NCBI GenBank assembly: GCA_018302765.1 | Contig: JAGVZG010000005.1 | Coordinates: 1-57,608 of the forward strand | Origin: Candidatus Woesearchaeota archaeon | GTDB taxonomy: Archaea; Nanobdellota; Nanobdellia; SCGC-AAA011-G17; GW2011-AR18 | Length of the DNA stretch: 57,608 nt | Reading direction: 5' to 3' | Notes under the pieces: model-generated | Databases searched by the model: none | The model's input: the letters and a program-made list of their open reading frames with translations, nothing else | What the model was told of the DNA's origin: nothing | Shown: positions 1-57,608 of the stretch, in pieces | How positions within the stretch are numbered: position 1 is the stretch's first letter | Layout: each line of letters starts with the position of its first letter | Translations under genes and position numbers: made by a program

Positions 1-12
1 GTTGAAATTAGT

Positions 13-86
13 CAATTTTACCGAGCCGTAATGCCCCACAGCTTGCTGTGAAGTGAGCGTATTCGCGAACGATGGGATAGGCTCGG
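13..86. mobile_element. MITE/REP-like GC-rich insertion flanked by 7-bp direct repeats
   Basis: AATTAGT at 6-12 and 87-93; inverted CCGAGCC (21-27)/GGCTCGG (80-86); internal hairpin CACAG-CTTG-CTGTG (37-50); palindrome TTCGCGAA (62-69); 39/66 GC over 21-86 in an AT-rich background. Confidence 0.45.
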
Positions 87-428
87 AATTAGTTTACTCA
101 TATTTAATAGCTGTTTTGTTTTTTTCTTTATAAAAACTGCATTTGAATAGCTTAGTGCACTTAATTGATAAGCAAGTAGTTCCACTATGTCTATTTCTTC
201 TAGCCTTTCTTTGTAGCAGTATAATATTGCTCTATTTATTGAATTATTATTTTTTAATTCCAAATGAATTAGTGCATCTATAACTTGGGAAGTTATTACT
301 ATAGGCTTTTGTAGGTATTCTGGGCCTTTTGGCTCTTTCATTGTTGAAGCCCAAAAACCTTCTTCATTCTGTTCTTTTAGCAAGTACTCTCTTGCTTTAT
401 TTAGAGCTTCTTTGATCTCTTTGTCCAT
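18..428 (-). pseudogene. Prenyltransferase/squalene-cyclase-repeat protein, interrupted by the insertion; probably continues beyond the window edge
   Basis: N-terminal QW-type repeat (ALNKAREYLLKEQNEEGFW); the last ~23 codons and the stop come from the GC-rich insert; the frame resumes (L-I-S) after the second direct repeat. Confidence 0.5.
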
Positions 429-591
429 AATATTATTTAGATAAAAATATTTAAAAAGCTTGTTAAAATTTTTTTCAGGAAAATAAAATCTTTTTTAGCC
501 TAGAAAACATATTTTCTTCCTTGGTTTATAAATTTAAGCTGGATCTGGTAGTTTAAATTATTAAAGGAGCCTTGCTATACTATTTGTAGGA

Positions 592-1236
592 GTGAAAAAA
601 ATGACAGACTTTGAAAAAGCTAAAAACTATGTTTATACTAAATTAGAAAAAGAACTAGCTAGAAACTTGTATTATCATGGAATTCATCATACTAGAGATG
701 ACGTTCTTCCTGCTGCTGAAAGATTAGCTGGATTAGAAGGTGTTTTGGGAGAAGATCTTTTACTGCTGAGAACTGCCGCATTGTATCATGATATAGGTTA
801 TGTTGAAACTTATTCTAAAAATGAGCCAATTGCTGTAAGAATTGCTTCAGAAACTTTACCTGTTTTTGGCTATTCTAAAGGACAAATTGAGAGTATTAGT
901 TCAATAATTATGGCAACGCAAGTGTATTTCTTAGATGGAAAACTGATTCAGAAGCCAGATGAAAATGATATTTTGCAAAAAATAATATGCGATGCAGACC
1001 TAGATAGCTTAGGAAGAGATGACTTTTTTGTTGTTTGTGATAATCTAAGAAGAGAATTAGGAGATTATGGAATAAAAAAATCATTAAGAAAATGGTATGA
1101 AGATGAAATTGTTTTTTTAGAAAACCACAATTACTTTACAAAAGCTGCTAGGCTGCTAAAAAATGACGTAAAGCTTAGAAATCTAGAAGAAATTAAATAT
1201 TTGTTACATGGACAAGAAGCAAAGCTTGCTTCTTAG
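592..1236 (+). CDS. HD-domain phosphohydrolase
   Basis: YHGIHHT, AALYHDIG and ICDADL motifs (H...HD...D). Confidence 0.85.
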   Translation: MKKMTDFEKAKNYVYTKLEKELARNLYYHGIHHTRDDVLPAAERLAGLEGVLGEDLLLLRTAALYHDIGYVETYSKNEPIAVRIASETLPVFGYSKGQIESISSIIMATQVYFLDGKLIQKPDENDILQKIICDADLDSLGRDDFFVVCDNLRRELGDYGIKKSLRKWYEDEIVFLENHNYFTKAARLLKNDVKLRNLEEIKYLLHGQEAKLAS

Positions 1237-1259
1237 ATTTATAATATCAAGGTGCAAAA

Positions 1260-2426
1260 ATGTTAATTCAAGAATTATCTGGTCATGAGAAATATATTTA
1301 TACAGAAAGATATATTAATCAATTTAAGAAAGTAGCTAATGAGGTTTCTCCTGAATATTGTGCTATTAATGGACTACCTTGCTTTTTGCTGCCTAATGTT
1401 ATTTTAGACATAAATAAAGTTAAATTATTTTTAGCTAATCCTAGAAAAGATATATTTGACAAAGTGGTTTTTGATAGTAATATAAAATTCTTTTTTCATC
1501 CTCAGATGATAGATGAATTTAATTTTAGCAATGTAAAATGCGACACTATAGTTGAGCCTACTTCTTCTACAAGAACTGTTGTTCCTAAAAATGAGAATTT
1601 TGCCATAAAACTGCATTTGAATAAAAGATTGTCTAAATACATAAGAAGATTAAAGGCTGATTCTGTAGAACATAGTGTACTAGTATCATCTGAATTAGAA
1701 AAAGGCTCTAAAGATATTAATTGTCCTGGTTCTTTTGGGTTTTTACCTGAAAGTATAGGTATTGCTTATAATGACATTGGCATGATTATTAGAGAGATGT
1801 TACCTAGACCATTAGTTGATGAAAATAGAATTTTAGTTCCTTTATTTTCTTTTTATTCTAGAGATATGGATAATGATTCACATATGCCTTTTTTTGTTCA
1901 ATTAGTCAATACAGGAAATTATGAGCCTTTGGATTTTTTCATAGAGAAAATTATAAGGCCTTTATTTGCCAATATGAGCTATTTCATTAATGAATATGGG
2001 CTTCTATTGGAACCACATGGACAAAATGTTTTAGTTGAAATGGATTCTGGTTTTAATACTACCAGATTAATTCATAGAGATTTTCAGAGTATTTATATTG
2101 ACAGAGAAATTAGAAATAATAAAAATTTAGATACTAAGTTTAGGAAGCACATTATGGGTGAAGAATGCCCTAAAGAAGTAAGTTATAGTTTAGTCTATGA
2201 TCAATTTGTTGGCGAATATTTAATTGAAAACTTTGTTAATCTTATATTTAATACTTGGAATATTCCTAGAGATATTATAATTTACAACATAAAAGAAGTA
2301 TTTAAGGAATATTTTGATTTAAGTTTATTTCCCAAAGATTGTTATTACATGATGAGCAAATCTACTTTTAATGATAATACTACTACATTTGATAGATATC
2401 ATATAAAACCAAAATACAGGCCATGA
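1260..2426 (+). CDS. IucA/IucC-like (NRPS-independent synthetase family) protein, short form
   Basis: FHP, PTSSTRT, IKLHL, EPHGQNVLV and HRDFQ motifs typical of the IucA/IucC-FhuF-like core. Confidence 0.7.
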   Translation: MLIQELSGHEKYIYTERYINQFKKVANEVSPEYCAINGLPCFLLPNVILDINKVKLFLANPRKDIFDKVVFDSNIKFFFHPQMIDEFNFSNVKCDTIVEPTSSTRTVVPKNENFAIKLHLNKRLSKYIRRLKADSVEHSVLVSSELEKGSKDINCPGSFGFLPESIGIAYNDIGMIIREMLPRPLVDENRILVPLFSFYSRDMDNDSHMPFFVQLVNTGNYEPLDFFIEKIIRPLFANMSYFINEYGLLLEPHGQNVLVEMDSGFNTTRLIHRDFQSIYIDREIRNNKNLDTKFRKHIMGEECPKEVSYSLVYDQFVGEYLIENFVNLIFNTWNIPRDIIIYNIKEVFKEYFDLSLFPKDCYYMMSKSTFNDNTTTFDRYHIKPKYRP

Positions 2427-3145
2427 AAATAATAACTATAGAAGGTTTAAAAGGAACTGGAAAAAGTTTTATTTGTAATAATATATCTAAAAATTATAGT
2501 GTTAAAATTGCTGGTAAATTTTCTAAAGGCAAGGCAGTTTTTCCTGATTTTATTTTAGAATTTAAAGAAAAATATAATAATTTATTTAATGACATAGACA
2601 GCAGTTTAGGCCTTGGTTTTTATGCTAACTTCTTTCATGAATTAGAATCTCAGAATGAGAAATTTATATTATTTAATAGAGGTTTACTTTCCCTTCCTTA
2701 TTTTGGATATTATGGTTATTTTCACAATAAAGAAAAAATTGATTTTTGTACTTATGAGAAGATTTTGATGGAACTTTATGAATTAGTGCTAGAGAAATAT
2801 AAGAAATTTGAGAGTTCAAGTATTTTTATTATTATTGAATGCAGCGATGATACAATAAAAACTAGGTTGGCTAAAAGAGAAATTGCTATACCTTCAGATA
2901 TTTTCTTTTTAGATAATTTAGATTTGTATAAAATGGCTAAGATTAAATTTGAAGACAAAGCTATGAAGATTTTGACTAATTCTATATTTATTTATTTGCA
3001 GAATGAAAATCTTAATATTAATAAAATTTTAGAATATTTTTATTCAATTTTTATCTCAACTAAACCTCTTCCTATACCCAGTTCTTTCCAATTTAATTTA
3101 GAATTTTCTAAATATTCAAAGAAGTCTCCCATATTTTCTTTATGA
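2423..3145 (+). CDS. P-loop NMP/dNK-like kinase
   Basis: N-terminal ITIEGLKGTGKS Walker A; ATGA overlap with the upstream gene; C-terminus runs about 100 nt antisense into the next gene. Confidence 0.55.
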   Translation: MKIITIEGLKGTGKSFICNNISKNYSVKIAGKFSKGKAVFPDFILEFKEKYNNLFNDIDSSLGLGFYANFFHELESQNEKFILFNRGLLSLPYFGYYGYFHNKEKIDFCTYEKILMELYELVLEKYKKFESSSIFIIIECSDDTIKTRLAKREIAIPSDIFFLDNLDLYKMAKIKFEDKAMKILTNSIFIYLQNENLNINKILEYFYSIFISTKPLPIPSSFQFNLEFSKYSKKSPIFSL

Positions 3146-3546
3146 GATATTGTATTATCTGCATAAATAAAGCCTTTATCTATTAATTTCAATGATAATT
3201 CTAGATATTCTTTGTATTGTCTTTTCATTGCATCTATAAATATTAAGTCAAATTTTTCTTTTATATCATTTAAAACTTCTCTTGCATCACCCTCTAATAT
3301 TTCTATATTTTCTATGTTATATTTTTTGATGTTTTCTCTGGCTATTTCAATGGCTTTTTTATCTATCTCTATGGTTTTTACTTGTCTTGCGACTGTTGAA
3401 AATTTTAATGCTGAATAACCATTAAAACAGCCAATTTCCAGTACTTTTTTTAATTTATAATTTTTAATTATATTTAACATGTAATCAATAGATACTTTTT
3501 CTATGTTTGGCCTTTGCCTGTTTTCTTCTAATTCTTTGAATTCCAT
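3040..3546 (-). CDS. Class I SAM-dependent O-methyltransferase (YrrM/TrmR-like)
   Basis: VLEIGCFNGYSA motif I, GDA, FDLIFIDAMKRQY. Confidence 0.8.
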   Translation of the reverse strand: MEFKELEENRQRPNIEKVSIDYMLNIIKNYKLKKVLEIGCFNGYSALKFSTVARQVKTIEIDKKAIEIARENIKKYNIENIEILEGDAREVLNDIKEKFDLIFIDAMKRQYKEYLELSLKLIDKGFIYADNTISHKENMGDFFEYLENSKLNWKELGIGRGLVEIKIE

Positions 3547-3564
3547 GTCTCAACTATAAAATTA

Positions 3565-3936
3565 TTATTTTTGAATTTTTGATTCTAGGTCTCTCTTTCT
3601 TAAGTATTCATAAATTCCAGATCCTACATTTGTAGCTGCTGGTATTAAAAGTAAAGCATAATTTTCATTTTCTATTCCATAATTCATATATAAATTTACT
3701 TGAGCAATATTTAGACAAATACCACAAATAAAACCAGAATAACTACCAAACATCCCGGCTTCAGTAAAGTCTTCATTGTTTTTATCATTGGGTTCTTTTA
3801 ATTTTCTAACTGTATAAGGAAGAAAATACGGCAAATAGAACGATGTAGCATGAGCCGTTGTTATGAAGAAGTATTGCCATTCATCTAGAGCACTGATAGC
3901 TTGCTTAATATTTTCTTTTAATTTTTTTGATATCAT
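3565..3936 (-). CDS. Hypothetical membrane protein
   Basis: 123-aa ORF with hydrophobic segments; fills the gap between neighbours. Confidence 0.5.
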   Translation of the reverse strand: MISKKLKENIKQAISALDEWQYFFITTAHATSFYLPYFLPYTVRKLKEPNDKNNEDFTEAGMFGSYSGFICGICLNIAQVNLYMNYGIENENYALLLIPAATNVGSGIYEYLRKRDLESKIQK

Positions 3937-3988
3937 GATTATTATATTTAAAGCAAAATTTAATAAATCTTCTTAATGGTAAAATTTT

Positions 3989-4849
3989 ATGAAAAAAATA
4001 TTAGTTTCAAGTTTCTATAAATATATTTATTTAGATAATTTAGAAGAATTTCAAAAAGAACATTTAGAGTTTTGTAAGAATTTAGACATAAAGGGAAAAA
4101 TTTTGATTTCTAAAGAAGGCATCAATGGAACTGTTTCTGGCATTAAGGATCAAATTTATAAATATGAAACTAATTTATTAAGCCACAAAGAATTCTCTGA
4201 TTTAAAATTCAAAAGAACTTTAGCAGAAATACATCCTTTTAGAAAGACAATAGTAAGAATAAGAAATGAAATAGTTAGTTCTGGATTTGGAATTAGTGCT
4301 AAAAATTTTGGAAAACATATCTCTCCATATGAATTAAATAAATTATATGACAATAAAGAAGATTTTGTTATAGTTGATGCTAGAAATAATTACGAGAGTA
4401 AAATTGGAAGATTTAAGAATGCTGTAACTCCAGATATTGAAACATTCAGGGAGTTTAAGACTTTAGTTAAACAGTTGGAAGGTTTTAAAAATAAAAAAGT
4501 TGTTTTGTATTGTACTGGAGGTGTTAGGTGTGAAAAGGCTTCTGCTTTACTTATTAATGAAGGCTTTAAAGATGTAAATCAGGTTGATGGTGGGATAATT
4601 AATTATATACAGCAATATCCAGGAATACATTTTGAGGGCAGATGCTTTGTATTTGATGACAGATTATCTATAGAAACTGGTGATTCCAAAGATATAACAA
4701 TATGTGAAAGATGCCATGAGCCTTGTGGCGAATATATTAATTGCTTTAATATTAGGTGTGACAAATTATTTGTCTGCTGCAGAGAATGCAGAGAGAAATT
4801 TTATAGTACTTGTTCTAAAGAATGTAGAAATTTAGTTAATAGTATTTAA
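3989..4849 (+). CDS. trhO: Rhodanese-domain tRNA U34 hydroxylase (UPF0176/YceA family)
   Basis: KGKILISKEGINGT, DARNNYE, YCTGGVRCEKAS, FEGRCFVFDDR and a Cys-rich C-terminus. Confidence 0.85.
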   Translation: MKKILVSSFYKYIYLDNLEEFQKEHLEFCKNLDIKGKILISKEGINGTVSGIKDQIYKYETNLLSHKEFSDLKFKRTLAEIHPFRKTIVRIRNEIVSSGFGISAKNFGKHISPYELNKLYDNKEDFVIVDARNNYESKIGRFKNAVTPDIETFREFKTLVKQLEGFKNKKVVLYCTGGVRCEKASALLINEGFKDVNQVDGGIINYIQQYPGIHFEGRCFVFDDRLSIETGDSKDITICERCHEPCGEYINCFNIRCDKLFVCCRECREKFYSTCSKECRNLVNSI

Positions 4850-6033
4850 TAATAAACTACCTTATTATATATCTTCCTCCTACTCCTCTTTTTTGGTCTT
4901 CTTGTTAAGGCTTCTGCTACTAATCTTCTTTGTTGTTCGTATTTAGCTCTTGCAGATCCAAATTTAGTTTCTAATTTTTCATTTTCAGTTATATAACTAG
5001 ACAATTCAGTACTATTTTCTACTAGTAATTTACCTAAACTATTTTCATCCAAAGATTCTACTACCAAGGCAAAAATTTCATTTTTATCTGGTAAATACCT
5101 TAATGTTTGTATTGCACTTTTATGCTCTTCTGAATAAGAATCCATTAATCTTGCTAATGTTTTAGAAGCATATTTTCTTACTGTTGCATTATTTTTTAAA
5201 TATCCTGAAACATTTTTTTGATCAAGCCTTGATTTTTTATCATTATATTTTGGTCTTCCGCCGTCCCAAGAATTTATTATAACATTGCAAATATATGGTG
5301 AGATTAATACAGCCATTTCTTCTTTTGTAGCTCCTAAACTTTCTGAATTATCATCAACTTGACAAACAAACTTAAGATAATTATCTATTTCCTTTACTCC
5401 TAAATTATTTAATATTGTTAGTTCGTCGTTTCCCCTTCTTTTCATATTTCTTCTGAATATTTTTATGCCTGATTTAGCATGTTGTAAATCTAATGTTGAG
5501 TAATCCCATCTGATATATCTCATTATGTTTCCTTGAGTTTCTGCTAGTTGTTCCCAAAAACTTAAGTTAATTGCTCTATCTCTGAATTCTGAGTTGATAG
5601 CTGAAGAAAACATCGTACCTTCTTTTTCTATTACATATTCTAATAATGCGCTGTAACCATGATATGTTCCTGGCCAAGACGTTTTATGTGGTATTAGTAT
5701 TGCTTGATTTACAGTTATTGTTAAAATTTCTTGAAGTTCTGCATTTGAGAATAAACCTTTTGACCATGTTTGTGCTTCTTCTGGTTTTGGAGTGCTTCCT
5801 GGTCTAATTTTTTGATTCTGGCCATCAACCATATACAAAACACCCCAATATCTTGCATCTTCTAAATTCTTTAGCATATTATCGATTTTTCTGTTTTTAC
5901 ATAAAAAATTTTTAGAAGTTCTGTATGTTTCTACAAATCTCTGAGTTCTATCAATTAATGAGGCTTTGGCAGCTTCTAAAGTTATTTCTTCATCATCTTT
6001 TGCCATTAATTCTAGAGTAAAATCTTGCTGCAT
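4846..6033 (-). CDS. Hypothetical protein
   Basis: 395-aa uninterrupted ORF with normal composition; no recognisable motif. Confidence 0.6.
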   Translation of the reverse strand: MQQDFTLELMAKDDEEITLEAAKASLIDRTQRFVETYRTSKNFLCKNRKIDNMLKNLEDARYWGVLYMVDGQNQKIRPGSTPKPEEAQTWSKGLFSNAELQEILTITVNQAILIPHKTSWPGTYHGYSALLEYVIEKEGTMFSSAINSEFRDRAINLSFWEQLAETQGNIMRYIRWDYSTLDLQHAKSGIKIFRRNMKRRGNDELTILNNLGVKEIDNYLKFVCQVDDNSESLGATKEEMAVLISPYICNVIINSWDGGRPKYNDKKSRLDQKNVSGYLKNNATVRKYASKTLARLMDSYSEEHKSAIQTLRYLPDKNEIFALVVESLDENSLGKLLVENSTELSSYITENEKLETKFGSARAKYEQQRRLVAEALTRRPKKRSRRKIYNKVVYY

Positions 6034-6186
6034 AAATTAGAATAAGATTTTTACAATTTAAAGATTTGTTTGTTTGAAAATGATATTTAATGAAATATAT
6101 ATTATTTCTCAATTTTTATTTTTTTAAGAAAAATTTTTGTTAATAATTTAAAAAGTCTTAAATAGTTTGTTTCCTAATTATTTAAC

Positions 6187-6879
6187 GTGAGAATAGCTAT
6201 AATTGCAGATATACATGGTAACTTAGAAGCTTTAGAAGCTGTGCTTAAAGACATATCTAATAAGAATGTTGATGATATTGTTTGTTTAGGTGATTTAGTC
6301 GGATATGCTGCTAACCCAAATGAAGTTGTTGACTTAATAAAGAAGAAAGGCATTAGGTGCATAAAAGGCAATCATGATTTAAATGCAGTGACTTTGGAAA
6401 AATTAGATTGGTTTAATGAGAGAGCACAGGAAGCTTTGAAGTTTACAAATAAAGTCTTGACTGAGGAAAATAAGAAATTCCTGATGGATTTACCTGAGAC
6501 TTTAGAATTAAAAGATAAAAATAAATTATTTGCTGTTCATGGAAGCCCTAAAGATCCTCTGTATGAATATTTAGATCCTACTGTAGATGAAGACTTAATT
6601 AAAGACATGTTGGATGAACAGAAAGCTGATGTTTTAGTCTGTGCACATACTCATTTGCCTGACTTAAAGAGATTTGAATTAAAAGTTTTTTTGAATCCTG
6701 GCTCTGTTGGTCAGCCTAGGAATAATAATTCTAAATCCCAATATGCTATTCTGGATTTGGGAAATATTAATTTTGTAAGCTTTGAAACTGTGGAGTATGA
6801 TATTGATACTGCTGCTAAGAAGATAATACAGGCTGGATTGCCTAGATTTTTAGCTGATAGATTGTATGTTGGGAGGTAA
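6187..6879 (+). CDS. Calcineurin-like metallophosphoesterase
   Basis: DIHGN, GDLVGY, GNHD, HGSP, AHTH and NPGSVGQPR motifs; GTG start. Confidence 0.9.
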   Translation: MRIAIIADIHGNLEALEAVLKDISNKNVDDIVCLGDLVGYAANPNEVVDLIKKKGIRCIKGNHDLNAVTLEKLDWFNERAQEALKFTNKVLTEENKKFLMDLPETLELKDKNKLFAVHGSPKDPLYEYLDPTVDEDLIKDMLDEQKADVLVCAHTHLPDLKRFELKVFLNPGSVGQPRNNNSKSQYAILDLGNINFVSFETVEYDIDTAAKKIIQAGLPRFLADRLYVGR

Positions 6880-7244
6880 AATATTTTTATCATTTCTGAA
6901 GTTTTGCATAATTTTTTATTAAAGAGAAATAGATATTTATTATTAAGTTATAAAAATTTATTCTGCAAAGAACATTAAATGTTATTAATGAAAAAGGAGA
7001 GCTGCCTGAATTATATTATGGTTTTAGTGATATTTCATAATGATAATAGCCCTTTAGGCTGGGTTTAGTCTTTGCTTATAGTTGCTTTAAATTGGTTTAT
7101 ATTTTACAATGTTTATTTTAATCATACAACAACTTAAACAATGAATCTTGTGTTTCTTATATTTAGTAAGAATCATTAATAACAGCTCTTATTATTCTTT
7201 ATTTATTGTATTATTACCAGCAGGCACTATAAATAATAAAATAA

Positions 7245-9665
7245 TTATATATTATTAAACTTGTATCTTCTCATCAAACTGGAATTTGAGACTACAGAAA
7301 CAGAGGAAAAAGCCATTGCTGCAGCAGCTATCATTGGATTTAATAGAAAACCTGTAAATGGATATAGCAATCCGGCAGCTACTGGAATAGAAACAACATT
7401 ATAGACAAAAGCCCAAAACAGATTCTGCTTTATTTTTTTTAATGTGTATTCACTTAGTTTTATTGCTTTTACTACATCTCTTAGGTCATTTTTTACAAGA
7501 ACTATATTTCCTGTTTCTATTGCTATATCTGTTCCTGAGCCTATTGCTATTCCAACATCAGACTGAGCCAGAGCAGGAGCATCATTTATGCCATCGCCAA
7601 CAAAAGCTACCTTTTTTCCTGCTTTTTGCAGCTCTTTAACCTTTTCTGATTTTTCAGACGGTAGAACCTCTGACATTACATTTTTAATAGATAATTCTTT
7701 AGCAATTGCTTCTGCTGTTGTATTATTATCACCTGTAATCATAAAGATCTCTAAATTCATTTTATTTAATTTTTCTATTGTTTCCTTTGCTGTTTCCTTA
7801 ATTGTATCTGCTATTGCTATTAATCCAAGAACTTGTTTATTTGCTGCTATTATTACTGTTGTTTTGCCTTGTTTCTCTAATTTTAGTAATTCTTTCTCTG
7901 CATCTTTTGTCTTTATATTATAGTCTTCAAGAAGCTTTTTTGTGCCAATTAATATTTTCTTATTGCCATATTCTGCGTATATGCCCTTTCCAGATATTGC
8001 CTTAAATTTATGAGTCTTTGGAATTTTTAATTTTCCTGCCTTTTTTCTAATGGCTTCTGCTATTGGGTGCTCTGAGCCTGACTCTGCTGTTGCTGCAATT
8101 TTTAATATTTCTTCTTGTGAAAATCTTGACAGTGATACAATGTTAGTAACTTCTGGTTTGCCTTTTGTTAATGTTCCTGTTTTATCAAATATTATTGTGT
8201 TTATTTTATGAACTTTTTCAAGTGACTCTGCATCTTTGATAAGTATCCCATTTTCAGCTCCCTTGCCAGTTCCCATCATTATTGCTGTAGGAGTAGCAAG
8301 ACCAAGAGCACATGGACAGGCTATTATTAATACTGCAATAAATATCGTCAAGGAAAATACAAATGGTTGTTTTAATATAAATAACCATATTAAAAATGAT
8401 ATTATTGATATTGCAATTACTGCTGGAACAAAATAAGCAGATATCTGGTCTGCAATTTTCTGTATTGGAGCCTTGCTTGACTGTGCTTGTTCTACTAATT
8501 TTATTATTTGTGACAATACAGTATCTTTGCCTACTTTTGTTGTCCTGATTTTTAAAAAACCATTTTTATTTATTGTTGCTCCTACTACCTTATCATGTGT
8601 TTTTTTATTTACAGGCATTGACTCACCAGTAACCATTGATTCATCTACTGAAGCTTCTCCGCTTATTATTATTCCATCAACTGGAATTTTTTCTCCTGGC
8701 CTTACTACAAGAATATCTCCAACTTTTACATCGTCTATTGAAATTTCCTGTTCTTTCTCATCTACTAATATTTTTGCTGTTTTTGGCTGCAGGCCAATTA
8801 ATTTTTTTATTGATTCTGAAGTTCTGCCTTTTGCTTTTGCTTCCAGGTATTTTCCCAAAACTATTAATGTTATTATAACTGCTGCAGTATCATAATAAGG
8901 AGATCCACTGAATATTTCAGGAAAGAAAGTTACCAGTGCACTATAGATATATGCTGCTGATGTTCCTATAGCTATTAGTGTATCCATATTTGCTGTTTTA
9001 TTTTTTAATGCAAAATATGTTCCTTTGTAGAATTTGTAGCCTATGAGAAACTGTATTGGTGTTGCCAAAACTAGAAGCAATAAATTAGGTAGTATCTCGC
9101 GCTTTAGATGTATGTTAAATATTTCAGGGAAAGACAATACTAATATTGGTATTGTTATAATTATGCTTATTATTGTATGATTTCTTAGTTTTTTAATCTC
9201 TTTTTCCCTTACTTCTTTTTCTTTGTCTTGGGAAGACTCCTCTAATGGTTCATAGCCTGCAGATTTAATTATTGATTTTATTTCTGATGGCCTTATTTTT
9301 TCATTATTAAAATATACTACTGCTTTTGATGTTGAGAAATTCAAATCTGCTTTTTTTATTCCTTCCTTATTTAAAAGTGCTTTTTCAACAATGCCTGCAC
9401 AGTGAGGTGAATCCATTCCCATAACTTTAAGTGTTAATTTTGATTCATTATGGTCTATTACTTTGTAGCCTGTTTTTTCTATTGTTTCTTTTATTTTACT
9501 TTCACTTACTGCTTTAGCATCATATTCTACTGTTGCTTTTTCAGATGCAAAATTTACAGAAGCATTTTCTATACCACTTAATTTTTCCAGGTTTTTTTCT
9601 ATTGTATTTGCACAGGAAGCGCAGTGCATTCCAGAGATTTGAAGATCTACTCTTTTTTTCTGCAT
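7245..9665 (-). CDS. copA: Copper-translocating P1B-type ATPase with two HMA domains
   Basis: GMHCASC, a second degenerate HMA (GMDSPHC), TGES, CPC, DKTGT, GDGIND, YN and MAFSS motifs. Confidence 0.95.
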
Positions 9666-9799
9666 TAATTTGTCTTGTACTTGTTAGTATTTAACCTTTG
9701 CTCTGTCTGGATACGTTCTGAACAACTGTTTTAGTAATAAATATGCATAAAAGTATTTAAATCTTGTTACATGTTTTGTTGCTTTGGTGCCGTTTAGTC

Positions 9800-10732
9800 T
9801 TATTTTTTGTAATTCCTAATCTGATCAATTATCAAATGGAGCATTTCTGAAACATATTTTTTATAATTTCCTTTATCTGCAATTTCTAAGCATTTGTAAT
9901 AATCTTCTCTTTTTTCAAAGGGAATAAAAAACATTGGATATTCTTTTTTCATTAAAATAAAATTCATTATAGTTCTTGCGGTTCTTCCATTTCCATCTTC
10001 AAAAGGGTGTATCCAAGCCAGTTTATGGTGCAATATAACTGCAAGTTCAAAAGGATGCAATTTAATTTTATTAGCAGAATACCATTTATATAAATTTGAT
10101 AAATGTTTTTTAACTTCCTTTTCAGTTGGTGGTGTATGTTTTGATCCAAATATCTGAACCTCAAAGAATCTTATTCTTCCAGGATAGGTTACTCCTGTAT
10201 TTTTTGTCAATATATTATTTACTTTAGTTATTAACTTTTGATTGAAGTCTTCTTTGTAATTTTTTATAAAATCTAGGCATTCTTTTCCGTTTATAGCTTC
10301 ATTATAATCTTCAGCTCTTATTCCTGTTGGAATTACTTTGTCTTTTAATATTAATGCTGTTTGTCTTAAGGTTAACCTATTTCCTTCTATCGCATTACTA
10401 TGATATGTAAATCTTATAACAAAATCTTCATTTAGCTTTTCTTTTAAACTTTTTGGAGTTTTCTTCAACCATTCTTTAAATCCTTCTTTTAGGTCTTCTA
10501 GAACTTCTGCATCTTCATCTGTTAAATAATAATAATTATATTCTTTTTTTATTTTTAGTTCTTTTATTTTGTTTTCTATTTCTTTAGCATATTTTTCTAT
10601 TTCTTCTTTGGAAGGTTTTATATCTCCCATATATATTCTAATCTTTTTCCATTTATTTATAGAAATACGTACATTTTTAGTTAAATAGTAATATTCTTTG
10701 TTATTTCTCTTTATTTTTTCCATATAAGTCAT
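9800..10732 (-). CDS. Fic-family protein (class II, inhibitory helix) with extra N-terminal beta-rich domain
   Basis: HPFEDGNGRTAR catalytic motif; SNAIEG inhibitory motif. Confidence 0.9.
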   Translation of the reverse strand: MTYMEKIKRNNKEYYYLTKNVRISINKWKKIRIYMGDIKPSKEEIEKYAKEIENKIKELKIKKEYNYYYLTDEDAEVLEDLKEGFKEWLKKTPKSLKEKLNEDFVIRFTYHSNAIEGNRLTLRQTALILKDKVIPTGIRAEDYNEAINGKECLDFIKNYKEDFNQKLITKVNNILTKNTGVTYPGRIRFFEVQIFGSKHTPPTEKEVKKHLSNLYKWYSANKIKLHPFELAVILHHKLAWIHPFEDGNGRTARTIMNFILMKKEYPMFFIPFEKREDYYKCLEIADKGNYKKYVSEMLHLIIDQIRNYKK

Positions 10733-10738
10733 ACAATA

Positions 10739-10787
10739 TATATGGGCACATTTGTATATAAATATTTCTGTTATTTGTGCACATATA
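10739..10787. promoter_or_regulatory. Inverted-repeat operator straddling the TATA box of the Fic gene
   Basis: TATATGGGCACA (10739-10750)/TGTGCACATATA (10776-10787), 11/12 match, 25-nt spacer containing TATATAAATA. Confidence 0.5.
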
Positions 10788-10996
10788 AATATAGTATTAG
10801 ATTTTGTTACACTGATGATTTTTTAGCAAATTTAATAAACATATTATATTTCTAATAATTATGGGTACTAAGATAATTAAAATACTTCTTCTAGAATATA
10901 AAATAGATAAAAAACCAGATTATATTAAGCTTGGAAATAAAGTTGATAAAATAATTGAAAAAAATATTCCAAATGGTAAATATATTGTTAGAGCAC

Positions 10997-11248
10997 TTAG
11001 TTCATATGATCATCCAAAACTTTCATTAAATAAGTTACTAAAAATTCGTACATAACCTTGCAGTCTTCTGATAAAGGCCTTGCTTTCATATCATAATGGT
11101 AATGGGCACATTTGCTTAACATTATCATCATCATCTTATTTCTTATTTCAGGAAATAATCCATAAATAATCTGTTTTATGTTTTCTATATTTCTAAGTGT
11201 TGTTTTCTCCTTTCGTTCAAGTATCTTTCTTTGTATGTTGACATACAT
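10997..11248 (-). CDS. Hypothetical protein, possibly truncated
   Basis: Strong SD (AAAGGAGAGGAT-ATG); 83 aa; 3' end overlaps a convergent short ORF. Confidence 0.5.
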   Translation of the reverse strand: MYVNIQRKILERKEKTTLRNIENIKQIIYGLFPEIRNKMMMIMLSKCAHYHYDMKARPLSEDCKVMYEFLVTYLMKVLDDHMN

Positions 11249-11365
11249 ATCCTCTCCTTTTTTTTTGCACTTAAACTTTGTAGGAAAAAATAGCCGTAAA
11301 CATCGTTAGTTTTATAAAGTTCTTAAGAAGTTCCAACATATATGCCGCAATTTTGTGGTAGAGAT

Positions 11366-11484
11366 GCCGCGATCGCCTAATCTGGTATGGCACCAGAAAT
11401 AATTATAGTTATTGGTGAACCTGGAAATAAATACCAATTAGCTGGACCCGAAAGGGTATCTCGGTTCAAATCCGGGTCGCGGCG
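11366..11484 (+). tRNA. tRNA-Ser(GGA) with two introns (30/31 at 11397-11419; 37/38 at 11427-11439)
   Basis: Acceptor GCCGCGA/TCGCGGC + discriminator G; T-arm CTCGG-TTCAAAT-CCGGG; long variable arm ACCC-GAAA-GGGT; after splicing, anticodon arm CCAGC-CTGGAAA-GCTGG; intron 1 forms a strict BHB (CACC/GGTG helix, AATAA/TTATT hairpin); no encoded CCA. Confidence 0.9.
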
Positions 11485-11510
11485 TTGGAAAGTAGGTTCA
11501 AAGCCGAGCA
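11474..11510 (+). repeat. attL: 13-bp core GGGTCGCGGCGTT (11474-11486) plus 18-bp arm (11493-11510)
   Basis: Core repeated exactly at 35233-35245; arm TAGGTTCAAAGCCGAGCA is a 16/18 inverted match to 35203-35220. Confidence 0.85.
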
Positions 11511-11551
11511 TTACTTTTGGTTTAAATACCCAAAAGTAAAGGAGGCTACCT

Positions 11552-12766
11552 ATGAATCCAATACACTATACAGAAACAATATACCACTATTCTGAAAAAG
11601 TAGAAAAAGAAAAGATTTCTATTAAAATCAATAAAAATATCTCTGAAAGAAATAAGGAGTTTATACTTCAATTTTGTAGAGACAGACAAATTAAAAAGGG
11701 TTTTAGCAGTGCCAGAATACTTAAATTACTAAATAAGTTAAAGCTTATTGCTTATTTGTTTAAAGTAGATTTTAATAAAGCAACTAAAGAAGATATAGAT
11801 ACTTTTTTAGAAATAATAACAACAAACCAAAAATTATCTAAAGCAACAAAAGTAGACTATTTCATTATTCTTAAAGTGTTCTATAAATGGCTACTAGGGG
11901 AAGATAAAAAATATCCATCATTAGTTGACGATATTAAAACCACTTTAAAAAAGAAAGAAAGACTTCCAAGCGAAATACTAACTGAAGAAGAAGTAAATAT
12001 TCTAATAAACTCTACAATTAATATAAGAGATAAAGCTGTAATCTCAATTCTTAGTGATAGTGGTTGTAGAGTTGGAGAATTAATAAGTCTTAGATTAAGA
12101 GACATTAAATTTAATGAAAATGATAACACTATACGATTGCTTATAGAAACTGGTAAAACTGGAGGAAGATCTTTAATATTAATTCCATCAGTTCCATTTT
12201 TATCTAATTATATAAACTCTATACCTAATGAAATAAAAAATAATCCAAATAATTTTTTATTTCTAAGAATGAATCAAAATTTTTATTTTAACGAGCAAAT
12301 GACTTACCCAAGTGTTAGGGCTTTATTAAAAAAAACAGGCAAAAGAGCCAACATTCAAAAAGGTGTTAATCCTCATGCATTTCGTAGACATTCAGCCACC
12401 ACTTCGTCTTCTTTTATGACAGATACTCAATTGATGTTAAGATATGGCTGGAGCAGAAGAAATACTGTAGATAGTTATACTTTTATGAACCCAACACAAG
12501 CTGATCAAGCTTATATGTCAAAATATGGAAAACAGACTCTTGAATCTAAGGAGAGTAAACTAATGCCATTAAGATGCTCTTGTGGAACTTTTAATCCTTT
12601 AGATAGTATTTGTGTTAATTGTGGAAAACCAAATAGTTTAAAAGTCGTAATAAAAAAGGATAATGAAGAACAGCAAGCACTACAAAAATTAAAAGAAGCT
12701 GTGCTAATTTTATCTGAAAATATTAATGATGAGGCTAGAATTAAATTAGCTGAAATACTAAAATAA
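11552..12766 (+). CDS. Tyrosine recombinase/integrase with C-terminal zinc ribbon
   Basis: Catalytic R (SGCRVGEL), K (GKTG), HxxR (HAFRR), W (YGW), Y (DSY); CSC...CVNC; SD AAGGAGG; starts 67 nt after the tRNA. Confidence 0.95.
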   Translation: MNPIHYTETIYHYSEKVEKEKISIKINKNISERNKEFILQFCRDRQIKKGFSSARILKLLNKLKLIAYLFKVDFNKATKEDIDTFLEIITTNQKLSKATKVDYFIILKVFYKWLLGEDKKYPSLVDDIKTTLKKKERLPSEILTEEEVNILINSTINIRDKAVISILSDSGCRVGELISLRLRDIKFNENDNTIRLLIETGKTGGRSLILIPSVPFLSNYINSIPNEIKNNPNNFLFLRMNQNFYFNEQMTYPSVRALLKKTGKRANIQKGVNPHAFRRHSATTSSSFMTDTQLMLRYGWSRRNTVDSYTFMNPTQADQAYMSKYGKQTLESKESKLMPLRCSCGTFNPLDSICVNCGKPNSLKVVIKKDNEEQQALQKLKEAVLILSENINDEARIKLAEILK

Positions 12767-13030
12767 TTATTTTTTTATTATTTTTAATATTTCCTTGACA
12801 TTATTATTTGTTTCAATTACTTTATTCTCAATATTAATAGAATTAATTACAACATATCTAAAGAATTCCGATATACTCTCAAAACCTCTTTCTTTTGCTC
12901 TACTTTTTATATCTTCTAATTCTGGAGTTGTTAATCTAACTTGTAGAATATTATTTCTTTTAAACGGTAAATTTAGCCCATTCAGCATATGTAGATAGTT
13001 CCATGGATTTATATAAACAATTTTGCGCAA
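12767..13030 (-). CDS. Ribbon-helix-helix (CopG/MobC-like) DNA-binding protein
   Basis: LQVRLTTPELEDIKSRAKERGFESISEFFRYVV pattern followed by a coiled coil; TTG start. Confidence 0.7.
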   Translation of the reverse strand: MRKIVYINPWNYLHMLNGLNLPFKRNNILQVRLTTPELEDIKSRAKERGFESISEFFRYVVINSINIENKVIETNNNVKEILKIIKK

Positions 13031-13031
13031 A
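13022..13031. promoter_or_regulatory. Palindrome TTTGCGCAAA overlapping the RHH start codon (possible autoregulatory site)
   Basis: Perfect 10-bp palindrome at the gene start. Confidence 0.3.
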
Positions 13032-13137
13032 TTGTAATCTTCAACTTTTGAAGGATTTTTGATTGTTTTTTCTAGATTAATTACGTTTAATTTATTTTAA
13101 ACGCTACTTTTATAGGTTTTTCTAACTCCCAGCCACT

Positions 13138-14184
13138 ATGGAAAAGCCTGAAAAAATCCATAAACTAGATATTATTGATAAGAAAATTCTCGCAGTTTTA
13201 TTAAAATCAGGCAGAATAGGAATGAAGGAATTAGCTGAAGTTATAAATAATCATTATCCTACTGTAATCAATAGAGTTAACAAATTAATAGAAATTGGAG
13301 TTATAAACAAATTCTATCCAGTATTGCAATTGCCTGGAATCGGCATTAGAAAGTGGATGAGTTTATATTTAATATTAAAACCAATGCCAGATGAAAAGAA
13401 AAATGAATTTGTTAAAGAATTCAAGAAAAATCCATTTTTAATTCAGATAATGGAATTAGAGGGGCAATATAGTTTTACTATGCTTTTAGTTTGTAATTAT
13501 ATAAAGGAAGCTTATGAAACAATAAATTACATAAAACAAGTCTGCGGTGATTACTTAAGTGATTTAAATACTAAAACTACTTTTACAATTTCTAACTTGA
13601 ACAGGCAGTTCTTTTTAGATGAAGAAATTAACTTAGATAAGAAAGAAATAACAACTGGATTTCAGCCAATAATAAACAAGACAAAATTAGTTCATCTTGG
13701 AACTCATGTTAAATTAAATGATAAAGACATTAAATTACTGAATTATTTAAAATTAAACGCTCGAGATACAGTAGAAGAAATAGAAGAAAAGACTAGAATT
13801 AAAAGACATGTAATAAATTATAAAATTGAAAAATATCTTAATGATAATTTGATAACTTATTTTACAATTGATATTAATCATTCTAAATTAGGTTATTACC
13901 AATATATTTTATTCCTAAATATGAAAGGTGATGTTAAGAAAAAGAAAATATTGATCGATGAATTGTACACTAAAACTAAGGAAGCTTATCACTTATTTGA
14001 GTATTTGGATTTTTGGGAAGTTGTAGTTACTTACTGTGTTAAAGACCAGAAAAGAATGAATGAAATAATTGATGATATTAAGAATAGATATGGTCCTGAT
14101 ATTCAGCATCAGCTTCTTTATATTAAAAAGAAACATAAAGTTGAACCTTATCCTGATGTTGAATTAGTTTATCCTAAAGACTAA
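13138..14184 (+). CDS. Tandem (two-unit) Lrp/AsnC-family regulator
   Basis: Two HTH units (LDIIDKKILAVL...; LNDKDIKLLNYL...), each followed by a RAM-like domain. Confidence 0.8.
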   Translation: MEKPEKIHKLDIIDKKILAVLLKSGRIGMKELAEVINNHYPTVINRVNKLIEIGVINKFYPVLQLPGIGIRKWMSLYLILKPMPDEKKNEFVKEFKKNPFLIQIMELEGQYSFTMLLVCNYIKEAYETINYIKQVCGDYLSDLNTKTTFTISNLNRQFFLDEEINLDKKEITTGFQPIINKTKLVHLGTHVKLNDKDIKLLNYLKLNARDTVEEIEEKTRIKRHVINYKIEKYLNDNLITYFTIDINHSKLGYYQYILFLNMKGDVKKKKILIDELYTKTKEAYHLFEYLDFWEVVVTYCVKDQKRMNEIIDDIKNRYGPDIQHQLLYIKKKHKVEPYPDVELVYPKD

Positions 14185-14304
14185 TTTTATAAATTGAATA
14201 AGACTGACTTTAATATTATGATAAAATATTATTTTTGGAAAGATTGGAAAAATAAAAGATGAGTACATTACCGCATTATTAAAAGAAGAGTGGAAAAGAT
14301 AAAT

Positions 14305-15075
14305 TTATTTCTCTTCTGTCTTATTCAAGTAAACAATTAACTTTTCAACAAATTCTTTCATATTTTTACATTCAGAATATAATTTTTGTGCATAAGAACA
14401 TCTCTGCATATGGCTTGGATAAGGATTTGTAAACCAGATAGCATGTTTTTTAATTTCAGGCAAATTCAAAACTATAAAATTCATAATCTCTAAAAAATCA
14501 TAATATTTGCTTTTTTCCAGTCTATTCTTAAAATATTTATGATAATAGTCTTCAACATAAATATGCATTAGTTCATGAGTTAAAGTATACTTAATATGTC
14601 CAGTAGCATCTTTATATCCGCCAGTATCTTCTATAGGAATGGAAAATACTTTTGTTCCGGGCTTTAATCTAAACATTGAAAATATGCTTAAATTAGCTGA
14701 ATATTTTCCTTTAGGCCATGGATGGCCGTTAAATACTTTAACAACAGATTCAAAAAACTCTTCAGAGCTTTCCTTCCATAAATTTTCTATTTCTTCTTTC
14801 TTCAATATTAATTCATTATAATTTTTCTTATAATATTCATCAATAAATTTAAACAATATTTTTTTAGCTTCATTTAAAGGCAAAGTTTTAGTTTTCTCAA
14901 GTTCAGGGAAGTCTCTAATATATTTAGAATATTCGTCCATTCCAGTAAGGTTATACTTTCTGTTTTTCAGAAAATAAGGTGCTATCCTCTTTTCTGCTTT
15001 AGCATCAACCTTAAATATTATCTTTGAAAGCGTATTCATTTTTATTAACTCCGTAATCTTCTTCTCCTTTAACAT
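14305..15075 (-). CDS. HExxH-motif protein (putative zinc metallopeptidase)
   Basis: THELMH with a downstream Glu (FLEIMN); likely start at 15039 (GGAG 8 nt upstream). Confidence 0.55.
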   Translation of the reverse strand: MLKEKKITELIKMNTLSKIIFKVDAKAEKRIAPYFLKNRKYNLTGMDEYSKYIRDFPELEKTKTLPLNEAKKILFKFIDEYYKKNYNELILKKEEIENLWKESSEEFFESVVKVFNGHPWPKGKYSANLSIFSMFRLKPGTKVFSIPIEDTGGYKDATGHIKYTLTHELMHIYVEDYYHKYFKNRLEKSKYYDFLEIMNFIVLNLPEIKKHAIWFTNPYPSHMQRCSYAQKLYSECKNMKEFVEKLIVYLNKTEEK

Positions 15076-15271
15076 ATTCTACTGTTCCAGTTGAGACACA
15101 AACACATGAAACACATGTTGGTCCACCATTATTACAGCCTGCACATGAATTACATGAAGCTAAATATATACTTCTGTTAGGTCCATCTGGTAATAATTCT
15201 AATAATGCTTGAGTAAATTCAGTTCCTTCAGGCAAACCTACTTTTACTTCATCTTCTAGTCTTCTTATCAT
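15011..15271 (-). CDS. Six-cysteine peptide, candidate RiPP precursor
   Basis: Cys-free acidic leader, then CNSCAGCNNGGPTCVSCVC (Cys 40, 43, 46, 53, 56, 58); SD GGGGAG sits directly after the radical SAM stop codon. Confidence 0.65.
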   Translation of the reverse strand: MIRRLEDEVKVGLPEGTEFTQALLELLPDGPNRSIYLASCNSCAGCNNGGPTCVSCVCVSTGTVEYVKGEEDYGVNKNEYAFKDNI

Positions 15272-15280
15272 TTTCTCCCC

Positions 15281-16606
15281 CTATGCTGCTTTCATTAATA
15301 TTCCCGACTTTAAACCATCAGATAATAATTCAATCATTTGATTATTAGCTAAAATTGCATCATTTACAATAATTCCATTATTTTGGTTTATTGCTGAAAT
15401 TATTTTCAAGTCGCTTTCTCTTGCAAATAAATATCTGTCTCCAGTTGCATACAAAACATAAATATTATCTGCTTCTTCTCTGAATCTTAATCCTCTGGCA
15501 GTATTTATTTTCTGTCCTGAATATAAATTTTCATTATGGACTTCTTTTCTTTCTAGTTTTATCGGCTTAACAGAATAAGGGTGCTTTGAATTTAAATCTC
15601 CAGCCATTCTTTGGGCCTCTGCTCTGCATGCTCCCTTACATAAATTTACTAAATCACAAGGCTGACAAGTTTCAGGCACATAACTATCTTCATTCCATTC
15701 ACTTAGTTTATCCCAAGCAGGTTTTAATCCTTCAGCCAAAATATTTCCATAACCAGTACTTACCATTGGGCAAGGCTTGACATTTCCCTGAGGATCTATC
15801 TGAATTATTGATCTTCCGGCAGTGCATGAAGCACTTTCAACTAAATATCTTAAATGAGGATGAGATTCCCAGACTCTGCAGTAGGGCAATGGATTAGTTA
15901 ATTTAACATGCATTCCAGTTTGATTTCTAACATGATTTAAATCTTCTAAATATTGCAAAACTTCTTCTGAACTTAAAGCATGGTCTAAATGCATTTGTCC
16001 TCCGTTATTTGAAGGAACAGCCTGAGCAGTTGAAAAACTTCCTACGCCTAAAGAATGAGCAAACTTTCCTGTTTCTAAAACTTGATCTAAATTATGCTTT
16101 GAAACAACCATGTTTGCAGCAACATAAATTCCAGCATTTAACAATCTTTCAATACCTCTTAATGTTTTTTCATGAGAACCTTCTTGATTAGTTACTTTAT
16201 CATGAATTTTTGAATCATAAGAAATTAGGCTAGTCATTACTCCAATAACTCCTGAATCTTTTAATCTTCTTGCATCATCTTCAGTAATTAATGTTGCATT
16301 TGAGTTTATTGTTACATCAACTCTGTTTCTAGCTAAAGCTTCAATTGAAGAAAATAATCTGTCTCTCACACTGAATACTTCTCCGCCTGTTAGACTTACA
16401 CTAAAAACTTCATTTCTTACTAACTCTTCTGCTATTTCTACAAATCTATCTGCTTGAGTTCTTTCTCTTTTAACTAATTTTAACTGGACTAAACCATTAT
16501 CATTAGAAAATCTTTCCTCATTGTAACAATGAGAGCACGCTAAATTACATGCATATGTTAATTCCATCTGTGCATATAGCGGTGCTTTAAGCCTGAAGTT
16601 TTTCAA
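15281..16606 (-). CDS. Radical SAM/SPASM protein with probable C-terminal RRE (PqqD-like) domain
   Basis: CNLACSHC (Cx3Cx2C), TGGE, SPASM cysteines CTAG...KPCP...CQPCDLVNLCKGAC; about 70 aa C-terminal extension with a three-strand/helix pattern; TTG start with GGGAG. Confidence 0.9.
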   Translation of the reverse strand: MKNFRLKAPLYAQMELTYACNLACSHCYNEERFSNDNGLVQLKLVKRERTQADRFVEIAEELVRNEVFSVSLTGGEVFSVRDRLFSSIEALARNRVDVTINSNATLITEDDARRLKDSGVIGVMTSLISYDSKIHDKVTNQEGSHEKTLRGIERLLNAGIYVAANMVVSKHNLDQVLETGKFAHSLGVGSFSTAQAVPSNNGGQMHLDHALSSEEVLQYLEDLNHVRNQTGMHVKLTNPLPYCRVWESHPHLRYLVESASCTAGRSIIQIDPQGNVKPCPMVSTGYGNILAEGLKPAWDKLSEWNEDSYVPETCQPCDLVNLCKGACRAEAQRMAGDLNSKHPYSVKPIKLERKEVHNENLYSGQKINTARGLRFREEADNIYVLYATGDRYLFARESDLKIISAINQNNGIIVNDAILANNQMIELLSDGLKSGILMKAA

Positions 16607-16733
16607 TTCTTACTCCCAAGACCTCTTAGATAAAATGATTCTATAAAGGTTTAAAAGCTCTTCTGTTCCCACGTAATTAATTTAGGAAAAAAGTGTAAAA
16701 ATTCTTAGAAAATTGAAAGATTTATTAGTTCAA

Positions 16734-17144
16734 TCATAATTTCTCAATAAATGACTTAAACTCATTAGGATTCATTTCCTTTGCTTCTGATTTATCTTCA
16801 TTAAAAACATCCCATATTTTAAATTTTTTAATAAAATCATTATCTTTTTCATACCATACAAAGAAAAATGGAAGCTTTGCAATATTGGCTAATTTCTGAA
16901 TAGCTTTAAAATTTGTAGAGTCTTCAACATATTTTGGTTCACTTACATGCCATTCCTTAACTTCTAAAATCGCTTTAAGTATTAATTCTCCATTACTATA
17001 CCTATATTCCAAAAAATCCACATCAGTTACATAACAACTAGGCAAAAGATTTTTTCTATGCCATTCATTAAAAATGAGATCTCTATTTCCCCTTACATCA
17101 AGTCTAATTCCGTTTTTATCTCTTGGTAAATTATTATCTAGCAT
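16734..17144 (-). CDS. Small PD-(D/E)XK-like nuclease
   Basis: TDVDF...ILEVKE motif; 11 nt downstream of res, same strand. Confidence 0.5.
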   Translation of the reverse strand: MLDNNLPRDKNGIRLDVRGNRDLIFNEWHRKNLLPSCYVTDVDFLEYRYSNGELILKAILEVKEWHVSEPKYVEDSTNFKAIQKLANIAKLPFFFVWYEKDNDFIKKFKIWDVFNEDKSEAKEMNPNEFKSFIEKL

Positions 17145-17155
17145 ATCTCTTCCTA

Positions 17156-19699
17156 TTAGTAATTTGTAGCCAATTCGTAAGCTTCAATTAATTCAATCAG
17201 TTTTTCGAATGTTTTAATATTTTGATTTTCATCAAATATTTTTTGTTTAACTTTTATATATTTCCACTTTTTATTAGTCAATTCTGAAGCATCATTACAC
17301 CATTCTATAGCTCTCTTGTCTTTTAATTCCACATCTGTAGTTTCTGCACCTTTTGTTTCAACTATAAAAAATCCATTATTTGTTTCAACTATAAAATCAG
17401 GTAAATAGTAAGAAATGCCTTTATTATTATTAACATATTCAATATAAAAATTTAAGTTTATATCATTTTTAATATACTTTTTAACATCTTTTGCATATTC
17501 TAAGAATATACAAAAACGACCTTCTAAGTCATTATCTACTGGTATAAGATTTAAAATACACTTTTTAGGAGTATATACTTGCTTTCTTGTCAAAAAAGGA
17601 TTAATTTGTGAAGCCTTTTTAGGCTCAGAACTTATTTTCACTTCTTGTGGTTTAATGGTTAAAGCATTGATAACTCTGGGAAATAATGTTAATAAATATG
17701 ACGCAATATTTTTTTCTATAAATTGATTTAAAAAAAGTTTATTATTAATTTCTTCTTTTTTTAATTCTCTGCCAAATAATCTTTTAATAATATATTCTTT
17801 TAACTTAGGAATTAACTCATAATTCTTAGAAGGTATTTTACATTCTCTAAGTATTATATTGGAATAATAACCTACTATTGCTTCAAAGTTTTCAGGTATT
17901 GGTTGTGTCCATTCATCTTTCCAAACTTCTATATTTGTTAAAGCCTCTCTACCTCTAGCTATCTTTTTAATAGTATAAGATTTAAGATCAAGTTCGAATG
18001 GGCCTTTTGGAAGATTTTCTACTTTTATATCATTGAATGAACGATTTATTCTAGTATATTTTGGTGAAATACTTGGAATTTCTAAATCATATTTTATTTT
18101 TTCTGCATCAACGAAAATATTAGTAATGCTTGGTAAATCTTTTTCTTTAATTCTATCTAGTTTAACTCCCTCTTTTTTTAATTCTACTTCAATAAAATTT
18201 ACAAAAGCACTAGAACCAAATACATCTACAGTTTCTTTAAATCCTGATTCTGGACCAAACATTAATCTTAAACCCCTGCCAAGCGTCTGTTCTGGAAGAA
18301 TATTTGCTTGAGATGTATAAGGCCTTAAACCCACAATTACATTTACATTTTTAACATCCCAACCTTCTCTAAGCATAAGAACGCTCACAACTGCCCTATA
18401 TTTATCATAATCGGAATCTAAGTTCCTTGATTCTTTTTTTAATTTAATCCATTCTTTTTCGCTTATATCTCCTTTTAAATTTGTATGAATTAATAGTACT
18501 TTTCCCTTTAATTCAGCTTTAGTTTCCAAATAGTCTCTAATATCTTCTGCTTCTTTAGTTTTATTTGCCATAAAAAATATAATTGGATTTTTATTTACTT
18601 TTGTCATAGCATCTCTATATTTCTTCCATCTTCTTACTCCTGCTTCAATATAATCTCTGTAGATAATATCTGCTCTTTCAGAAGGAGTTTCTTTTGCGTT
18701 TTCAACTTCTCCAATTATAGGATATTTTACAATTCTATTGACAATTGCATCAGCTAGTGGGAAGTCAGTTATTATCCATTCAAACAGCTTACCACCGTCC
18801 TGTTTCTTAGGTGTAGCAGAAAAATCTAGTTGAAATCCAAAAGTTTTATTATTATTTCTGAAGTTTTTAAAAACTTTTTGTATAAATTCATTCCATTTAG
18901 ATTCTGGATCCCATACATGATGCGCTTCATCATTAATTATAGAAATATCATTATTTTTTTGTATATCTTCAAATATCAGTTCATAAGCTGTTTTTTCTCT
19001 TGGTTTTGTACCAATTATTATTTCTACAGGATTTAAATTATTCGTATCGATAAAACGCTCATAGAGTTTTTGTACATTAGTTAAATAAATTCTACCTTTA
19101 GTCGATCTACTGGTCATTTCATCTTCCAATATAACATCTACATCCCAATAATTTTGAAATTCTATTGGTATTATGGGATCATTCTTAAAAATTTTTCCCC
19201 CTTCCAAATCTTCTCTTAATCTATCTTGAACCGCAATATTTGGAGCAATTATTAAAAAGTTTTTTGTAAACTCTTTATTATTCTCAAGTAAATTATTAAA
19301 AAAACTCCAAACAATAGCAAGAGCCATAACTTTAGTTTTTCCAGTCCCAGTAGCCATTTTAAAACAATATTTGGCAAATAAATCATCGTGAGGATTATAA
19401 GCAACTTTCTTTTTAATATCATATTTAATAATCAGATCTTTTAAACTTCTAATTTTCATAACTTCATATAAATAAATTAAAGTTTCAATTGATTCTCTTT
19501 GACAAAAATAATATCTAAACTCTTTTTTATTAATAAGATGGCCATCATTAAACCAAAAGTTAAGAAGTGTTTTTGTAGTTTGAGATGCCCCTATATACCC
19601 TGCTGCTCTCCATTTATCTACTTCTTCTCGAATTTTAGGAACTAAATGGGCTGATGTTTCTATTCTTTTTTCTGGTTTATAGAAAGGTCCATCATTCAT
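17156..19699 (-). CDS. res: Type III restriction endonuclease subunit
   Basis: MATGTGKT Walker A, DEAHH, FSATP, LREGWD, QTLGRGLR, C-terminal PDFIV...VETKG. Confidence 0.9.
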   Translation of the reverse strand: MNDGPFYKPEKRIETSAHLVPKIREEVDKWRAAGYIGASQTTKTLLNFWFNDGHLINKKEFRYYFCQRESIETLIYLYEVMKIRSLKDLIIKYDIKKKVAYNPHDDLFAKYCFKMATGTGKTKVMALAIVWSFFNNLLENNKEFTKNFLIIAPNIAVQDRLREDLEGGKIFKNDPIIPIEFQNYWDVDVILEDEMTSRSTKGRIYLTNVQKLYERFIDTNNLNPVEIIIGTKPREKTAYELIFEDIQKNNDISIINDEAHHVWDPESKWNEFIQKVFKNFRNNNKTFGFQLDFSATPKKQDGGKLFEWIITDFPLADAIVNRIVKYPIIGEVENAKETPSERADIIYRDYIEAGVRRWKKYRDAMTKVNKNPIIFFMANKTKEAEDIRDYLETKAELKGKVLLIHTNLKGDISEKEWIKLKKESRNLDSDYDKYRAVVSVLMLREGWDVKNVNVIVGLRPYTSQANILPEQTLGRGLRLMFGPESGFKETVDVFGSSAFVNFIEVELKKEGVKLDRIKEKDLPSITNIFVDAEKIKYDLEIPSISPKYTRINRSFNDIKVENLPKGPFELDLKSYTIKKIARGREALTNIEVWKDEWTQPIPENFEAIVGYYSNIILRECKIPSKNYELIPKLKEYIIKRLFGRELKKEEINNKLFLNQFIEKNIASYLLTLFPRVINALTIKPQEVKISSEPKKASQINPFLTRKQVYTPKKCILNLIPVDNDLEGRFCIFLEYAKDVKKYIKNDINLNFYIEYVNNNKGISYYLPDFIVETNNGFFIVETKGAETTDVELKDKRAIEWCNDASELTNKKWKYIKVKQKIFDENQNIKTFEKLIELIEAYELATNY

Positions 19700-21633
19700 T
19701 TTATAGTGACTTCCTTTATTGTACTTGTGTCATTACCAAAAATATCAATCACCTTAATTAATATTTTATATTTTCCAGGTTTAAATTCATGAGAATTAGT
19801 TTCTAACTTTAAATTCGGCGTATCATCACTTCTATAGGCTTGCCATTCATTATGAAATACAGAATTATAGTTCCAATCAACAGCCCAATAATCAATATAA
19901 TCACTCCATTTACTAATTTTCTTTTGGGCTTCTTCAGGAATTGAAGCAACATTTGGGATGATAAAGTCATTTAATTTTACTTTTATCTTATTTTTATCTT
20001 TTAGTAACTCGACTTGTAAATGTGCTAATTCGTAAAACTCTATATCTCCTGCATCTACAGCTCTTTTATCCATAACTTCTCTTGGTATAATTCTTAAGGA
20101 TAAATTAATATCAAACAGGTCTTTAGCTTCTTTTATTACAGAATCATTTAAACCCATCTCCCATTCCCAGCCTAAAATATCTAAATCACTAAATCCTGCT
20201 TTTTTACATTCTTTAAAAACATCAAGAATTTCTATTTTTGTAACTGGAGAATCAACTAATCCAACATGAACTGCCTTATTTCCTTTTTTTCCATGAATAA
20301 ATTCAAAATTATCTAATGGCATAGCATTATAGAGTTTGACTAAAAAATTAACATAATTTTTATAATTCTCTAAATTTTCAGAAGCCCAATATTGTCGTTC
20401 ATATTTACCAAGATTTAAAACCTCAAAAGGATTACATGTTGGAATATCTAGTAATCTTTTTCTTATCGTATGAATTGAAAATCTTCCAATATCGCAACCT
20501 ACCCATTTTCTTTCCATTTTTTCCGCTACAGCCACTGTAGTTCCAGAACCACAGAAGAAATCAGCCACTAAATCTCCAGCATTTGACGAAGCTTCTATAA
20601 CTCTTTGTAAGACCTGTTCTGCATTTTCAGTAGGATATCCTGTAGAAAAAGAATAACCAGGTATATCTGTCCAATTGGTATCTATCAATTGATCTTCTTT
20701 TTCCTCGACAAAATATTCAGGTCTAGGATCATCTTTTTTACACTGGGGGCATTTATTCCATTTACCCTCATAGTGTTCATATTTACAATTTTTACATCTA
20801 AATCTTAATTTTTTTACATCAATCATTTGGTTTATATTATCTTGGGAATATTTGAAGTGTTTACCTACTGGCGGAACTAATTCCTTACCAAAAAATAATT
20901 TTGGACTTCCTTGACCTGCTGAATCATCCATATGCCTCCAAAATGCTTCTCTTTTTTCTTGTAATGCTTTTAAAACTTTATTTAGACTAACATTTTCACT
21001 TTTAGAATAAAAGAAAAGAGAGTCTGTTGCAGTAGGAAAAACTCTTTGAGTTTGAGATTCAGTTACATTTTTTCTTGTCCTATTAATTATTATTTCATTC
21101 CTAAAGTTTTCATATCCGAATATTTCATCTAAAATTAATTTAATATAATGAGAATAATGATAATCAAACCTTACATAAATAGAACCATCTTCTGCAAGTA
21201 AATCTCTCATTAACTTTATTCTTTCATACATATATTGTAAAAAAGAAGAAGGGCCTTCCTTCCACATATTTCTATAAGCAATTTCTTCTATTGCAGAAGG
21301 TTCTTTAGTAACTTCACCCTTATCACCTATTTTAATATTTATGTTCATATTAGTTCCAGTAAAAAATGGTGGATCAATATAGATTAATTTTATTTTACCA
21401 GCAATCTGAGAATCTTTTAATAAAGAAGCAAGAACATATTTATTATCTCCCCAAATGAGTCTATTTAACCAACTGCTTTCATTAGTTTTAGGAATGTGTC
21501 TTAATAATGTATCCTTACCTGTTCTAGATATAGATACTGTTTCTATTTTTTGAAATGGTAATAAAACTTTTTCAACTTCTAATTTTTTACCTTTCCAATT
21601 AATTTCTACATCAGCCATCAAAATACTTACCAA
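19696..21633 (-). CDS. mod: Type III DNA adenine methyltransferase subunit
   Basis: YIDPPF (motif IV) before DFFCGSGTT (motif I), beta class; 4-nt overlap with res. Confidence 0.9.
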   Translation of the reverse strand: MVSILMADVEINWKGKKLEVEKVLLPFQKIETVSISRTGKDTLLRHIPKTNESSWLNRLIWGDNKYVLASLLKDSQIAGKIKLIYIDPPFFTGTNMNINIKIGDKGEVTKEPSAIEEIAYRNMWKEGPSSFLQYMYERIKLMRDLLAEDGSIYVRFDYHYSHYIKLILDEIFGYENFRNEIIINRTRKNVTESQTQRVFPTATDSLFFYSKSENVSLNKVLKALQEKREAFWRHMDDSAGQGSPKLFFGKELVPPVGKHFKYSQDNINQMIDVKKLRFRCKNCKYEHYEGKWNKCPQCKKDDPRPEYFVEEKEDQLIDTNWTDIPGYSFSTGYPTENAEQVLQRVIEASSNAGDLVADFFCGSGTTVAVAEKMERKWVGCDIGRFSIHTIRKRLLDIPTCNPFEVLNLGKYERQYWASENLENYKNYVNFLVKLYNAMPLDNFEFIHGKKGNKAVHVGLVDSPVTKIEILDVFKECKKAGFSDLDILGWEWEMGLNDSVIKEAKDLFDINLSLRIIPREVMDKRAVDAGDIEFYELAHLQVELLKDKNKIKVKLNDFIIPNVASIPEEAQKKISKWSDYIDYWAVDWNYNSVFHNEWQAYRSDDTPNLKLETNSHEFKPGKYKILIKVIDIFGNDTSTIKEVTIK

Positions 21634-21721
21634 TTTGTACTTATTTAAAATCCTTTCTTTTTGGGTAATATCAATAATTTATTTAATCTAATGCATTTAT
21701 AAATAATTTCTTATCTATAAA

Positions 21722-23224
21722 ATGATGCAAATATTAACAAAGTCTAATTATATTCTCGGCTTGGAATGTCCCAAGTATTTATGGCTTAAAGTTAATCATC
21801 CTGAAAAAATAAAGGAGCCGTCAGTTGCTGATAAGTTCAGAATGGAAGATGGTGAGAAAGTAGGGATAGAAGCAAAGAAACTTTTTCCTGAAGGCATAGA
21901 CCTTTCAATGCATAAATATAATGAAAATCCTAAAAAAACAAAAGAAGCATTAAAGGAAAAGAAACCTTTATTTGAAGCAGGGTTTGAATTTAATAACTTA
22001 TTTTCAAGAGCAGACATACTTTTTCCAGTGGATAATGAATGGGATATTGTAGAAGTTAAAGCTTCAACAAAAACAAAAAAAGTAAACATTTATGATGTTG
22101 CATTTCAGAAATATGTATATGAAGGAAGCGGAATAAAAATAAGAAAATGTTTCATACTCCACTTAAATAAGGATTATACAAAATATGCAAATCTAAATCT
22201 GGAAAAACTTTTTGAAAAAGAAGAAATAACTAAAGAAGTTAATGAGCTAATTGACAAAATACCTGAAAGAATAAATAATATTATCCAATTTTTATCACAA
22301 AAAGAACCACCAAAAGCAGGATTAATATTAGAAATTCCATTTAGTGATGGAAGCCATGACTGCAAAACAGAAAACTGCCTTGAACTTCCAGAAAATAACG
22401 TATTCTGCCTTTATAGATGTGGAAAGTTAGGAGCAGAACTTTACGAAAAAGGAATAAAACTAATAAAAGACATAACTGAAGAAATAAAACTAAACGCTAA
22501 ACAAAGTATTCAAAGAACCTGTGAAAAAGAAGGGAAGGTAAATGTTGATAAAGAAAAAATAAAAGAATTCTTAGACAAACTTCAATATCCATTACATTAC
22601 CTTGATTTTGAAACTTTCAATACAGCTATACCAATGTTTGACGGAACAAGACCTTATTCGCAAATACCATTCCAGTTTTCACTTCATACAGTAGAAAAAG
22701 AAAATGGTCGTTTAGTGCATTATGAATTTCTTTATAATGGAAAAGAAGACCCAAGAAAAGACTTCATTACAGCATTAAACGGATCACTTGGAGAGAAAGG
22801 AACAATAATAGTATACAACCAGTCATTCGAAATAAATAGAATGAAAGAACTTGCAGTAAACTTTCCAGAATACAAAGCATGGGTAGAAAATATCCCTTTA
22901 AGAACTGTTGACTTATTAGATATATTCAGAGAATTCAGTTATTACAATCCAAAACAGCAGGGAAGCGCTTCCATTAAAAAAGTCCTTCCTGCGTTGACTG
23001 GAAAAACTTACAAAGGAATGGCAATATCTGACGGCGGGACTGCTTCAGTTGAATTTTTTAATGCGCATTATACAGATACTACTCAAGAAAAAAGAAAACA
23101 GGTGAGAGAAGACTTGCTGAAATACTGCGGACTTGATACAGAAGCGGAAATTATGATTATTGATAAGTTAAGAGAATTGGTCAAAGAAAAGCTTAAATTG
23201 GAGGTTAAATCTAAAAACGATTAA
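21722..23224 (+). CDS. DUF2779-like nuclease (N-terminal PD-(D/E)XK + C-terminal RNase H-like exonuclease)
   Basis: LECPKYLWL, RADIL...VEVKAST, YLDFET, FQFSLH, SIKKVLPAL, YCGLDT. Confidence 0.75.
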   Translation: MMQILTKSNYILGLECPKYLWLKVNHPEKIKEPSVADKFRMEDGEKVGIEAKKLFPEGIDLSMHKYNENPKKTKEALKEKKPLFEAGFEFNNLFSRADILFPVDNEWDIVEVKASTKTKKVNIYDVAFQKYVYEGSGIKIRKCFILHLNKDYTKYANLNLEKLFEKEEITKEVNELIDKIPERINNIIQFLSQKEPPKAGLILEIPFSDGSHDCKTENCLELPENNVFCLYRCGKLGAELYEKGIKLIKDITEEIKLNAKQSIQRTCEKEGKVNVDKEKIKEFLDKLQYPLHYLDFETFNTAIPMFDGTRPYSQIPFQFSLHTVEKENGRLVHYEFLYNGKEDPRKDFITALNGSLGEKGTIIVYNQSFEINRMKELAVNFPEYKAWVENIPLRTVDLLDIFREFSYYNPKQQGSASIKKVLPALTGKTYKGMAISDGGTASVEFFNAHYTDTTQEKRKQVREDLLKYCGLDTEAEIMIIDKLRELVKEKLKLEVKSKND

Positions 23225-23787
23225 TGGGAATCTCCTATAAAAATTTCTGGTCGTTGAATCCTGATGAAGCAGTTACAACAGGAATATTAAGAAATTATTT
23301 AAAAGATGAAATGGGTGTTTTCATGCCTTTGGATGCTCAGTTCAAAGATATAGATCTGTTAGTTACTAATCTTAAAAATAAAAAATCAGTCACTTTGCAA
23401 GTTAAGGGCAGCAGAGCTTATGAACCAAAAAAATCAGAAACAAAAAGATTTGGTTATGGTTCTGCAGGTTGGTTTTATCTTAAGGCAGAAACAATTATGC
23501 AATGCCAAGCAGATTATTTTGTATTCTTAGTATATGTGTTAAGAGATGATCCTGAAAATGGAAGAAGACATACAGAACCTCATATTGTTGTCATTAGTAC
23601 CAAAGAATTGCAAAAATTATGCAAGAATAAAACATTGTCTAATGGCAGATATAATTTCTTTATATGGATAAATCCAAAAGAAAATAAGGCATTTGACTTT
23701 AGAGAGATTAATAGTAAAGGAATAATGGATTTAAGTTCCTATTTAAATGACAAAGGACTTGAAAAACTAAAAAACCAATTAAAATGA
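23224..23787 (+). CDS. PD-(D/E)XK-like nuclease (QxK variant)
   Basis: DIDLLV...TLQVKGS; start overlaps the upstream stop codon. Confidence 0.55.
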   Translation: MGISYKNFWSLNPDEAVTTGILRNYLKDEMGVFMPLDAQFKDIDLLVTNLKNKKSVTLQVKGSRAYEPKKSETKRFGYGSAGWFYLKAETIMQCQADYFVFLVYVLRDDPENGRRHTEPHIVVISTKELQKLCKNKTLSNGRYNFFIWINPKENKAFDFREINSKGIMDLSSYLNDKGLEKLKNQLK

Positions 23788-23908
23788 GTTCTAAAGGCGT
23801 ATTAGCAAGTTATATAAATAACCTATACTCAAAAGTAGATAATAAAAAGAGGTGGGATGAGATAGTTTTCTACTACCTCTTTCTACCTTCTAAAACAAGT
23901 GATAACTA

Positions 23909-25294
23909 ATGTGGAAAAGTCCAATATATAAATTTCGTATACCCAAGAAGCAGAACGAGGAATCAGACGAACTGGTAGAACTAGTATTTGATGTAACTGG
24001 TTCAGCACCTTCATTTAAAGAACCTAGTGATGAATTAATTGCGATACTTGATGAAATATTTAAATCAAAGGATTTCAGCAGTATCGAAAGTGTGATAGAA
24101 TTCGGCGCAGCTAAACTAAAAAATATCCCTTTTATTCTAAAACATGGAAAGACAGTTTGCGCAGTTGAATTCGAAGAATTATCAAAAAACCCTATAACAA
24201 TCAAAAACATTAAGAAGTGTGAAAAATTTGGAGACAAATTCCAGAACTTATTATTCCCAAATCCATTTATCACTGATACTAAAAAATTTGACTTGGCACT
24301 TTTATTAAACGTTCCACCAGTTATGCCTGTTCCAGTAGAAAGACTATATCTTTTAGACTTAATTTATGAAAAAGTTAAAAATGGAAAATATTTATTATGG
24401 GTTGCACAGAAGGAAGGATCATATAAAGCAGATAGAGAATCTGGAAAATTCTTTTGTGGAGATGGTATTTGGCAAGGAAAAAACAGATACAATAAGACAT
24501 TTTACAAATATTTCAATCATGAGGATTTAGATGAAATGATGTCGCTATACGGATTTAAGCTGATACAAAAGTGGAATCTAGGAAGTGATGCAAGATTTTA
24601 TGAGAAAACAGATTATAATCTGTTTAATAATATTATAACTCAAAAAAGGATATTAAACACAATTAAATATGAAAACAATATTCCTGATCCAAAAGATACT
24701 AAACCTATGATAGTAGAGAAAAGCGATGAAATAAAACTAATTATTCCAAATCCTAGAGAATTCTCAATTGAATCTTTATATATAGAAAAAATAAAGAGTA
24801 TACCGGAAGGCAAAGATAATGCTGAATTATATCATAGAATTGTTTCTCATGCTATTGCAAGAGTATTTAGAGGATCTCTTAGAAATATGGATCTTAAAAC
24901 AGAAATAAAAGATGGGGTAAAGATAATTGATACAATATTCACAAATTGTGCAAAGGATGGTTTCTTTCACAATCTAAAAGAAGAAGTAAAATGTAATTTT
25001 CCAATAGTGGAAGTAAAAAATTATACAGATGATACAAAAAATCCAGAGATAGACCAACTCAATGGGAGATTTAACAAAAATCATGGTCATTTTGGCATAT
25101 TGGTATGTCGAAATATTAAAAACGAAGATGCAATGTATACAAGATGTAGTACAGTCTTACCAGAACACGTAATACTTTTCCTAACAGACAAAGATATTTT
25201 TGAATTATTAGAATTATCGAGAGAACAAAATTCTGCAGAGATAAGCGATTTTATGGATAAAAAGCTTAGGACACTATTATTTAAAAAAGGATAA
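23909..25294 (+). CDS. SAM-methyltransferase-fold / Mrr-like restriction endonuclease fusion
   Basis: N-terminal VIEFGAAKLKN...FDLALLLNV; C-terminal IDTIF...IVEVKNY...EIDQL...FGILVCR. Confidence 0.55.
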   Translation: MWKSPIYKFRIPKKQNEESDELVELVFDVTGSAPSFKEPSDELIAILDEIFKSKDFSSIESVIEFGAAKLKNIPFILKHGKTVCAVEFEELSKNPITIKNIKKCEKFGDKFQNLLFPNPFITDTKKFDLALLLNVPPVMPVPVERLYLLDLIYEKVKNGKYLLWVAQKEGSYKADRESGKFFCGDGIWQGKNRYNKTFYKYFNHEDLDEMMSLYGFKLIQKWNLGSDARFYEKTDYNLFNNIITQKRILNTIKYENNIPDPKDTKPMIVEKSDEIKLIIPNPREFSIESLYIEKIKSIPEGKDNAELYHRIVSHAIARVFRGSLRNMDLKTEIKDGVKIIDTIFTNCAKDGFFHNLKEEVKCNFPIVEVKNYTDDTKNPEIDQLNGRFNKNHGHFGILVCRNIKNEDAMYTRCSTVLPEHVILFLTDKDIFELLELSREQNSAEISDFMDKKLRTLLFKKG

Positions 25295-26191
25295 TTTTTC
25301 AGCAATTTCTCTCGCCATCTTATGTGGCACAGCATTTCCTATTTGTTTAATCATAGAAGTTTTAGAACCTTGAAATAAAAATCCATCTGGAAAACTTTGC
25401 AATCTTGCTAATTCTCTTGGTGTTAATAGCCTGTGTTCAAATGGATGAATGAATAATGGTTTTGTCGCAACAGTTGGTGAATATTTATTTGGATGTAACC
25501 GTTGTCTAGAAAAGTTATATTTCTTTGATAATTTCCCGCCAAATTCTAAAATTTCTATCCTTTGTTTTGTTTCTTCAGTTATTCCAATAGATTCATGTGC
25601 ATTAAAATTTTCAGGAATATTAGAAATGGCTTGCATAACATTTATTTTTTCTGCTTGCGGTTCTGGATATAGGTTTAATTTTTTAGCAGTAATAATAACC
25701 CGTTCTCTATTTTGTGCGATTCCATAATCTTTTGCATTTAATATTTTATAAGAAACATGATACTCTAATTTAATTAAATCTAAAATTATTTTGTTTATGA
25801 CTTTTTCTCCATCATTATCCTCCATACTTAAAATTCCCTTAACATTTTCCATAATAATAAGTTTTGGTTTAATTATTTTTACAAACCTTAGATAATGTTT
25901 GTATAATTTATTTCTAGGATCATTATTGTCTCGTTTTCCAGCCATACTGAATCCCTGACATGGCGGACCGCCAATAATCACGTCAATTTTTCCTTCATAC
26001 TCTTTTATTGTTGCATCAGGAATCTTAGTAATGTCAAAACCAAAATGTTTAGTATTAGGATGATTTAGTTTGTACGTTTCAATAGCAGGTTTCCAGTATT
26101 CAACAAAACCAACAACCTCAAATCCAGCCTGCATAAAGCCCGAGCTAAAGCCACCGCATCCACTAAATAAGTCTAGAACTGTTGGTTTCAT
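25277..26191 (-). CDS. DNA cytosine-5 methyltransferase
   Basis: DLFSGCGG, GGPPCQGFS, ENVKG, QNRER, RELARLQSFPD, QIGNAV; start placed at MKPTVL. Confidence 0.95.
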   Translation of the reverse strand: MKPTVLDLFSGCGGFSSGFMQAGFEVVGFVEYWKPAIETYKLNHPNTKHFGFDITKIPDATIKEYEGKIDVIIGGPPCQGFSMAGKRDNNDPRNKLYKHYLRFVKIIKPKLIIMENVKGILSMEDNDGEKVINKIILDLIKLEYHVSYKILNAKDYGIAQNRERVIITAKKLNLYPEPQAEKINVMQAISNIPENFNAHESIGITEETKQRIEILEFGGKLSKKYNFSRQRLHPNKYSPTVATKPLFIHPFEHRLLTPRELARLQSFPDGFLFQGSKTSMIKQIGNAVPHKMAREIAEKLSFFK

Positions 26192-26235
26192 TTTGAGTAG
26201 AAATTGATTTAAACCATAGTAAGAAATCAATCTCA

Positions 26236-26655
26236 ATGAAGGTTCAATATCCTGAAATACAAATTGCTCTAGATGACGTAATTACTGCATTTCATAAAAT
26301 GCAAAAGAATAGAGGACATCCCGTAACACAAGATCATATAAATAAATTCAAAGCGTTTGATTGGACTCAAAGTCAGATTAATCCTTTAGAAGTCATTAAT
26401 CCATATGATAATTTTAGAGACATTCCTTTATCACGGAATGGATTAACAATGAAAGAAGTGCTTGAGGAAGTTATACAAAGCAAAAATGTAGAGGTTATTA
26501 CAATTATTTCTAAGCCATTAGTTGGTGCACCACCTGTAATTGTATTTCATAGATATGATAGTAAATTTCAAGTAGATGATGGTTGCGGACGATTATTAGC
26601 AGCATGTAAACAGGACATTAAAGCAATTGATGCATTTATTGGAAGAAAAAAATAA
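26236..26655 (+). CDS. ParB/Srx-like N-terminal domain protein
   Basis: PPVIV...FQVDDGCGRLLAA resembles the ParB DGxxR motif. Confidence 0.5.
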   Translation: MKVQYPEIQIALDDVITAFHKMQKNRGHPVTQDHINKFKAFDWTQSQINPLEVINPYDNFRDIPLSRNGLTMKEVLEEVIQSKNVEVITIISKPLVGAPPVIVFHRYDSKFQVDDGCGRLLAACKQDIKAIDAFIGRKK

Positions 26656-26734
26656 TGTAACGCGGAAATCTACACGGAAACGACACCATTAAGTCATATA
26701 AACTATTTTCGAAGCGGAAAAACCTCCCCATATA

Positions 26735-29700
26735 TCAATTAAATATTACATTAATTATCTTAGACAACTGTGATCTACTAATAACCACAATATCATATTT
26801 TTTATAATTATTTAAAAGTTGAAAATTAGTCAATAAAATAAAACAGCGTTTTCCATATTTATTCTTTAGATTTGTAAACTTTTCATTAAGACGTTCTTTA
26901 TGTTTTTTATAATCTATACCTGTTTCTATTTCAATAGCCCATTTTTTGCCCTTCTTATCTTCAAATACAATATCTTCTTTTCCAGCAACATTAATGCTTA
27001 CTTTATCTGTTTTTGTTTTAATAGATTCATAACAAAGAGCAACAACAAAAGAATGCAGTAAACCTTCTGGTTTTTTCTCTTTCACATAATATTCATTGGG
27101 GTTACCATTTGTATCAAATTTATGAAATCTTCCTACCCCATAACCATGACTTAACAAGTATTCTTTTTCTTCAAGACTTAATTTATTGCCTTCATAATAA
27201 TCTTTATTTATATCCAGTTTAATATCAAAGTTTCCTTTCTTATCTTCTGTTTTACTTTTATTCTTCTCTTCTTTAATCTCATCTGGATTTGTTGTAATAA
27301 GTTTATGTTCTTCAGGACTTGCTTTAATTTCTAATTCCTGATGTTCATTATCTAAAATTAATAAACCATTTCCCACATTACACGTTAGTAAGAAATTCTT
27401 TTCATGTTTGCTCAAATTAAAGACTTTTGCAACATTATCAATAATTGCTGGTTTCTGTCTGAGTAAAAATGTGTATGAACTATTAGCTAATGCTGCATGT
27501 CCTGCTTTTGAATTGACTAAATCCGAAACATCCTGAGTAATCATAAGTAATCCTAAATTGAATTTACGGCACGTCTTGACAATTTCAAAGATGTAACCTT
27601 CTTCTTCAGCTCTTGCAAGCAAACTCCATGCTTCGTCTAACACTAAGAGCTTTCTGTCTAAGTTTTCCTTCATTTTTTCATAAATATAATCCAACACTAA
27701 GAACATAATAACAGGTTTGACTTGTTTTGGCATTGAACCGATATTAAAGCAGACAAAGTCATTATTGAAATTAATATTCGTTTGTTTATCTAAAAAACCA
27801 AAAACGCCTTTTGTTGTATAAATATAAAGTCTATTAACTAAAGCAGTATAAGTTACTTTTTCCATACTTGACGCTTGTCTTTCCATAGACATGAGCGTTT
27901 CATGCAAGTCTGAAATAATTGGCGGAGTTCTATGAATATCAGAGTCTTTCTTAATATATTTCTTAGAATAAGTTTCATCTATTGCCTTGTCTAAAATAGC
28001 TCTTTGTACTTCTGTTAAGTCTCCAAGCATCACCTTAAATAAATCAATTAAACTTAGTCTTTTATCTTCATAGCTTTTACCCATTAAGTCTAAAGGATTA
28101 ATAATGGTCTTACTATCTTTAGAAATAGTAATTATTTGTCCTTTACATTCTTTAGTTATCCCTAAGTATTCAGACTGAGGATCGACTATTAATATCTTAG
28201 TTCCCTGTAAAAATAATCTAGTTAATAGTAATTTAGTAAAATAACTTTTACCCCCTCCTGAAGTAGCCAAGACTAAGCCGTTAGCATTAGTTAACTTGTA
28301 AATATCTTTAATGAATGGAATTTTGTTTTTATTTAAACCCAGCATTATTCCGTCTAAATCTGTATTTAGAAAAGGGCTTGTAAATGGAAAGAAAGCACTT
28401 AATCCTTCTGTAGTTATGTTTCTTTTCAACTTTAAACTATCATCTGATATTGGTATTATTGACTTAAAAGCATCAGCCTGTCTGAATAATGGAACAGAAG
28501 GCTGGATCATTATAGAATTTAATTCTGAAGAAACTTTCCTGCTTAGTAAATCTAAATCATGTTTAGCTTTTAGTAAAGTCTTATTTTCAATTAAAGAATT
28601 AACTTTATGATTGTAAACTTCTTCAGATTCTTTCTTTCTGGGATTATTCTTCTTTACTTCTTCTATTTCTTTTTCATTTAGTTTATAATAATCTAAAGGC
28701 TTTGTTTTACAGTTAATATAAAGACTAAAATTGAATAGTTTTTGATTTCCCTTTTGAAGTTCTTCTAAAGTCTTTCTTGTTGCAGAATGTTTTATTTCCA
28801 AAGAAGGATTTGCTATTCCTTTTAATGAATCTGTGTAAATATCAGCTTTCTGCTTCTTTAATTCATTATTTAATTGTATTAACATAAAATCTATTGGAAA
28901 GGGCTCAATATGAATAGAAACATCATAATTATCATTTGAACTTATTATTTTATCTAAAAATCCTTTTTCTACAATATTAGGATATCCTATGCTTGCTACT
29001 ATTCTGTTTAATGAATTATTTACAATTAAGTAGTCTTTCTTATTTATTATTAATTTAGGGCTTGTTAAGTAATTTTCTTTATTTTTTACTTCTCCTTCTT
29101 TTAGTTCTATGTCTAAATTATAAGGATTAAAATAATTATGCAATTTATTTAATAATTCATTTTTATTTACTATATTTGTTTTTAATCCAATGCTTCTTAG
29201 CTTTTCTGTTAAAATATTAGTTTGTATTTCCAGATTTGAAGATTCTTTTATTATTATGTAGAACTTTCTATTTTTTATTTCGTTGTTGTTTATTTCTTTG
29301 TTTATGAAGTTCTTATAAAAATTAAATAAAGCTTTATTTTTAGTCTTACTTTCTAGTTTATTATAATGATCTTCTAAGCTTATATTTTCAGAAGCTATGA
29401 TAATTTGAATAGGAAAATCTATTGAGTTTAATAGTTTTTGAAAACCTAGAATAATTGCTTCCTGCTCTAATTCAGTTTTTATATTAAAGTTAATTGAATG
29501 AACTTCTAAAACTGCTATTTTCTGGTTTTTGTTGTTTATTATGTAATTATTTACTTCTTTTATCCCTATAAATTCTTTCATTAAATTTGAATAAATATCT
29601 GCTTTTCTGAATTTGTAAAAATGATAAAGATTTTTTATCCATTCTTTTCCTTTAAAAAACATGAATAAAACTGCTGACGTTGTGGTTATTCCTATTAAGG

Positions 29701-29845
29701 TAAATTTAATACTTGAATTATTTATTACTTTAAAGATAACTCCGTCTATTAGTAAAGCAGTTCCTGCATAGAGAAGCTGTTCAAAAGTTAAATTGAAAAT
29801 TATCTTCTCTTTATGCTGTAGTGGCGGCGGTATTTCGTATGACAT
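26735..29845 (-). CDS. virB4: VirB4/TraE-like ATPase with N-terminal PrgI-like domain and C-terminal PD-(D/E)XK-like domain
   Basis: MSYEIPPPL..KEKIIFNLTFEQ (PrgI-like); ATSGGGKS Walker A; LDEAW Walker B; LLMITQ; EDIVF...WAIEIETG. Confidence 0.8.
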   Translation of the reverse strand: MSYEIPPPLQHKEKIIFNLTFEQLLYAGTALLIDGVIFKVINNSSIKFTLIGITTTSAVLFMFFKGKEWIKNLYHFYKFRKADIYSNLMKEFIGIKEVNNYIINNKNQKIAVLEVHSINFNIKTELEQEAIILGFQKLLNSIDFPIQIIIASENISLEDHYNKLESKTKNKALFNFYKNFINKEINNNEIKNRKFYIIIKESSNLEIQTNILTEKLRSIGLKTNIVNKNELLNKLHNYFNPYNLDIELKEGEVKNKENYLTSPKLIINKKDYLIVNNSLNRIVASIGYPNIVEKGFLDKIISSNDNYDVSIHIEPFPIDFMLIQLNNELKKQKADIYTDSLKGIANPSLEIKHSATRKTLEELQKGNQKLFNFSLYINCKTKPLDYYKLNEKEIEEVKKNNPRKKESEEVYNHKVNSLIENKTLLKAKHDLDLLSRKVSSELNSIMIQPSVPLFRQADAFKSIIPISDDSLKLKRNITTEGLSAFFPFTSPFLNTDLDGIMLGLNKNKIPFIKDIYKLTNANGLVLATSGGGKSYFTKLLLTRLFLQGTKILIVDPQSEYLGITKECKGQIITISKDSKTIINPLDLMGKSYEDKRLSLIDLFKVMLGDLTEVQRAILDKAIDETYSKKYIKKDSDIHRTPPIISDLHETLMSMERQASSMEKVTYTALVNRLYIYTTKGVFGFLDKQTNINFNNDFVCFNIGSMPKQVKPVIMFLVLDYIYEKMKENLDRKLLVLDEAWSLLARAEEEGYIFEIVKTCRKFNLGLLMITQDVSDLVNSKAGHAALANSSYTFLLRQKPAIIDNVAKVFNLSKHEKNFLLTCNVGNGLLILDNEHQELEIKASPEEHKLITTNPDEIKEEKNKSKTEDKKGNFDIKLDINKDYYEGNKLSLEEKEYLLSHGYGVGRFHKFDTNGNPNEYYVKEKKPEGLLHSFVVALCYESIKTKTDKVSINVAGKEDIVFEDKKGKKWAIEIETGIDYKKHKERLNEKFTNLKNKYGKRCFILLTNFQLLNNYKKYDIVVISRSQLSKIINVIFN

Positions 29846-29885
29846 GAGAAGGAAAGTTTAAAAATTAGTTGTATAAATCAATCAT

Positions 29886-30467
29886 ATGCATGAACATAAA
29901 CAACTTTGGTCTTATTGGAATAATGTAAATGAACTTATAAACGAGGAAATATATTCAATTCCAAAAGAAAAAAAAGCAAAAATTATTGAAGAATGGGAAA
30001 ACGGAATAGCTACACAAAATAAAGTAACAGAGGACCAAATTTTAGAAAATATAAAAACTATTCCAAAAATAGAAATCAATCCAACAGAATGGACTATGGA
30101 TAGATTAAAAGAGTGTATAGATAATTATGTAAAAAATAGGTTTCTTTCTTCTATTGCTTTAGCTGGAATGATTAATGAATATATCTCTATTTATCTTTTG
30201 GATGATTATACAAAAACAAATGATGGGCTTTTTTCCATAACAGAATATTTTGATCAATTAAAGGGTCAACAGAATAGAATAGAAACTCTAAGAAAATTAG
30301 ATATAATAACTGAATCTGAAAAAACAAATTTAAAAAATCTAAATGACATAAGAAACAAATATGTTCATGTAACTCAAATAAAATATGAAAATATAAGGGA
30401 AGATTGTTTAAAGGCTATAAAAATATTAATTGAATTTTTAGATAATCGTAAAATTTCTACTATATAA
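29886..30467 (+). CDS. HEPN-domain protein (putative RNase)
   Basis: All-helical; C-terminal RNKYVH (Rx4H). Confidence 0.6.
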   Translation: MHEHKQLWSYWNNVNELINEEIYSIPKEKKAKIIEEWENGIATQNKVTEDQILENIKTIPKIEINPTEWTMDRLKECIDNYVKNRFLSSIALAGMINEYISIYLLDDYTKTNDGLFSITEYFDQLKGQQNRIETLRKLDIITESEKTNLKNLNDIRNKYVHVTQIKYENIREDCLKAIKILIEFLDNRKISTI

Positions 30468-30469
30468 TT

Positions 30470-31366
30470 TTAAATACTTATAGCAATCGCTTCTCCAACA
30501 TTAACAATCTCAATAGCTCCAGATTTATTTAATACAAACTTAATAAGTAAATAGAAACTAAAATCAACTATTAAGAAACTAATTACATAAAATAATATTG
30601 CAAAGTTTTCAAATACAGGAGCATTAATCAGCATTGAACTTCCTAATATAACAATAGAACTAATAAATGAAATAAATATCAATAATATAAAGATATTTAT
30701 TATTAATTTTCCATAACTTTTAAGAAAAGGAACAAAATAAAGAAATATTCCTATGGGAAATAATATTACTCCAAAGCTTACTAAAAGCCATCTTATCCCA
30801 AACATTATAGCAGTCAATAATAAAACTATAATATAAGGAATAATTAAAATTAACTGCATTATTGCATTTCCAAAACTATCAGAAGCTGTTTTAAAGAAAT
30901 CCGGATTAATCTGATTAAAGATATAAGAAGTTAAGCTTGAATTAAATTCTATTAATAGATTATATAGATAATAACTGGCAGATACTATAATAATAGCTAT
31001 TATCATATTCTTTATTGATTCTTTAGCTTTATGTCTTTTAACTAAGTTATTAGAATCTGTAATGAATATTATTCCTGAATATAACAAGAAGGAAATATAG
31101 AAACTGCTTATTAAAGATATAATAGTTAACCATATTGGCTTGAATGTTTCTATATTTGGCTTTGCTGTCATTAAAGTTTCAACTAATTTTATTAGTGGCT
31201 GTGCTGCTAGGCCAGTTGAATAGGTGATTAAGTAGGCTGTATCTTTAAGACATTGAATTGGACTAAAGATTGAACAAGAAGAAGTTTGATTATTGTCTTC
31301 TGCGAAAACTATCGGCATAGCTAATAAGATTATTACAATTAATAGAATTAGTTTAGATCTTTTCAT
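30470..31366 (-). CDS. VirB6/TrbL-like polytopic membrane protein
   Basis: Signal peptide MKRSKLILL... plus about 7 hydrophobic segments; lies between the VirB4 and pilin genes. Confidence 0.6.
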   Translation of the reverse strand: MKRSKLILLIVIILLAMPIVFAEDNNQTSSCSIFSPIQCLKDTAYLITYSTGLAAQPLIKLVETLMTAKPNIETFKPIWLTIISLISSFYISFLLYSGIIFITDSNNLVKRHKAKESIKNMIIAIIIVSASYYLYNLLIEFNSSLTSYIFNQINPDFFKTASDSFGNAIMQLILIIPYIIVLLLTAIMFGIRWLLVSFGVILFPIGIFLYFVPFLKSYGKLIINIFILLIFISFISSIVILGSSMLINAPVFENFAILFYVISFLIVDFSFYLLIKFVLNKSGAIEIVNVGEAIAISI

Positions 31367-31426
31367 GAAAAGGAAAGAACTTCTTTTTTTAATAAAATTT
31401 AAAAATAGATTAATTATGCTTAATAT

Positions 31427-32122
31427 ATGAAAACACAAATATCCAATAGATTCCAAGAATTGATAAAAATTGGTGAAGGGCTCTATAAAGAAATGTTAAA
31501 ACCAACCTCATCTTTATCGGACTATGATATTTCCTTACGTATTAATAAAATACATTCTGAACTTGTAACTTGGGATTTAAGTTCAAAAAATATTCTTAGA
31601 AAAATATTTGGTGAATCATCTGAACACTTCATTTTATTTAAAAATACTCTTAATAGAGGCGGGCCATATTATGAAAATATAGGTCTTACCTATTCAAAAG
31701 AAAATGTAAATATTGGGTTGGGAATAATAAAAAGTGCTGCAGATGAGTTTAACCTTGGTTTTACACATAATATTACCCATATATTATCTGTGGAATTATT
31801 TGATACTGTTTTAGAACAGGCTAAAGAATTACTAAAAAAAGGTTTTAAAGATCCTGCAGCAATTTTAGGCAGAGTGATAATAGAAAATACACTAAAAGAC
31901 TTATGTAATAAAAATAAGATTATTTTAAATGGTAATGAAAAAATATCTGATTTTAATGAATTATTAAAAAATAGCAATATATTGACATTACCAAATTTTA
32001 AGTTGTGCCGAATTTATATTGAAACAGGCAATTTAGCTGCCCATGGCGATTTTAATAAATATAATAATGAAGATATAGGAAAAATGCTTGACTATATAGA
32101 AAACACATTAATTGTTATGTAA
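31427..32122 (+). CDS. DUF4145/HEPN-like protein
   Basis: AAILGRVIIENTLKDLC and GNLAAHG (RNxAAH-like, Arg replaced by Gly). Confidence 0.6.
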   Translation: MKTQISNRFQELIKIGEGLYKEMLKPTSSLSDYDISLRINKIHSELVTWDLSSKNILRKIFGESSEHFILFKNTLNRGGPYYENIGLTYSKENVNIGLGIIKSAADEFNLGFTHNITHILSVELFDTVLEQAKELLKKGFKDPAAILGRVIIENTLKDLCNKNKIILNGNEKISDFNELLKNSNILTLPNFKLCRIYIETGNLAAHGDFNKYNNEDIGKMLDYIENTLIVM

Positions 32123-32136
32123 CTTTAATTAGTCTA

Positions 32137-33339
32137 TTAAATATAATATTTAATAATCCTATAAATCAAATACAAAATAAATAATAAAACAAATAATTTA
32201 AGGAAATAAACTAAATCAAAACTAAAAGGAATAACTTCATATTTATCATTTTCTTCTTTGACTAAATTTAAATTACAACCAGAACTAAAATTAAAGAAGT
32301 GATTAAAACTATTTAATTTACAATTCAAGCTTTTAGAAAAATCTTGAGCAAAAGACGAACTAATAAAAATAGTATTATTTAATCCGCTAACTAAACCATA
32401 ATTTTTCTTAATATCCACTTTCTCAGCCTTCAAAACAGCAATATAAAATGGTTTTTTAATAAACTCTAAAGAATAAACATATCTTTGCTCTGAATAATAA
32501 CTATTATTAAAATTAATAGTCAAACTGTCAAAATCCTTAGCATTAAATTGTAATTTAGTAACATTATTGTAGTAATCAAGAACTTTAATATTAACTAAAG
32601 GCTTAATATTATAATATTTAACATTAATGCTGTCTTCTAAATTAACTTCATCTTTTAAGTAATCAGTACTAAAGTATTCACATCTGTATTCATATTTAAC
32701 ACATCTGCCGTTTTTCTTTGAAATGCAATATTGTTTCCAATGATAATGGTCTTGTTTAATACTGCTTTTAATGTTTAATTTATCAGTAATTATTGAATCT
32801 TCTTTAATATTAACAGGATTTAACTTTAAACTTCCTTGATTTTCATTATTTACTAAAACATTCAAAGTTGAAATATTTTCTATTAAAGTATGAATTGTCT
32901 TGCAGTCTCCATTTTTAATTTTTGGGTAGCCTTTTGAAATATAATCTTTAGGAACTTCTATAAAATAATCATATTCGCTTAATACAAAAGTGGTACTGGA
33001 AACAAATAAAGTATTATCTTCTAAAACTGAAGGCATTACTGTTAACAATGAAAGCCATCCATTCTTTATATAAGTAGAATTAATTATAGTTAAATTTTCT
33101 ATGCTTAAATTTACTTTTATTTTTGTATTGTAATTAAAGATGAATTCATGGTCTGGATAATTAGTTGAATTGTATAATAAACTTGAAAGTAATTGGTCTT
33201 TTTGATTTTCTGATATATTTGAATTAATTATTTGATTACATCTATTAATATTAGAAGTTAAATAACAATTAAAGGAAGCAAATGATAAAGGAATGACTGA
33301 AAGGAATAATACAACTACAATTAAATTTAGATATTTCAT
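32137..33339 (-). CDS. Secreted, C-terminally anchored beta-rich protein (T4SS-module associated)
   Basis: Signal peptide MKYLNLIVVVLF..., paired cysteines, C-terminal TM helix. Confidence 0.6.
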   Translation of the reverse strand: MKYLNLIVVVLFLSVIPLSFASFNCYLTSNINRCNQIINSNISENQKDQLLSSLLYNSTNYPDHEFIFNYNTKIKVNLSIENLTIINSTYIKNGWLSLLTVMPSVLEDNTLFVSSTTFVLSEYDYFIEVPKDYISKGYPKIKNGDCKTIHTLIENISTLNVLVNNENQGSLKLNPVNIKEDSIITDKLNIKSSIKQDHYHWKQYCISKKNGRCVKYEYRCEYFSTDYLKDEVNLEDSINVKYYNIKPLVNIKVLDYYNNVTKLQFNAKDFDSLTINFNNSYYSEQRYVYSLEFIKKPFYIAVLKAEKVDIKKNYGLVSGLNNTIFISSSFAQDFSKSLNCKLNSFNHFFNFSSGCNLNLVKEENDKYEVIPFSFDLVYFLKLFVLLFILYLIYRIIKYYI

Positions 33340-33379
33340 GACAAGAAAGTTTATATACAATATTAATAGAAATCCAAGA

Positions 33380-34069
33380 ATGAAGGGAAGACTAAATGGA
33401 TTATTGTATGTGATGGAAGAACATAAAGTAATTAATCATCCATTTTTAAAAGATTTTAGAGATGGAAAATTTACTAAGGAGCAAGTCAAATTCTGGGCTG
33501 AGCAACAATTTTTCTTTTCAGTTTCATTACCTAACTGTTTTGCAGCTTTATTTGCAAGGATCCCAGATAAAAATTGGAAAATTAAAAGAAGTTTAGTTGA
33601 CTTGCTGAAGCTTGAAGCTTGGGGTTCATCTGATGACGGAGCTCATAGCAATTATTTTAAAGAATTATGTAAATACTTAAAAGTAGACTTAGGAGATTTA
33701 TCTGACAAACAACCTAAAAGTTATACCTATGATTATATAAATGAAAGATTAAGGTATTGCCTTCAAGAGCCAATAGAAAATGGACTTGCAGTTATAGCAA
33801 TAGGTAATGAAAAAATAAATTTACATATTTTTAGTGCTTATCGTGAAGGTATTAATAAAGTAAAAGGACTTGAACATATTCCTACAGGATATTTTGATGC
33901 CCATTTGCAAGATGAAGACAATGATTTTCTTGTCTTTAGCAAATTATTTGATAGTATTGTTTATAATGAAAGACAGATGATTGGTGCTAGAGTAGCTTTA
34001 GAGTCCCTCCTAAATAAAAGAAAGATTTATTTTGATAAACTTTATTCTGATCTATTAAAAATAATATAA
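33380..34069 (+). CDS. TenA/PqqC/CADD-like heme-oxygenase-fold iron redox protein
   Basis: HPFL...FWAEQQFFF...LEAWG...GAH...NE...YFDAHLQD; start chosen about 25 nt after a TTTATATA box. Confidence 0.65.
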   Translation: MKGRLNGLLYVMEEHKVINHPFLKDFRDGKFTKEQVKFWAEQQFFFSVSLPNCFAALFARIPDKNWKIKRSLVDLLKLEAWGSSDDGAHSNYFKELCKYLKVDLGDLSDKQPKSYTYDYINERLRYCLQEPIENGLAVIAIGNEKINLHIFSAYREGINKVKGLEHIPTGYFDAHLQDEDNDFLVFSKLFDSIVYNERQMIGARVALESLLNKRKIYFDKLYSDLLKII

Positions 34070-34183
34070 TAGGCCTGTCTAGTCACCATACCTTCTCTAT
34101 TAAAAATAGATCAAGCGGTAAAGTCACACATTTAGCATCCTTTCAAGCTTTTAAAAAAAGCTTGGGCAAAAACGAATTAAGGA

Positions 34184-34519
34184 TTATACAGTCAAGTAAT
34201 TAACAGCAATAGGAGCTATCCAGATAACAATCAATCCAACTACAATATACATAATTTTAGATTTAGCCTTGTCTTTCTCCATTGGATTGTCATTAGTAAA
34301 CATACTAATGGCTGCAAATATTAAAAATAGCAAAGCCAATACTGAAGCTGAATACTTTACAAAATTATATACTTTCATTACAGGCTCAAGTATCTGATTA
34401 AACGCATTAATATCGTTCTGGGTTGGAGGAGTTATATCTACTGCATGGACTGAATATGCAAATGGAAGTATAACTAATAATAATCCTAAAAAGTATTCAA
34501 GTATCTTATTTATTTTCAT
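34184..34519 (-). CDS. TrbC/VirB2-like pilin
   Basis: Signal peptide plus two TM helices around a K-rich loop (NPMEKDKAKSKIMYIVVG); SD GGAGGTGA. Confidence 0.7.
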   Translation of the reverse strand: MKINKILEYFLGLLLVILPFAYSVHAVDITPPTQNDINAFNQILEPVMKVYNFVKYSASVLALLFLIFAAISMFTNDNPMEKDKAKSKIMYIVVGLIVIWIAPIAVNYLTV

Positions 34520-34523
34520 TGAT

Positions 34524-34628
34524 TCACCTCCAGTAAATCCATTTGTTAAATCTTATAGTCTTTTCTTTCAGTTTTCCGCCTGCTCCTTTCTTGCTTAATC
34601 TTACTTTCACATATATTTTTTGAATCAT
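34524..34628 (-). CDS. 34-aa basic peptide (not in the ORF track)
   Basis: MIQKIYVKVRLSKKGAGGKLKEKTIRFNKWIYWR; SD AGGAGG; its stop lies within the pilin SD. Confidence 0.5.
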   Translation of the reverse strand: MIQKIYVKVRLSKKGAGGKLKEKTIRFNKWIYWR

Positions 34629-34795
34629 TTTCTACCTCCTTGATGATACTGCTTGATTATCCATCTAACTTTTTCTATAGTCTTGTATTTCTCAATTAGA
34701 AATTCAAAGCATGGTTCGCATAGTCTTTCCCTATTCAGCGTAATTTCATAAGGTTCAATCCTTCTTTCACATAATTTGCATGTTTTTTGTTTCAT
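34625..34795 (-). CDS. 56-aa zinc-finger protein (not in the ORF track)
   Basis: MKQKTCKLC...RLCEPCFEF (two CxxC); ATGA overlap with the 34-aa ORF. Confidence 0.6.
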   Translation of the reverse strand: MKQKTCKLCERRIEPYEITLNRERLCEPCFEFLIEKYKTIEKVRWIIKQYHQGGRK

Positions 34796-34952
34796 GTAAT
34801 CTAAATTAGTCTAGAACTTTATATCACTTGTAATTGTTGAAACATTACAAGACTTTTATTCTAATTTTACTAATTTAATATTATGGAAAAACCAATCACA
34901 CCAAAAGAACTTTTGGAATTGTTGAAGGAATTAATATCAAAAGGAAATAAAG

Positions 34953-35153
34953 ATGACAAAACTGCTTAGAAATTTATATTGGGAGACAGTAATAGATAAT
35001 TTATTAGAGCAAGAAAAAATTAAATTAAAATTTAAAAGCAAATCAGAACTTTTAAGAAAAATTCTAAAGGAAAGATATGGTCTATGTTTAAATGATGATT
35101 GTTCAGCTATTTCTATTAACGATTTTTGTCAAAGGCATTATAAAAATAAATAG
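34953..35153 (+). CDS. Small RHH-like DNA-binding protein with Cys/His-rich tail
   Basis: KFKSKSELLRKILKERY followed by CLNDDC...FCQRH. Confidence 0.5.
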   Translation: MTKLLRNLYWETVIDNLLEQEKIKLKFKSKSELLRKILKERYGLCLNDDCSAISINDFCQRHYKNK

Positions 35154-35202
35154 GTTTTTATATAAGTTTTACTTCTAAAAATTAGATGTTTAAATCAACA
35201 TT

Positions 35203-35245
35203 TGTTCGGCTTTAAACCTAACTTCTTTCGCTGGGTCGCGGCGTT
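35203..35245 (+). repeat. attR: inverted arm (35203-35220) plus 13-bp core (35233-35245)
   Basis: TGTTCGGCTTTAAACCTA and GGGTCGCGGCGTT match the attL arm and core. Confidence 0.85.
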
Positions 35246-35340
35246 TTCATACTTTTTCCGCTGGAGAACAAAACGCTGATTTAAGCTTTCTCTAAGCATT
35301 TTATTATGTTTTAACGACTTTTGGACTTTTCCTGCAATTC

Positions 35341-35414
35341 ACCTACAGGTCGCCTTCCGGTCAGTTCGACGCCGGTTCGCTCAGTTTTTGTTAATGAACC
35401 GGCAATCTCTAGAG
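35341..35414. other. GC-rich hairpin cluster of unknown function
   Basis: ACCT/AGGT, GTCG/CGAC, GCCGGTTC (35371-35378)/GAACCGGC (35396-35403), palindrome CTCTAGAG. Confidence 0.4.
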
Positions 35415-35532
35415 GTAAATAGTTCTAAACATTTAAGAAACAATTTTATTTCTTATCTGACTTTCTAAAAAGAATTGAATTATCGCCCATTTATAGTTCT
35501 AATAAAGTTCACTTAAGCTTTTTTAGAACTTC

Positions 35533-35572
35533 ATAGTAACCATAAAGCTTATATAGTTTCATATGTTACTAT
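35533..35572. promoter_or_regulatory. Inverted-repeat operator straddling the TATA box of the MNT gene
   Basis: ATAGTAAC/GTTACTAT perfect 8-bp IR; 24-nt spacer containing CTTATATA. Confidence 0.5.
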
Positions 35573-35576
35573 AACT

Positions 35577-36164
35577 ATGAAATCAAAGAATCAAATGTTT
35601 AAAAGTACTAAAGTAGATGTACTTGAAAGAACTTATGATAAGTGTTTAGTGTGGTTTTATGCAAATCCCAGCAGGAGAATTGGTTTAACTGAACTTGCAA
35701 AATTAATTCAGTCTTCAAAAACAGCTACAAAACAAGTTGTTGAGGGTTTAATAAATGAGAATTTTTTACACAGAGAAATTGCGGGGAAGTCTTGGATAAT
35801 TTATTGTGATCCAAGGCATGTTTATTTAATAACAAGGAAGATGCCTTATCATTTAAGTAAAATATACCAATCAGGAGTTATAGAAGCTGTTCGTAAAGCT
35901 GTTCCTCAGGCAAGATCTATTATTCTTTTTGGTAGTTATAGAAATGGGACTGATATTGAGACAAGTGACATTGATATTGCTGTTGAAACTTTAGACAATA
36001 ACGATTTAGAAATTAGGCAACTTGGAATTATTGGAGAACTTGGCTACAGAAAAGACGTTGTTGTAAATATTCACATATTTTCTAGGAATAAAATAGATTT
36101 AAACCTCTTTGCAAATATTGCTAATGGTATAATCTTAGATGGTTTTCTTGAGGTAAGACCATGA
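35577..36164 (+). CDS. HTH-fused minimal nucleotidyltransferase (MNT antitoxin-like)
   Basis: N-terminal wHTH (IGLTELAKLI); LFGSY...SDIDIAV. Confidence 0.85.
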   Translation: MKSKNQMFKSTKVDVLERTYDKCLVWFYANPSRRIGLTELAKLIQSSKTATKQVVEGLINENFLHREIAGKSWIIYCDPRHVYLITRKMPYHLSKIYQSGVIEAVRKAVPQARSIILFGSYRNGTDIETSDIDIAVETLDNNDLEIRQLGIIGELGYRKDVVVNIHIFSRNKIDLNLFANIANGIILDGFLEVRP

Positions 36165-36562
36165 ATCAGAGAATTAAACATTCAGATAGAAAAAATGCAT
36201 TGAGTATACTTTTAGCTGCTGAAAGGGAGATGAATTATACTTTAAAATTACAGATTACTGATGAATCTGCATTTAATATTATTAGAAATGTTTACGAATG
36301 TTTTAGAATGCTTGGAGATGCAAGTCTTATTTCTAAAGGGGTTGTCTCACAAGACCATATAGAACAGATAAAAGAATTAGAAAAAATGCCTGTAAAAACT
36401 GAAAGGCCTATAGGAGTAATTGATAATATTAGAAAACTAAGGCACAATATAAATTATTATGGCTATATTCCTTCTAAGGCTGAAGCTGAAGATGCACTTT
36501 CAATTGCAAAAACTTGTTTTAATCCCTTAATAGATTTTTTAAAAAATAATGTTACAAAATAA
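36161..36562 (+). CDS. HEPN toxin-like partner of MNT
   Basis: ATGA overlap with MNT; helical; RHNINY (Rx4Y variant). Confidence 0.7.
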   Translation: MNQRIKHSDRKNALSILLAAEREMNYTLKLQITDESAFNIIRNVYECFRMLGDASLISKGVVSQDHIEQIKELEKMPVKTERPIGVIDNIRKLRHNINYYGYIPSKAEAEDALSIAKTCFNPLIDFLKNNVTK

Positions 36563-36594
36563 AATTATTTACTTTATTATAAGTTGATTATCTC

Positions 36595-36634
36595 GTTTCA
36601 ATCTTCTTAGCGGCGTTTTCATACTTGAACCGAG
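36595..36634 (+). repeat. Degenerate att-like site 2
   Basis: GTTTCAAT-CTTCTTA-GCGGCG-TTTTCATAC-TTGAACCGAG; the last 10 nt are the exact reverse complement of tRNA T-arm CTCGGTTCAA (11460-11469). Confidence 0.65.
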
Positions 36635-36719
36635 TTAACTCTATTTTGCCTTTATACCTGTGTAAAGTCTTAATTTTAGTAATATTTAATCAATAAGACT
36701 TCATATAAAATGTAGATAC

Positions 36720-37616
36720 CTATTTATACTGTTTTTTGTATTGAGATAATAAAAATCTAATTGTTGGATCAATATTTCCTGTTTTATCAAATATTCTAAG
36801 AATTTTATAATAACTTTTTCTGTCTTTTAATTGAATATTAATTGGAGGATAATTATTTGTAATTAATACAAAATTAAGTAGTAATCTGCCAACTCTTCCG
36901 TTTCCATCTTGAAAAGGATGAATTTCTTCAAATTTATTGTGTAATAATCCTGCTAATACTAATACTGGATATTTTTTATAGTGCTTATTATACCACTTAA
37001 TTAATTCTAATAATAATTTTTCTACATCTTTTGCTGGTGCTCCCTGATGAATTATATTGCCTAAACTATCACGAATGATAACTCTAACATTACGAAATTT
37101 TCCTGCAAAATGTTTTGTTCTATTAAAACATAAATAATGTAATTTTTTGATTAAATCTAAAGAAAGTTCTTTTTTATCAATAGATTTCAAATAATTAATT
37201 GCATTTGCTACTTCAATAGTTTCTATTTCGTCTTGATTTTTTGGATTTTCTTTTTTATCTATTAATGAATTTACTTCATTATACTTTACTGTAGATCCTT
37301 CTATTGCATTTGTATTATATGTAAACTGTTTTGTAAATTTATCCCAATCAATTTCAAAATGTTCAATATTTATATTTTTTTTAAGAACATTGTATTTTAA
37401 AACTTCTGTATCTGATAATTCAAAGTTATTTTCTTTCTTTTCTTTCATTTGTGATAAAATCAATTGTTCAGCTCTTTTTTTTAGTTCTTTTAGTTTATTT
37501 TCATTTAAATTTGAACCCAAATAACGAGAAATTCTTTTTACTTTATCTTGAACTCTGAATGTCTGTACTAAATAGTACTTCTTTTTTTTACCTTTTTTTC
37601 TTATTTCAATGAACAT
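36720..37616 (-). CDS. Fic-family protein (class II), paralogue of 9800-10732
   Basis: HPFQDGNGRVGR; TNAIEG; same N-terminal YYL...R...YLG domain. Confidence 0.9.
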   Translation of the reverse strand: MFIEIRKKGKKKKYYLVQTFRVQDKVKRISRYLGSNLNENKLKELKKRAEQLILSQMKEKKENNFELSDTEVLKYNVLKKNINIEHFEIDWDKFTKQFTYNTNAIEGSTVKYNEVNSLIDKKENPKNQDEIETIEVANAINYLKSIDKKELSLDLIKKLHYLCFNRTKHFAGKFRNVRVIIRDSLGNIIHQGAPAKDVEKLLLELIKWYNKHYKKYPVLVLAGLLHNKFEEIHPFQDGNGRVGRLLLNFVLITNNYPPINIQLKDRKSYYKILRIFDKTGNIDPTIRFLLSQYKKQYK

Positions 37617-37627
37617 ACTATGTTAAA

Positions 37628-37668
37628 GGTGTCTACATTTATATATTTTTGCATATCTAGTAGACACC
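37628..37668. promoter_or_regulatory. Inverted-repeat operator straddling the TATA box of the second Fic gene
   Basis: GGTGTCTAC/GTAGACACC perfect 9-bp IR with 23-nt spacer. Confidence 0.55.
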
Positions 37669-37689
37669 CCATTATTACATCTCAGAACC

Positions 37690-37720
37690 ATTCAGTTTTG
37701 CGGCGCCATTTTCTCTGAAT
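37690..37720 (+). repeat. att-like site 3: GCGGCGCCA (tRNA 3' end plus CCA) inside an ATTCAG/CTGAAT inverted repeat
   Basis: GCGGCGCCA at 37700-37708. Confidence 0.35.
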
Positions 37721-37900
37721 CAAGCTAGCTGCTTAACTTTTTTAAAACCATGTTGGATTTTTAGAACCAAATGGCAATAGATAAAGTATTTTGTATTAGT
37801 TTCAATATTCTTAGCGGCAATTTATTTAATTTATTATTTAATGGTAGTAACAAATGGAAAGATTTAAATATTCTTATATTTTATTAAATTTTGAAGTAAA

Positions 37901-38272
37901 ATGAAAAGCAAAAGGAATGACGGATATCAATCTGCAGGATTATTTAGTAGAGAATCTCTGGGAGATGCCTTTTATAAAATTTTTAAGGGAATACTTCCAG
38001 GATTTGAAGGATTAAAAACTGATGACGTTCTTGCTTTGAAAGAAGGTAAAAAAGATACTTTTACACTTTATTTTTTTGGTCCAGATTGATATAGTACAAG
38101 AGATTTAACTTCTTTTAGATTAAGCGCTGGATCAATTGCTGCAAAGTTAGGAGATTTAGAAAATAGAATTAGTAGTACAAAAGTTTTTAATGATCTTAAA
38201 GGCATCAGAGTTGTAAAAACCACTTACAGCAAAGAAGATTTTCCAGCTTACATAATGTTTGAAAAATATTAA
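37901..38272 (+). pseudogene. 123-codon hypothetical ORF split by an in-frame TGA (38087-38089)
   Basis: The frame stays open for 60 more codons, ending at TAA 38270-38272. Confidence 0.5.
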
Positions 38273-38330
38273 TTTATGCCAGCAAGCGACTTTAAATACA
38301 ATTTACTTTTGTGTAATTCTTATTGCGATA

Positions 38331-39545
38331 TTATTCATACCTTAATGCATCTACAGGTTTTAGTTTAGAAGCTTGCATTGCCGGCAATATTCCTGCTATG
38401 CACCCAATAACAAAAGAAAATCCCAGTCCAAATAAAATCAGCCAAATATTAATATAAGCACTTAACAATGAAAGTCCATTCTGGTGAGCTATAAATTCAA
38501 CTATTTTTGCAATACTTACACCAATAGCCAAGCCAATAGATCCGCCAACCAAGCCGATAATTCCAGCTTCCATCAAGAATATTAATCCAATGTCTCTATT
38601 TCTAGCACCAATAGCCTTCATAACTCCTATCTCTTTTGTTCTTTCTAACACACCAGTATACATTGTATTCATAATTCCTATCCCCCCAACAACCAAGGCA
38701 ATTACTGCCAGTCCTAAAAGCACAACTTCTATTACTGCTATAATATTTCCAGCAATATTTCCCATTCTTTCACTTGTCAAAACTGCAAAGTCTTCTGCGT
38801 CTCTTGATCTCTTTAGATTTTTCTTAATTCTTTCGGCAACTTCGTTTGGATCTACGCCTGGAGCAGCCTTAATATCAATATTCGTAACTTCTTTTTCACT
38901 ACTTCCAATGATATCTCTTAGCTTGTCAAGACTAATATATCCTGCAAAATCATGCTCACGCTCTCCTAAAGAAGCAATTATACCTACAACAGTAAACTTC
39001 TCACCATCGATTTCAACCTTTTGATTGAGCCTTATCTCCTTGCCTTTGTCATCTTCTTTAAAACCTTCCTTAGCTAATTTAAAACCAATTACAATTTCAT
39101 TACTTTTGTCCCTAAACCATCTTCCATCAGCAAGTTCCCATCCTTGAAAATCTTTTAAGAATTTCTCAGACTCCTTTGAAGGCAAACCATGCAAGAGTGT
39201 TTGTTTATCTTTGTCTCCAAACTCAATTCTTATAGTTTTTATAAGTACAGGAAATGCTATATCAACCCCTTTTGTGTTTTTTACAACGTCAACGTCATCA
39301 TCTTCTAAGTGCAATCCTCCAAAAAAACCACTAAATAGGTTTGCTTCTTTTCCTGGAAATACTACCAATGTATCAGGACCAAATCTGCTTAATTGCTGGG
39401 ACACAGCGCCCTTCATGCCTTCACCTAAAGATATCATAGTTACAACCAATGATATACCAATAACAATGCCTAGAATCGTAAGCCAGCTTCTTAGTTGCCT
39501 GTGTCTAATACTATCAACAGCTAACCTGAAGTAATCACCTATCAT
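38331..39545 (-). CDS. ABC transporter permease (MacB/FtsX family)
   Basis: RSWLTILGIVIG, GIMNTMYTGVLERTKEIGVMKAIGA, PVDALRYE. Confidence 0.95.
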   Translation of the reverse strand: MIGDYFRLAVDSIRHRQLRSWLTILGIVIGISLVVTMISLGEGMKGAVSQQLSRFGPDTLVVFPGKEANLFSGFFGGLHLEDDDVDVVKNTKGVDIAFPVLIKTIRIEFGDKDKQTLLHGLPSKESEKFLKDFQGWELADGRWFRDKSNEIVIGFKLAKEGFKEDDKGKEIRLNQKVEIDGEKFTVVGIIASLGEREHDFAGYISLDKLRDIIGSSEKEVTNIDIKAAPGVDPNEVAERIKKNLKRSRDAEDFAVLTSERMGNIAGNIIAVIEVVLLGLAVIALVVGGIGIMNTMYTGVLERTKEIGVMKAIGARNRDIGLIFLMEAGIIGLVGGSIGLAIGVSIAKIVEFIAHQNGLSLLSAYINIWLILFGLGFSFVIGCIAGILPAMQASKLKPVDALRYE

Positions 39546-40828
39546 TTTTTGTATGAACTTCTAAAGAAATTTATTGGACTTAATAATGTTGAAGTAAAGG
39601 CATTCTTTATGTTTTTAGTCTTTTTCCAGTTTTTATAAAAAAAGTATAAAAATAATAAAACAAGTATGACTATTATTGTATTAGTAATTCCCTTTGAGCT
39701 TTTAATGCCGTATTTTAATTTTTTGAAATATGAATATGTTTGAAGACTAACTGTTGTACTATACTCTTTTTCATTATTGTAAGAATCCATGTACTTAATT
39801 AAAACATTTAACGGAACTTTTTCATCTTCTGTTTTTTTAACATAAATGTCATATTCAGCAGTATCAAAATCGTCACTCTCAAGGTTTCCTATGTAAATGC
39901 TTCTTGGAGAAATGATCTGGTAATTTTGAGATTCAAGCAGTTCCATGTTTACAAATTTAACATCAACTGGCGCAATATTAGATATGCTTATTGTTATTTT
40001 TCCTCTGTCGCCTTTACCATAAATATCAGTCTCTTCTAAATTAATCCTGAATTCAGGATTTCCATTAATAACAACACCAACGGTGTCTTCAGTTGAAACC
40101 AAATTTCCCAAGTCATCAAAATAAGTTATTTTCAATGGTATTTTGTAAACCTTTGCTTCAGCACTTGGAGATACAATTATATTGAAAGACACAGTGGACT
40201 TTTCTCCTTGAGGCAAACTCTTTATCTTTTTCTCTGCAGTAGATCCTAGCGGTGCAATTGGTATACTATCATTTTTCAAATCAAATTTTATAGCTATGTC
40301 TTTAAGCTCAGAATCTGCTGTGTTCATAAAATTAACATTGATTATTCCTTTATCCCCTGGATTTATTTCTTCTGGTTCAATAGCAACACTTACAGGGGTT
40401 AATATTTTCCCAGTATTTGCAACATTAACTTGAAATGTACTTGTGACGTAAGAATCACTATCTGCCGAATATAGATACAAAGTAAAATTATAATTGCCTT
40501 GTTTAGCATTCTTGTTTGTGCCGATATTAAATTTTATCTTAGAGCTTTGACCAGAATCTATTTCGCCTACAGTAAGCATGTTATTTTCTATAGAAAAAGG
40601 AAATGGAGCAGATAATTTAATCTGTGCATCATATAATGGCTTATCATCTAAGTTAAATACTTCAAACCATATGTCAGAACTTCCGCCAGGAGTCAATGGA
40701 GACGGATCTACTCTTAGCAAATCTACCCTGAACTGATTTCCTTGGGATATTATAACTGTTTGTCTTGCAAAAACTATATTTAAACTTATTAGAAACAATA
40801 ATACTACTACTAAACCTTTTTTTACCAT
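39542..40828 (-). CDS. COG1361 S-layer-family protein
   Basis: Signal peptide, Ig-like repeats (PSPLTPGG, PEEINPG), C-terminal TM; typical partner of this ABC type. Confidence 0.8.
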   Translation of the reverse strand: MVKKGLVVVLLFLISLNIVFARQTVIISQGNQFRVDLLRVDPSPLTPGGSSDIWFEVFNLDDKPLYDAQIKLSAPFPFSIENNMLTVGEIDSGQSSKIKFNIGTNKNAKQGNYNFTLYLYSADSDSYVTSTFQVNVANTGKILTPVSVAIEPEEINPGDKGIINVNFMNTADSELKDIAIKFDLKNDSIPIAPLGSTAEKKIKSLPQGEKSTVSFNIIVSPSAEAKVYKIPLKITYFDDLGNLVSTEDTVGVVINGNPEFRINLEETDIYGKGDRGKITISISNIAPVDVKFVNMELLESQNYQIISPRSIYIGNLESDDFDTAEYDIYVKKTEDEKVPLNVLIKYMDSYNNEKEYSTTVSLQTYSYFKKLKYGIKSSKGITNTIIVILVLLFLYFFYKNWKKTKNIKNAFTSTLLSPINFFRSSYKK

Positions 40829-41670
40829 ATAAACCTCTTCATAAACTGGTGGTCATGTGCTATTTGTCCATCAAGTATATTAACTTTTCTTTTTGCATAT
40901 TTTGCAATATAAGGATCATGAGTTACAACTATTATTGTTTTACCGAATTTTTTATTTAAGTTGACAAGAACATTCATCACGCTGTGGCCAGTACTTGAAT
41001 CAAGATTACCTGTGGGCTCATCTGCTAGTATTACATCAGGATCATTGGCCAATGCTCTTGCTATTGCCACTCTTTGCATCTGTCCGCCACTTAGTTCCTT
41101 TGGCTTGTGATACATCCTGTCTTTTAATCCAACAACATCAAGAAGCTCAACAGCTCTTTTTCTTCTTTCTTCTATAACCTTTCCCTGAAATATCATAGGC
41201 AGCATGACATTTTCAAGAGCATTTAATGTATTTATCAGATTAAACTGCTGAAAGACAAAGCCAATTTTCCTTCCTCTGATCTGTGCAAGTTCAGACTCAC
41301 TAAGCATTGAAATATCTTTTCTGTCTAGGAAAATACTTCCTTTTGTTGGCAGATCTAAGCATCCTATGAGATGCAAAAATGTAGACTTGCCAGATCCAGA
41401 AGGGCCTTGTATAGACAAAAACTCTCCTTTTGAAATCTCTAGATTTGCGCCTTTCACAGCAGTTATTCTTGCATTGCCAAGCTCATAAACCTTCCATACG
41501 TTATAAAATTCAATTACTACTTTTTCCCTTGATCTTACTGACTCTTTTTCAAACTTCAGTTTGCATTTTGTTGAACAGAAATAATAATTCCTCTTGTCAT
41601 GGGAAGAATGAAACTTTTTATTTTTTATTTCCATCCCGCATACAGAATCTATAAACATAAAGTCTGCCAC
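40822..41670 (-). CDS. ABC ATP-binding protein (LolD/MacB-like) with N-terminal YHS/TRASH domain
   Basis: DSVCGM...YYFCSTKC; GPSGSGKS; LSGGQ; ADEPTGNLD. Confidence 0.9.
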
Positions 41671-41771
41671 TATTATCTTATATTTAACATTCTTTATAAA
41701 AGTTATTAAAAGAAGTTCTGTAAAAAGTAAACAATAGTTAATTTTATAAATACTTAGTATTTCTAGATTCT

Positions 41772-42152
41772 ATGGAACTAATACAAGAGTTAGAAGTATG
41801 GTACGTAATACCTGCAATAAGAAAAGAACTTGCCTTGGCTATGCATAACAGTGGCTTAAAACAGGTTGAAATAGCCAAAAGATTAGGGCTTACAAAAGCA
41901 GCTATAAACCAATACTTAAGCGAGAAAAGAGGAACAGAAATAAAATTTAATAGCAAGATTAAGGCAAGCATAACTAATTCAGCTTCTAGAATTAAAAATG
42001 GATTTGATTCTGTAAGAGAAATACAATATTTATTAAATATTTCAAGAGAAGAAAAAATTGCATGCCAATTTCATAAGAACTTAGATAACAGCTTCAAGGG
42101 ATGCAATGCTTGTTACGAACCTCCTTTAATGAATATAGGGGCAAAAGGATGA
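41772..42152 (+). CDS. Archaeal HTH transcriptional regulator with C-terminal Cys/His motif
   Basis: YVIPAIRKELA...QVEIAKRLGLTKAAINQYL...KRG; CQFH...CNAC; heads the isc operon. Confidence 0.75.
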   Translation: MELIQELEVWYVIPAIRKELALAMHNSGLKQVEIAKRLGLTKAAINQYLSEKRGTEIKFNSKIKASITNSASRIKNGFDSVREIQYLLNISREEKIACQFHKNLDNSFKGCNACYEPPLMNIGAKG

Positions 42153-43345
42153 AAGAAATATACCTTGATAATGCTGCAACAACAAAATTAAGAGAAGAAG
42201 TAAAGCAGGAAATGCTAAATTACTTTGATGTAGTTTATGGAAATCCTGGAAGTTTTCATGGCAAAGGACTAGAAGCTAAGAATGCAGTTGAGGATGCAAG
42301 AGAAAGGGTTGCCAAATTAATTAATGCTAAATCAAGAGAAATAACTTTTACAGCTGGCGGAACTGAAAGCATAAACTTAGCTTTGAAAGGCTTGGCTAAA
42401 GCTATGAAAGACAAAGGAAACCATATTATAACTTCAAGAGCAGAGCATCATGCTGTACTTAATACATGTGAATACTTAGAAAAATATGAATGCTGTGAAG
42501 TGACTTATTTAGAAGTAGATAAATATGGGATGGTAAATCCTAGTGATGTTGAGTCTGCAATAAAGCCTAACACAATTTTAATAACAATAATGTATGCAAA
42601 TAATGAAATAGGAACAATAAATCCTATGGCTGAAATAGGCACTATTGCAAGAAAACACAATATATATTTTCACACAGATGCATGCCAAGCAGCAGGCTAC
42701 TGCGACTTAGACACAGAAAAATTAAACGTTGATATGATGACATTAAACGGAAGTAAGGTTTACGGTCCTAAAGGCACTGGAATATTATATGCTAAAACAG
42801 GCATTCAGTTAGTTCCTCTGGTTCATGGTGGTGGGCAGGAAAGAAATTTAAGAAGCGGGACAGAAAATGTTCCAGGAATTATGGGATTTGCCAAAGCTTT
42901 GGAATTGGCTCAAACTGAAAGAGAATATGAATTTAATAAGCTAACAAAATTAAGAGATAAATTAGTAAATGGAATTTTGGAAAGTGTTTCTAAGACTTTC
43001 TTAAATGGCCATCCAACACAAAGGCTTCCAAATAATGCAAATGTAAGTATTTTAGACATAGAAGGAGAGGCTTTAACTTTATATCTAAATGAGTATGACA
43101 TTTATACTTCAACTGGCAGTGCTTGTACTTCACAAACATTAGATCCAAGCCATGTTGTATTAGCTACCGGGTTGCCTTACGAAGCAGCACATGGAAGCAT
43201 TAGGTTTACTTTGGGAAAAGAAACTACAGAAGACGACATAGAAAAAGTACTGGAAGTCTTACCTGGCATTGTTAAAACACTAAGGCAAATAAGTCCCGTT
43301 AATGTTGCTGTTGAACACATAGTTGAGGCAAGGAGTAAAAAATGA
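42149..43345 (+). CDS. iscS: Cysteine desulfurase
   Basis: YLDNAATT, HTDACQ, SKVYGPKG, STGSACTS; start at the ATGA overlap. Confidence 0.95.
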   Translation: MKEIYLDNAATTKLREEVKQEMLNYFDVVYGNPGSFHGKGLEAKNAVEDARERVAKLINAKSREITFTAGGTESINLALKGLAKAMKDKGNHIITSRAEHHAVLNTCEYLEKYECCEVTYLEVDKYGMVNPSDVESAIKPNTILITIMYANNEIGTINPMAEIGTIARKHNIYFHTDACQAAGYCDLDTEKLNVDMMTLNGSKVYGPKGTGILYAKTGIQLVPLVHGGGQERNLRSGTENVPGIMGFAKALELAQTEREYEFNKLTKLRDKLVNGILESVSKTFLNGHPTQRLPNNANVSILDIEGEALTLYLNEYDIYTSTGSACTSQTLDPSHVVLATGLPYEAAHGSIRFTLGKETTEDDIEKVLEVLPGIVKTLRQISPVNVAVEHIVEARSKK

Positions 43346-43620
43346 GCCAGCCTTATGATGAAATAAATTACGATGAACTTACTGTTGGTGGAATAGTAAC
43401 TAAGAGAGAAGCAAAAACTAAAATAAATTTACCTATTAAAAGTTATTTAATAATTGGATTGGGCTTGTTTGCTTTGACATTGGACGTTATAGGAGGCATT
43501 CATTATCTTCAAGGAAACAATAATTCTTATTATGAAATGGCTGGGGCAGCCGCAATAACCCTGCCTTTATATTTTAGAATGAGAAAAAATGGTCTTGAGA
43601 GAAAATTGGGAGAACTATAA
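43342..43620 (+). CDS. Small membrane protein in the isc operon
   Basis: Two hydrophobic segments; coupled to both neighbours. Confidence 0.55.
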   Translation: MSQPYDEINYDELTVGGIVTKREAKTKINLPIKSYLIIGLGLFALTLDVIGGIHYLQGNNNSYYEMAGAAAITLPLYFRMRKNGLERKLGEL

Positions 43621-44309
43621 TGGAAACAGAAATACAAACACAATCAAAGTTAAATATACATCCAGACGTAAAAGCTAAAGTAGAAAGCAAGAAATGGTTT
43701 TACACAGATACAGTTAAAGATCATTTCTTTAATCCTAGAAATTTATTGATTAATGATGAAGAAGGAGAACAGTATTCAAAAAATGCTGATGCTATTGGAA
43801 TGGTCGGAAGCCCAGCATGTGGTGACGCTTTAAAGTTATGGCTAAAAATAGATAAAAATATTGATAAAATAATGGATTGTAAATTTCAAACATTTGGCTG
43901 TGCAAGTGCAATTGCATCTACTTCCATGTTATCAGTAATGGTAACAGAAAATGATGGAATGAAAATTGATGATGCATTAAAATTAAAACCACAAGACATA
44001 ATCGCAAGATTAGGAAACTTACCTAGCAGAAAATTCCACTGTTCTGTTTTAGGAGATAAAGCCTTAAGATCTGCAATAAATGACTACTTCAGAAGGTCTA
44101 ATCAAAATAATAGGATTGTTGTTGAAGGTGCAAGAATAATTGATCCAGAAACTAAAACAACTGATAAAGATATAGAAGAAGCAGTTTTAGAAGGCGCATT
44201 AAATTTAGAAGATATACAGAAAAAATTAAAGGTCGGAATTTCAAATAAAGCAGTTATCCCTGCTGTGGAAGAGCTGATAAGATTTTACAAGGAGAAATAT
44301 TTTGGTTAA
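43620..44309 (+). CDS. iscU: IscU/NifU-like Fe-S scaffold with a C-terminal BFD-like extension lacking cysteines
   Basis: GSPACGD, FGCASA, KFHCS. Confidence 0.85.
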   Translation: METEIQTQSKLNIHPDVKAKVESKKWFYTDTVKDHFFNPRNLLINDEEGEQYSKNADAIGMVGSPACGDALKLWLKIDKNIDKIMDCKFQTFGCASAIASTSMLSVMVTENDGMKIDDALKLKPQDIIARLGNLPSRKFHCSVLGDKALRSAINDYFRRSNQNNRIVVEGARIIDPETKTTDKDIEEAVLEGALNLEDIQKKLKVGISNKAVIPAVEELIRFYKEKYFG

Positions 44310-44559
44310 AACAATGGAAGGATATAATGCTCCAAAAGATGAAGGATATTCTGTTAAATCTAGTTATGGCTCTAATAAACAAGCTCAAAGTAATTCTTAT
44401 GGTAATTCACAAACTTCGACTGTAGCTTTACCAATATATGAAGAAACACAACAGCAAGTGAAACACAGAAGGAGCAGATGCCCAAGAGGTGCATTATTAG
44501 GTCAAATAGGAAGCTGCTGTGGTGATAGATGTACTAGGGCTTGTGCTATAGAGTCTTAA
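44302..44559 (+). CDS. Small protein with Cys-rich C-terminus
   Basis: Overlaps the iscU stop; RCPRG...SCCGDRCTRAC. Confidence 0.5.
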   Translation: MVKTMEGYNAPKDEGYSVKSSYGSNKQAQSNSYGNSQTSTVALPIYEETQQQVKHRRSRCPRGALLGQIGSCCGDRCTRACAIES

Positions 44560-44835
44560 ATATAATTATAAATTTATGTTTTAAGGTTTTATTTAATGAT
44601 TTAAACTGTTTCTTTGGTGCATTTCTATTTTTGTGTTTCTGAAATCACCTTTTCTAAATCATTAGTTTATATAAGTGAAACAAACTTATATTTAAAATGT
44701 TGCCAGATTTAGTGACCTTGGTGCATTTAGTTTATAAATTGTTGTAATGATTTCGTAATTACATAAAATTGGTAGAGGATTTTGGTGCGTTTTATAAACG
44801 ATAAAGGTTAAATAGTTAAATACCCTTTTTTAATT

Positions 44836-45360
44836 ATGAAACTTGTATCTGTTAATCCAGAAGAAATCATTGGATTAAATGACTACCCTCCATTGCACAG
44901 TCCAGAATCCTTAAAGAAATATTTTAGATTTTTTATAAATAATGATGATAAACATATTTTTTCTGTCCCATTAATTACTATATCTTCTGCATTGCCTATT
45001 TTACAAGAGGATCCAAAATTCTCCCCCTATATAAAAGTTTTACAAAAATTCCTTTCAGAACATAAAGGTGTAAACTACTTTCAATCTGGCGGGAAACATA
45101 GATCCAGTGCTGCTTATTTAGCAAGGAAAAAAGTTCCTGGAATTGTAATTGAAAATGATGAAGATATAAAAAAAATTAAACCATTGTTAGGTGATGATAA
45201 GTTTTTAACAGAAGATAGTTTTGAAGGTGTTATTTTGGGTATTAAAGGTTCATTTTTAAAACACGATAGAAAATTTTGGACAGTCAAAGAAAAAACTGAG
45301 GCTATGATTGCTAATGGGAATATTCCGAAAGATATTGTGGATTACTTTAGATCAAGTTAA
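44836..45360 (+). CDS. Hypothetical protein, possibly ParB/Srx-like
   Basis: YFQSGGKHRSSAAY resembles the GxHR motif. Confidence 0.45.
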   Translation: MKLVSVNPEEIIGLNDYPPLHSPESLKKYFRFFINNDDKHIFSVPLITISSALPILQEDPKFSPYIKVLQKFLSEHKGVNYFQSGGKHRSSAAYLARKKVPGIVIENDEDIKKIKPLLGDDKFLTEDSFEGVILGIKGSFLKHDRKFWTVKEKTEAMIANGNIPKDIVDYFRSS

Positions 45361-45860
45361 TTATCTGGAATATATTCTAAGATTTTTTTAACAACCTCTT
45401 CTTCTGTTTTGCCATTAGTATCAATTTTTATTCCGTAATTAAATTTTGAAACTGCATTGTAAACTACTCTTGCTGCATCAGAACCATATGTTAATTTTCT
45501 ATTTTTATCCCTTTCAATACAAACTTTTAATGGGGCTTTTAGATCAAAAACTAAAACTTTATCTTCCCCTAGTTTATTTATTATATCTACAATTTGTTCT
45601 TTACGATAAAAACATCCATCTGTTATAGCAAATTTTCCTTTGCTTAGAAGTTCCCTTACAATTGGCAGCATAACTTCATTTGCCTTTAAGAAATTTCTAG
45701 TATCCATCATTCCGTCTTTAGCTGGTTTTTTAGTTACCCTATTCTTATCAACAATTTTATCCATTGATAGATAAGTGCCTCTTAATGCTCTAGTAAGTCT
45801 TTTCGCTATAGTTGATTTTCCTATACCTAAAGGGCCTCTAATCATTATAAAATAAGTCAT
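45357..45860 (-). CDS. P-loop small-molecule kinase (AAA_33-like)
   Basis: RGPLGIGKST; DGCFY; LKVCIERDKNR. Confidence 0.8.
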   Translation of the reverse strand: MTYFIMIRGPLGIGKSTIAKRLTRALRGTYLSMDKIVDKNRVTKKPAKDGMMDTRNFLKANEVMLPIVRELLSKGKFAITDGCFYRKEQIVDIINKLGEDKVLVFDLKAPLKVCIERDKNRKLTYGSDAARVVYNAVSKFNYGIKIDTNGKTEEEVVKKILEYIPDN

Positions 45861-45942
45861 AAAAATTTAATATTTAAAAGAATATATAAATATAATTGAT
45901 TAATATAGAATTATTTATAAACAAGCCTTATATAAAAATTTT

Positions 45943-46572
45943 ATGGTAAAATTTAAAGTAGAAAGGTATAGTGACTTTCTAAAAATTACTAATTCTAATG
46001 GATCCTTAAAAATGTCAGTATACTTAAAAAATCCAGATGATTCTACTGGAGTAATTTTTGAAACCCCATTTTGTAAATTTGTAACATGTAGAGATTTAAG
46101 AGATTATGATCGTGAAATAAAAGAACATAAAATAAATCCAAATTTCCAGTATGTTGAAATCGGTGCAGGACTTGGAGAGTTTATTCCAAATTTAATTGAC
46201 CGCTATGGCTCAAAATTAAAATATAAACCAATAGTAATAGATCCAATAAATTATTCCCTAATAAGGGATATAATTAATTTTACATTATCATTAGATTTGA
46301 CTAAAAAAGTAAGCGGACGTTTAAAAATTATATTAATGAGGTGTTTAATAATATTGGATAATAATAAAGTAATTCTAATTAATATTGACTTAGAACAAGC
46401 AGTAAAATCTAAAAAAATATTAAATATTGCTGATGTTTTAATAGACATGGCAGGAGCAGCCCATTATATGAAAAATTATAAATATGCTTGGAAGTTGGAA
46501 AGAAGAATATTGAAACCAAATGGCATCCTATTAGCTACAGTAATAAAGTCTGGTATTCATTACCCATCATAA
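45943..46572 (+). CDS. Class I SAM methyltransferase-like protein
   Basis: YVEIGAGLGE...VIDP; RILKPNG. Confidence 0.5.
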   Translation: MVKFKVERYSDFLKITNSNGSLKMSVYLKNPDDSTGVIFETPFCKFVTCRDLRDYDREIKEHKINPNFQYVEIGAGLGEFIPNLIDRYGSKLKYKPIVIDPINYSLIRDIINFTLSLDLTKKVSGRLKIILMRCLIILDNNKVILINIDLEQAVKSKKILNIADVLIDMAGAAHYMKNYKYAWKLERRILKPNGILLATVIKSGIHYPS

Positions 46573-46606
46573 AAACCATTATAAATTCTAAGAATATGAT
46601 TTTTTT

Positions 46607-47077
46607 GTGGAAATTAATAAGAATTTAATCAAATTTACAAAAGAAATGATTTTATTCTGTAAATCTCATGGCGTTACTCCAATAATCTGTGGTAGTTACT
46701 TAACTAAGTATTATACTCAAGATGAGAGAATAGTTGTCCATGATGTAGATATGTATGTACCTGATGCTTTTCTTCCTAAAGCTATTAAACTTTTAGAAAA
46801 AAAGAAAATTAAATATAAGCACTTAAAAGAATGGGGTTGTTTAAAAGTTTACAAAGGAAATGTAAATATTGATCTTGATGCTTTAAACTTTTTATACAAA
46901 GGTCCAAAAGACTTTAGAGATTTGGATTTTGAAGGAATAAAACTAAAAGCTTTAAGTCCTAAAGGCCTTTTATTTATTTACAAAGTTGGAGTAAAGGCCT
47001 GTCAAACTTCTTGGGAAAGAAGACAACATACTAGAAAGGTTAGACTGCTTGAGAAATATATCAATTCTAAAAACTAA
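46607..47077 (+). CDS. Nucleotidyltransferase-fold protein
   Basis: IICGS...HDVDMYV...IDL. Confidence 0.6.
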   Translation: MEINKNLIKFTKEMILFCKSHGVTPIICGSYLTKYYTQDERIVVHDVDMYVPDAFLPKAIKLLEKKKIKYKHLKEWGCLKVYKGNVNIDLDALNFLYKGPKDFRDLDFEGIKLKALSPKGLLFIYKVGVKACQTSWERRQHTRKVRLLEKYINSKN

Positions 47078-47084
47078 TGTAGAA

Positions 47085-47360
47085 TTATCTTAATGGTATC
47101 TTAAAATTCATTATTTTATCCCAAAAACCAATAATTAATACTATAAGTATTGCACCAACTATTCCATAAGGCGCCAAAGTAGATATAACGCTAACTTGTT
47201 CAGGTATTGTCTCTTCAACAGTTTTTGTAGCTACTTCTTCGATATTTTTAGGATTTGTAGGATCACTTACTACTTTCAACCAAAAAGGAATAAACCAAAT
47301 AAGGAAAACTATTACTCCAATTATAGCTAAAATTCCAGCAATTGTAATTGTCTTTTTCAT
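47085..47360 (-). CDS. Small two-TM membrane protein
   Basis: Two hydrophobic helices. Confidence 0.55.
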   Translation of the reverse strand: MKKTITIAGILAIIGVIVFLIWFIPFWLKVVSDPTNPKNIEEVATKTVEETIPEQVSVISTLAPYGIVGAILIVLIIGFWDKIMNFKIPLR

Positions 47361-47399
47361 ATTTTAGTTTAAAAATAAATCCTAACTTTAAAATATATT

Positions 47400-48266
47400 T
47401 TACAATTTGCTTATTAGAAATTTAGGCTTGACAAACTCGCTGCCACAGGTAGCTTGTATATTTATCTTGTCCAAAGTCATATTTAAAAAAGGATTTTCTA
47501 CAGAAACCTGTTGATTTAGTCTTTTGGCTATTTTTAATATAAATTCATTTAACTCATCTTCTGTACTGAACTGAATATTTGTAGGAATGTCTTGCTTGTC
47601 TTTGTAAGTTACAGTTATTGGCTTGTTAAAACCACTGCAGATTACTTCTTTTATATCCTTATCTTCTACTAAAGCAGAAATCTTCCCATATTTTTTTAAA
47701 TCTCTGATAATGTAATACCTTATTTTATCAAAATATTCATCTGTATAAACAATTTTATATTTATCACATAAAATTTTAATAGTTTCTAATAATTTTTGCT
47801 TGTCATCAATATTAATTGCTTTTGACATTCTCTCAAATTCATTTAATAAATAATGATCTTGTAGATTAAGTTCTGGTTCTTTAACAAGGTATAATGTTCC
47901 ATTGAATTGTGTATTGACTAAAGCCTTGCCTGTTTCTTTTGATAATATTACATTCTTCTTTTCAGTTTTTGTTTCTACATTTAATTCTGGCTTTTTATTT
48001 TCTATATCTTTTAGTTTTTTCATTAATTCGGATTTCTTCTTTAGCAATAATTCTTTTTTTCTTATTTTATCTAATTCCTGTTCTTTTACTCTTATTTTTT
48101 TAGTCTTTCTGTAAGATTTGAATAATTCATTTGTAATATTCCTCAAGAAGACAGCTCTTTCATTTCTTCTGAAATTTTTAACATTAATAATATCTAAGAC
48201 TTGCTCAATTTCCTTTTTTTCTTTTTCAAGAAATTCATTTACAAGAAAAAATGGTTCCTCTTTCAT
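47400..48266 (-). CDS. Type II/IV secretion ATPase N-terminal-domain-like protein lacking the ATPase domain
   Basis: YLVKEPEL...YYIIRDL..YGKI..LVED.DIKEVICSG..KPI; ends before any Walker A. Confidence 0.6.
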   Translation of the reverse strand: MKEEPFFLVNEFLEKEKKEIEQVLDIINVKNFRRNERAVFLRNITNELFKSYRKTKKIRVKEQELDKIRKKELLLKKKSELMKKLKDIENKKPELNVETKTEKKNVILSKETGKALVNTQFNGTLYLVKEPELNLQDHYLLNEFERMSKAINIDDKQKLLETIKILCDKYKIVYTDEYFDKIRYYIIRDLKKYGKISALVEDKDIKEVICSGFNKPITVTYKDKQDIPTNIQFSTEDELNEFILKIAKRLNQQVSVENPFLNMTLDKINIQATCGSEFVKPKFLISKL

Positions 48267-48610
48267 TATGAATATTCAGATAGTTGTGTTGTTGGCTGTG
48301 ATAACCCAGACTTTCCTCTGACGTATTTTTCCAGAAGCAATAAACCCTGAGCTATTGCTTTGTTCTGCTCAAGCAAAGATTCTAATTTTGAAGACAGGGA
48401 AGCAATTTTCGCTTCGGTACTCTCAACTTCTCCAACATGTTTTGCAGCCTCATCAAATAACGACACAAGCTTGTCTATTCTTTGAACTAATTTATTTGTA
48501 GATTCTATTAGATCTGTAACCTGCCTGGAGCTTAATTCATAGGTATGTTTTGAAGTTTCACTGTGCATGATATTATCTGAAGAACTAACCTCTTTATGCT
48601 TTTTTTCCAT
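48266..48610 (-). CDS. Coiled-coil hypothetical protein
   Basis: Heptad pattern; coupled to the downstream gene. Confidence 0.55.
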   Translation of the reverse strand: MEKKHKEVSSSDNIMHSETSKHTYELSSRQVTDLIESTNKLVQRIDKLVSLFDEAAKHVGEVESTEAKIASLSSKLESLLEQNKAIAQGLLLLEKYVRGKSGLSQPTTQLSEYS

Positions 48611-48708
48611 AATATAAATTAATCCTTGAAACTAATATAAAAAGGTTTCTTTTGACTAAAATAGCAATCAATCATAAATTATATATACATAAATATTTTA
48701 TTTTGTAT

Positions 48709-49497
48709 ATGAGAAAAAAAGGACAGGTGGCTTTGTATTTAATTATAGGATTAATTATATTGGCAATTGTTATGGTTGTTTTTTATTTTAAAGGTGAATT
48801 TTTTAAATCACTGTTTGAGAAATCAGCAGAAGAAAGTGTTCTTGTTCCACCACAACTAATGGTCGTTAAGAACCACATTGACAATTGTTTTGAAACAACA
48901 AGCAATGAAGGCTTGTTAACAATTGGTAATAATGGGGGGTATTATAAAGTTCCGACAGATAAATCTATAATCTGGTTTGCAGATAGTGTGCCTTATTATT
49001 ATCTTAACAGGGAAAATCTAGTGCCTTCAATAAAAATAATTGAAAAAGAATATTCTTCATATATTAAAGATAATATAAAATCTTGTTTGAATTTCACAGA
49101 ATTTGTCAAAATTGGCTACAGTATAAGTTCAAAAAGTCCTTTGATATCTACTAAAATAAATAATAAGACTGTAGATATAATCATGGAGTATCCAATTACA
49201 ATAAAAAAATTACAAACTTCAGTTTCATTAAGATATTTTAAGCTTAGAATTAATTCCAATGTAGCAGCTTTGCAGAAAGCTTCTGGAGATTTAGTTGATT
49301 CATATTCAAAAAAACCAGGATATGTTTGTTTAAATTGCCTAGAGAAAATATCTGCAAAAAACAATGTTTCAATTGATGCATTGCCACACCAAGATCCAAC
49401 AATCTTTGAAAATGATATTGTATGGTTTTTAATAGATGATACAGGATATGAATTAAATAATAAAACACTGACACTGAGGTTTGTAGTTGAACAATGA
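48709..49497 (+). CDS. Class III signal-peptide (archaeal pilin-like) protein
   Basis: MRKKGQVALYLIIGLIIL (KKG/Q cleavage pattern). Confidence 0.7.
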   Translation: MRKKGQVALYLIIGLIILAIVMVVFYFKGEFFKSLFEKSAEESVLVPPQLMVVKNHIDNCFETTSNEGLLTIGNNGGYYKVPTDKSIIWFADSVPYYYLNRENLVPSIKIIEKEYSSYIKDNIKSCLNFTEFVKIGYSISSKSPLISTKINNKTVDIIMEYPITIKKLQTSVSLRYFKLRINSNVAALQKASGDLVDSYSKKPGYVCLNCLEKISAKNNVSIDALPHQDPTIFENDIVWFLIDDTGYELNNKTLTLRFVVEQ

Positions 49498-51722
49498 AAA
49501 AATTTGTTATTTGTATTTTAGCTGTATTACTCTTTGTTAATTATGTCTATGCCATTCCATTTGCTACAATAGCAACTACTGGATTAAATTTTTTAGGTCC
49601 TGGCGGTGCAGAACTATCTACTTTGGTTAATACTGCAGTAACAGCTGCTGGCTGCTTTACAAGTCTAGCACTTTGTGTTGAAGGACAAATAACTGGAAAA
49701 ATTAGTGGTGAAATATATGGAAAGGCTCTTGAGTCAATAGCAAAGTCAAGTCCTGATGCAGCAAAGGCAATAATAACATACCAACAAGTAAAAGGCTATG
49801 CTCAACAAGGAGCAGAAATTATCAATGAACTAAAAGTTGATAACTATGGTTATGTTGAAAGTGGTAGTATAAAATTTAAAAGTGATTCAGAAATAGGAAA
49901 TTTTATTGGTAAGGATATTTCAAAAGAAGATATTGTTGTTGCAAATGCACAATTCTCAAAAGAAAATGGAATCACCACACTTACTATTGAAGAAGGTGGA
50001 AGGTTAGATATAAAAGATAAAGCTATAGGAAAGACAAGAGTTTATTCAAACATTGCTAAAGGTGGAGTATTTAAGTTAAATGAGAAGGGAGAAATTACAG
50101 AAGCAGATATTACTTCTAATGATAAAGGCAGCCAATTTTCATTTGGAGACAAGCTTATTGATGTGAAACCAAATACAAGGGTTGTTTATAGGAATGGCCA
50201 GATAGTTGTTTATGGGAAAGAAAAGTCATTTACTTTATCTAGTTCACTAAATGAAAAAGATAAAGGCTCTAATATAAAAATAATTGATGGTGATAGTGTA
50301 ACTATAAATGGTAATGAAATTATAGGCGTGGGCTTTCAGGGAGAGGATTTTAAAGTTGCAGGTTTAAATGGTGGATTTGGAAGAGTTGTACTTAATGATG
50401 GAAGAATTATAACTATTGGCAAAGGAACAGATGCAGTAGTGCAAGGCATTCAGCATAAAGTTTCTGGTAGTAGCTTAAATGTTTACCATGATAAAGATTT
50501 TGATCCATCTTTACATTCAGATGAAAATTATTTTAACTACGGAGAAAATAAAATTTTCTTAGGTGGTAATGGATTTACATCAAGTTTAAGAGAAGGAAAT
50601 AAAATATTTCCAGAATATATTCAAAATGAGTATGAAGGTTCTCACGCTGAGAGAGAAGCAAGATTAGAATTTACACCTCAAGATGGAAATCTGGAAATTA
50701 GTAGATTATCTCAAGCTAATAGACCTCTTGCTTTGGGGATAAATTCAGATGGAAAATTTATTGTTAATAATGGAAGATGGAAATTAGAAGCTGATGGGTC
50801 TAATATTTATAACAAGATAGAAAAAAAACCACATTATGCTCTTGCTTATGACATGAACTTTAATTATGTGGGACAAGATGGCATAACAAAAAAATATGTA
50901 CTTGATCAAAGTACGAGTTATGCTGGTGGACCAACAAAAAGAGGATTTATAAAAGGAAAGGGTTTTTTTGGACAAGTAATAAGTTCAGATGATGGAAATA
51001 GCCAAGTCAGTTTTCCTGAATATATTGAAGGATTTCCCGTAATACCAAATGCTAAAACATTTTATTATTATGATAAAAAAGGAAATAAACTTGAAAAACC
51101 AAGGCCTTCAAAATTTGAAGCCAATAAGAAAATACTTGACTATATTCCTGAATCTAAGTATGCTGATTGCTCTGGCGCTGTACAAACCATATATGCTAAT
51201 TATCAATTTCAAGACATGGTGGATGGCAACCGTGAATCAGTTAGGCTAAAAATAGAAAATGGTAGAACTCTTGAGTATAAAAATGATGGGTCTTATACTA
51301 TTTGGGATACAAAGCTAAAAAAAATTGTAACTAAAAAAGACGATAACCTTGGCGATAGCTACCAGAAGTGGCTAACAAATGTTCAAGCTTATAGTGATTC
51401 AGGAACATTGCAATCTTATTATAAAAGAGTAAATAGTTTGAAAAGTTTAAAACCTGGAGATGTAATAGCAATGATATATGGAGATGAAAATCCTGGCGGT
51501 AAAATTGCAGGACATACAAAGATAGTAAAACAGGTTATTTCAATTGATGGTAATATTTATTACAGCGTATATGGTGGTAGCACTCCAGCTCATACTGTGA
51601 GAGAAGAAGGAGATCTTGAAAGTCCATATACTCTTGGATTAGAAATAGATATTGCAGGCAATACAAAAATTATAAGATTTGAAGAAGATAAACTTAAACC
51701 TGAACTAGTTGCATCAAGATAA
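49494..51722 (+). CDS. Large secreted protein with C-terminal papain-like NlpC/P60 (DUF4846-like) domain
   Basis: Signal peptide; beta-rich middle; ADCSG...PGDVI...GHTKIV. Confidence 0.6.
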   Translation: MKKFVICILAVLLFVNYVYAIPFATIATTGLNFLGPGGAELSTLVNTAVTAAGCFTSLALCVEGQITGKISGEIYGKALESIAKSSPDAAKAIITYQQVKGYAQQGAEIINELKVDNYGYVESGSIKFKSDSEIGNFIGKDISKEDIVVANAQFSKENGITTLTIEEGGRLDIKDKAIGKTRVYSNIAKGGVFKLNEKGEITEADITSNDKGSQFSFGDKLIDVKPNTRVVYRNGQIVVYGKEKSFTLSSSLNEKDKGSNIKIIDGDSVTINGNEIIGVGFQGEDFKVAGLNGGFGRVVLNDGRIITIGKGTDAVVQGIQHKVSGSSLNVYHDKDFDPSLHSDENYFNYGENKIFLGGNGFTSSLREGNKIFPEYIQNEYEGSHAEREARLEFTPQDGNLEISRLSQANRPLALGINSDGKFIVNNGRWKLEADGSNIYNKIEKKPHYALAYDMNFNYVGQDGITKKYVLDQSTSYAGGPTKRGFIKGKGFFGQVISSDDGNSQVSFPEYIEGFPVIPNAKTFYYYDKKGNKLEKPRPSKFEANKKILDYIPESKYADCSGAVQTIYANYQFQDMVDGNRESVRLKIENGRTLEYKNDGSYTIWDTKLKKIVTKKDDNLGDSYQKWLTNVQAYSDSGTLQSYYKRVNSLKSLKPGDVIAMIYGDENPGGKIAGHTKIVKQVISIDGNIYYSVYGGSTPAHTVREEGDLESPYTLGLEIDIAGNTKIIRFEEDKLKPELVASR

Positions 51723-51723
51723 T

Positions 51724-52812
51724 TTATTCAAGCCTTCCTATATTAAATCTATCAATTGAAAAAATAGGCTCTATATTCGGTGGATTTGCTAAAGTATGAA
51801 TTATTAAATCTGACTCATCAAGAATACCGTTAGGTTTACCTTTATATATACCATTAACATCACTTTTATCTTCATATATCGCAACTACATGGCCAGGCAC
51901 AAATAACAAATCACCAGGCTGTATGTTTTTGCCAAATGAAATAGGCACTCCTTTTGAATAAAATACACCATCAATATTTTCAACGTCATTATCTTTTATT
52001 AAAATTTTTGTATTTTCCATTAAGCCACGAGCATTACTATATGGAATATTACTTCCTGTTTTTCTTGATGCCCAAGTTAACAAATCTGCACAATCAGCGC
52101 CAATATATCTTTCAGATTGGTGATCTTTACCTTTACCGGCGCTTCCATAAATATAAGGCCAGTTAAAAGCTGCAGTAATCCATCCAAGAAAACTATCATC
52201 TTTTCTAAAACTAATTCTATGAACTTCTTTAGTTATTCCTTCTACGTCAACATAATTTATTCCTGATGTTGAAAATTTTTTTTTATTATGAGTAACTTCA
52301 AGTTTGTATCTCATCGTACCTAAGCCATTATTTACATCTAATTCGCTTTTAGATGGGTGCGCATCAGCAACAACATTAAAATTATTTCCAGAATTAATTA
52401 GAGTTTCATGGTATGAAGGTGTGTTCCATATAAAATTATTTCCCCATAGGTTTGAATATGTATTTGATTCAGGTTCAATTTTATACCACTTTATACTAAT
52501 ATCTCCATTGCCCCATTTTCTGATAGAAGAAGGATCTATTTTTTTACCACCTATTACCAATTTATTAGATTCAGAGAAATATACATTTTTTCCACCAACT
52601 TTAGCTTTAACAACCGCATTTAAATCTACCCTATCCTCAAGTTTGACGTCTTTATTGCCTGTTGTACAAGGACCATTATTAACACATGAAGTTAAATGAA
52701 CTTTCTCTATTTCTAAACCTTGAGTTTGCTCTGCTGAACTTCTTTCAGGTATAAAAAACAAAGCAGCTAATGCACCAAATAAAATTTTTTTTAGCAGAGA
52801 CATTATTAACAA
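51724..52812 (-). CDS. Secreted NlpC/P60-type cysteine peptidase
   Basis: Signal peptide; PYIYG...GADCAD...PGDLLFVPGHVVAI. Confidence 0.7.
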   Translation of the reverse strand: MLIMSLLKKILFGALAALFFIPERSSAEQTQGLEIEKVHLTSCVNNGPCTTGNKDVKLEDRVDLNAVVKAKVGGKNVYFSESNKLVIGGKKIDPSSIRKWGNGDISIKWYKIEPESNTYSNLWGNNFIWNTPSYHETLINSGNNFNVVADAHPSKSELDVNNGLGTMRYKLEVTHNKKKFSTSGINYVDVEGITKEVHRISFRKDDSFLGWITAAFNWPYIYGSAGKGKDHQSERYIGADCADLLTWASRKTGSNIPYSNARGLMENTKILIKDNDVENIDGVFYSKGVPISFGKNIQPGDLLFVPGHVVAIYEDKSDVNGIYKGKPNGILDESDLIIHTLANPPNIEPIFSIDRFNIGRLE

Positions 52813-53005
52813 ATATATTTCTCCTTTGATTTTGCTATGGTACTTGCCAAAGGTTCAAGTTTTATAAACCTTTCCTTTTGTTATTACCAATAAATAGTAA
52901 ACAAATACAAAAATAAAGCCATTTTCTAGACCTTCAAAATATATAAACTTTTCTTGAAACTGCCATTTGCAACAGTTTTATAAATACTACATTATTAATG
53001 CTGCG

Positions 53006-54025
53006 ATGCTATCTGAAACATTTAAACAATTTAAGGGGAAAGACGCATTTATAGACATCTATGGCCAAGAAGAAGCAAAGAGACAAATACTTTCTGCCTT
53101 AATTATGAACAGGCATATTGTACTTGTTGGGCCTCCTGGCATAGGAAAAACAACACTAGCAAAGAACATAGCAAAATTATTGCCAGAAGCAAAAGTTAAT
53201 GACTGTAATTTTCACTGCATTCCAGACAAGCCTTTTTGTCCAGAATGTAAAATAAGTGGTGCAAAAAAAACAAAGATACTGAAAGGAGAAGAACGTTTTG
53301 TCAGAATACAAGGAAGCCCTGACCTAACAGTAGAGGATCTCCTTGGAGACATAGATCCTATAAAAGCAATGAAGTTTGGACCTTTGGCTATAGAAAGTTT
53401 TACGCCTGGCAAAATATTCAAAGCAAACCAAGGAGTTTTATTTTTTGACGAATTAAACAGGGCTCCTGAAAAAATACAAAATGCATTATTGCAGGTTTTG
53501 GAAGAAGGAAAAGCAACAATTGGAAGCTATGATTTAGATTTGGAAGCAAGTTTTATTTTAATAGCCACAATGAATCCAGAAGACTTTGCAGCAACAGAAA
53601 AATTGTCAGAAGTTCTTTTAGACAGGTTTGATTTTATTTTTATAAAATATCCAGAGGCATTAGACATAGAGAAGAAAATTGTCAGAGACAAATCAGAAAC
53701 TCTTAGTGAAGTAAAATTTCCAGATGGGCTATTAAATGCAACACTTGGATTTATAAGATCATTAAGAAACAATGAAAATCTGGAAAGGGTTCCTAGTGTA
53801 AGGGCTTCTATTGGATTATATGAAAGAGCACAGTCAAATGCTTTGCTGTCAAATAGAAAAGAAGTGATAATAGAAGACGTGCTAGAAGCATTTAATTCTG
53901 TTGTTGCACACAGAATAAGATTAAAGCCAAGCGTAAGATACCTTATGAATGCCAAAGATTTCTTATCTAAGGAATTTAATAATTTCAAGGAAACTGCTGA
54001 AAAAGAAGGCAGTGATTATCCCTAA
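53006..54025 (+). CDS. MoxR/BchI-like AAA+ ATPase
   Basis: GPPGIGKT, CNFHC...CPEC, DELNR, LLDRF. Confidence 0.85.
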   Translation: MLSETFKQFKGKDAFIDIYGQEEAKRQILSALIMNRHIVLVGPPGIGKTTLAKNIAKLLPEAKVNDCNFHCIPDKPFCPECKISGAKKTKILKGEERFVRIQGSPDLTVEDLLGDIDPIKAMKFGPLAIESFTPGKIFKANQGVLFFDELNRAPEKIQNALLQVLEEGKATIGSYDLDLEASFILIATMNPEDFAATEKLSEVLLDRFDFIFIKYPEALDIEKKIVRDKSETLSEVKFPDGLLNATLGFIRSLRNNENLERVPSVRASIGLYERAQSNALLSNRKEVIIEDVLEAFNSVVAHRIRLKPSVRYLMNAKDFLSKEFNNFKETAEKEGSDYP

Positions 54026-55178
54026 TTTAGACATAAAAGAACTTAAAAAAGGACATGAGCAAAAAGGTTCTCTAGACACAGATGAAGGACTTAGTCATTC
54101 TATAGTTGAAGGCAATAAACAAAGAGTGCAGCAAGGTATGCTGCTAGATTCTGCTTTAAATCAAGGCTTATTTGCCTTTAATCCAGACATGATGTTTGAG
54201 AACTTAGTTAAAGATTATAGTAATGCAGAAAAAATATACGGAGAGAGCTTTCTAAGATTTGCTTCTGGCTATGATAATAATACAATAAAGAAAAATATTA
54301 GGTTTCCTGAGTTCCAGAGAGAACTAAAGAAAAACCTAAAACAAACAGAACAAGAGCTAAAAGACGAAGACCTGATTGACAAAGAAGGTTCAATAACAGA
54401 TAAGGGTTTTAGCTTGGCTTCTATTGTGCTATATATGCAGGAACTTGATGACTTAAGAGCCAAGGGTTTTGGAGATAAAAAAACAAAAAAAGCAATGGTA
54501 TATGGAGATAAAGAAAACACAAGAAATTTTAGGCCACATGACCGTTACAAAGACATAGCGATAAAATCATCTGTGAGAAAAGCAATAAGAAGAAGACACA
54601 GTGGTCTTTCTAATGAAGACCTGCAAGTATTTGAAAGAGACAACAAAGGAAAAATATTCATTGTCTATGGACTAGACGCCTCTGGAAGCATGAAGGGAAA
54701 AAAGATAGAGATATGCAAAAAAGCAGGCATTGCATTGGCTTATAAGGCAATAGATGAACAAGATAGTGTTGGATTAGTTGTATTTGGAAGCGAAATTGAA
54801 GACGTAGTTTACCCTACTAAAGACTTTTCACAGTTTATTCATGCTATTGTGAAAATAAGGGCAAAAAAGCAGACAGACATTGCATTAACTATAGAAAAAG
54901 CAATAGAAATGTTTCCAAGAGACAATGTTACCAAGCACCTAGTACTAATTACAGATGCTGCACCTACTGTTGGCTCAGATCCAAGTAAAAATACTTTGAA
55001 CCTTGTTGAGAGAGCAGCTGCTATAGGAATTACTATATCAGTAATAGGAATTGATCTTAATAAAGAATCAACAGAGCTAGCCAAAAGAATTGTTGAAATT
55101 GGCAGAGGCAGACTGTACGTTGTTAAAGACCTAGAAAACCTTGACAGAGTTGTTCTGCAAGATTATTATAGTTTATAG
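53949..55178 (+). CDS. von Willebrand factor A domain protein (AAA+ partner)
   Basis: LDASGS MIDAS, TD, ITD; probable GTG start at 54012. Confidence 0.85.
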   Translation: MPKISYLRNLIISRKLLKKKAVIIPNLDIKELKKGHEQKGSLDTDEGLSHSIVEGNKQRVQQGMLLDSALNQGLFAFNPDMMFENLVKDYSNAEKIYGESFLRFASGYDNNTIKKNIRFPEFQRELKKNLKQTEQELKDEDLIDKEGSITDKGFSLASIVLYMQELDDLRAKGFGDKKTKKAMVYGDKENTRNFRPHDRYKDIAIKSSVRKAIRRRHSGLSNEDLQVFERDNKGKIFIVYGLDASGSMKGKKIEICKKAGIALAYKAIDEQDSVGLVVFGSEIEDVVYPTKDFSQFIHAIVKIRAKKQTDIALTIEKAIEMFPRDNVTKHLVLITDAAPTVGSDPSKNTLNLVERAAAIGITISVIGIDLNKESTELAKRIVEIGRGRLYVVKDLENLDRVVLQDYYSL

Positions 55179-55241
55179 ACACTATCCTTAAGTAGCTACA
55201 TTATAGAAAGTTTTATAAAGAAATTAAATTTTCAGAAAATT

Positions 55242-55901
55242 ATGGCTAAACCTAAAGCAAATATAAGAAAAAGAAAACCTAACCCATTTGGCGGTTCTAG
55301 AAAACAAGGAGAAATTGAACATTTAGTAAATAATTACTATAAGAGTTTGCAACCTCTAGGAGAAGAAGTTTATGATTATTGTGGAAGGGCTATTTGTGTT
55401 GTTTTAGGACAAAATGTTTATAGATTAACATTAGATAATTTAACTAGTGATGAACAACTTAGAAAATTAAGAAGATTAGAAATTAAAGCTGAATTAGACA
55501 GATTGGATTTTGCTTTTGATTTTTTTAGAGCACTATGTGCAAAATATCATTCTGACCAAGGTGGTTTGGGTTTTGATACAGCACCTTATAACTCAAGAAA
55601 CGCAACAAATTTAGAATATAAAAAAACTGCTGCTCCTACTCTAATTGGAAAAGGCTTTTGGAGTACAGGCAATTTGCCAACTTTAAGAGAAAAATTAGTT
55701 TCTGGAGAGCAATTTGGATATGTTTATGTTTTAGGAGGAAATCCAGCAGCTTTATCACCATTAGTATTACATATGCCATTAGACAGCAACGGAAGAAAAG
55801 ATGGATATGTTTTAAGACATGGTTTAACAGATACTAAAGAGAATACTCTTGCGTATGCAAAATTCTTAGATGATGCGCGAAGTGGCAGAATTAAATTATA
55901 A
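55242..55901 (+). CDS. Hypothetical protein
   Basis: 219-aa ORF, no motif recognised. Confidence 0.55.
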   Translation: MAKPKANIRKRKPNPFGGSRKQGEIEHLVNNYYKSLQPLGEEVYDYCGRAICVVLGQNVYRLTLDNLTSDEQLRKLRRLEIKAELDRLDFAFDFFRALCAKYHSDQGGLGFDTAPYNSRNATNLEYKKTAAPTLIGKGFWSTGNLPTLREKLVSGEQFGYVYVLGGNPAALSPLVLHMPLDSNGRKDGYVLRHGLTDTKENTLAYAKFLDDARSGRIKL

Positions 55902-55988
55902 TTTACCTTTTGTTTATTCTTTGTTACACACCAAAATAAAAATATCTATATTGGAAATAATTAAATACAATAAAAATTAACTAATCCT

Positions 55989-56348
55989 ATGACAAAAAAT
56001 ATATCTTTGTATTTGTCATTTTTAGCAGTTCTGTTATTATTAATAGTATTTGTAATTTATATATTTCAAAATACATCAAAAGATTTATCAGAAACTCAAA
56101 CATGTTCTCGTGAAAGAAATAATTTCATAGAATGTAAATCAGGATATGAGTGTTATGAATCTTGGAGCGGAGGCATAAATCCAAGCAATATTCCAGTTAC
56201 TCCAAAAAAAGTTGGTGGCGACGGATTATGCCATAAAATTTGTAAAACAGATAGCGATTGTCCTGTTGAAACTCCTTTTTGTATTTTAGTAAACAGAATT
56301 ACAGATGACTATATAGAATCTCTTTCTTTGTGTTTTGCAGATAAATAA
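55989..56348 (+). CDS. Membrane-anchored Cys-rich extracellular protein
   Basis: N-terminal TM and 8 cysteines. Confidence 0.6.
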   Translation: MTKNISLYLSFLAVLLLLIVFVIYIFQNTSKDLSETQTCSRERNNFIECKSGYECYESWSGGINPSNIPVTPKKVGGDGLCHKICKTDSDCPVETPFCILVNRITDDYIESLSLCFADK

Positions 56349-56495
56349 CAAAAATAAAGCCCAAAAGAAAGTTCATTGCCCAAATTTAGTACAAATATTG
56401 TACTTATAAACATTCTTGCATTGTAACAATTAAAAGCATTAATAATTGTTTTATTAATAAGATTTTTATATATATTAGATAATTTTTATTTCATT

Positions 56496-56969
56496 ATGGA
56501 TGTATTCGCACATGGATTATGGACTTATGCAATTTATTATAAAAAGAAATACAGACTGCTTGCAGCTTTTATTGGCGTTATGCCTGACTTAGTTGCTTTT
56601 GGATTCTTCTTTATATATAATTTATTCTTGAATGGTCTTGCATTTGGAAAGCCTGCTTTAAATTCAATTCCAGAATACGTATTTGTTGGTTATAATTTTA
56701 CACATAGCTTGGTTATATTTTTACTTGTTGTATTTACAATTTATTATATTACTAGAAAAATTCCATGGCTTTTAGGTGGCTGGTTATTCCATATATTAAT
56801 AGATATACCAACACATACAAGAGAATTTTTTCCAACGCCATTTTTGTGGCCAATAAGTTATTACAAAATCAGTGGAATAAGCTGGGGAAATACATATTTT
56901 ATGATAATTAATTATTCTTTACTTGTAATTGTTTATATTTATTTGCTAGCTTTTTCAAAAAGAAAATAA
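56496..56969 (+). CDS. Membrane-bound metal-dependent hydrolase (YdjM-like)
   Basis: AHG, PD, THS and HILID motifs within TM helices. Confidence 0.8.
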   Translation: MDVFAHGLWTYAIYYKKKYRLLAAFIGVMPDLVAFGFFFIYNLFLNGLAFGKPALNSIPEYVFVGYNFTHSLVIFLLVVFTIYYITRKIPWLLGGWLFHILIDIPTHTREFFPTPFLWPISYYKISGISWGNTYFMIINYSLLVIVYIYLLAFSKRK

Positions 56970-57090
56970 ATTCTATTCATAAGCATAATAATTATCCCAA
57001 TAACTCCTGTTATTACTCATTGAGTTATATATAAATTATTTTTTATAACTTAAATTTATACAAAGAAATCTTTTCGTAAAAAAGAAAAAA

Positions 57091-57438
57091 TTATTCCTTA
57101 AACAAATAAGCAACAGCCAATGATACAATACCTATTGCAATATGCAGCACTGTTGTTGCTGTGTTTATGTTAAGGAAATTCAACAAAAAGTCTTTTACTA
57201 ATGGAATAAATCCAGATACACCTAAAGCAAGACCTATCCAACCAATGAATAAATTATACATCTTGCCTTGTCCCCAGACTCCTGAATAAATCCCAAAAAC
57301 AGCGGCAATTAAGTGTAAAATATCTTGGATTATATTTACGCCAAACAAACCAAGAATTAAATCTGTAAATAATCCCCATATACCAATCACTGCCAGAACC
57401 AAACCTAAAACAAAGGCATATATTTTTTGTACGTCCAT
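57091..57438 (-). CDS. DUF4383-like membrane protein
   Basis: GLFGVN...DILHL...TVLHIAIG; four TM segments. Confidence 0.65.
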   Translation of the reverse strand: MDVQKIYAFVLGLVLAVIGIWGLFTDLILGLFGVNIIQDILHLIAAVFGIYSGVWGQGKMYNLFIGWIGLALGVSGFIPLVKDFLLNFLNINTATTVLHIAIGIVSLAVAYLFKE

Positions 57439-57507
57439 TGAGTCACCTCTTATCTAAAAATATATTAATATCTCATAGAAGCAGAATATTATAAAAGTTT
57501 TGATATT

Positions 57508-57608
57508 TTAGGCTCTGTCCTGAGTCTCTAGAACAATACCTAACAAGTTATGGCAGATTAGTCTGCCATATATTTCAGCCTTTATTGTTTTAGCACTTTT
57601 AGAGCTTA
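57508..57608 (-). mobile_element. 3' end of a probable IS (IS5-like DDE transposase C-terminus), cut by the window edge
   Basis: Minus frame reads SSKSAKTIKAEIYGRLICHNLLGIVLETQDRA*; GC-richer than its flank; ends GACAGAGCC then TAA. Confidence 0.45.

Follow-up and report, generated by a model that had tools for sequence, protein, structure and literature searches.

A tRNA-Ser(GGA)-integrated element, probably of conjugation type, with a T4SS-like transfer module, in a Woesearchaeota-type DPANN archaeon

Introduction

Little is understood of gene flow in DPANN archaea, as their cells are tiny, uncultured and host-dependent. The closest described archaeal systems are the integrative-conjugative elements of Thaumarchaeota, which carry a VirB4 plus VirD4/TraG pair together with TFIIB and ParB, and for which an unoccupied site in a closely related genome served as proof of mobility (Krupovic et al., 2019, PMC6563490). 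Like these elements and the conjugative plasmids of Sulfolobales (pNOB8/pING type), the locus described here is archaeal, encodes a tyrosine integrase, is inserted at a tRNA gene, combines a VirB4/TrbE-like ATPase with VirB6- and VirB3-like membrane proteins, has no recognizable relaxase, and carries defence cargo. The described elements are about twice as large and possess the VirB4 and VirD4/TraG pair, TFIIB and ParB, whereas here VirB4 bears a fused nuclease-like domain and the host belongs to the DPANN archaea.

The best ATPase and pilin matches are found among MPF-FATA systems of monoderm bacteria (CD1110-type VirB4; Mbov_0397 and Mbov_0395 of a Mycoplasma ICE; the T. pseudethanolicus VirB4, 4ag5), with which the locus also shares a compact gene order. 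It differs from these systems in scoring below the curated cut-offs, in lacking a recognizable relaxase and T4CP, in its extra C-terminal nuclease-like domain, and in its archaeal host. Measured against the definition of a bacterial ICE, mating-pair genes are present, while a relaxase and a coupling protein (VirD4/TraG) were not found. A third point of comparison is provided by the Ced (Sulfolobales) and Ted (Thermoproteales) systems, which belong to the host chromosome and bring DNA into the cell (Beltran et al., 2023, PMC9905601). The resemblance is by gene set only, a minimal, relaxase-free archaeal combination of VirB2-like pilin, VirB6-like protein and VirB4/HerA-like ATPase, which here lies inside integrase-bounded, tRNA-inserted elements rather than in the chromosome proper. 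Among the papers that could be searched, none described this element family in DPANN archaea. We conclude that the locus is, with high probability, a mobile element of 23,759 bp that integrated site-specifically and belongs to the integrative conjugation type.

Integration site, boundaries and host

The analysis covered a window of 57,608 nt, the whole stretch of DNA examined, in which the following features define the insertion.

11366-11484, plus strand: tRNA-Ser(GGA), the integration target (attB side); class II, long variable arm, discriminator G
11474-11486, plus strand: attL core copy; last 3 nt of the T stem, 3' acceptor strand, discriminator and 2 nt beyond
11493-11510, plus strand: right (P') inverted arm, 6 nt inside the core; candidate integrase-binding site
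35203-35220, plus strand: left (P) inverted arm, stopping 12 nt short of the core
35233-35245, plus strand: attR core copy

The target tRNA gene contains two introns, one of 23 nt at position 30/31 (11397-11419) and one of 13 nt at position 38/39 (11428-11440), and once both are removed in silico, default ARAGORN reports an 83-nt tRNA-Ser(gga) that folds into a canonical cloverleaf. In the unedited window neither Rfam nor ARAGORN at default settings detected a tRNA, and a low-threshold ARAGORN call, a tRNA-Asn(ATT) with one 38-nt intron, was wrong and is superseded by the two-intron reading. This two-intron target had been overlooked in the initial annotation. The gene is kept in relatives with one to three introns. 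Because target tRNAs hold several introns, standard tools fail to detect integration sites in these genomes.

The 13-bp core, GGGTCGCGGCGTT, occurs as an exact pair; allowing up to two mismatches, these are the only two matches in the window, where 0.01 would be expected, and the only two copies in the entire 28-contig, 1.02-Mb genome. The left copy comprises the last 11 nt of the tRNA gene plus 2 nt, so that the tRNA stays whole after integration. Just inside the ends lie the inverted arms, TAGGTTCAAAGCCGAGCA and TGTTCGGCTTTAAACCTA, which are identical at 16 of 18 positions, a match reached by none of 2000 shuffles of the att flanks, and which have no other match in the window or the genome. 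Circularization would place them on either side of a 31-nt spacer (12 + 13 + 6). The core, the arms and the spacer had all been claimed in the initial annotation and were recovered here unchanged, as were the words GGTTCAAA and CCGAG within the arms. The arms resemble the tRNA T arm (GGTTCAAA), but mimicry is unproven and is not a general property, since the arms of three related elements (G023, G116 and G119) lack any likeness of this kind.

An uninterrupted site exists in a genome of the same genus (G001, contig C18), in which the tRNA, ending in GGCGTT, joins the sequence of window position 35246 onward directly and exactly at the core, with 91% identity over 194 nt. The tRNA-Ser(GGA) of this relative shows a compensatory change in the acceptor stem. 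Failure of relatives to rejoin at the core had been named beforehand as evidence against integration; the junction found is the opposite, and it supports the proposed integrated element with a reconstructable attP.

Several observations identify the host, initially assigned to the DPANN archaea, as an archaeon. Almost all host tRNAs contain introns, the splicing endonuclease EndA is present and its family matched only archaeal controls, the genome is about 1 Mb, and homologues are labelled Woesearchaeota or Nanoarchaeota by their sources. No SSU rRNA was found in a search of the bin. The host is a tiny DPANN archaeon of Woesearchaeota type.

The integrase end

Immediately inside the left boundary are the integrase gene and two genes for putative DNA-binding proteins.

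11511-11551, plus strand: region upstream of int, read from the sequence; a 10-bp hairpin (TTACTTTTGG/CCAAAAGTAA) with TATA-like TTTAAATA in its loop, then GGAGG
11552-12766, plus strand: tyrosine integrase, 404 aa, intact (PF00589 at 2.7e-18)
12767-13030, minus strand: NikA-like ribbon-helix-helix protein (PF21983 at 28.2 bits), tail to tail with int
13138-14184, plus strand: protein with two winged-helix (Lrp/AsnC-type HTH) domains

The integrase reading frame is uninterrupted, as had been claimed, and the full catalytic set is in place: R (GCRVGEL), K (GKTGGR), HxxR (PHAFRR), W (YGWS) and Y (SYT). These residues were placed by alignment to XerA structures (4a8e and 5hxy), XerA recombinases being the closest solved relatives; identity is 22-33% even to integrases of related elements. 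Archaeal integrases that are left intact by integration are of the pNOB8 type, in contrast to the SSV type. The present enzyme resembles the former in that attP is located 65 nt upstream of the int ORF instead of within it, integration takes place at the 3' end of a tRNA, and the gene remains unbroken after insertion. The hairpin and TATA-like region preceding int may have a regulatory role. The NikA-like protein is a candidate excision or directionality factor, or a DNA-binding accessory, and the winged-helix protein, which has weak homologues in the elements of four other genomes (G013, G023, G163 and G200), is likely a regulator.

The transfer module

At the opposite end of the element is a T4SS-like transfer module that the initial annotation had overlooked.

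26735-29845, minus strand: VirB3(PrgI-like)-VirB4 ATPase, 1036 aa (Pfam TraG P-loop, AAA_10, DUF87)
30470-31456, minus strand: polytopic membrane protein, 6-7 hydrophobic segments; TrbL/VirB6-like channel candidate
32137-33360, minus strand: transfer-module surface protein; N-terminal signal/anchor, Cys- and N-x-S/T-rich body, C-terminal TM helix
34184-34519, minus strand: VirB2/TrbC-type pilin (PF18895 at 2.3e-10)
Within 34184-34795, minus strand: a 34-aa ORF and a 56-aa CxxC...CxxC zinc-ribbon ORF (34625-34795), preceding the pilin

Mating-pair formation genes, for the VirB4 ATPase, the VirB6/TrbL channel and the VirB2-type pilin, are present by homology, in a fixed order of pilin, surface protein, TrbL/VirB6-like channel and VirB3-VirB4 ATPase. 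The ATPase matches the VirB4 structure 4ag5 at 2.5e-32, and its best NCBIfam matches are the CD1110 and Mbov_0397 families (288 and 280 bits). Because the score on the CD1110 family NF045971 (MPF-FATA) is 287.8 bits, below the curated cut-off of 325, the protein is by sequence a relative of that family and no equivalog. Likewise, the pilin scores 36.8 bits with the NCBIfam Mbov_0395 pilin-like family, under the curated cut-off of 40. The channel candidate is identical to a product with a precomputed Pfam match to TrbL_3 (PF19590), and its gene adjoins that of VirB4 in all 10 related loci; homologues of the surface protein lie between pilin and TrbL in five genomes (G023, G119, G163, G200 and G289). 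The region of the zinc-ribbon ORF (34073-34788) has about 81% nucleotide identity in G001.

The C terminus of VirB4 (approximately residues 925-1036) forms a PD-(D/E)xK nuclease-like domain in which H112, D139, E153, E155 and K170 (numbering of a 217-aa slice), including an E-x-E motif (D...ExE...K), are invariant in 45 sequences. An AF2 model of the C-terminal region has a pLDDT of 83, exceeding 90 over the domain, and PD-(D/E)xK nucleases make up nearly all of its best structural matches, at middling scores (Z 6-8.9), with Z of 7-8.9 for the Card1, Can2, VRR-NUC and Hjc nucleases. The modelled domain thus displays the alpha/beta core, acidic residues and lysine of this fold. Among sampled genomes of the class, 27 of 301 encode this domain, spread patchily over 22 of 177 genera.

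No recognizable relaxase (MOB) was found among ORFs of at least 70 aa in Pfam, PHROGs or NCBIfam, the NikA-like accessory protein being the only related match. Between 11487 and 35232 there is no second ATPase that could represent the coupling protein VirD4/TraG, the TraG P-loop match being VirB4 itself, and VirD4, TFIIB and ParB had no match inside the element. Carriage of a T4SS-like module makes the element one of conjugative type, and the set identified by homology would mediate its transfer.

Defence cargo

Most of the non-transfer content is defence cargo, which was likewise missed initially.

14305-15075 and 15011-15271, minus strand: two small ORFs beside the radical SAM gene
15281-16606, minus strand: radical SAM/SPASM enzyme
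16734-21633, minus strand: type III R-M region, with an extra 136-aa ORF
17156-19699, minus strand: type III R-M Res (PADLOC REase_III 3.9e-26; Pfam)
19696-21633, minus strand: type III R-M Mod (PADLOC MTase_III 3.4e-105; Pfam)
21722-23224, plus strand: Cas4-like/DUF2779 nuclease
Within 21722-25294, plus strand: a 187-aa ORF and a 461-aa protein matching the PADLOC candidate PDC-M36A
25277-26236, minus strand: C5 cytosine DNA methyltransferase (PF00145 at 2.4e-77)
29886-30467, plus strand: HEPN-type protein; weak DUF4145/HEPN matches, RNKYVH motif read from the translation
31427-32122, plus strand: DUF4145/HEPN-like protein
33293-34069, plus strand: TENA/haem-oxygenase-like protein

The HEPN gene at 29886-30467 is inserted among the transfer genes and is missing from a close relative (L194), while a homologue of the radical SAM enzyme is present in the G013 element. 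No match was obtained for the ORFs at 16734-17144, 23224-23787 and 26236-26655 in Pfam (E up to 5), PHROGs, PADLOC and NCBIfam, nor for those at 14305-15075 and 15011-15271 in Pfam (E up to 5), PHROGs and PADLOC.

Related elements at other tRNA genes

Homologous elements at other tRNAs, proposed initially as a check on the reading, were found in three genomes: G023 (18.3 kb), G119 (13.6 kb) and G116 (26.2 kb). They share a layout of tRNA, direct repeat and integrase, followed by VirB4, TrbL, in some cases the surface protein, pilin and a second direct repeat, with 13-15-bp repeats at the ends. Of the four attP sites that were reconstructed, three place the best inverted match of 18 nt in the same way, with its start exactly 6 nt to the right of the repeat and its end 10-13 nt to the left. 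A matching pair of integrase and NikA-like genes adjoins tRNA-Ser(GGA) in G009, remnants of related integrases lie beside the same tRNA in G004 and G020, and another related integrase is next to tRNA-Gly in G003. Further bounded elements were sought in G039, G014, G012 (C7) and G013 (C23), where there was no usable repeat or the contig was too short, and contig C11 of G013 showed no terminal overlap when examined for circularity.

Evidence on mobility and alternative explanations

Present mobility of the element, which the initial annotation called potentially active, is unproven. In the MAG, the core is present solely as the two integrated copies. Twenty junctions in metagenome contigs from many assemblies, 10 left and 10 right, were all attL or attR, with no attP or attB junction among them, and when the exact proteins VirB4, Int and the right-flank gene product were looked up, only integrated contexts were returned. 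A metagenome pattern scan for the attP, attB, attL and attR cores with their flanks yielded, among the matches listed, only unrelated sequences and carries no weight either way.

The uniformly integrated junctions would also fit a fixed, immobile island, that is, an old integration kept for its defence genes, with a T4SS-like module that serves the cell in DNA uptake or in contact with the symbiont's host cell. Ced and Ted demonstrate that archaeal VirB4, VirB6 and pilin sets can import DNA (PMC9905601), and the failure to find a relaxase or a coupling protein would fit such a role. Some population copies have frameshifted or otherwise broken cargo or regulator genes (a split Mod, a truncated winged-helix gene), which suggests residence for some time. 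Furthermore, G001 carries homologues of the pilin, surface protein and TrbL genes with a 140-aa VirB4 stump, decayed and elsewhere in its genome, at 78-82% nucleotide identity, the same as the chromosomal flanks; the module may therefore stem from a common ancestor and have co-diverged with the host. These remnants lie on two contigs, together with a second integrase, a reverse transcriptase and a LAGLIDADG ORF. However, every population copy read has retained the integrase, the two cores and the two arms in perfect or intact form, and the module, in this genome as in G023, G119 and G116, sits in integrase-bounded tRNA insertions with varying cargo. Its patchy spread and its decay, rather than conservation, in G001 also argue against a fixed function. 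On balance, we regard the fixed island as possible but doubtful.

An integrated provirus or virus satellite is very improbable. Integrases targeting tRNA genes and methylases are common in proviruses, and many ORFs lack an assignable function, but searches of Pfam and PHROGs gave no match to capsid, portal, terminase or any other virion family, and the backbone shared with relatives is T4SS-like with no morphogenetic module. The initial statement that no replication initiator or capsid gene is recognizable holds across Pfam, PHROGs and NCBIfam. Finally, a chance repeat or an assembly chimera, conceivable for a core of merely 13 bp in a metagenome bin, is rejected by the match expectation, the precise coincidence of the left copy with the tRNA 3' end, the recurrence of identical attL and attR junctions in independent assemblies from many samples, and the empty site in G001.

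Proposed mechanism and significance

For a mobile element of integrative conjugation type, the integrase would recombine the two cores and release a circle, perhaps steered by the adjacent NikA-like protein. In the attP of this circle, the 18-nt inverted arms would flank the core and act as integrase-binding sites. The circle, or one of its strands, would then move to another cell through the pilin, channel and ATPase apparatus, with the nuclease-like domain of VirB4 possibly processing the DNA in place of the absent relaxase, and the element would re-enter tRNA-Ser(GGA) in the recipient. The type III R-M system, C5 methylase, Cas4-like nuclease, HEPN proteins and radical SAM enzyme may protect host and element alike.

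A broader model can be offered tentatively: DPANN archaea may own a widespread family of self-transmissible integrative elements whose DNA transfer needs no more than pilin, surface protein, VirB6-like channel and VirB3-VirB4 motor, with a motor-fused PD-(D/E)xK nuclease replacing relaxase and coupling protein. This would amount to conjugation in a minimal form with a mechanism of its own. The integrase would recognize an attP layout that is conserved, its arms lying 6 nt and 10-13 nt away from the crossover core. The element itself offers a clear case with both ends defined: a sister species has the site unoccupied, and three related elements occupy other tRNAs. As a conjugation-type set, its transfer apparatus ranks at about the smallest known, without a recognizable relaxase, and the predicted nuclease domain on the motor protein hints at a route by which the DNA could be processed. 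Elements of this family could be a main vehicle of defence genes in DPANN archaea.

Ends of the element and its target tRNA

The element is bounded by the 13-bp core GGGTCGCGGCGTT, and the sites on which its delimitation depends are as follows.

11397-11419: intron 1 of tRNA-Ser(GGA), 23 nt, at position 30/31
11428-11440: intron 2 of tRNA-Ser(GGA), 13 nt, at position 38/39
11474-11486: core, left end (attL)
11493-11510: right (P') inverted arm of attP, 18 nt
35203-35220: left (P) inverted arm of attP, 18 nt
35233-35245: core, right end (attR)

The initial annotation had proposed a 13-bp core repeat at both ends, flanked on circularisation by 18-nt inverted arms across a 31-nt spacer, and every part of this description was confirmed from the sequence. 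The core copies are identical, delimit a unit of 23,759 bp and are the only matches in the window at up to two mismatches (0.01 expected); they are also the only two copies in the entire 1.02-Mb, 28-contig genome, of which the window is the whole of contig C22. The arms agree at 16 of 18 positions, a level that 2000 shuffles of the att flanks never attained, and have no other match in the window or genome. Joining of the ends gives the order arm, 12 nt, core, 6 nt, arm, and CTTTC/GAAAG words nearer the core, read from the sequence, prolong the symmetry to leave a 17-nt centre with the core inside.

No tRNA was reported in the window by default ARAGORN or by Rfam. Because a 7-bp acceptor stem, a T arm, a long variable arm and a discriminator G lie to the left of the core, the target was recognized as a class II Ser-type tRNA. 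Its introns were placed by comparison with tRNA-Ser(CGA) of the same genome, whose intron lies at position 31/32, and with orthologues from relatives that are without one intron. In silico splicing of both introns yielded 83 nt that default ARAGORN called as a tRNA-Ser(GGA) whose anticodon stem is perfect. Introns are present in nearly all tRNAs of this genome, which encodes an archaeal splicing endonuclease. Since the core comprises the final 11 nt of the tRNA and 2 nt beyond it, the tRNA gene remains whole after integration.

The tRNA-Ser(GGA) gene, which escapes standard tRNA finders, is kept throughout the family of relatives, and its intron number varies from one to three between genera (window 11366-11484 and loci L004-L014). 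Of these introns, that at 38/39 is found at all loci and that at 30/31 at most, and a T-loop intron of 45-60 nt occurs in six related genomes (G011, G015, G004, G020, G017 and G002). GCCGCAAT (11343-11350), which ends some 20 nt before the gene, is a near copy of the first 8 nt of the tRNA, GCCGCGAT; comparable upstream near copies are found in G015 and G017. A GC-rich hairpin containing ...ACGCCGG... (35340-35390) recurs 60-130 nt 3' of the tRNA in several genera (L005, L010, L011 and G009, in the last between the tRNA and an integrase), and had no Rfam match at the gathering threshold.

The empty site in a related genome

In G001, a genome of the same genus, tRNA-Ser(GGA) on contig C18 ends in ...GGCGTT and continues directly into TTCATACTTTTTCCGC..., with which the window resumes after attR. 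The two genomes share 91% identity over 194 nt of this right flank, and the nucleotidyltransferase genes beyond it are 80% identical. The outcome that the initial annotation had named as refuting, relatives that fail to rejoin at the core, is not what G001 shows: it rejoins there, and by this comparison the insertion boundary is exactly the core.

Although empty at this tRNA, G001 holds counterparts of the transfer genes: a pilin (94% amino acid identity), a surface protein, TrbL and a 140-aa VirB4 stump adjoining a reverse transcriptase. These genes lie on two contigs, with another integrase nearby. Because these genes are as similar to the window at the nucleotide level (78-82% identity) as the chromosomal flanks are, the transfer module may be old in the genus and, in G001, rearranged and in decay. 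This is different from the stable chromosomal loci that the initial annotation named as a ground for refuting the element. The state of these genes argues against a very recent arrival of the element.

At the reduced VirB4 locus of G001 (L041, contig C14, 1946-5368), the reverse-transcriptase gene, comprising two ORFs (RVT_1 and HTH_40), lies between the VirB4 homologue and the TrbL-like gene. At 8736-9490 of contig C18 (L015), a 35-nt fragment like the 5' half of a tRNA precedes an ORF of LAGLIDADG type (motif read from the sequence) that extends into the beginning of tRNA-Ser(GGA). In G001 the flank segment 35236-35308 occurs in duplicate. A 34-aa ORF (35195-35299, minus strand) that begins in the right flank and crosses attR into the element is probably spurious.

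The chromosomal flanks (9800-10732, 35577-36562 and 36720-37616) resemble an accessory zone, with Fic/DOC paralogues (33% identical) one on either side of the element, and a nucleotidyltransferase with a small partner gene. Immediately left of the tRNA, an 83-aa ORF (10997-11248, minus strand) has 39% identity to the first half of a G001 ORF of 142 aa, and that longer ORF overlaps an integrase gene (256 aa) in the equivalent position relative to the tRNA. The 83-aa ORF may be what is left of an older element 5' of the tRNA.

Gene content and the VirB4 C-terminal domain

The element carries the following genes.

Tyrosine integrase, 404 aa, with R, K, HxxR, W and Y all present
NikA-like ribbon-helix-helix gene, tail to tail with the integrase
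Double winged-helix (wHTH) protein, a likely regulator
Cargo: radical SAM/SPASM protein
Cargo: type III restriction-modification system
Cargo: Cas4-like/DUF2779 protein and PDC-M36A-like protein
Cargo: C5 methylase
Transfer module, minus strand, far end of the element: zinc-ribbon ORF, 34-aa ORF and VirB2/TrbC-type pilin; surface protein, 407 aa; TrbL/VirB6-like polytopic protein; VirB3-VirB4 ATPase, 1036 aa
Cargo interposed among the transfer genes: two HEPN-type genes and a TENA-like gene

The integrase is intact, as had been described; the ORF begins 65 nt inside the core, and the gene is thus not split by integration. Pfam, PHROGs and NCBIfam profile searches of the element's ORFs of at least 70 aa found no relaxase, coupling protein, replication initiator or virion gene, in line with the earlier remark that no replication initiator or capsid gene is recognisable.

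The last 217 residues of VirB4 are shared by 82 proteins, nearly all of about 1000 aa, whose sources label them Woesearchaeota, Nanoarchaeota or Pacearchaeota. An alignment of 45 sequences contains invariant H112, D139, E153, E155 and K170 (numbering of the 217-aa slice). The AF2 model has pLDDT >90 across the domain, and its structural neighbours are nearly all PD-(D/E)xK nucleases (Z 8.9-6), including VC1899/Card1, Can2, VRR-NUC, Hjc and restriction enzymes. A PD-(D/E)xK nuclease-like fold is a reasonable prediction for this domain, which is encoded at 26738-27070.

Related elements and the attP arms

The gene order pilin, (surface protein), TrbL, VirB4 was found in all 10 related loci examined. 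Three of these are bounded at both ends, so that the suggested search for homologous elements at other tRNAs yielded fully delimited examples. In all four bounded elements, the integrase adjoins the tRNA and the pilin adjoins the far repeat.

Bounded elements (size; direct repeat; target)
Window: 23.76 kb; 13 bp; tRNA-Ser(GGA) 3' end
G023: 18.3 kb; 14 bp; another multi-intron tRNA
G119: 13.6 kb; 15 bp; tRNA 3' end
G116: 26.2 kb; 13 bp; tRNA 3' end

Homologous integrases also adjoin tRNA-Ser(GGA) in G009, together with a NikA-like gene, and tRNA-Gly in G003, and lie beside remnants at tRNA-Ser(GGA) in G004 and G020. Reconstruction of attP for the window, G023 and G116 elements places the start of the best 18-nt inverted match at precisely 6 nt to the right of the repeat, and its end on the left side at a distance of 12, 13 and 10 nt, respectively; the attP of G119 departs from this geometry. 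Because the geometry is conserved while the arm sequences are not alike between elements, it is argued that the arms would be integrase-binding sites. The VirB4 with the nuclease-like domain occurs in 27 of the 301 genomes sampled from the class, spread over 22 of 177 genera, and some genomes have two or three copies; such a patchy spread is typical of mobile DNA.

In independent metagenome assemblies of the population, all 10 left junctions were attL and all 10 right junctions attR, with identical cores and arms, and neither attP nor attB was found among these 20. Samples in which the population occurs include SRR1658344, SRR3989342, SRR3989338, JGI 3300025311 and those of the ANAN16-1 assemblies. 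A wide metagenome pattern scan for junctions gave only unrelated sequences among the matches listed. Some population copies have a split type III methylase gene (Mod; 372 + 273 aa) or a truncated wHTH gene (271-298 aa), and a 461-aa gene is reduced to 387 aa (variants L045, L049, L173, L174 and L183). The right-flank Fic gene is broken in one sample of the population.

Comparison with described systems

Among described systems, those that come closest are thaumarchaeal ICEs and Sulfolobus conjugative plasmids (PMC6563490), monoderm MPF-FATA systems, and the Ced/Ted importers (PMC9905601), the last compared by description. The element stands apart from all three: no VirD4, TFIIB or ParB was found in it, its VirB4 has the additional nuclease-like fusion, and its module sits in integrase-bounded tRNA insertions of DPANN archaea. 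A full-text literature search found no papers describing such elements in DPANN or Woesearchaeota. The element studied here is a particularly well-bounded member of its family, to which it contributes an empty site, a multi-intron target tRNA and the arm geometry.

What the first reader, a model, noticed from the sequence alone, without database searches (positions are those of the whole stretch)
14305..16606. Radical SAM/SPASM + six-Cys peptide + HExxH protein: candidate archaeal RiPP system on a mobile element
Seen: three co-oriented, tightly coupled genes. The peptide SD begins immediately after the radical SAM stop. The 86-aa peptide has a leader, a Cx2Cx2Cx6Cx2CxC core and a follower, and the enzyme carries a probable C-terminal RRE. 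Established: SPASM enzymes with RREs crosslink Cys-rich precursors (SCIFF/ranthipeptides, sactipeptides), and HExxH proteins act as peptidases or tailoring enzymes in such clusters. The spacing differs from SCIFF and the RRE is usually N-terminal. No exporter is adjacent; a tandem Lrp regulator converges on the cluster. Inference: a new thioether-crosslinked peptide class.
Basis: partly seen in the sequence, partly recalled or inferred. Interest (0 to 1): 0.8.

Follow-up and report, generated by a model that had tools for sequence, protein, structure and literature searches.

The report
Radical-SAM cysteine-peptide maturation cassette
A tiny-genome (DPANN) archaeon carries, inside a mobile defence-gene island, a conserved kit of an iron-sulfur radical enzyme, a small cysteine-bearing peptide and a zinc-protease-like protein that most likely makes a cross-linked modified peptide of unknown chemistry and purpose.

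Summary
Three co-oriented, translationally coupled genes lie on the minus strand:
- a radical SAM/SPASM enzyme (15281-16606);
- an 86-aa peptide with six Cys (15011-15271);
- an HExxH protein (14305-15039).

17 of 18 distinct loci holding homologues of the enzyme carry a small Cys-rich ORF right behind it, usually with a strong Shine-Dalgarno site. These loci come from DPANN archaea, CPR bacteria and one Bdellovibrionales MAG. Most are followed by a homologous HExxH protein, or by another peptidase-like protein in the same slot.

The enzyme's last 80 residues are predicted to fold as a PqqD-like peptide-recognition element (RRE). The HExxH protein is a confident zincin-fold model with invariant H, E, H and a downstream E. 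It belongs to a large family with no Pfam model.

The six Cys are not the conserved feature. The close clade keeps a leader motif and a GCxxCNxGG core.

A tandem Lrp-like regulator is co-conserved. The cassette repeatedly sits beside restriction genes.

A heme-synthesis reading is excluded. Thioether chemistry is plausible but untested.

This scan has already found cassettes of this general kind on other DNA (25 notes, at least 21 genomes). Verdict: an uncharacterised variant of radical-SAM modified-peptide (RiPP) systems.

The parts
16607..16733 (-). Upstream intergenic region. It holds a TATA-like TTTATA (16642-16647) and a GGGAG Shine-Dalgarno site (16613-16617) ahead of the TTG start.
   Evidence: Read directly. 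Promoter function is inferred only.
15281..16606 (-). Radical SAM/SPASM peptide maturase, 441 aa. The CX3CX2C motif is at C20/C24/C27.
   Evidence: Pfam Radical_SAM E 3.8e-23 and SPASM 21.9 bits against a cut-off of 21.5. No NCBIfam equivalog cut-off is met. AF2 model pLDDT 92.7. Nearest solved folds are SkfB, SuiB, anSME, CteB, TigE and PqqE.
15626..15880 (-). SPASM auxiliary-cluster region, residues 243-327. Seven Cys are invariant: C243, C261, C279, C314, C317, C323 and C327.
   Evidence: Invariant in 34 homologues. The CX12GX4C and CX2CX5CX3C spacings are read. There is no conserved Cys after C327.
15284..15523 (-). C-terminal PqqD-like RRE domain, residues 362-441. It has four strands followed by three helices.
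   Evidence: Secondary structure of the model, with pLDDT 92-96. In the Atlas structure search this part matches a PqqD (PF05402) cluster at TM 0.65/0.62 over 79 residues. Feature hits are to PqqD-family chaperone and MftB clusters at 0.77-0.78. The domain is conserved in 17 homologues. There is no sequence-level Pfam hit.
15161..15271 (-). Leader region of the precursor peptide, about residues 1-37. The N-terminal motif is conserved: M-[VI]-[KR]-x-[LI]-E-[ED].
   Evidence: Alignment A3. The same motif is present in the G190 relative, which has a different core. The leader/core boundary is inferred.
15098..15160 (-). Core region, residues 38-58. It holds six Cys, and the family-conserved part is C43-x-x-C46-N-N-G-G.
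   Evidence: C43 is invariant, and C46, G49 and G50 are nearly invariant.
15011..15097 (-). Hydrophilic Tyr/Lys/Glu-rich follower (residues 59-86) plus the stop codon. It overlaps the start of the HExxH gene by 29 nt.
   Evidence: Tails of variable length are present in all close relatives.
14305..15039 (-). Zincin-fold HExxH...E protein, 244 aa. HELMH lies at 14563-14577 and the invariant Glu184 at 14488-14490.
   Evidence: H155, E156, H159 and E184 are invariant in 37 homologues. AF2 pLDDT 92.8. VIA Z 8.1-6.6 to M1 aminopeptidase catalytic domains and Z 5.6 to thermolysin. No Pfam or NCBIfam family is hit.
13138..14184 (+). Convergent tandem Lrp/AsnC-type wHTH protein, 348 aa. It is the probable cassette regulator.
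   Evidence: HTH_AsnC-type E 1.7e-10, with a second HTH at residues 195-240. Homologues at 66%, 48% and 44% identity sit in the same convergent position in L057, L059 and L066.

Best explanation
This is a ribosomal peptide maturation (RiPP-type) cassette.

Shown by sequence: the three genes are translated as a coupled unit.

Inferred steps:
1. The 86-aa precursor is captured through its conserved N-terminal leader motif by the PqqD-like recognition domain fused to the C-terminus of the radical SAM/SPASM enzyme.
2. The enzyme's CX3CX2C cluster cleaves SAM to a 5'-deoxyadenosyl radical, which abstracts a hydrogen from a core residue.
3. A Cys thiol then closes an intramolecular cross-link, most likely a thioether as in sactipeptides and ranthipeptides. 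The thiol may be held at the auxiliary cluster that lacks its fourth Cys ligand. The conserved target is the C-x-x-C-N-x-G-G segment.
4. The zincin-like HExxH...E protein then trims the leader and/or the hydrophilic tail.
5. The convergent tandem Lrp-like protein probably regulates the cassette.

The product's role is unknown. No exporter is linked, and the cassette travels with restriction and defence genes on an integrase-bearing island.
For: Co-conservation of the cassette:
- In the close clade (42-73% identity), 9 of 10 distinct loci have a peptide ORF right behind the enzyme and 8 of 10 then have a homologous HExxH protein.
- In the second tier (29-34% identity; CPR bacteria, Woesearchaeota, Bdellovibrionales), all eight loci have a Cys-rich ORF behind the enzyme.
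- GGAGG-type Shine-Dalgarno sites precede most of these ORFs, and dN/dS is 0.19-0.49.

Enzyme:
- The motifs are intact in 34 homologues.
- The nearest solved folds are all peptide-modifying SPASM enzymes: SkfB, SuiB, anSME, CteB, TigE and PqqE.
- The C-terminal domain is PqqD-like by predicted structure.

Peptide:
- The leader motif is conserved across different core types.

HExxH protein:
- It has an invariant gluzincin-type signature and a zincin fold.
- The two HExxH subfamilies are homologous (hhalign probability 99.8%, E 1e-29).
- In other loci the same slot is filled by Peptidase_MA_2 (L012, L019) or by a transglutaminase-like protein (L015; L110). This argues for a peptidase role.
Against: - No chemistry has been observed.
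- No curated maturase family is met; the best NCBIfam score is 122 bits against a cut-off of 500.
- The RRE is seen only in predicted structure. Pfam PqqD is not hit, and the Atlas feature scores of 0.77-0.79 lie in the range that shuffled proteins can reach.
- Fold-search Z scores of about 8 for the HExxH protein are moderate.
- Many members of the HExxH family are not next to a radical SAM gene, so the protein is not exclusive to this system.
- No exporter or immunity gene was seen.
- One close homologue (L063) has no Cys peptide downstream.
Confidence: 0.7

Rival explanations
1. The cassette and the enzyme-peptide relation are the same, but the HExxH protein is an Fe(II)/alpha-ketoglutarate-dependent oxygenase that hydroxylates or oxidatively cleaves the peptide, like ChlB-HExxH, BpmH or PflC. 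In this reading it is not a hydrolytic zinc peptidase.
For: Such HExxH enzymes share the zincin fold and work in RiPP clusters, some fused to radical SAM domains (PMC12636437). The ChlB HExxH domain (8s5f) appears in the fold search at Z 5.3.
Against: - The NCBIfam scan at E up to 0.1 did not return the HEXXH-motif domain family used to define these oxygenases (IPR026337).
- M1 peptidase domains score higher, at Z 8.1-6.6.
- The slot is filled by recognised peptidase-type families in other loci.
- These hosts are ultra-small, largely anaerobic-habitat organisms, and the partner enzyme is oxygen-sensitive. This last point is an inference.
Confidence: 0.12
2. The peptide is not a secreted natural product. 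It is instead the precursor of an intracellular cofactor or a cross-linked metal- or redox-active small protein. Models are PQQ, mycofactocin and the QhpC subunit matured by QhpD.
For: - The gene logic matches PQQ and mycofactocin: peptide, SPASM enzyme, PqqD-like domain and peptidase.
- MftC and PqqE are among the better NCBIfam hits, at 101 and 72 bits.
- MftB-like and PqqD-like clusters are the nearest to the C-terminal domain.
- No exporter is linked, the precursor has no signal peptide, and it carries a long hydrophilic tail.
Against: - All scores are far below the family cut-offs.
- The core is hypervariable between relatives, with 2-9 Cys and different spacings. That is typical of bioactive RiPPs and atypical of cofactor precursors.
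- The distribution is patchy and accessory: 4 of 401 sampled genomes of the phylum, inside a mobile island. A housekeeping cofactor would not be expected there.
Confidence: 0.13
3. This is not a peptide system. The radical SAM enzyme is an AhbD/NirJ-type tetrapyrrole enzyme, and the tandem Lrp-like protein is an AhbA/B- or NirDL-type siroheme decarboxylase.
For: The best NCBIfam hits of the enzyme are AhbD (122 bits) and NirJ2 (112 bits). The tandem Lrp-like protein has a faint AhbB hit at E 0.003.
Against: - The scores are a quarter of the cut-offs.
- ALAD (PF00490) and porphobilinogen deaminase (PF01379) are not found in this genome, which is 100% complete by marker genes, while the controls ring in 11 of 14 genomes.
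- The conserved coupled peptide and the RRE domain have no place in that pathway.
Confidence: 0.02
4. The small ORF encodes an ordinary Cys-rich metal-binding mini-protein that is merely co-transcribed and is not modified.
For: Cys, Asp and Asn-rich cores could bind metals. No modification has been shown.
Against: - The tight coupling to a SPASM enzyme bearing a peptide-recognition domain is maintained across domains of life, while the core sequence changes freely.
- A conserved leader combined with a variable core is the RiPP pattern.
Confidence: 0.05

Closest known systems
Ranthipeptide systems (SCIFF with CteB; freyrasin with PapB; NxxcB)
   Same: A SPASM radical SAM maturase with an RRE acts on a short Cys-rich precursor encoded next to it. 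Many relatives have Cys/Asp/Asn-rich cores that suit Cys-to-side-chain thioethers. CteB is among the nearest solved folds.
   Different: - The RRE is C-terminal, not N-terminal.
- The PapB model scores 75 bits against a cut-off of 340, and no SCIFF-type family was returned for the enzyme or the peptide.
- The core signature C-x-x-C-N-x-G-G and the long follower are not those of SCIFF.
- The zincin partner family is new.
- The hosts are DPANN archaea and CPR bacteria.
Sactipeptide maturases (SkfB, AlbA)
   Same: SkfB is the best match to a solved structure by both sequence profile (E 6e-21) and fold (E 1.7e-17). The chemistry is thioether formation from Cys.
   Different: - SkfB scores 64 bits against a cut-off of 300, and AlbA 75 against 850.
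- SkfB has a twitch-type single auxiliary cluster and an N-terminal RRE.
- The precursors are unrelated.
PQQ and mycofactocin pathways (PqqA/D/E/F; MftA/B/C/E)
   Same: The component logic is the same: peptide, PqqD-like recognition module, SPASM enzyme and peptidase. The AuxII cluster lacking a fourth Cys recalls the non-Cys ligand of PqqE; this comparison is from memory and was not tested.
   Different: The recognition module is fused at the C-terminus. There are no downstream tailoring enzymes. The cores are hypervariable. The cassette is accessory and island-borne.
Alpha-ketoglutarate-dependent HExxH enzymes of RiPP clusters (ChlB-HExxH, BpmH, PflC/PosC)
   Same: These are zincin-like HExxH proteins working beside, or fused to, radical SAM enzymes in RiPP clusters (PMC12636437).
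   Different: There is no sequence match to that family. The fold match is weaker than to M1 peptidases. The invariant downstream Glu fits a gluzincin metal site.
Proteusin radical SAM epimerases
   Same: They are a precedent for a C-terminally fused RRE (PMC7470986).
   Different: They differ in radical SAM subfamily, chemistry (epimerisation) and precursor type (nitrile-hydratase-like leaders).

Membership tests
Radical SAM superfamily | CX3CX2C motif binding the SAM-cleaving [4Fe-4S] cluster, in a partial TIM-barrel core | tested here: met
   C20, C24 and C27 are invariant in 34 homologues. Pfam Radical_SAM scores 82.9 bits against a cut-off of 29.5. The model matches radical SAM folds.
SPASM subfamily | The seven-Cys motif CX9-15GX4C ... 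CX2CX5CX3C ... C | tested here: inconclusive
   The CX12GX4C (C261-C279) and CX2CX5CX3C (C314-C327) spacings are present and invariant, together with the upstream C243. The final downstream Cys is absent from the whole family. Pfam SPASM scores 21.9 bits against a cut-off of 21.5.
RRE / PqqD-like domain | A three-stranded sheet followed by a three-helix winged-helix bundle | tested here: met
   The predicted topology of residues 362-441 has pLDDT above 90. TM is 0.65/0.62 to a PF05402 cluster. This is a predicted structure only.
RRE / PqqD-like domain | Sequence match to PqqD (PF05402) or a solved RRE | tested here: not met
   None of 17 C-terminal domains hit PqqD at E up to 10. The profile search against PDB sequences gave nothing relevant. 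RRE-Finder's own models were not available.
RRE / PqqD-like domain | Binds the leader of the cognate precursor | not testable with these tools
   Needs binding assays or a co-fold.
Ranthipeptide maturases (PapB NF047865; SCIFF maturase) | Score above the curated equivalog cut-off | tested here: not met
   PapB scores 75.1 bits against a cut-off of 340. No SCIFF maturase model appears among the 25 best hits listed.
Ranthipeptides / sactipeptides | Cys sulfur linked to a C-alpha, C-beta or C-gamma carbon of an acceptor residue | not testable with these tools
   Requires mass spectrometry or NMR of the modified peptide.
Sactipeptide maturases (SkfB TIGR04403, AlbA NF012164) | Score above the curated cut-off, with an N-terminal RRE | tested here: not met
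   Scores are 64.3 against 300 and 74.6 against 850. The match begins at residue 103-110 of those models, so the N-terminal RRE is absent here.
AhbD / NirJ tetrapyrrole radical SAM enzymes | Equivalog score, and a tetrapyrrole pathway in the genome | tested here: not met
   AhbD scores 121.7 against 500. ALAD and porphobilinogen deaminase were not found in a genome that is 100% complete by marker genes.
Gluzincin (clan MA) metallopeptidases | HExxH plus a downstream Glu as third metal ligand, on a zincin fold | tested here: met
   H155, E156, H159 and E184 are invariant in 37 sequences. VIA gives Z 8.1 (rmsd 3.5, 161 residues aligned) to the tricorn F3 M1 domain and Z 5.6 to thermolysin. The metal site geometry could not be inspected, and catalysis is untested.
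Peptidase_MA_2 (PF13485) | Pfam match | tested here: not met
   There is no hit for the window protein. Only the proteins in the same slot in L012 and L019 match, at E 2.3e-11.
Alpha-KG-dependent HExxH oxygenases (IPR026337) | Sequence membership | tested here: not met
   The family is not returned by the NCBIfam scan at E up to 0.1.
Alpha-KG-dependent HExxH oxygenases (IPR026337) | Fold likeness to the ChlB HExxH domain | tested here: inconclusive
   8s5f scores Z 5.3, rmsd 4.9, with 148 residues aligned. This is below the M1 peptidases but is not excluded.
Lrp/AsnC regulators | An AsnC-type HTH plus a RAM/AsnC ligand-binding domain | tested here: inconclusive
   The HTH_AsnC-type match is E 1.7e-10, and a second HTH lies at 195-240. 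No AsnC_trans_reg domain was detected.

The most novel reading that the evidence does not exclude
The cassette makes an intracellular or contact-delivered cross-linked peptide with a new linkage centred on the conserved C-x-x-C-N-x-G-G segment. It is carried as cargo of defence islands and has been exchanged between CPR bacteria and DPANN archaea. It would serve in antiviral defence, or in the symbiont's dealings with its host, rather than as a classical bacteriocin.
Probability: 0.12. Interest if true: 0.8.

Novelty: new variant of a known kind. Interest (0 to 1): 0.55.

Why it matters
The papers found here name no characterised radical-SAM modified peptide from an archaeon. A 2025 survey notes that rSAM-type RiPP clusters occur in DPANN archaea but that archaeal products are scarcely known (PMC12144867).

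DPANN archaea and CPR bacteria have minimal genomes and depend on hosts. A maintained, horizontally spread peptide-maturation kit in them points to a function worth its cost.

The clade gives three concrete handles for experiment:
- a SPASM enzyme with a C-terminal recognition domain and an auxiliary cluster that lacks one Cys ligand;
- a short conserved core motif;
- a large zincin-like family with no Pfam model (at least 1,657 clusters at 50% identity).

All the parts are small and easy to express, so chemistry and function are directly testable.

Tried and rejected
- Word-based search with the 86-aa peptide found only itself. Relatives were found only through the neighbouring enzyme.
The contexts of the more distant HExxH hits (P0073, P0084, P0057) therefore could not be read.
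- Pfam and PDB-sequence searches with the C-terminal domain gave no PqqD hit.
- Foldseek on the HExxH model gave no match at E up to 0.001. VIA-align gave the zincin matches instead.
- PADLOC returned only a generic radical-SAM-core likeness to viperin (51 bits), and nothing for the peptide or the HExxH protein.
- No att-like direct repeats of 20 nt or more bound the island.
- ARAGORN and Rfam found no tRNA near the integrase. The island's borders and integration target therefore remain unconfirmed here.
- Base composition does not mark the cassette as foreign: GC3 is 0.09-0.22, like its neighbours.
- The heme/siroheme reading was rejected.
- Literature searches for this family in DPANN or CPR organisms found only a general antiSMASH survey.
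Full report
**What is there**

- a 441-aa radical SAM/SPASM protein (15281-16606, TTG start preceded by GGGAG);
- an 86-aa ORF (15011-15271);
- an HExxH protein.

The enzyme's TAG stop is followed directly by GGGGGAG, three A residues and the peptide ATG. The six Cys of the peptide lie at residues 40, 43, 46, 53, 56 and 58.

Alignment with homologues moves the start of the HExxH protein to ATG 15039, giving 244 aa. That start is preceded by GGAG and overlaps the peptide gene by 29 nt.

The genome is about 1.02 Mb in 28 contigs and is scored 100% complete by marker genes. Public relatives of its genes are named Nanoarchaeota and Woesearchaeota, so it is a DPANN archaeon.

**Is the peptide gene real, and is it linked to the enzyme?**

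A word-based search with the peptide found nothing but itself. I therefore collected homologues of the enzyme and read what lies behind them.

Close clade (42-73% identity; DPANN MAGs and groundwater metagenomes):
- 9 of 10 distinct loci have a 63-89-aa ORF starting within about 12 nt of the enzyme's stop, or overlapping it.
- 8 of the 10 then have a homologous HExxH protein.
- L064 lacks the HExxH protein, and L063 lacks the peptide.

Second tier (29-34% identity):
- The organisms are Parcubacteria, Patescibacteria, Microgenomates, Woesearchaeota, a further DPANN genome (G190) and one Bdellovibrionales MAG.
- All eight loci have a 36-85-aa ORF with 2-9 Cys behind the enzyme.

Further support:
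- GGAGG-type ribosome-binding sites precede most of these ORFs.
- Pairwise dN/dS of the peptide genes is 0.19-0.49, against 0.08-0.21 for the flanking enzymes.

**The enzyme**

- Pfam finds Radical_SAM and, just above its cut-off, SPASM.
- No NCBIfam equivalog comes near its cut-off. The best is AhbD at 122 bits against 500. PapB, AlbA, SkfB, MftC and PqqE are all far below theirs. The same holds for CPR and Woesearchaeota relatives.
- Ten Cys are invariant in 34 homologues. Three form the CX3CX2C motif. Seven are SPASM Cys (C243, C261, C279, C314, C317, C323, C327) with canonical spacings. The usual last Cys is missing from the whole family.
- By analogy with anSME (from memory, not tested), this would leave the second auxiliary cluster with three Cys ligands.
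- The AF2 model is confident (pLDDT 92.7).
- Its nearest solved structures are all peptide- or protein-modifying SPASM/twitch enzymes: SkfB, SuiB, anSME, CteB, TigE, PqqE and ChlB.

**The C-terminal domain**

- Residues 362-441 are conserved in the family.
- They are modelled as four strands followed by three helices, at pLDDT 92-96.
- The Atlas structure search with this part alone returns a PqqD (PF05402) cluster at TM 0.65/0.62 over 79 residues. It also returns RRE-bearing ThcOx/SagB proteins.
- The feature search returns PqqD-family chaperone and MftB clusters, but at scores of 0.77-0.79, which count only as leads.
- Sequence models do not detect it.
- C-terminal RRE fusions are known in proteusins (PMC7470986). 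The thioether maturases matched here, such as SkfB and AlbA, carry theirs N-terminally.

**The peptide family**

- The close clade shares an N-terminal leader motif, M-[VI]-[KR]-x-[LI]-E-[ED], followed by hydrophobic positions.
- It also shares a core whose only constant part is G-C-x-x-C-N-x-G-G, corresponding to C43 and C46 of the window peptide.
- The number of Cys ranges from 2 to 6. The six-Cys pattern is shared only with the closest relative (L057).
- All members end in a variable, hydrophilic tail rich in Tyr, Lys and Glu.
- The G190 relative has the same leader start but a quite different, Cys/Asp-rich core.
- A conserved leader with a variable core is the pattern expected if the leader is what the fused RRE recognises.
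- More distant relatives have cores rich in Cys, Asp, Glu and Asn. That composition suits Cys-to-side-chain thioethers, but it suits metal binding equally well.

**The HExxH protein**

- It has no Pfam or NCBIfam family.
- H155, E156, H159 and E184 are invariant across 37 homologues.
- The AF2 model is confident (pLDDT 92.8).
- Foldseek finds only weak matches, all of them M1 or M4 peptidases.
- VIA-align gives Z 8.1-6.6 to catalytic domains of M1 aminopeptidases, Z 5.6 to thermolysin, and Z 5.3 to the alpha-ketoglutarate-dependent HExxH domain of ChlB. These Z values are moderate.
- The family is large: 1,657 clusters at 50% identity with E up to 1e-3.
- The window type and the CPR/Woesearchaeota type are homologous over their full length (hhalign 99.8%, E 1e-29).
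- The family is not confined to this system. It occurs in 28 of 401 sampled genomes of the phylum. Several copies have no radical SAM neighbour, while others follow a shorter SPASM enzyme with the peptide upstream, or with a methyltransferase in between.
- The best argument for a peptidase role is substitution. At the same position, L012 and L019 carry a Peptidase_MA_2 protein. L015 carries a protein that hits Transglut_core at E 1.4e-4. The L110 protein in that slot has no Pfam hit; I judged it similar to the L015 protein only from a short shared C-terminal motif.
- The transglutaminase fold is that of the lasso-peptide leader peptidase (this point is from memory).

**Fourth gene and context**

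- The convergent 348-aa protein has two wHTH regions of the Lrp/AsnC type.
- It recurs in the same convergent position in L057 (66% identity), L059 (48%) and L066 (44%). It is probably the cassette's regulator.
- The surroundings in the window are a tyrosine integrase, a NikA-like RHH protein, type III res and mod genes, a Fic protein and a DUF2779 nuclease.
- In other loci the gene just upstream of the cassette is a type III res gene (L057), GmrSD (L066) or an Eco57I/MmeI-type enzyme (L064).
- I could not define the ends of the island. No att repeats were found, and neither ARAGORN nor Rfam found a tRNA there.

**Distribution and phylogeny**

- The RRE-bearing enzyme type was found in 4 of 401 sampled genomes of the phylum, in three families.
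- It was not found in the two same-genus genomes, which are 73% and 87% complete.
- In a maximum-likelihood tree the family is a supported clade (95/92) apart from other SPASM enzymes.
- The close clade is strongly supported (100/99).
- The archaeal sequences nest, with moderate support (84/87), among CPR and Bdellovibrionales sequences.
- This fits exchange between ultra-small bacteria and archaea. I do not claim a direction of transfer.

**Rivals**

- Tetrapyrrole reading. It was suggested by the AhbD/NirJ2 hits and the AhbA/B-like architecture of the tandem Lrp protein. It is excluded because the genome has neither ALAD nor porphobilinogen deaminase.
- Oxygenase role for the HExxH protein, and a cofactor or subunit-type product. 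Both remain open at low probability.

**Comparison with what is known, and novelty**

- The system works like a sactipeptide or ranthipeptide cluster but meets none of the curated family definitions tested.
- It differs in four ways: domain order, core motif, the missing SPASM Cys, and its zincin partner.
- The literature held here mentions rSAM RiPP clusters in DPANN archaea only as antiSMASH counts (PMC12144867).
- Earlier notes of this scan describe cassettes of the same general kind on other DNA (25 notes, at least 21 genomes). None shares sequence words with this HExxH protein.
- I class it as a new variant of a known kind. The chemistry and biological role are untested.

Noticed in passing
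window 13138-14184; L057:4805-5827; L059:2607-3623; L066:6028-6441: A tandem Lrp/AsnC-like two-wHTH protein of about 340 aa is co-conserved with the cassette at 44-66% identity, always convergent on it. It looks like a dedicated regulator. No ligand-binding domain is recognised.
   Followed up: partly
window 17156-21633; L057:2-2314; L066:529-2322; L064:2-2392: In four independent loci the gene next to the cassette is a restriction or defence gene: type III res/mod, type III res with RE_endonuc, GmrSD, and an Eco57I/MmeI-like enzyme. The cassette seems to travel in defence islands.
   Followed up: partly
L066:4874-5827: A 317-aa protein with an adenylate/guanylate cyclase domain (E 2.5e-9) lies between the HExxH gene and the Lrp-like gene in one relative.
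   Followed up: no
L015:2143-2634; L110:2864-3472: In a Microgenomates locus (L015) the slot of the HExxH protein is taken by a 163-aa protein that hits Transglut_core at E 1.4e-4. The 202-aa protein in the same slot in the DPANN locus L110 has no Pfam hit; I judged it similar to the L015 protein only from a short shared C-terminal motif. In L110 a methyltransferase-like gene follows; I named it from its sequence motif only and did not scan it.
   Followed up: partly
L102 (G118:C7) and L106 (G300:C4): Variant architecture in other DPANN genomes: a Cys/Asp-rich peptide comes first, then a 348-350-aa SPASM enzyme without the C-terminal domain, then an HExxH protein of the same family. L103 and L105 insert a methyltransferase between the enzyme and the HExxH protein.
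   Followed up: partly
L101 (G301:C1), L104, L107, L108: Strong members of the HExxH family have no radical SAM neighbour. One follows an RtcB-like gene, and one lies beside ribosomal-protein-like genes. Those neighbours were named from their ORF sequences and were not scanned. The family therefore has roles beyond this cassette.
   Followed up: no
L066:2495-3945; L014:1660-2973: In two relatives the enzyme gene is split into two ORFs. This could be a frameshift, a pseudogene or an assembly error.
   Followed up: no
window 11366-11550: Another note of this scan proposes a doubly interrupted tRNA-Ser here as the integration target. ARAGORN and Rfam at E up to 0.1 report no tRNA in this stretch. 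No matching direct repeat was found elsewhere in the window.
   Followed up: partly
window 12767-13030: An 87-aa ORF beside the integrase matches the NikA-like mobilisation protein family (28.2 bits against a cut-off of 27).
   Followed up: no
L012:2796-3218 and 103-2799: In the Woesearchaeota relative the cassette is preceded by a divergent 140-aa protein with its own H-E-x-x-E/H-like motif, a small RHH protein and an 898-aa Ser/Thr protein kinase.
   Followed up: no

Follow-up and report, generated by a model that had tools for sequence, protein, structure and literature searches.

Integrase-less gene units between displaced tRNA ends at a tRNA-Ser(GGA) gene of a Woesearchaeota archaeon

We have analysed a window of 57.6 kb from the 1.02-Mb genome of a groundwater archaeon of the Woesearchaeota (DPANN). 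Positions 35233-37823 of this window are best explained as the older section, remote from the tRNA, of a composite island inserted at the 3' end of a tRNA-Ser(GGA) gene. Elements have probably accreted in tandem at this tRNA hot spot, and the older ones have then decayed to att-flanked relics that have no integrase. By analogy, the small units look like CIME-type relics of a kind known from bacteria and not like a new integron-like system.

The tRNA-Ser(GGA) gene and the element next to it

The tRNA-proximal part of the island has the following features.

11366-11484, plus strand: tRNA-Ser(GGA) gene with two introns, the integration target (read by eye and from an orthologue alignment)
11474-11486, plus strand: attL core of element E1, consisting of the last 11 nt of the tRNA and 2 further nt (repeated at 35233)
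11485-35232, unstranded: E1, an integrated ICE-like element of 23.7 kb (13-bp direct repeat at both ends, and gene content)
11552-12766, plus strand: tyrosine integrase of E1 (Pfam Phage_integrase, 66.8 bits)

The tRNA gene was detected in the window neither by ARAGORN, with and without introns, nor by Rfam. Twelve orthologues could be aligned with it, all having in common the CCTGGAA anticodon loop, the long variable arm, the T arm and the acceptor stem. The conserved anticodon loop identifies the gene as tRNA-Ser(GGA). Some of the orthologues carry a third intron, in the T loop; a reading of orthologue tRNAs as truncated by insertion, based on homology that stops at the T loop, was rejected in favour of such introns. 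A trailer of 14 nt is found directly 3' of the intact tRNA in a congener (G001), in a member of another genus (G012) and in a metagenome contig (L155), and it is therefore regarded as part of the tRNA gene unit. Every other detected tRNA of the genome was screened for displaced 3' ends and none was found. One candidate, on contig C6, was rejected as a genuine tRNA-Arg with a T-loop intron.

E1 begins 68 nt upstream of its integrase gene and further encodes a NikA-like protein, a type III restriction-modification pair, a radical SAM protein, a VirB4/TraC-like ATPase, a TrbL-like protein and a T4SS pilin. Position 35233 had been proposed as the attR of an integrase element, and this holds: the 13-bp core is repeated there, within an exact 25-nt copy of the tRNA end and trailer. 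The 11-mer core occurs genome-wide only at attL and at 35233, and the core matching the resident integrase is GGGTCGCGGCG. The best NCBIfam model for the integrase is XerA-like (106.5 bits against a cut-off of 220). Of 240 genomes of the order, 48 contain homologues, most of which lie 70-130 nt past a tRNA 3' end, and the protein is a Xer-like, tRNA-targeting tyrosine recombinase. Its gene stays intact on integration, a difference from the known archaeal tRNA-targeting elements used for comparison.

The pilin block at the right end of E1 has a homologue in G001, located 5' of the tRNA and beside an unrelated integrase. Because of this arrangement, the idea that G001 simply shows the E1 site unoccupied was withdrawn, and E1 itself may be composite.

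The repeat sites and the units between them

The distal part of the island, from the attR of E1 onwards, has the following features.

35233-35257, plus strand: site 1, attR of E1, 11 nt of tRNA end and the 14-nt trailer (exact match of a 25-nt probe)
35244-35426, plus strand: conserved non-coding leader of the first unit (comparison with G001)
35577-36164, plus strand: wHTH-nucleotidyltransferase of the MNT type, putative antitoxin (Pfam NTP_transf_2 and Polbeta)
36161-36562, plus strand: 133-aa partner, probable HEPN protein (language-model resemblance to HEPN clusters, score 0.96)
36589-36626, plus strand: site 2, decayed 27-nt copy of T arm and acceptor strand with 11 nt of trailer (gapped alignment)
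36625-36634, minus strand: inverted copy of the T-arm start (exact 10-mer)
36720-37616, minus strand: Fic-family gene (Pfam Fic, 70.9 bits against a cut-off of 24)
37628-37668, unstranded: palindrome upstream of Fic, likely an operator (inverted 10-mers, conserved upstream of the G012 homologue)
37678-37708, plus strand: site 3, decayed 28-nt 3' part of the tRNA, then CCA (homology to G001)
37799-37818, plus strand: site 4, copy of the left half of site 2 (19 of 20 positions identical)

The four sites are att-type repeats copied from the 3' end of the tRNA-Ser gene. An earlier note on this DNA had drawn attention to the motif GCGGC, and on re-checking it was indeed found on the plus strand at 35238, 36610, 37700 and 37814, each time between ORFs. 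These are 4 of the 11 occurrences in the window, both strands counted, while about 0.15 would be expected per 2.6 kb on one strand (arithmetic from shuffles). The repeat pairs described there were likewise recovered. Sites 1 and 2, 1372 bp apart, share an exact 17-mer, of which the genome has no third copy at up to 2 mismatches. Sites 2 and 4, 1204 bp apart, are identical at 19 of 20 positions (22 of 25), and this pair is unique genome-wide at up to 2 mismatches. Also correct were the CCA directly after site 3 and the spacer between TTCAA and GCGGC, which is N8 at sites 2 and 4 and N9 in the tRNA. When contigs of other genomes and of metagenomes were scanned for exact 17-mers, nearly all matches were due to chance, and the related ones were confined to the G001 contig and to L155, which is 202 kb long.

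The claim that the sites are copies of the acceptor 3' strand holds for sites 1 and 2, which were the best matches outside the tRNA when the whole genome was scanned by local alignment, with the tRNA 3' end and trailer as probe. Site 2 aligns over a span of 38 nt, with 32 identities and one gap over 39 probe positions (score 23.5), and is the third-best match of the genome, behind the tRNA and site 1. Site 3 matches the tRNA at 18 of 28 positions in an ungapped alignment, and its score of 9, which 3% of genome windows attain, is not significant alone; its sole support is the homologous junction of G001, which still carries the trailer. Site 4 is akin to site 2 and has no direct similarity to the tRNA.

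The 10-mer following site 2 is, as reported, the exact reverse complement of the T-arm start, and it occurs twice in the window against 0.01 expected. The symmetric attB proposed from it is not a property of the target, since the unoccupied or differently occupied sites of G001, G012 and L155 are without the inverted T-arm. Inverted T-arm pieces occur in the window and also in G006, and the piece at site 2 has no equivalent in the G001 counterpart of that site. Integrase-driven inversion between tRNA copies is known in archaea (PMC5495485; PMC6563490), and by analogy these pieces could come from such events.

The units are integrase-less and site-bounded, as had been claimed: the sole ORFs of at least 60 aa in 35233-37823 are those for MNT, the HEPN-like protein and Fic, and no integrase pseudogene is visible inside the small units of the window. 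Type VII toxin-antitoxin pairs combine a minimal nucleotidyltransferase and a HEPN protein in one operon. Here the nucleotidyltransferase domain is clear, but the MNT protein, which has 1546 relatives in DPANN archaea, scores 32.9 with the MntA model, below the cut-off of 60. Searches of Pfam, NCBIfam and PDB sequences with the 133-aa partner found nothing, and an MNT gene lies beside it in every case examined. The leader of this unit is 91% identical to the stretch behind the G001 tRNA, whereas identity is about 80% in the adjacent genes; it has no match in Rfam, and its predicted RNA fold (z = -2.4) is without covariation support. In the Fic translation the motif HxFx(D/E)GNGRxxR is intact (HPFQDGNGRVGR), while in one strain-level assembly the gene is broken, as implied by gene calls. 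Fic and its promoter are 74% identical in nucleotides to a Fic gene 5' of the tRNA in G012. A promoter of its own for each cassette had been suggested, which agrees with the MNT and Fic upstream regions travelling with their genes in other genomes.

Comparison with related genomes and the origin of the array

In the preferred model, a tRNA-targeting tyrosine integrase would recombine the attP of an element with the tRNA 3' end. The incoming element would supply a new 3' end, and the old end with its trailer would come to lie at the far junction. Further integrations at the same site would stack elements with displaced tRNA ends between them. The tRNA-proximal unit, the ICE-like element of 23.7 kb, is intact and has its integrase. 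The distal units, having lost their integration and transfer genes, would have kept only toxin-type modules with regulation of their own (MNT-HEPN; Fic), flanked by att scars in decay, and for this reason would be CIME-like relics. We infer this order of events, and also that the small units were formerly larger and are now immobile.

Occupied and bare sites can be told apart among the relatives. The site of G012 is bare, with the tRNA, the trailer, 150 bp and a PD-(D/E)XK gene, whereas in G001 two units and one ORF separate the tRNA from the block containing this same gene. At five independent junctions, found in four genera, homology to the tRNA begins at an identical 11-nt boundary, which argues for a defined crossover site. 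In 4-5 other genomes of the family there are integrase-less units of 0.9-4.9 kb bounded by the 11-nt core, which is exact in G013, G022 and G024 and a near-copy in G101. Among the units of 0.9-2.7 kb, some hold Fic or ParE-like genes. Against the model, the right flank of the array is non-syntenic with G001, G002 and G012, so that the far boundary of the array is not fixed; the possibly composite nature of E1 and the absence of a visible integrase pseudogene from the window's small units also weigh against it.

The MNT-HEPN unit is old. The MNT protein is 80.5% identical in amino acids to its G001 counterpart at the same position, and the unit as a whole shows 80% nucleotide and 80-81% amino acid identity, against 70-83% amino acid identity for the flanking chromosome. 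The unit has been kept at this position ever since the window genome and G001 diverged. The G001 unit is 2 kb larger, with an additional TrmB gene, an ORF and an IS200 transposase, and TrmB is adjacent to MNT-HEPN in another species too. Integrases are lost or truncated in other genomes: in G013 an E1-like arm lies behind the tRNA with the integrase absent, and in G004 and G020 the integrase is reduced to an N-terminal fragment at the tRNA. The earlier note had named, as an outcome contrary to its own proposal, that the modules are deletion remnants of formerly large elements. The larger G001 unit, the linkage of TrmB to MNT-HEPN elsewhere and the lost or truncated integrases speak for this in part, and the broken Fic gene of one assembly is a further sign of decay; no parent element of the small units was found.

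In a rival reading the small units have remained mobilisable, as archaeal CIMEs or as a functional 'cassette dock', with one- or two-gene toxin/defence units gained, lost and swapped by an integrase acting in trans, e.g. that of 11552-12766, and maybe leaving with a conjugative neighbour. We consider this unlikely, though it has several observations on its side. Between homologous boundaries G001 has a different Fic gene, in the other orientation and with 36% amino acid identity, and this difference is distal to the MNT-HEPN unit common to the window genome and G001. A strict order of 'newest next to the tRNA' cannot explain this, so tandem accretion needs the use of an internal site, recombinational replacement or two differential deletions in addition. 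The integrase-less units of 0.9-2.7 kb with exact 11-nt cores in several genera, the resident integrase with its matching core, the Fic genes flanking tRNA-Ser(GGA) in 7 genomes and the bacterial precedent for cis-mobilisation (PMC5704250) also fit mobile cassettes. A comparison across strains had been proposed as a check, and apart from the different Fic of the congener it gave no support: among 19 contigs from 17 samples, 99.7-100% identical, no structural variant in gain, loss or order was seen. Together with an MNT-HEPN unit as diverged from G001 as the flanking chromosome, this tells against the claimed current capture or mobility. Furthermore, sites 2-4 retain just 5-8 nt of the 11-13-nt core of E1, and the MNT-HEPN and Fic homologues elsewhere have the gene and its own upstream region in common and not the ends. 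A search for the same cassettes and ends at other tRNA-Ser loci had been proposed as a further check, and an MNT-HEPN cassette of this kind did not turn up: in three contexts, at 65-77% identity, the homologous pairs have ordinary chromosomal neighbours and no tRNA-derived ends.

It is very unlikely that the repeats arose without integration, by segmental duplication or gene conversion, by recombination between element-borne tRNA copies or by a duplication linked to a homing endonuclease. Pointing in that direction, G001 has a repeat of 71 nt, mostly of sequence downstream of the tRNA and exceeding a typical core, as well as a 35-nt tRNA 5' fragment and a LAGLIDADG gene immediately before the full tRNA. 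In addition, a minus-strand Fic gene is followed by the full tRNA in G012, and the same Fic gene is followed by a 28-nt remnant of the tRNA 3' end in the window. Such origins are contradicted by the same 11-nt boundary at the five junctions and by an integrase of a tRNA-targeting family at attL. Chance matches in AT-rich intergenic DNA, which the score of site 3 and the absent tRNA similarity of site 4 might suggest, are already refuted for sites 1 and 2 and are scarcely credible for the array, given repeat pairs unique in 1 Mb, shuffle expectations of 0.01-0.04 and boundaries conserved in G001.

Relation to known systems and implications

An integron consists of an IntI-type tyrosine recombinase, attI, the promoter Pc and attC hairpins, with promoterless, co-oriented cassettes. 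The array resembles it in having small gene units in order, repeats that look like recombination sites and a tyrosine recombinase gene nearby. It differs in that there is no IntI-type integrase, attI, Pc or attC hairpin and in that the repeats are derived from a tRNA. The integron-integrase model TIGR02249 gives 53 bits on the E1 integrase, against a cut-off of 265. This integrase belongs to another element, its gene being 22.5-23.7 kb from the array at the other end of E1. Single-stranded DNA folds of the four sites, on both strands, gave no attC-like hairpins (z from -1.67 to +1.13). The units have promoters of their own and mixed orientation, with Fic on the opposite strand and both MNT and Fic preceded by their own upstream regions. 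The term 'integron-like', under which the array had been put forward, was consequently dropped.

The suggestion of an undescribed system could not be upheld either, since tandem arrays of an intact element and att-flanked units without an integrase are known from bacteria, where such units are called CIMEs (PMC5704250; PMC3146451). CIMEs have neither integrase nor transfer genes, keep attL and attR and form, together with an intact element, a tandem array at the target-gene 3' end, as for ICESt1/CIME of streptococci and the tRNA-Lys islands of S. agalactiae (PMC5704250). Their proposed origin is integration, decay and new integration (PMC5704250; PMC3146451), and cis-mobilisation of CIME units is established in bacteria (PMC5704250). 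In the window, direct repeats of the target-gene 3' end surround the units, with boundaries conserved in G001. The units contain no integrase or transfer genes, and their tandem neighbour E1, whose 13-bp core is repeated at 35233, brings an integrase for the same site. Compared with the streptococcal CIMEs, the host is a DPANN archaeon, the target is a multi-intron tRNA-Ser(GGA) gene, and the units are very small (about 1.1-1.4 kb) and hold toxin-type modules only.

Similar islands are found downstream of ssrA in Dehalococcoides, where the 3' end of this small-RNA gene recurs in many direct repeats that bound tandem islands; some islands lack integration modules, and the authors suggest that these are cis-mobilisable or fixed (PMC3146451). 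Serine recombinases, reductive dehalogenase cargo and a 20-bp repeat characterise those islands (PMC3146451), against a tyrosine integrase, cores of 11-28 nt with trailer and toxin-antitoxin-like cargo here. In the tycheposon islands of Prochlorococcus, older elements are pushed outward as new ones integrate at the same tRNA, with partial tRNA copies between elements and degenerate remnants scattered (bioRxiv 10.1101/2020.12.28.424599). Tycheposons are bacterial, have been shown to excise in culture and have no conjugation genes (bioRxiv 10.1101/2020.12.28.424599), whereas the proximal element here has T4SS genes. For archaea, tyrosine integrases that use tRNA genes as attB are known from pTN3 in Thermococcus (PMC5495485), and arrays formed by re-use of one site from Thaumarchaeota (PMC6563490). 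In the literature searched, no description of such arrays or integration hot spots in Woesearchaeota was found.

We regard it as quite improbable that the 3' end of tRNA-Ser(GGA) is a live docking array, in which Fic, MNT-HEPN and ParE-like mini-cassettes are swapped by resident integrases and may be exported with a neighbouring conjugative element. If true, such an array would be an archaeal, tRNA-based functional analogue of the integron and a testable counterpart of its cassette capture. Under the preferred reading of accretion and decay, the odd repeat pattern is explained by a known process, which is now documented in Woesearchaeota (DPANN). Across at least five genera, elements land recurrently at the tRNA-Ser(GGA) gene, which is used by two integrase families, and Fic-type genes are strikingly frequent at it. 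In tiny genomes such as these, islands can be delimited by displaced tRNA ends, including cases in which a multi-intron gene escapes the tRNA finders.

Repeat sites and the tRNA gene

The repeat pattern at 35233-37823 is real and non-random. GCGGC is found on the plus strand at 35238, 36610, 37700 and 37814 (four of just 11 copies in the window when both strands are counted), and according to the ORF map every one of these sites, here numbered 1 to 4, is intergenic. An exact 17-mer is common to 35238 and 36610 (1372 bp apart) and a 20-mer with one mismatch to 36595 and 37799 (1204 bp apart); each pair is unique in the 1.02 Mb genome when up to 2 mismatches are allowed. Inverted, the start of the tRNA T arm matches the 10-mer 3' of site 2 exactly, with a chance expectation of 0.01. 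Sequence search thus confirmed the positions, repeat pairs, distances and inverted 10-mer given in the earlier note. An assembly artefact was dismissed because 19 contigs from 17 other samples are collinear over the array region and 99.7-100% identical.

Neither ARAGORN nor Rfam (at gathering score) reported a tRNA in the window. The tRNA gene was located by eye and by orthologue alignment; it and the adjoining element are listed below.

Features at the proximal end of the array
11366-11484, tRNA-Ser(GGA) gene with two introns around the anticodon loop; acceptor stem, D arm, long variable arm and T arm
11485-35232, E1, ICE-like integrated element of a DPANN archaeon; 23.7 kb between two copies of an 11-mer

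The loop CCTGGAA is kept in all twelve orthologues from relatives, hence the anticodon is GGA (Ser), and the two variable insertions bordering it are introns. Some orthologues, those of G012 and G002 among them, have a further intron in the T loop. The 14-nt trailer TTTTCATACTTTTT directly follows the intact tRNA in the congener G001 and in one distant metagenome contig, as does a version with one mismatch in G012, a member of another genus, and it therefore belongs to the tRNA gene unit. On contig C18 of G001 (approximately 8736-9483, minus strand), a 35-nt copy of the tRNA 5' end precedes a LAGLIDADG homing-endonuclease ORF of 225 aa, which extends into the beginning of the complete tRNA-Ser(GGA) gene.

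The proximal element and the origin of the sites

A tyrosine integrase gene starts 68 nt past the tRNA. The 11-mer GGGTCGCGGCG occurs at two places in the genome only, the tRNA end and 35233, and as this pair encloses an integrase-bearing element at a tRNA end, site 1 is the attR of E1, as had been proposed. The cargo comprises a NikA-like protein, a type III restriction-modification pair, a VirB4/TraC-like ATPase (1036 aa), a TrbL-like protein, a T4SS pilin, a radical SAM/SPASM protein and a DUF2779 nuclease. Of 240 genomes of the order, 48 have a homologue of the integrase, and most of the loci that were fetched place it 70-130 nt past the 3' end of some tRNA.

In G001, the pilin block found at E1's right end is located 5' of the tRNA, adjoining an unrelated integrase, and an 83-aa ORF 5' of the window's tRNA (10997-11248) is a remnant related to the N-terminal ORF of that integrase. 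It may be that E1 is composite and that a second hot spot lies 5' of the tRNA. Adjoining the 83-aa ORF is a further Fic gene (minus strand, 9800-10732), whose nucleotide identity of 83% and 80% to genes of G005 and G017, from two other genera, suggests recent transfer.

Site 1 consists of the final 11 nt of the tRNA plus the trailer. In site 2, 27 nt copied from T arm and acceptor strand, now decayed, are joined to 11 nt of trailer; its alignment to the tRNA end plus trailer spans 38 nt and has a single gap. When the genome was scanned with the tRNA end and trailer, sites 1 and 2 ranked next after the tRNA itself and above all other real tRNAs, which bears out the claim that the repeats derive from the tRNA 3' end. 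Site 3 alone has weak tRNA likeness; at its G001 counterpart the 28-nt stretch recurs and the trailer comes after it. Site 4 repeats the left half of site 2. The core is kept in part at sites 2-4, and a fold test of each of the four sites found no attC-like hairpin.

The locus in relatives

The bare site is seen in G012: tRNA, trailer, 150 bp and a PD-(D/E)XK nuclease gene. In G001, the sequence separating the tRNA from the orthologous gene block opens with a leader 91% identical to 35233-35426, followed by a TrmB-type regulator, a small ORF, an IS200 transposase, an MNT-HEPN pair (80-81% aa identity to the pair between sites 1 and 2), a decayed 28-nt tRNA end with 71 nt of repeated flank, a Fic gene and a third decayed tRNA end with trailer. 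This Fic gene is on the opposite strand and only 36% identical to that between sites 2 and 4 (36720-37616, minus strand). Between the two species, the boundaries of the Fic unit are homologous and its content different. MNT-HEPN has diverged between the two genomes as much as the flanking chromosome. It is therefore older than the split of the two species and has kept its position since. At the array position, G002 carries genes for phosphoketolase and acetate kinase.

The PD-(D/E)XK block follows the array in G001 and G002 as well, and in the window's genome it lies on a different contig, C5 (approximately 85700-91600), adjoining tRNA-Ser(CGA), so the right limit of the island is not fixed by synteny; its location points to rearrangement between tRNA-Ser loci. 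Three further observations were made in the window. The non-coding, relatively GC-rich stretch 35244-35426 is 91% identical between the two species, against approximately 80% for neighbouring genes, with an RNA fold z-score of -2.4 (plus strand), no Rfam match and no occurrence found beyond this genus. ORF 37901-38272 has a single in-frame TGA (38087-38089), after which the frame is open to TAA; read-through gives 123 aa in some of the public gene calls, and none of the strain-level contigs differs in this ORF, which is either a pseudogene or recoded. The 61-nt stretch 18-78, also present in G012 and at the ends of five further contigs of this genome, is probably a repeated element breaking the assembly.

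In the family, the 11-nt core recurs as exact copies on the same strand, a few kb past tRNA-Ser(GGA); control patterns were absent. There are three and one degenerate copy in G013, two each in G022 and G024, and one plus a single-mismatch copy in G101. The units between them measure 0.9-4.9 kb, lack integrases; a Fic gene, a ParE-like gene and cation exchangers are among their cargo. Across four genera, five junctions have tRNA homology beginning at the identical nucleotide, which indicates a defined crossover site, not random deletion ends. The first unit of G013 starts with an E1-like arm without integrase, and in G004 and G020 the integrase after the tRNA is reduced to an N-terminal fragment. 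Fic genes lie beside tRNA-Ser(GGA), on either side, in seven genomes. Contig C6 of G013 (oriented 7100-10000) holds a complex array of att-like pieces, with a 108-nt P arm plus core present twice, a 39-48-nt post-core flank present three times (two copies bracketing a single Fic gene) and inverted repeats bordering the core region.

Relics or live cassettes

The distal small units are probably relics left by integration, decay and new integration. This reading is favoured by the partial cores of sites 2-4, the vertical inheritance of MNT-HEPN, the larger G001 version together with adjacent TrmB-MNT-HEPN in another species, the loss of integrase at this tRNA in relatives, and an apparently disrupted Fic in one strain-level assembly. 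Homologues of MNT-HEPN and Fic elsewhere have gene and promoter in common, never the ends. Of the cassettes put forward in the earlier note, small integrase-less units between tRNA-derived sites are present; gain or loss was seen in none of the 19 strain-level contigs. That the difference in Fic content from G001 is at an internal position and that many small units carry perfect cores speak for live cassettes, but given the invariant contigs and MNT-HEPN inherited in place we allow this only a small chance. Integron-like, the label originally chosen, fails on integrase, attC and cassette organisation alike.

Nor is the idea of an undescribed system supported. Bacterial ICE/IME arrays follow a three-step scheme of integration, decay to a CIME (an integrase-less, att-flanked cis-mobilisable element) and new integration (PMC5704250), which the window's array fits. 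It also resembles the ssrA islands that lie in tandem in Dehalococcoides, not all of which have integration modules (PMC3146451), the tycheposon-type tRNA islands of Prochlorococcus with partial tRNAs between stacked elements (bioRxiv 10.1101/2020.12.28.424599), and archaeal arrays from att-site re-use (PMC6563490). Inversion driven by an integrase between tRNA copies, as described in PMC5495485, could have produced the inverted piece of T arm at site 2 and the inverted core present in G006. The observed repeat array is explained by an already known process; were the small units live cassettes, the system would be a more interesting one.
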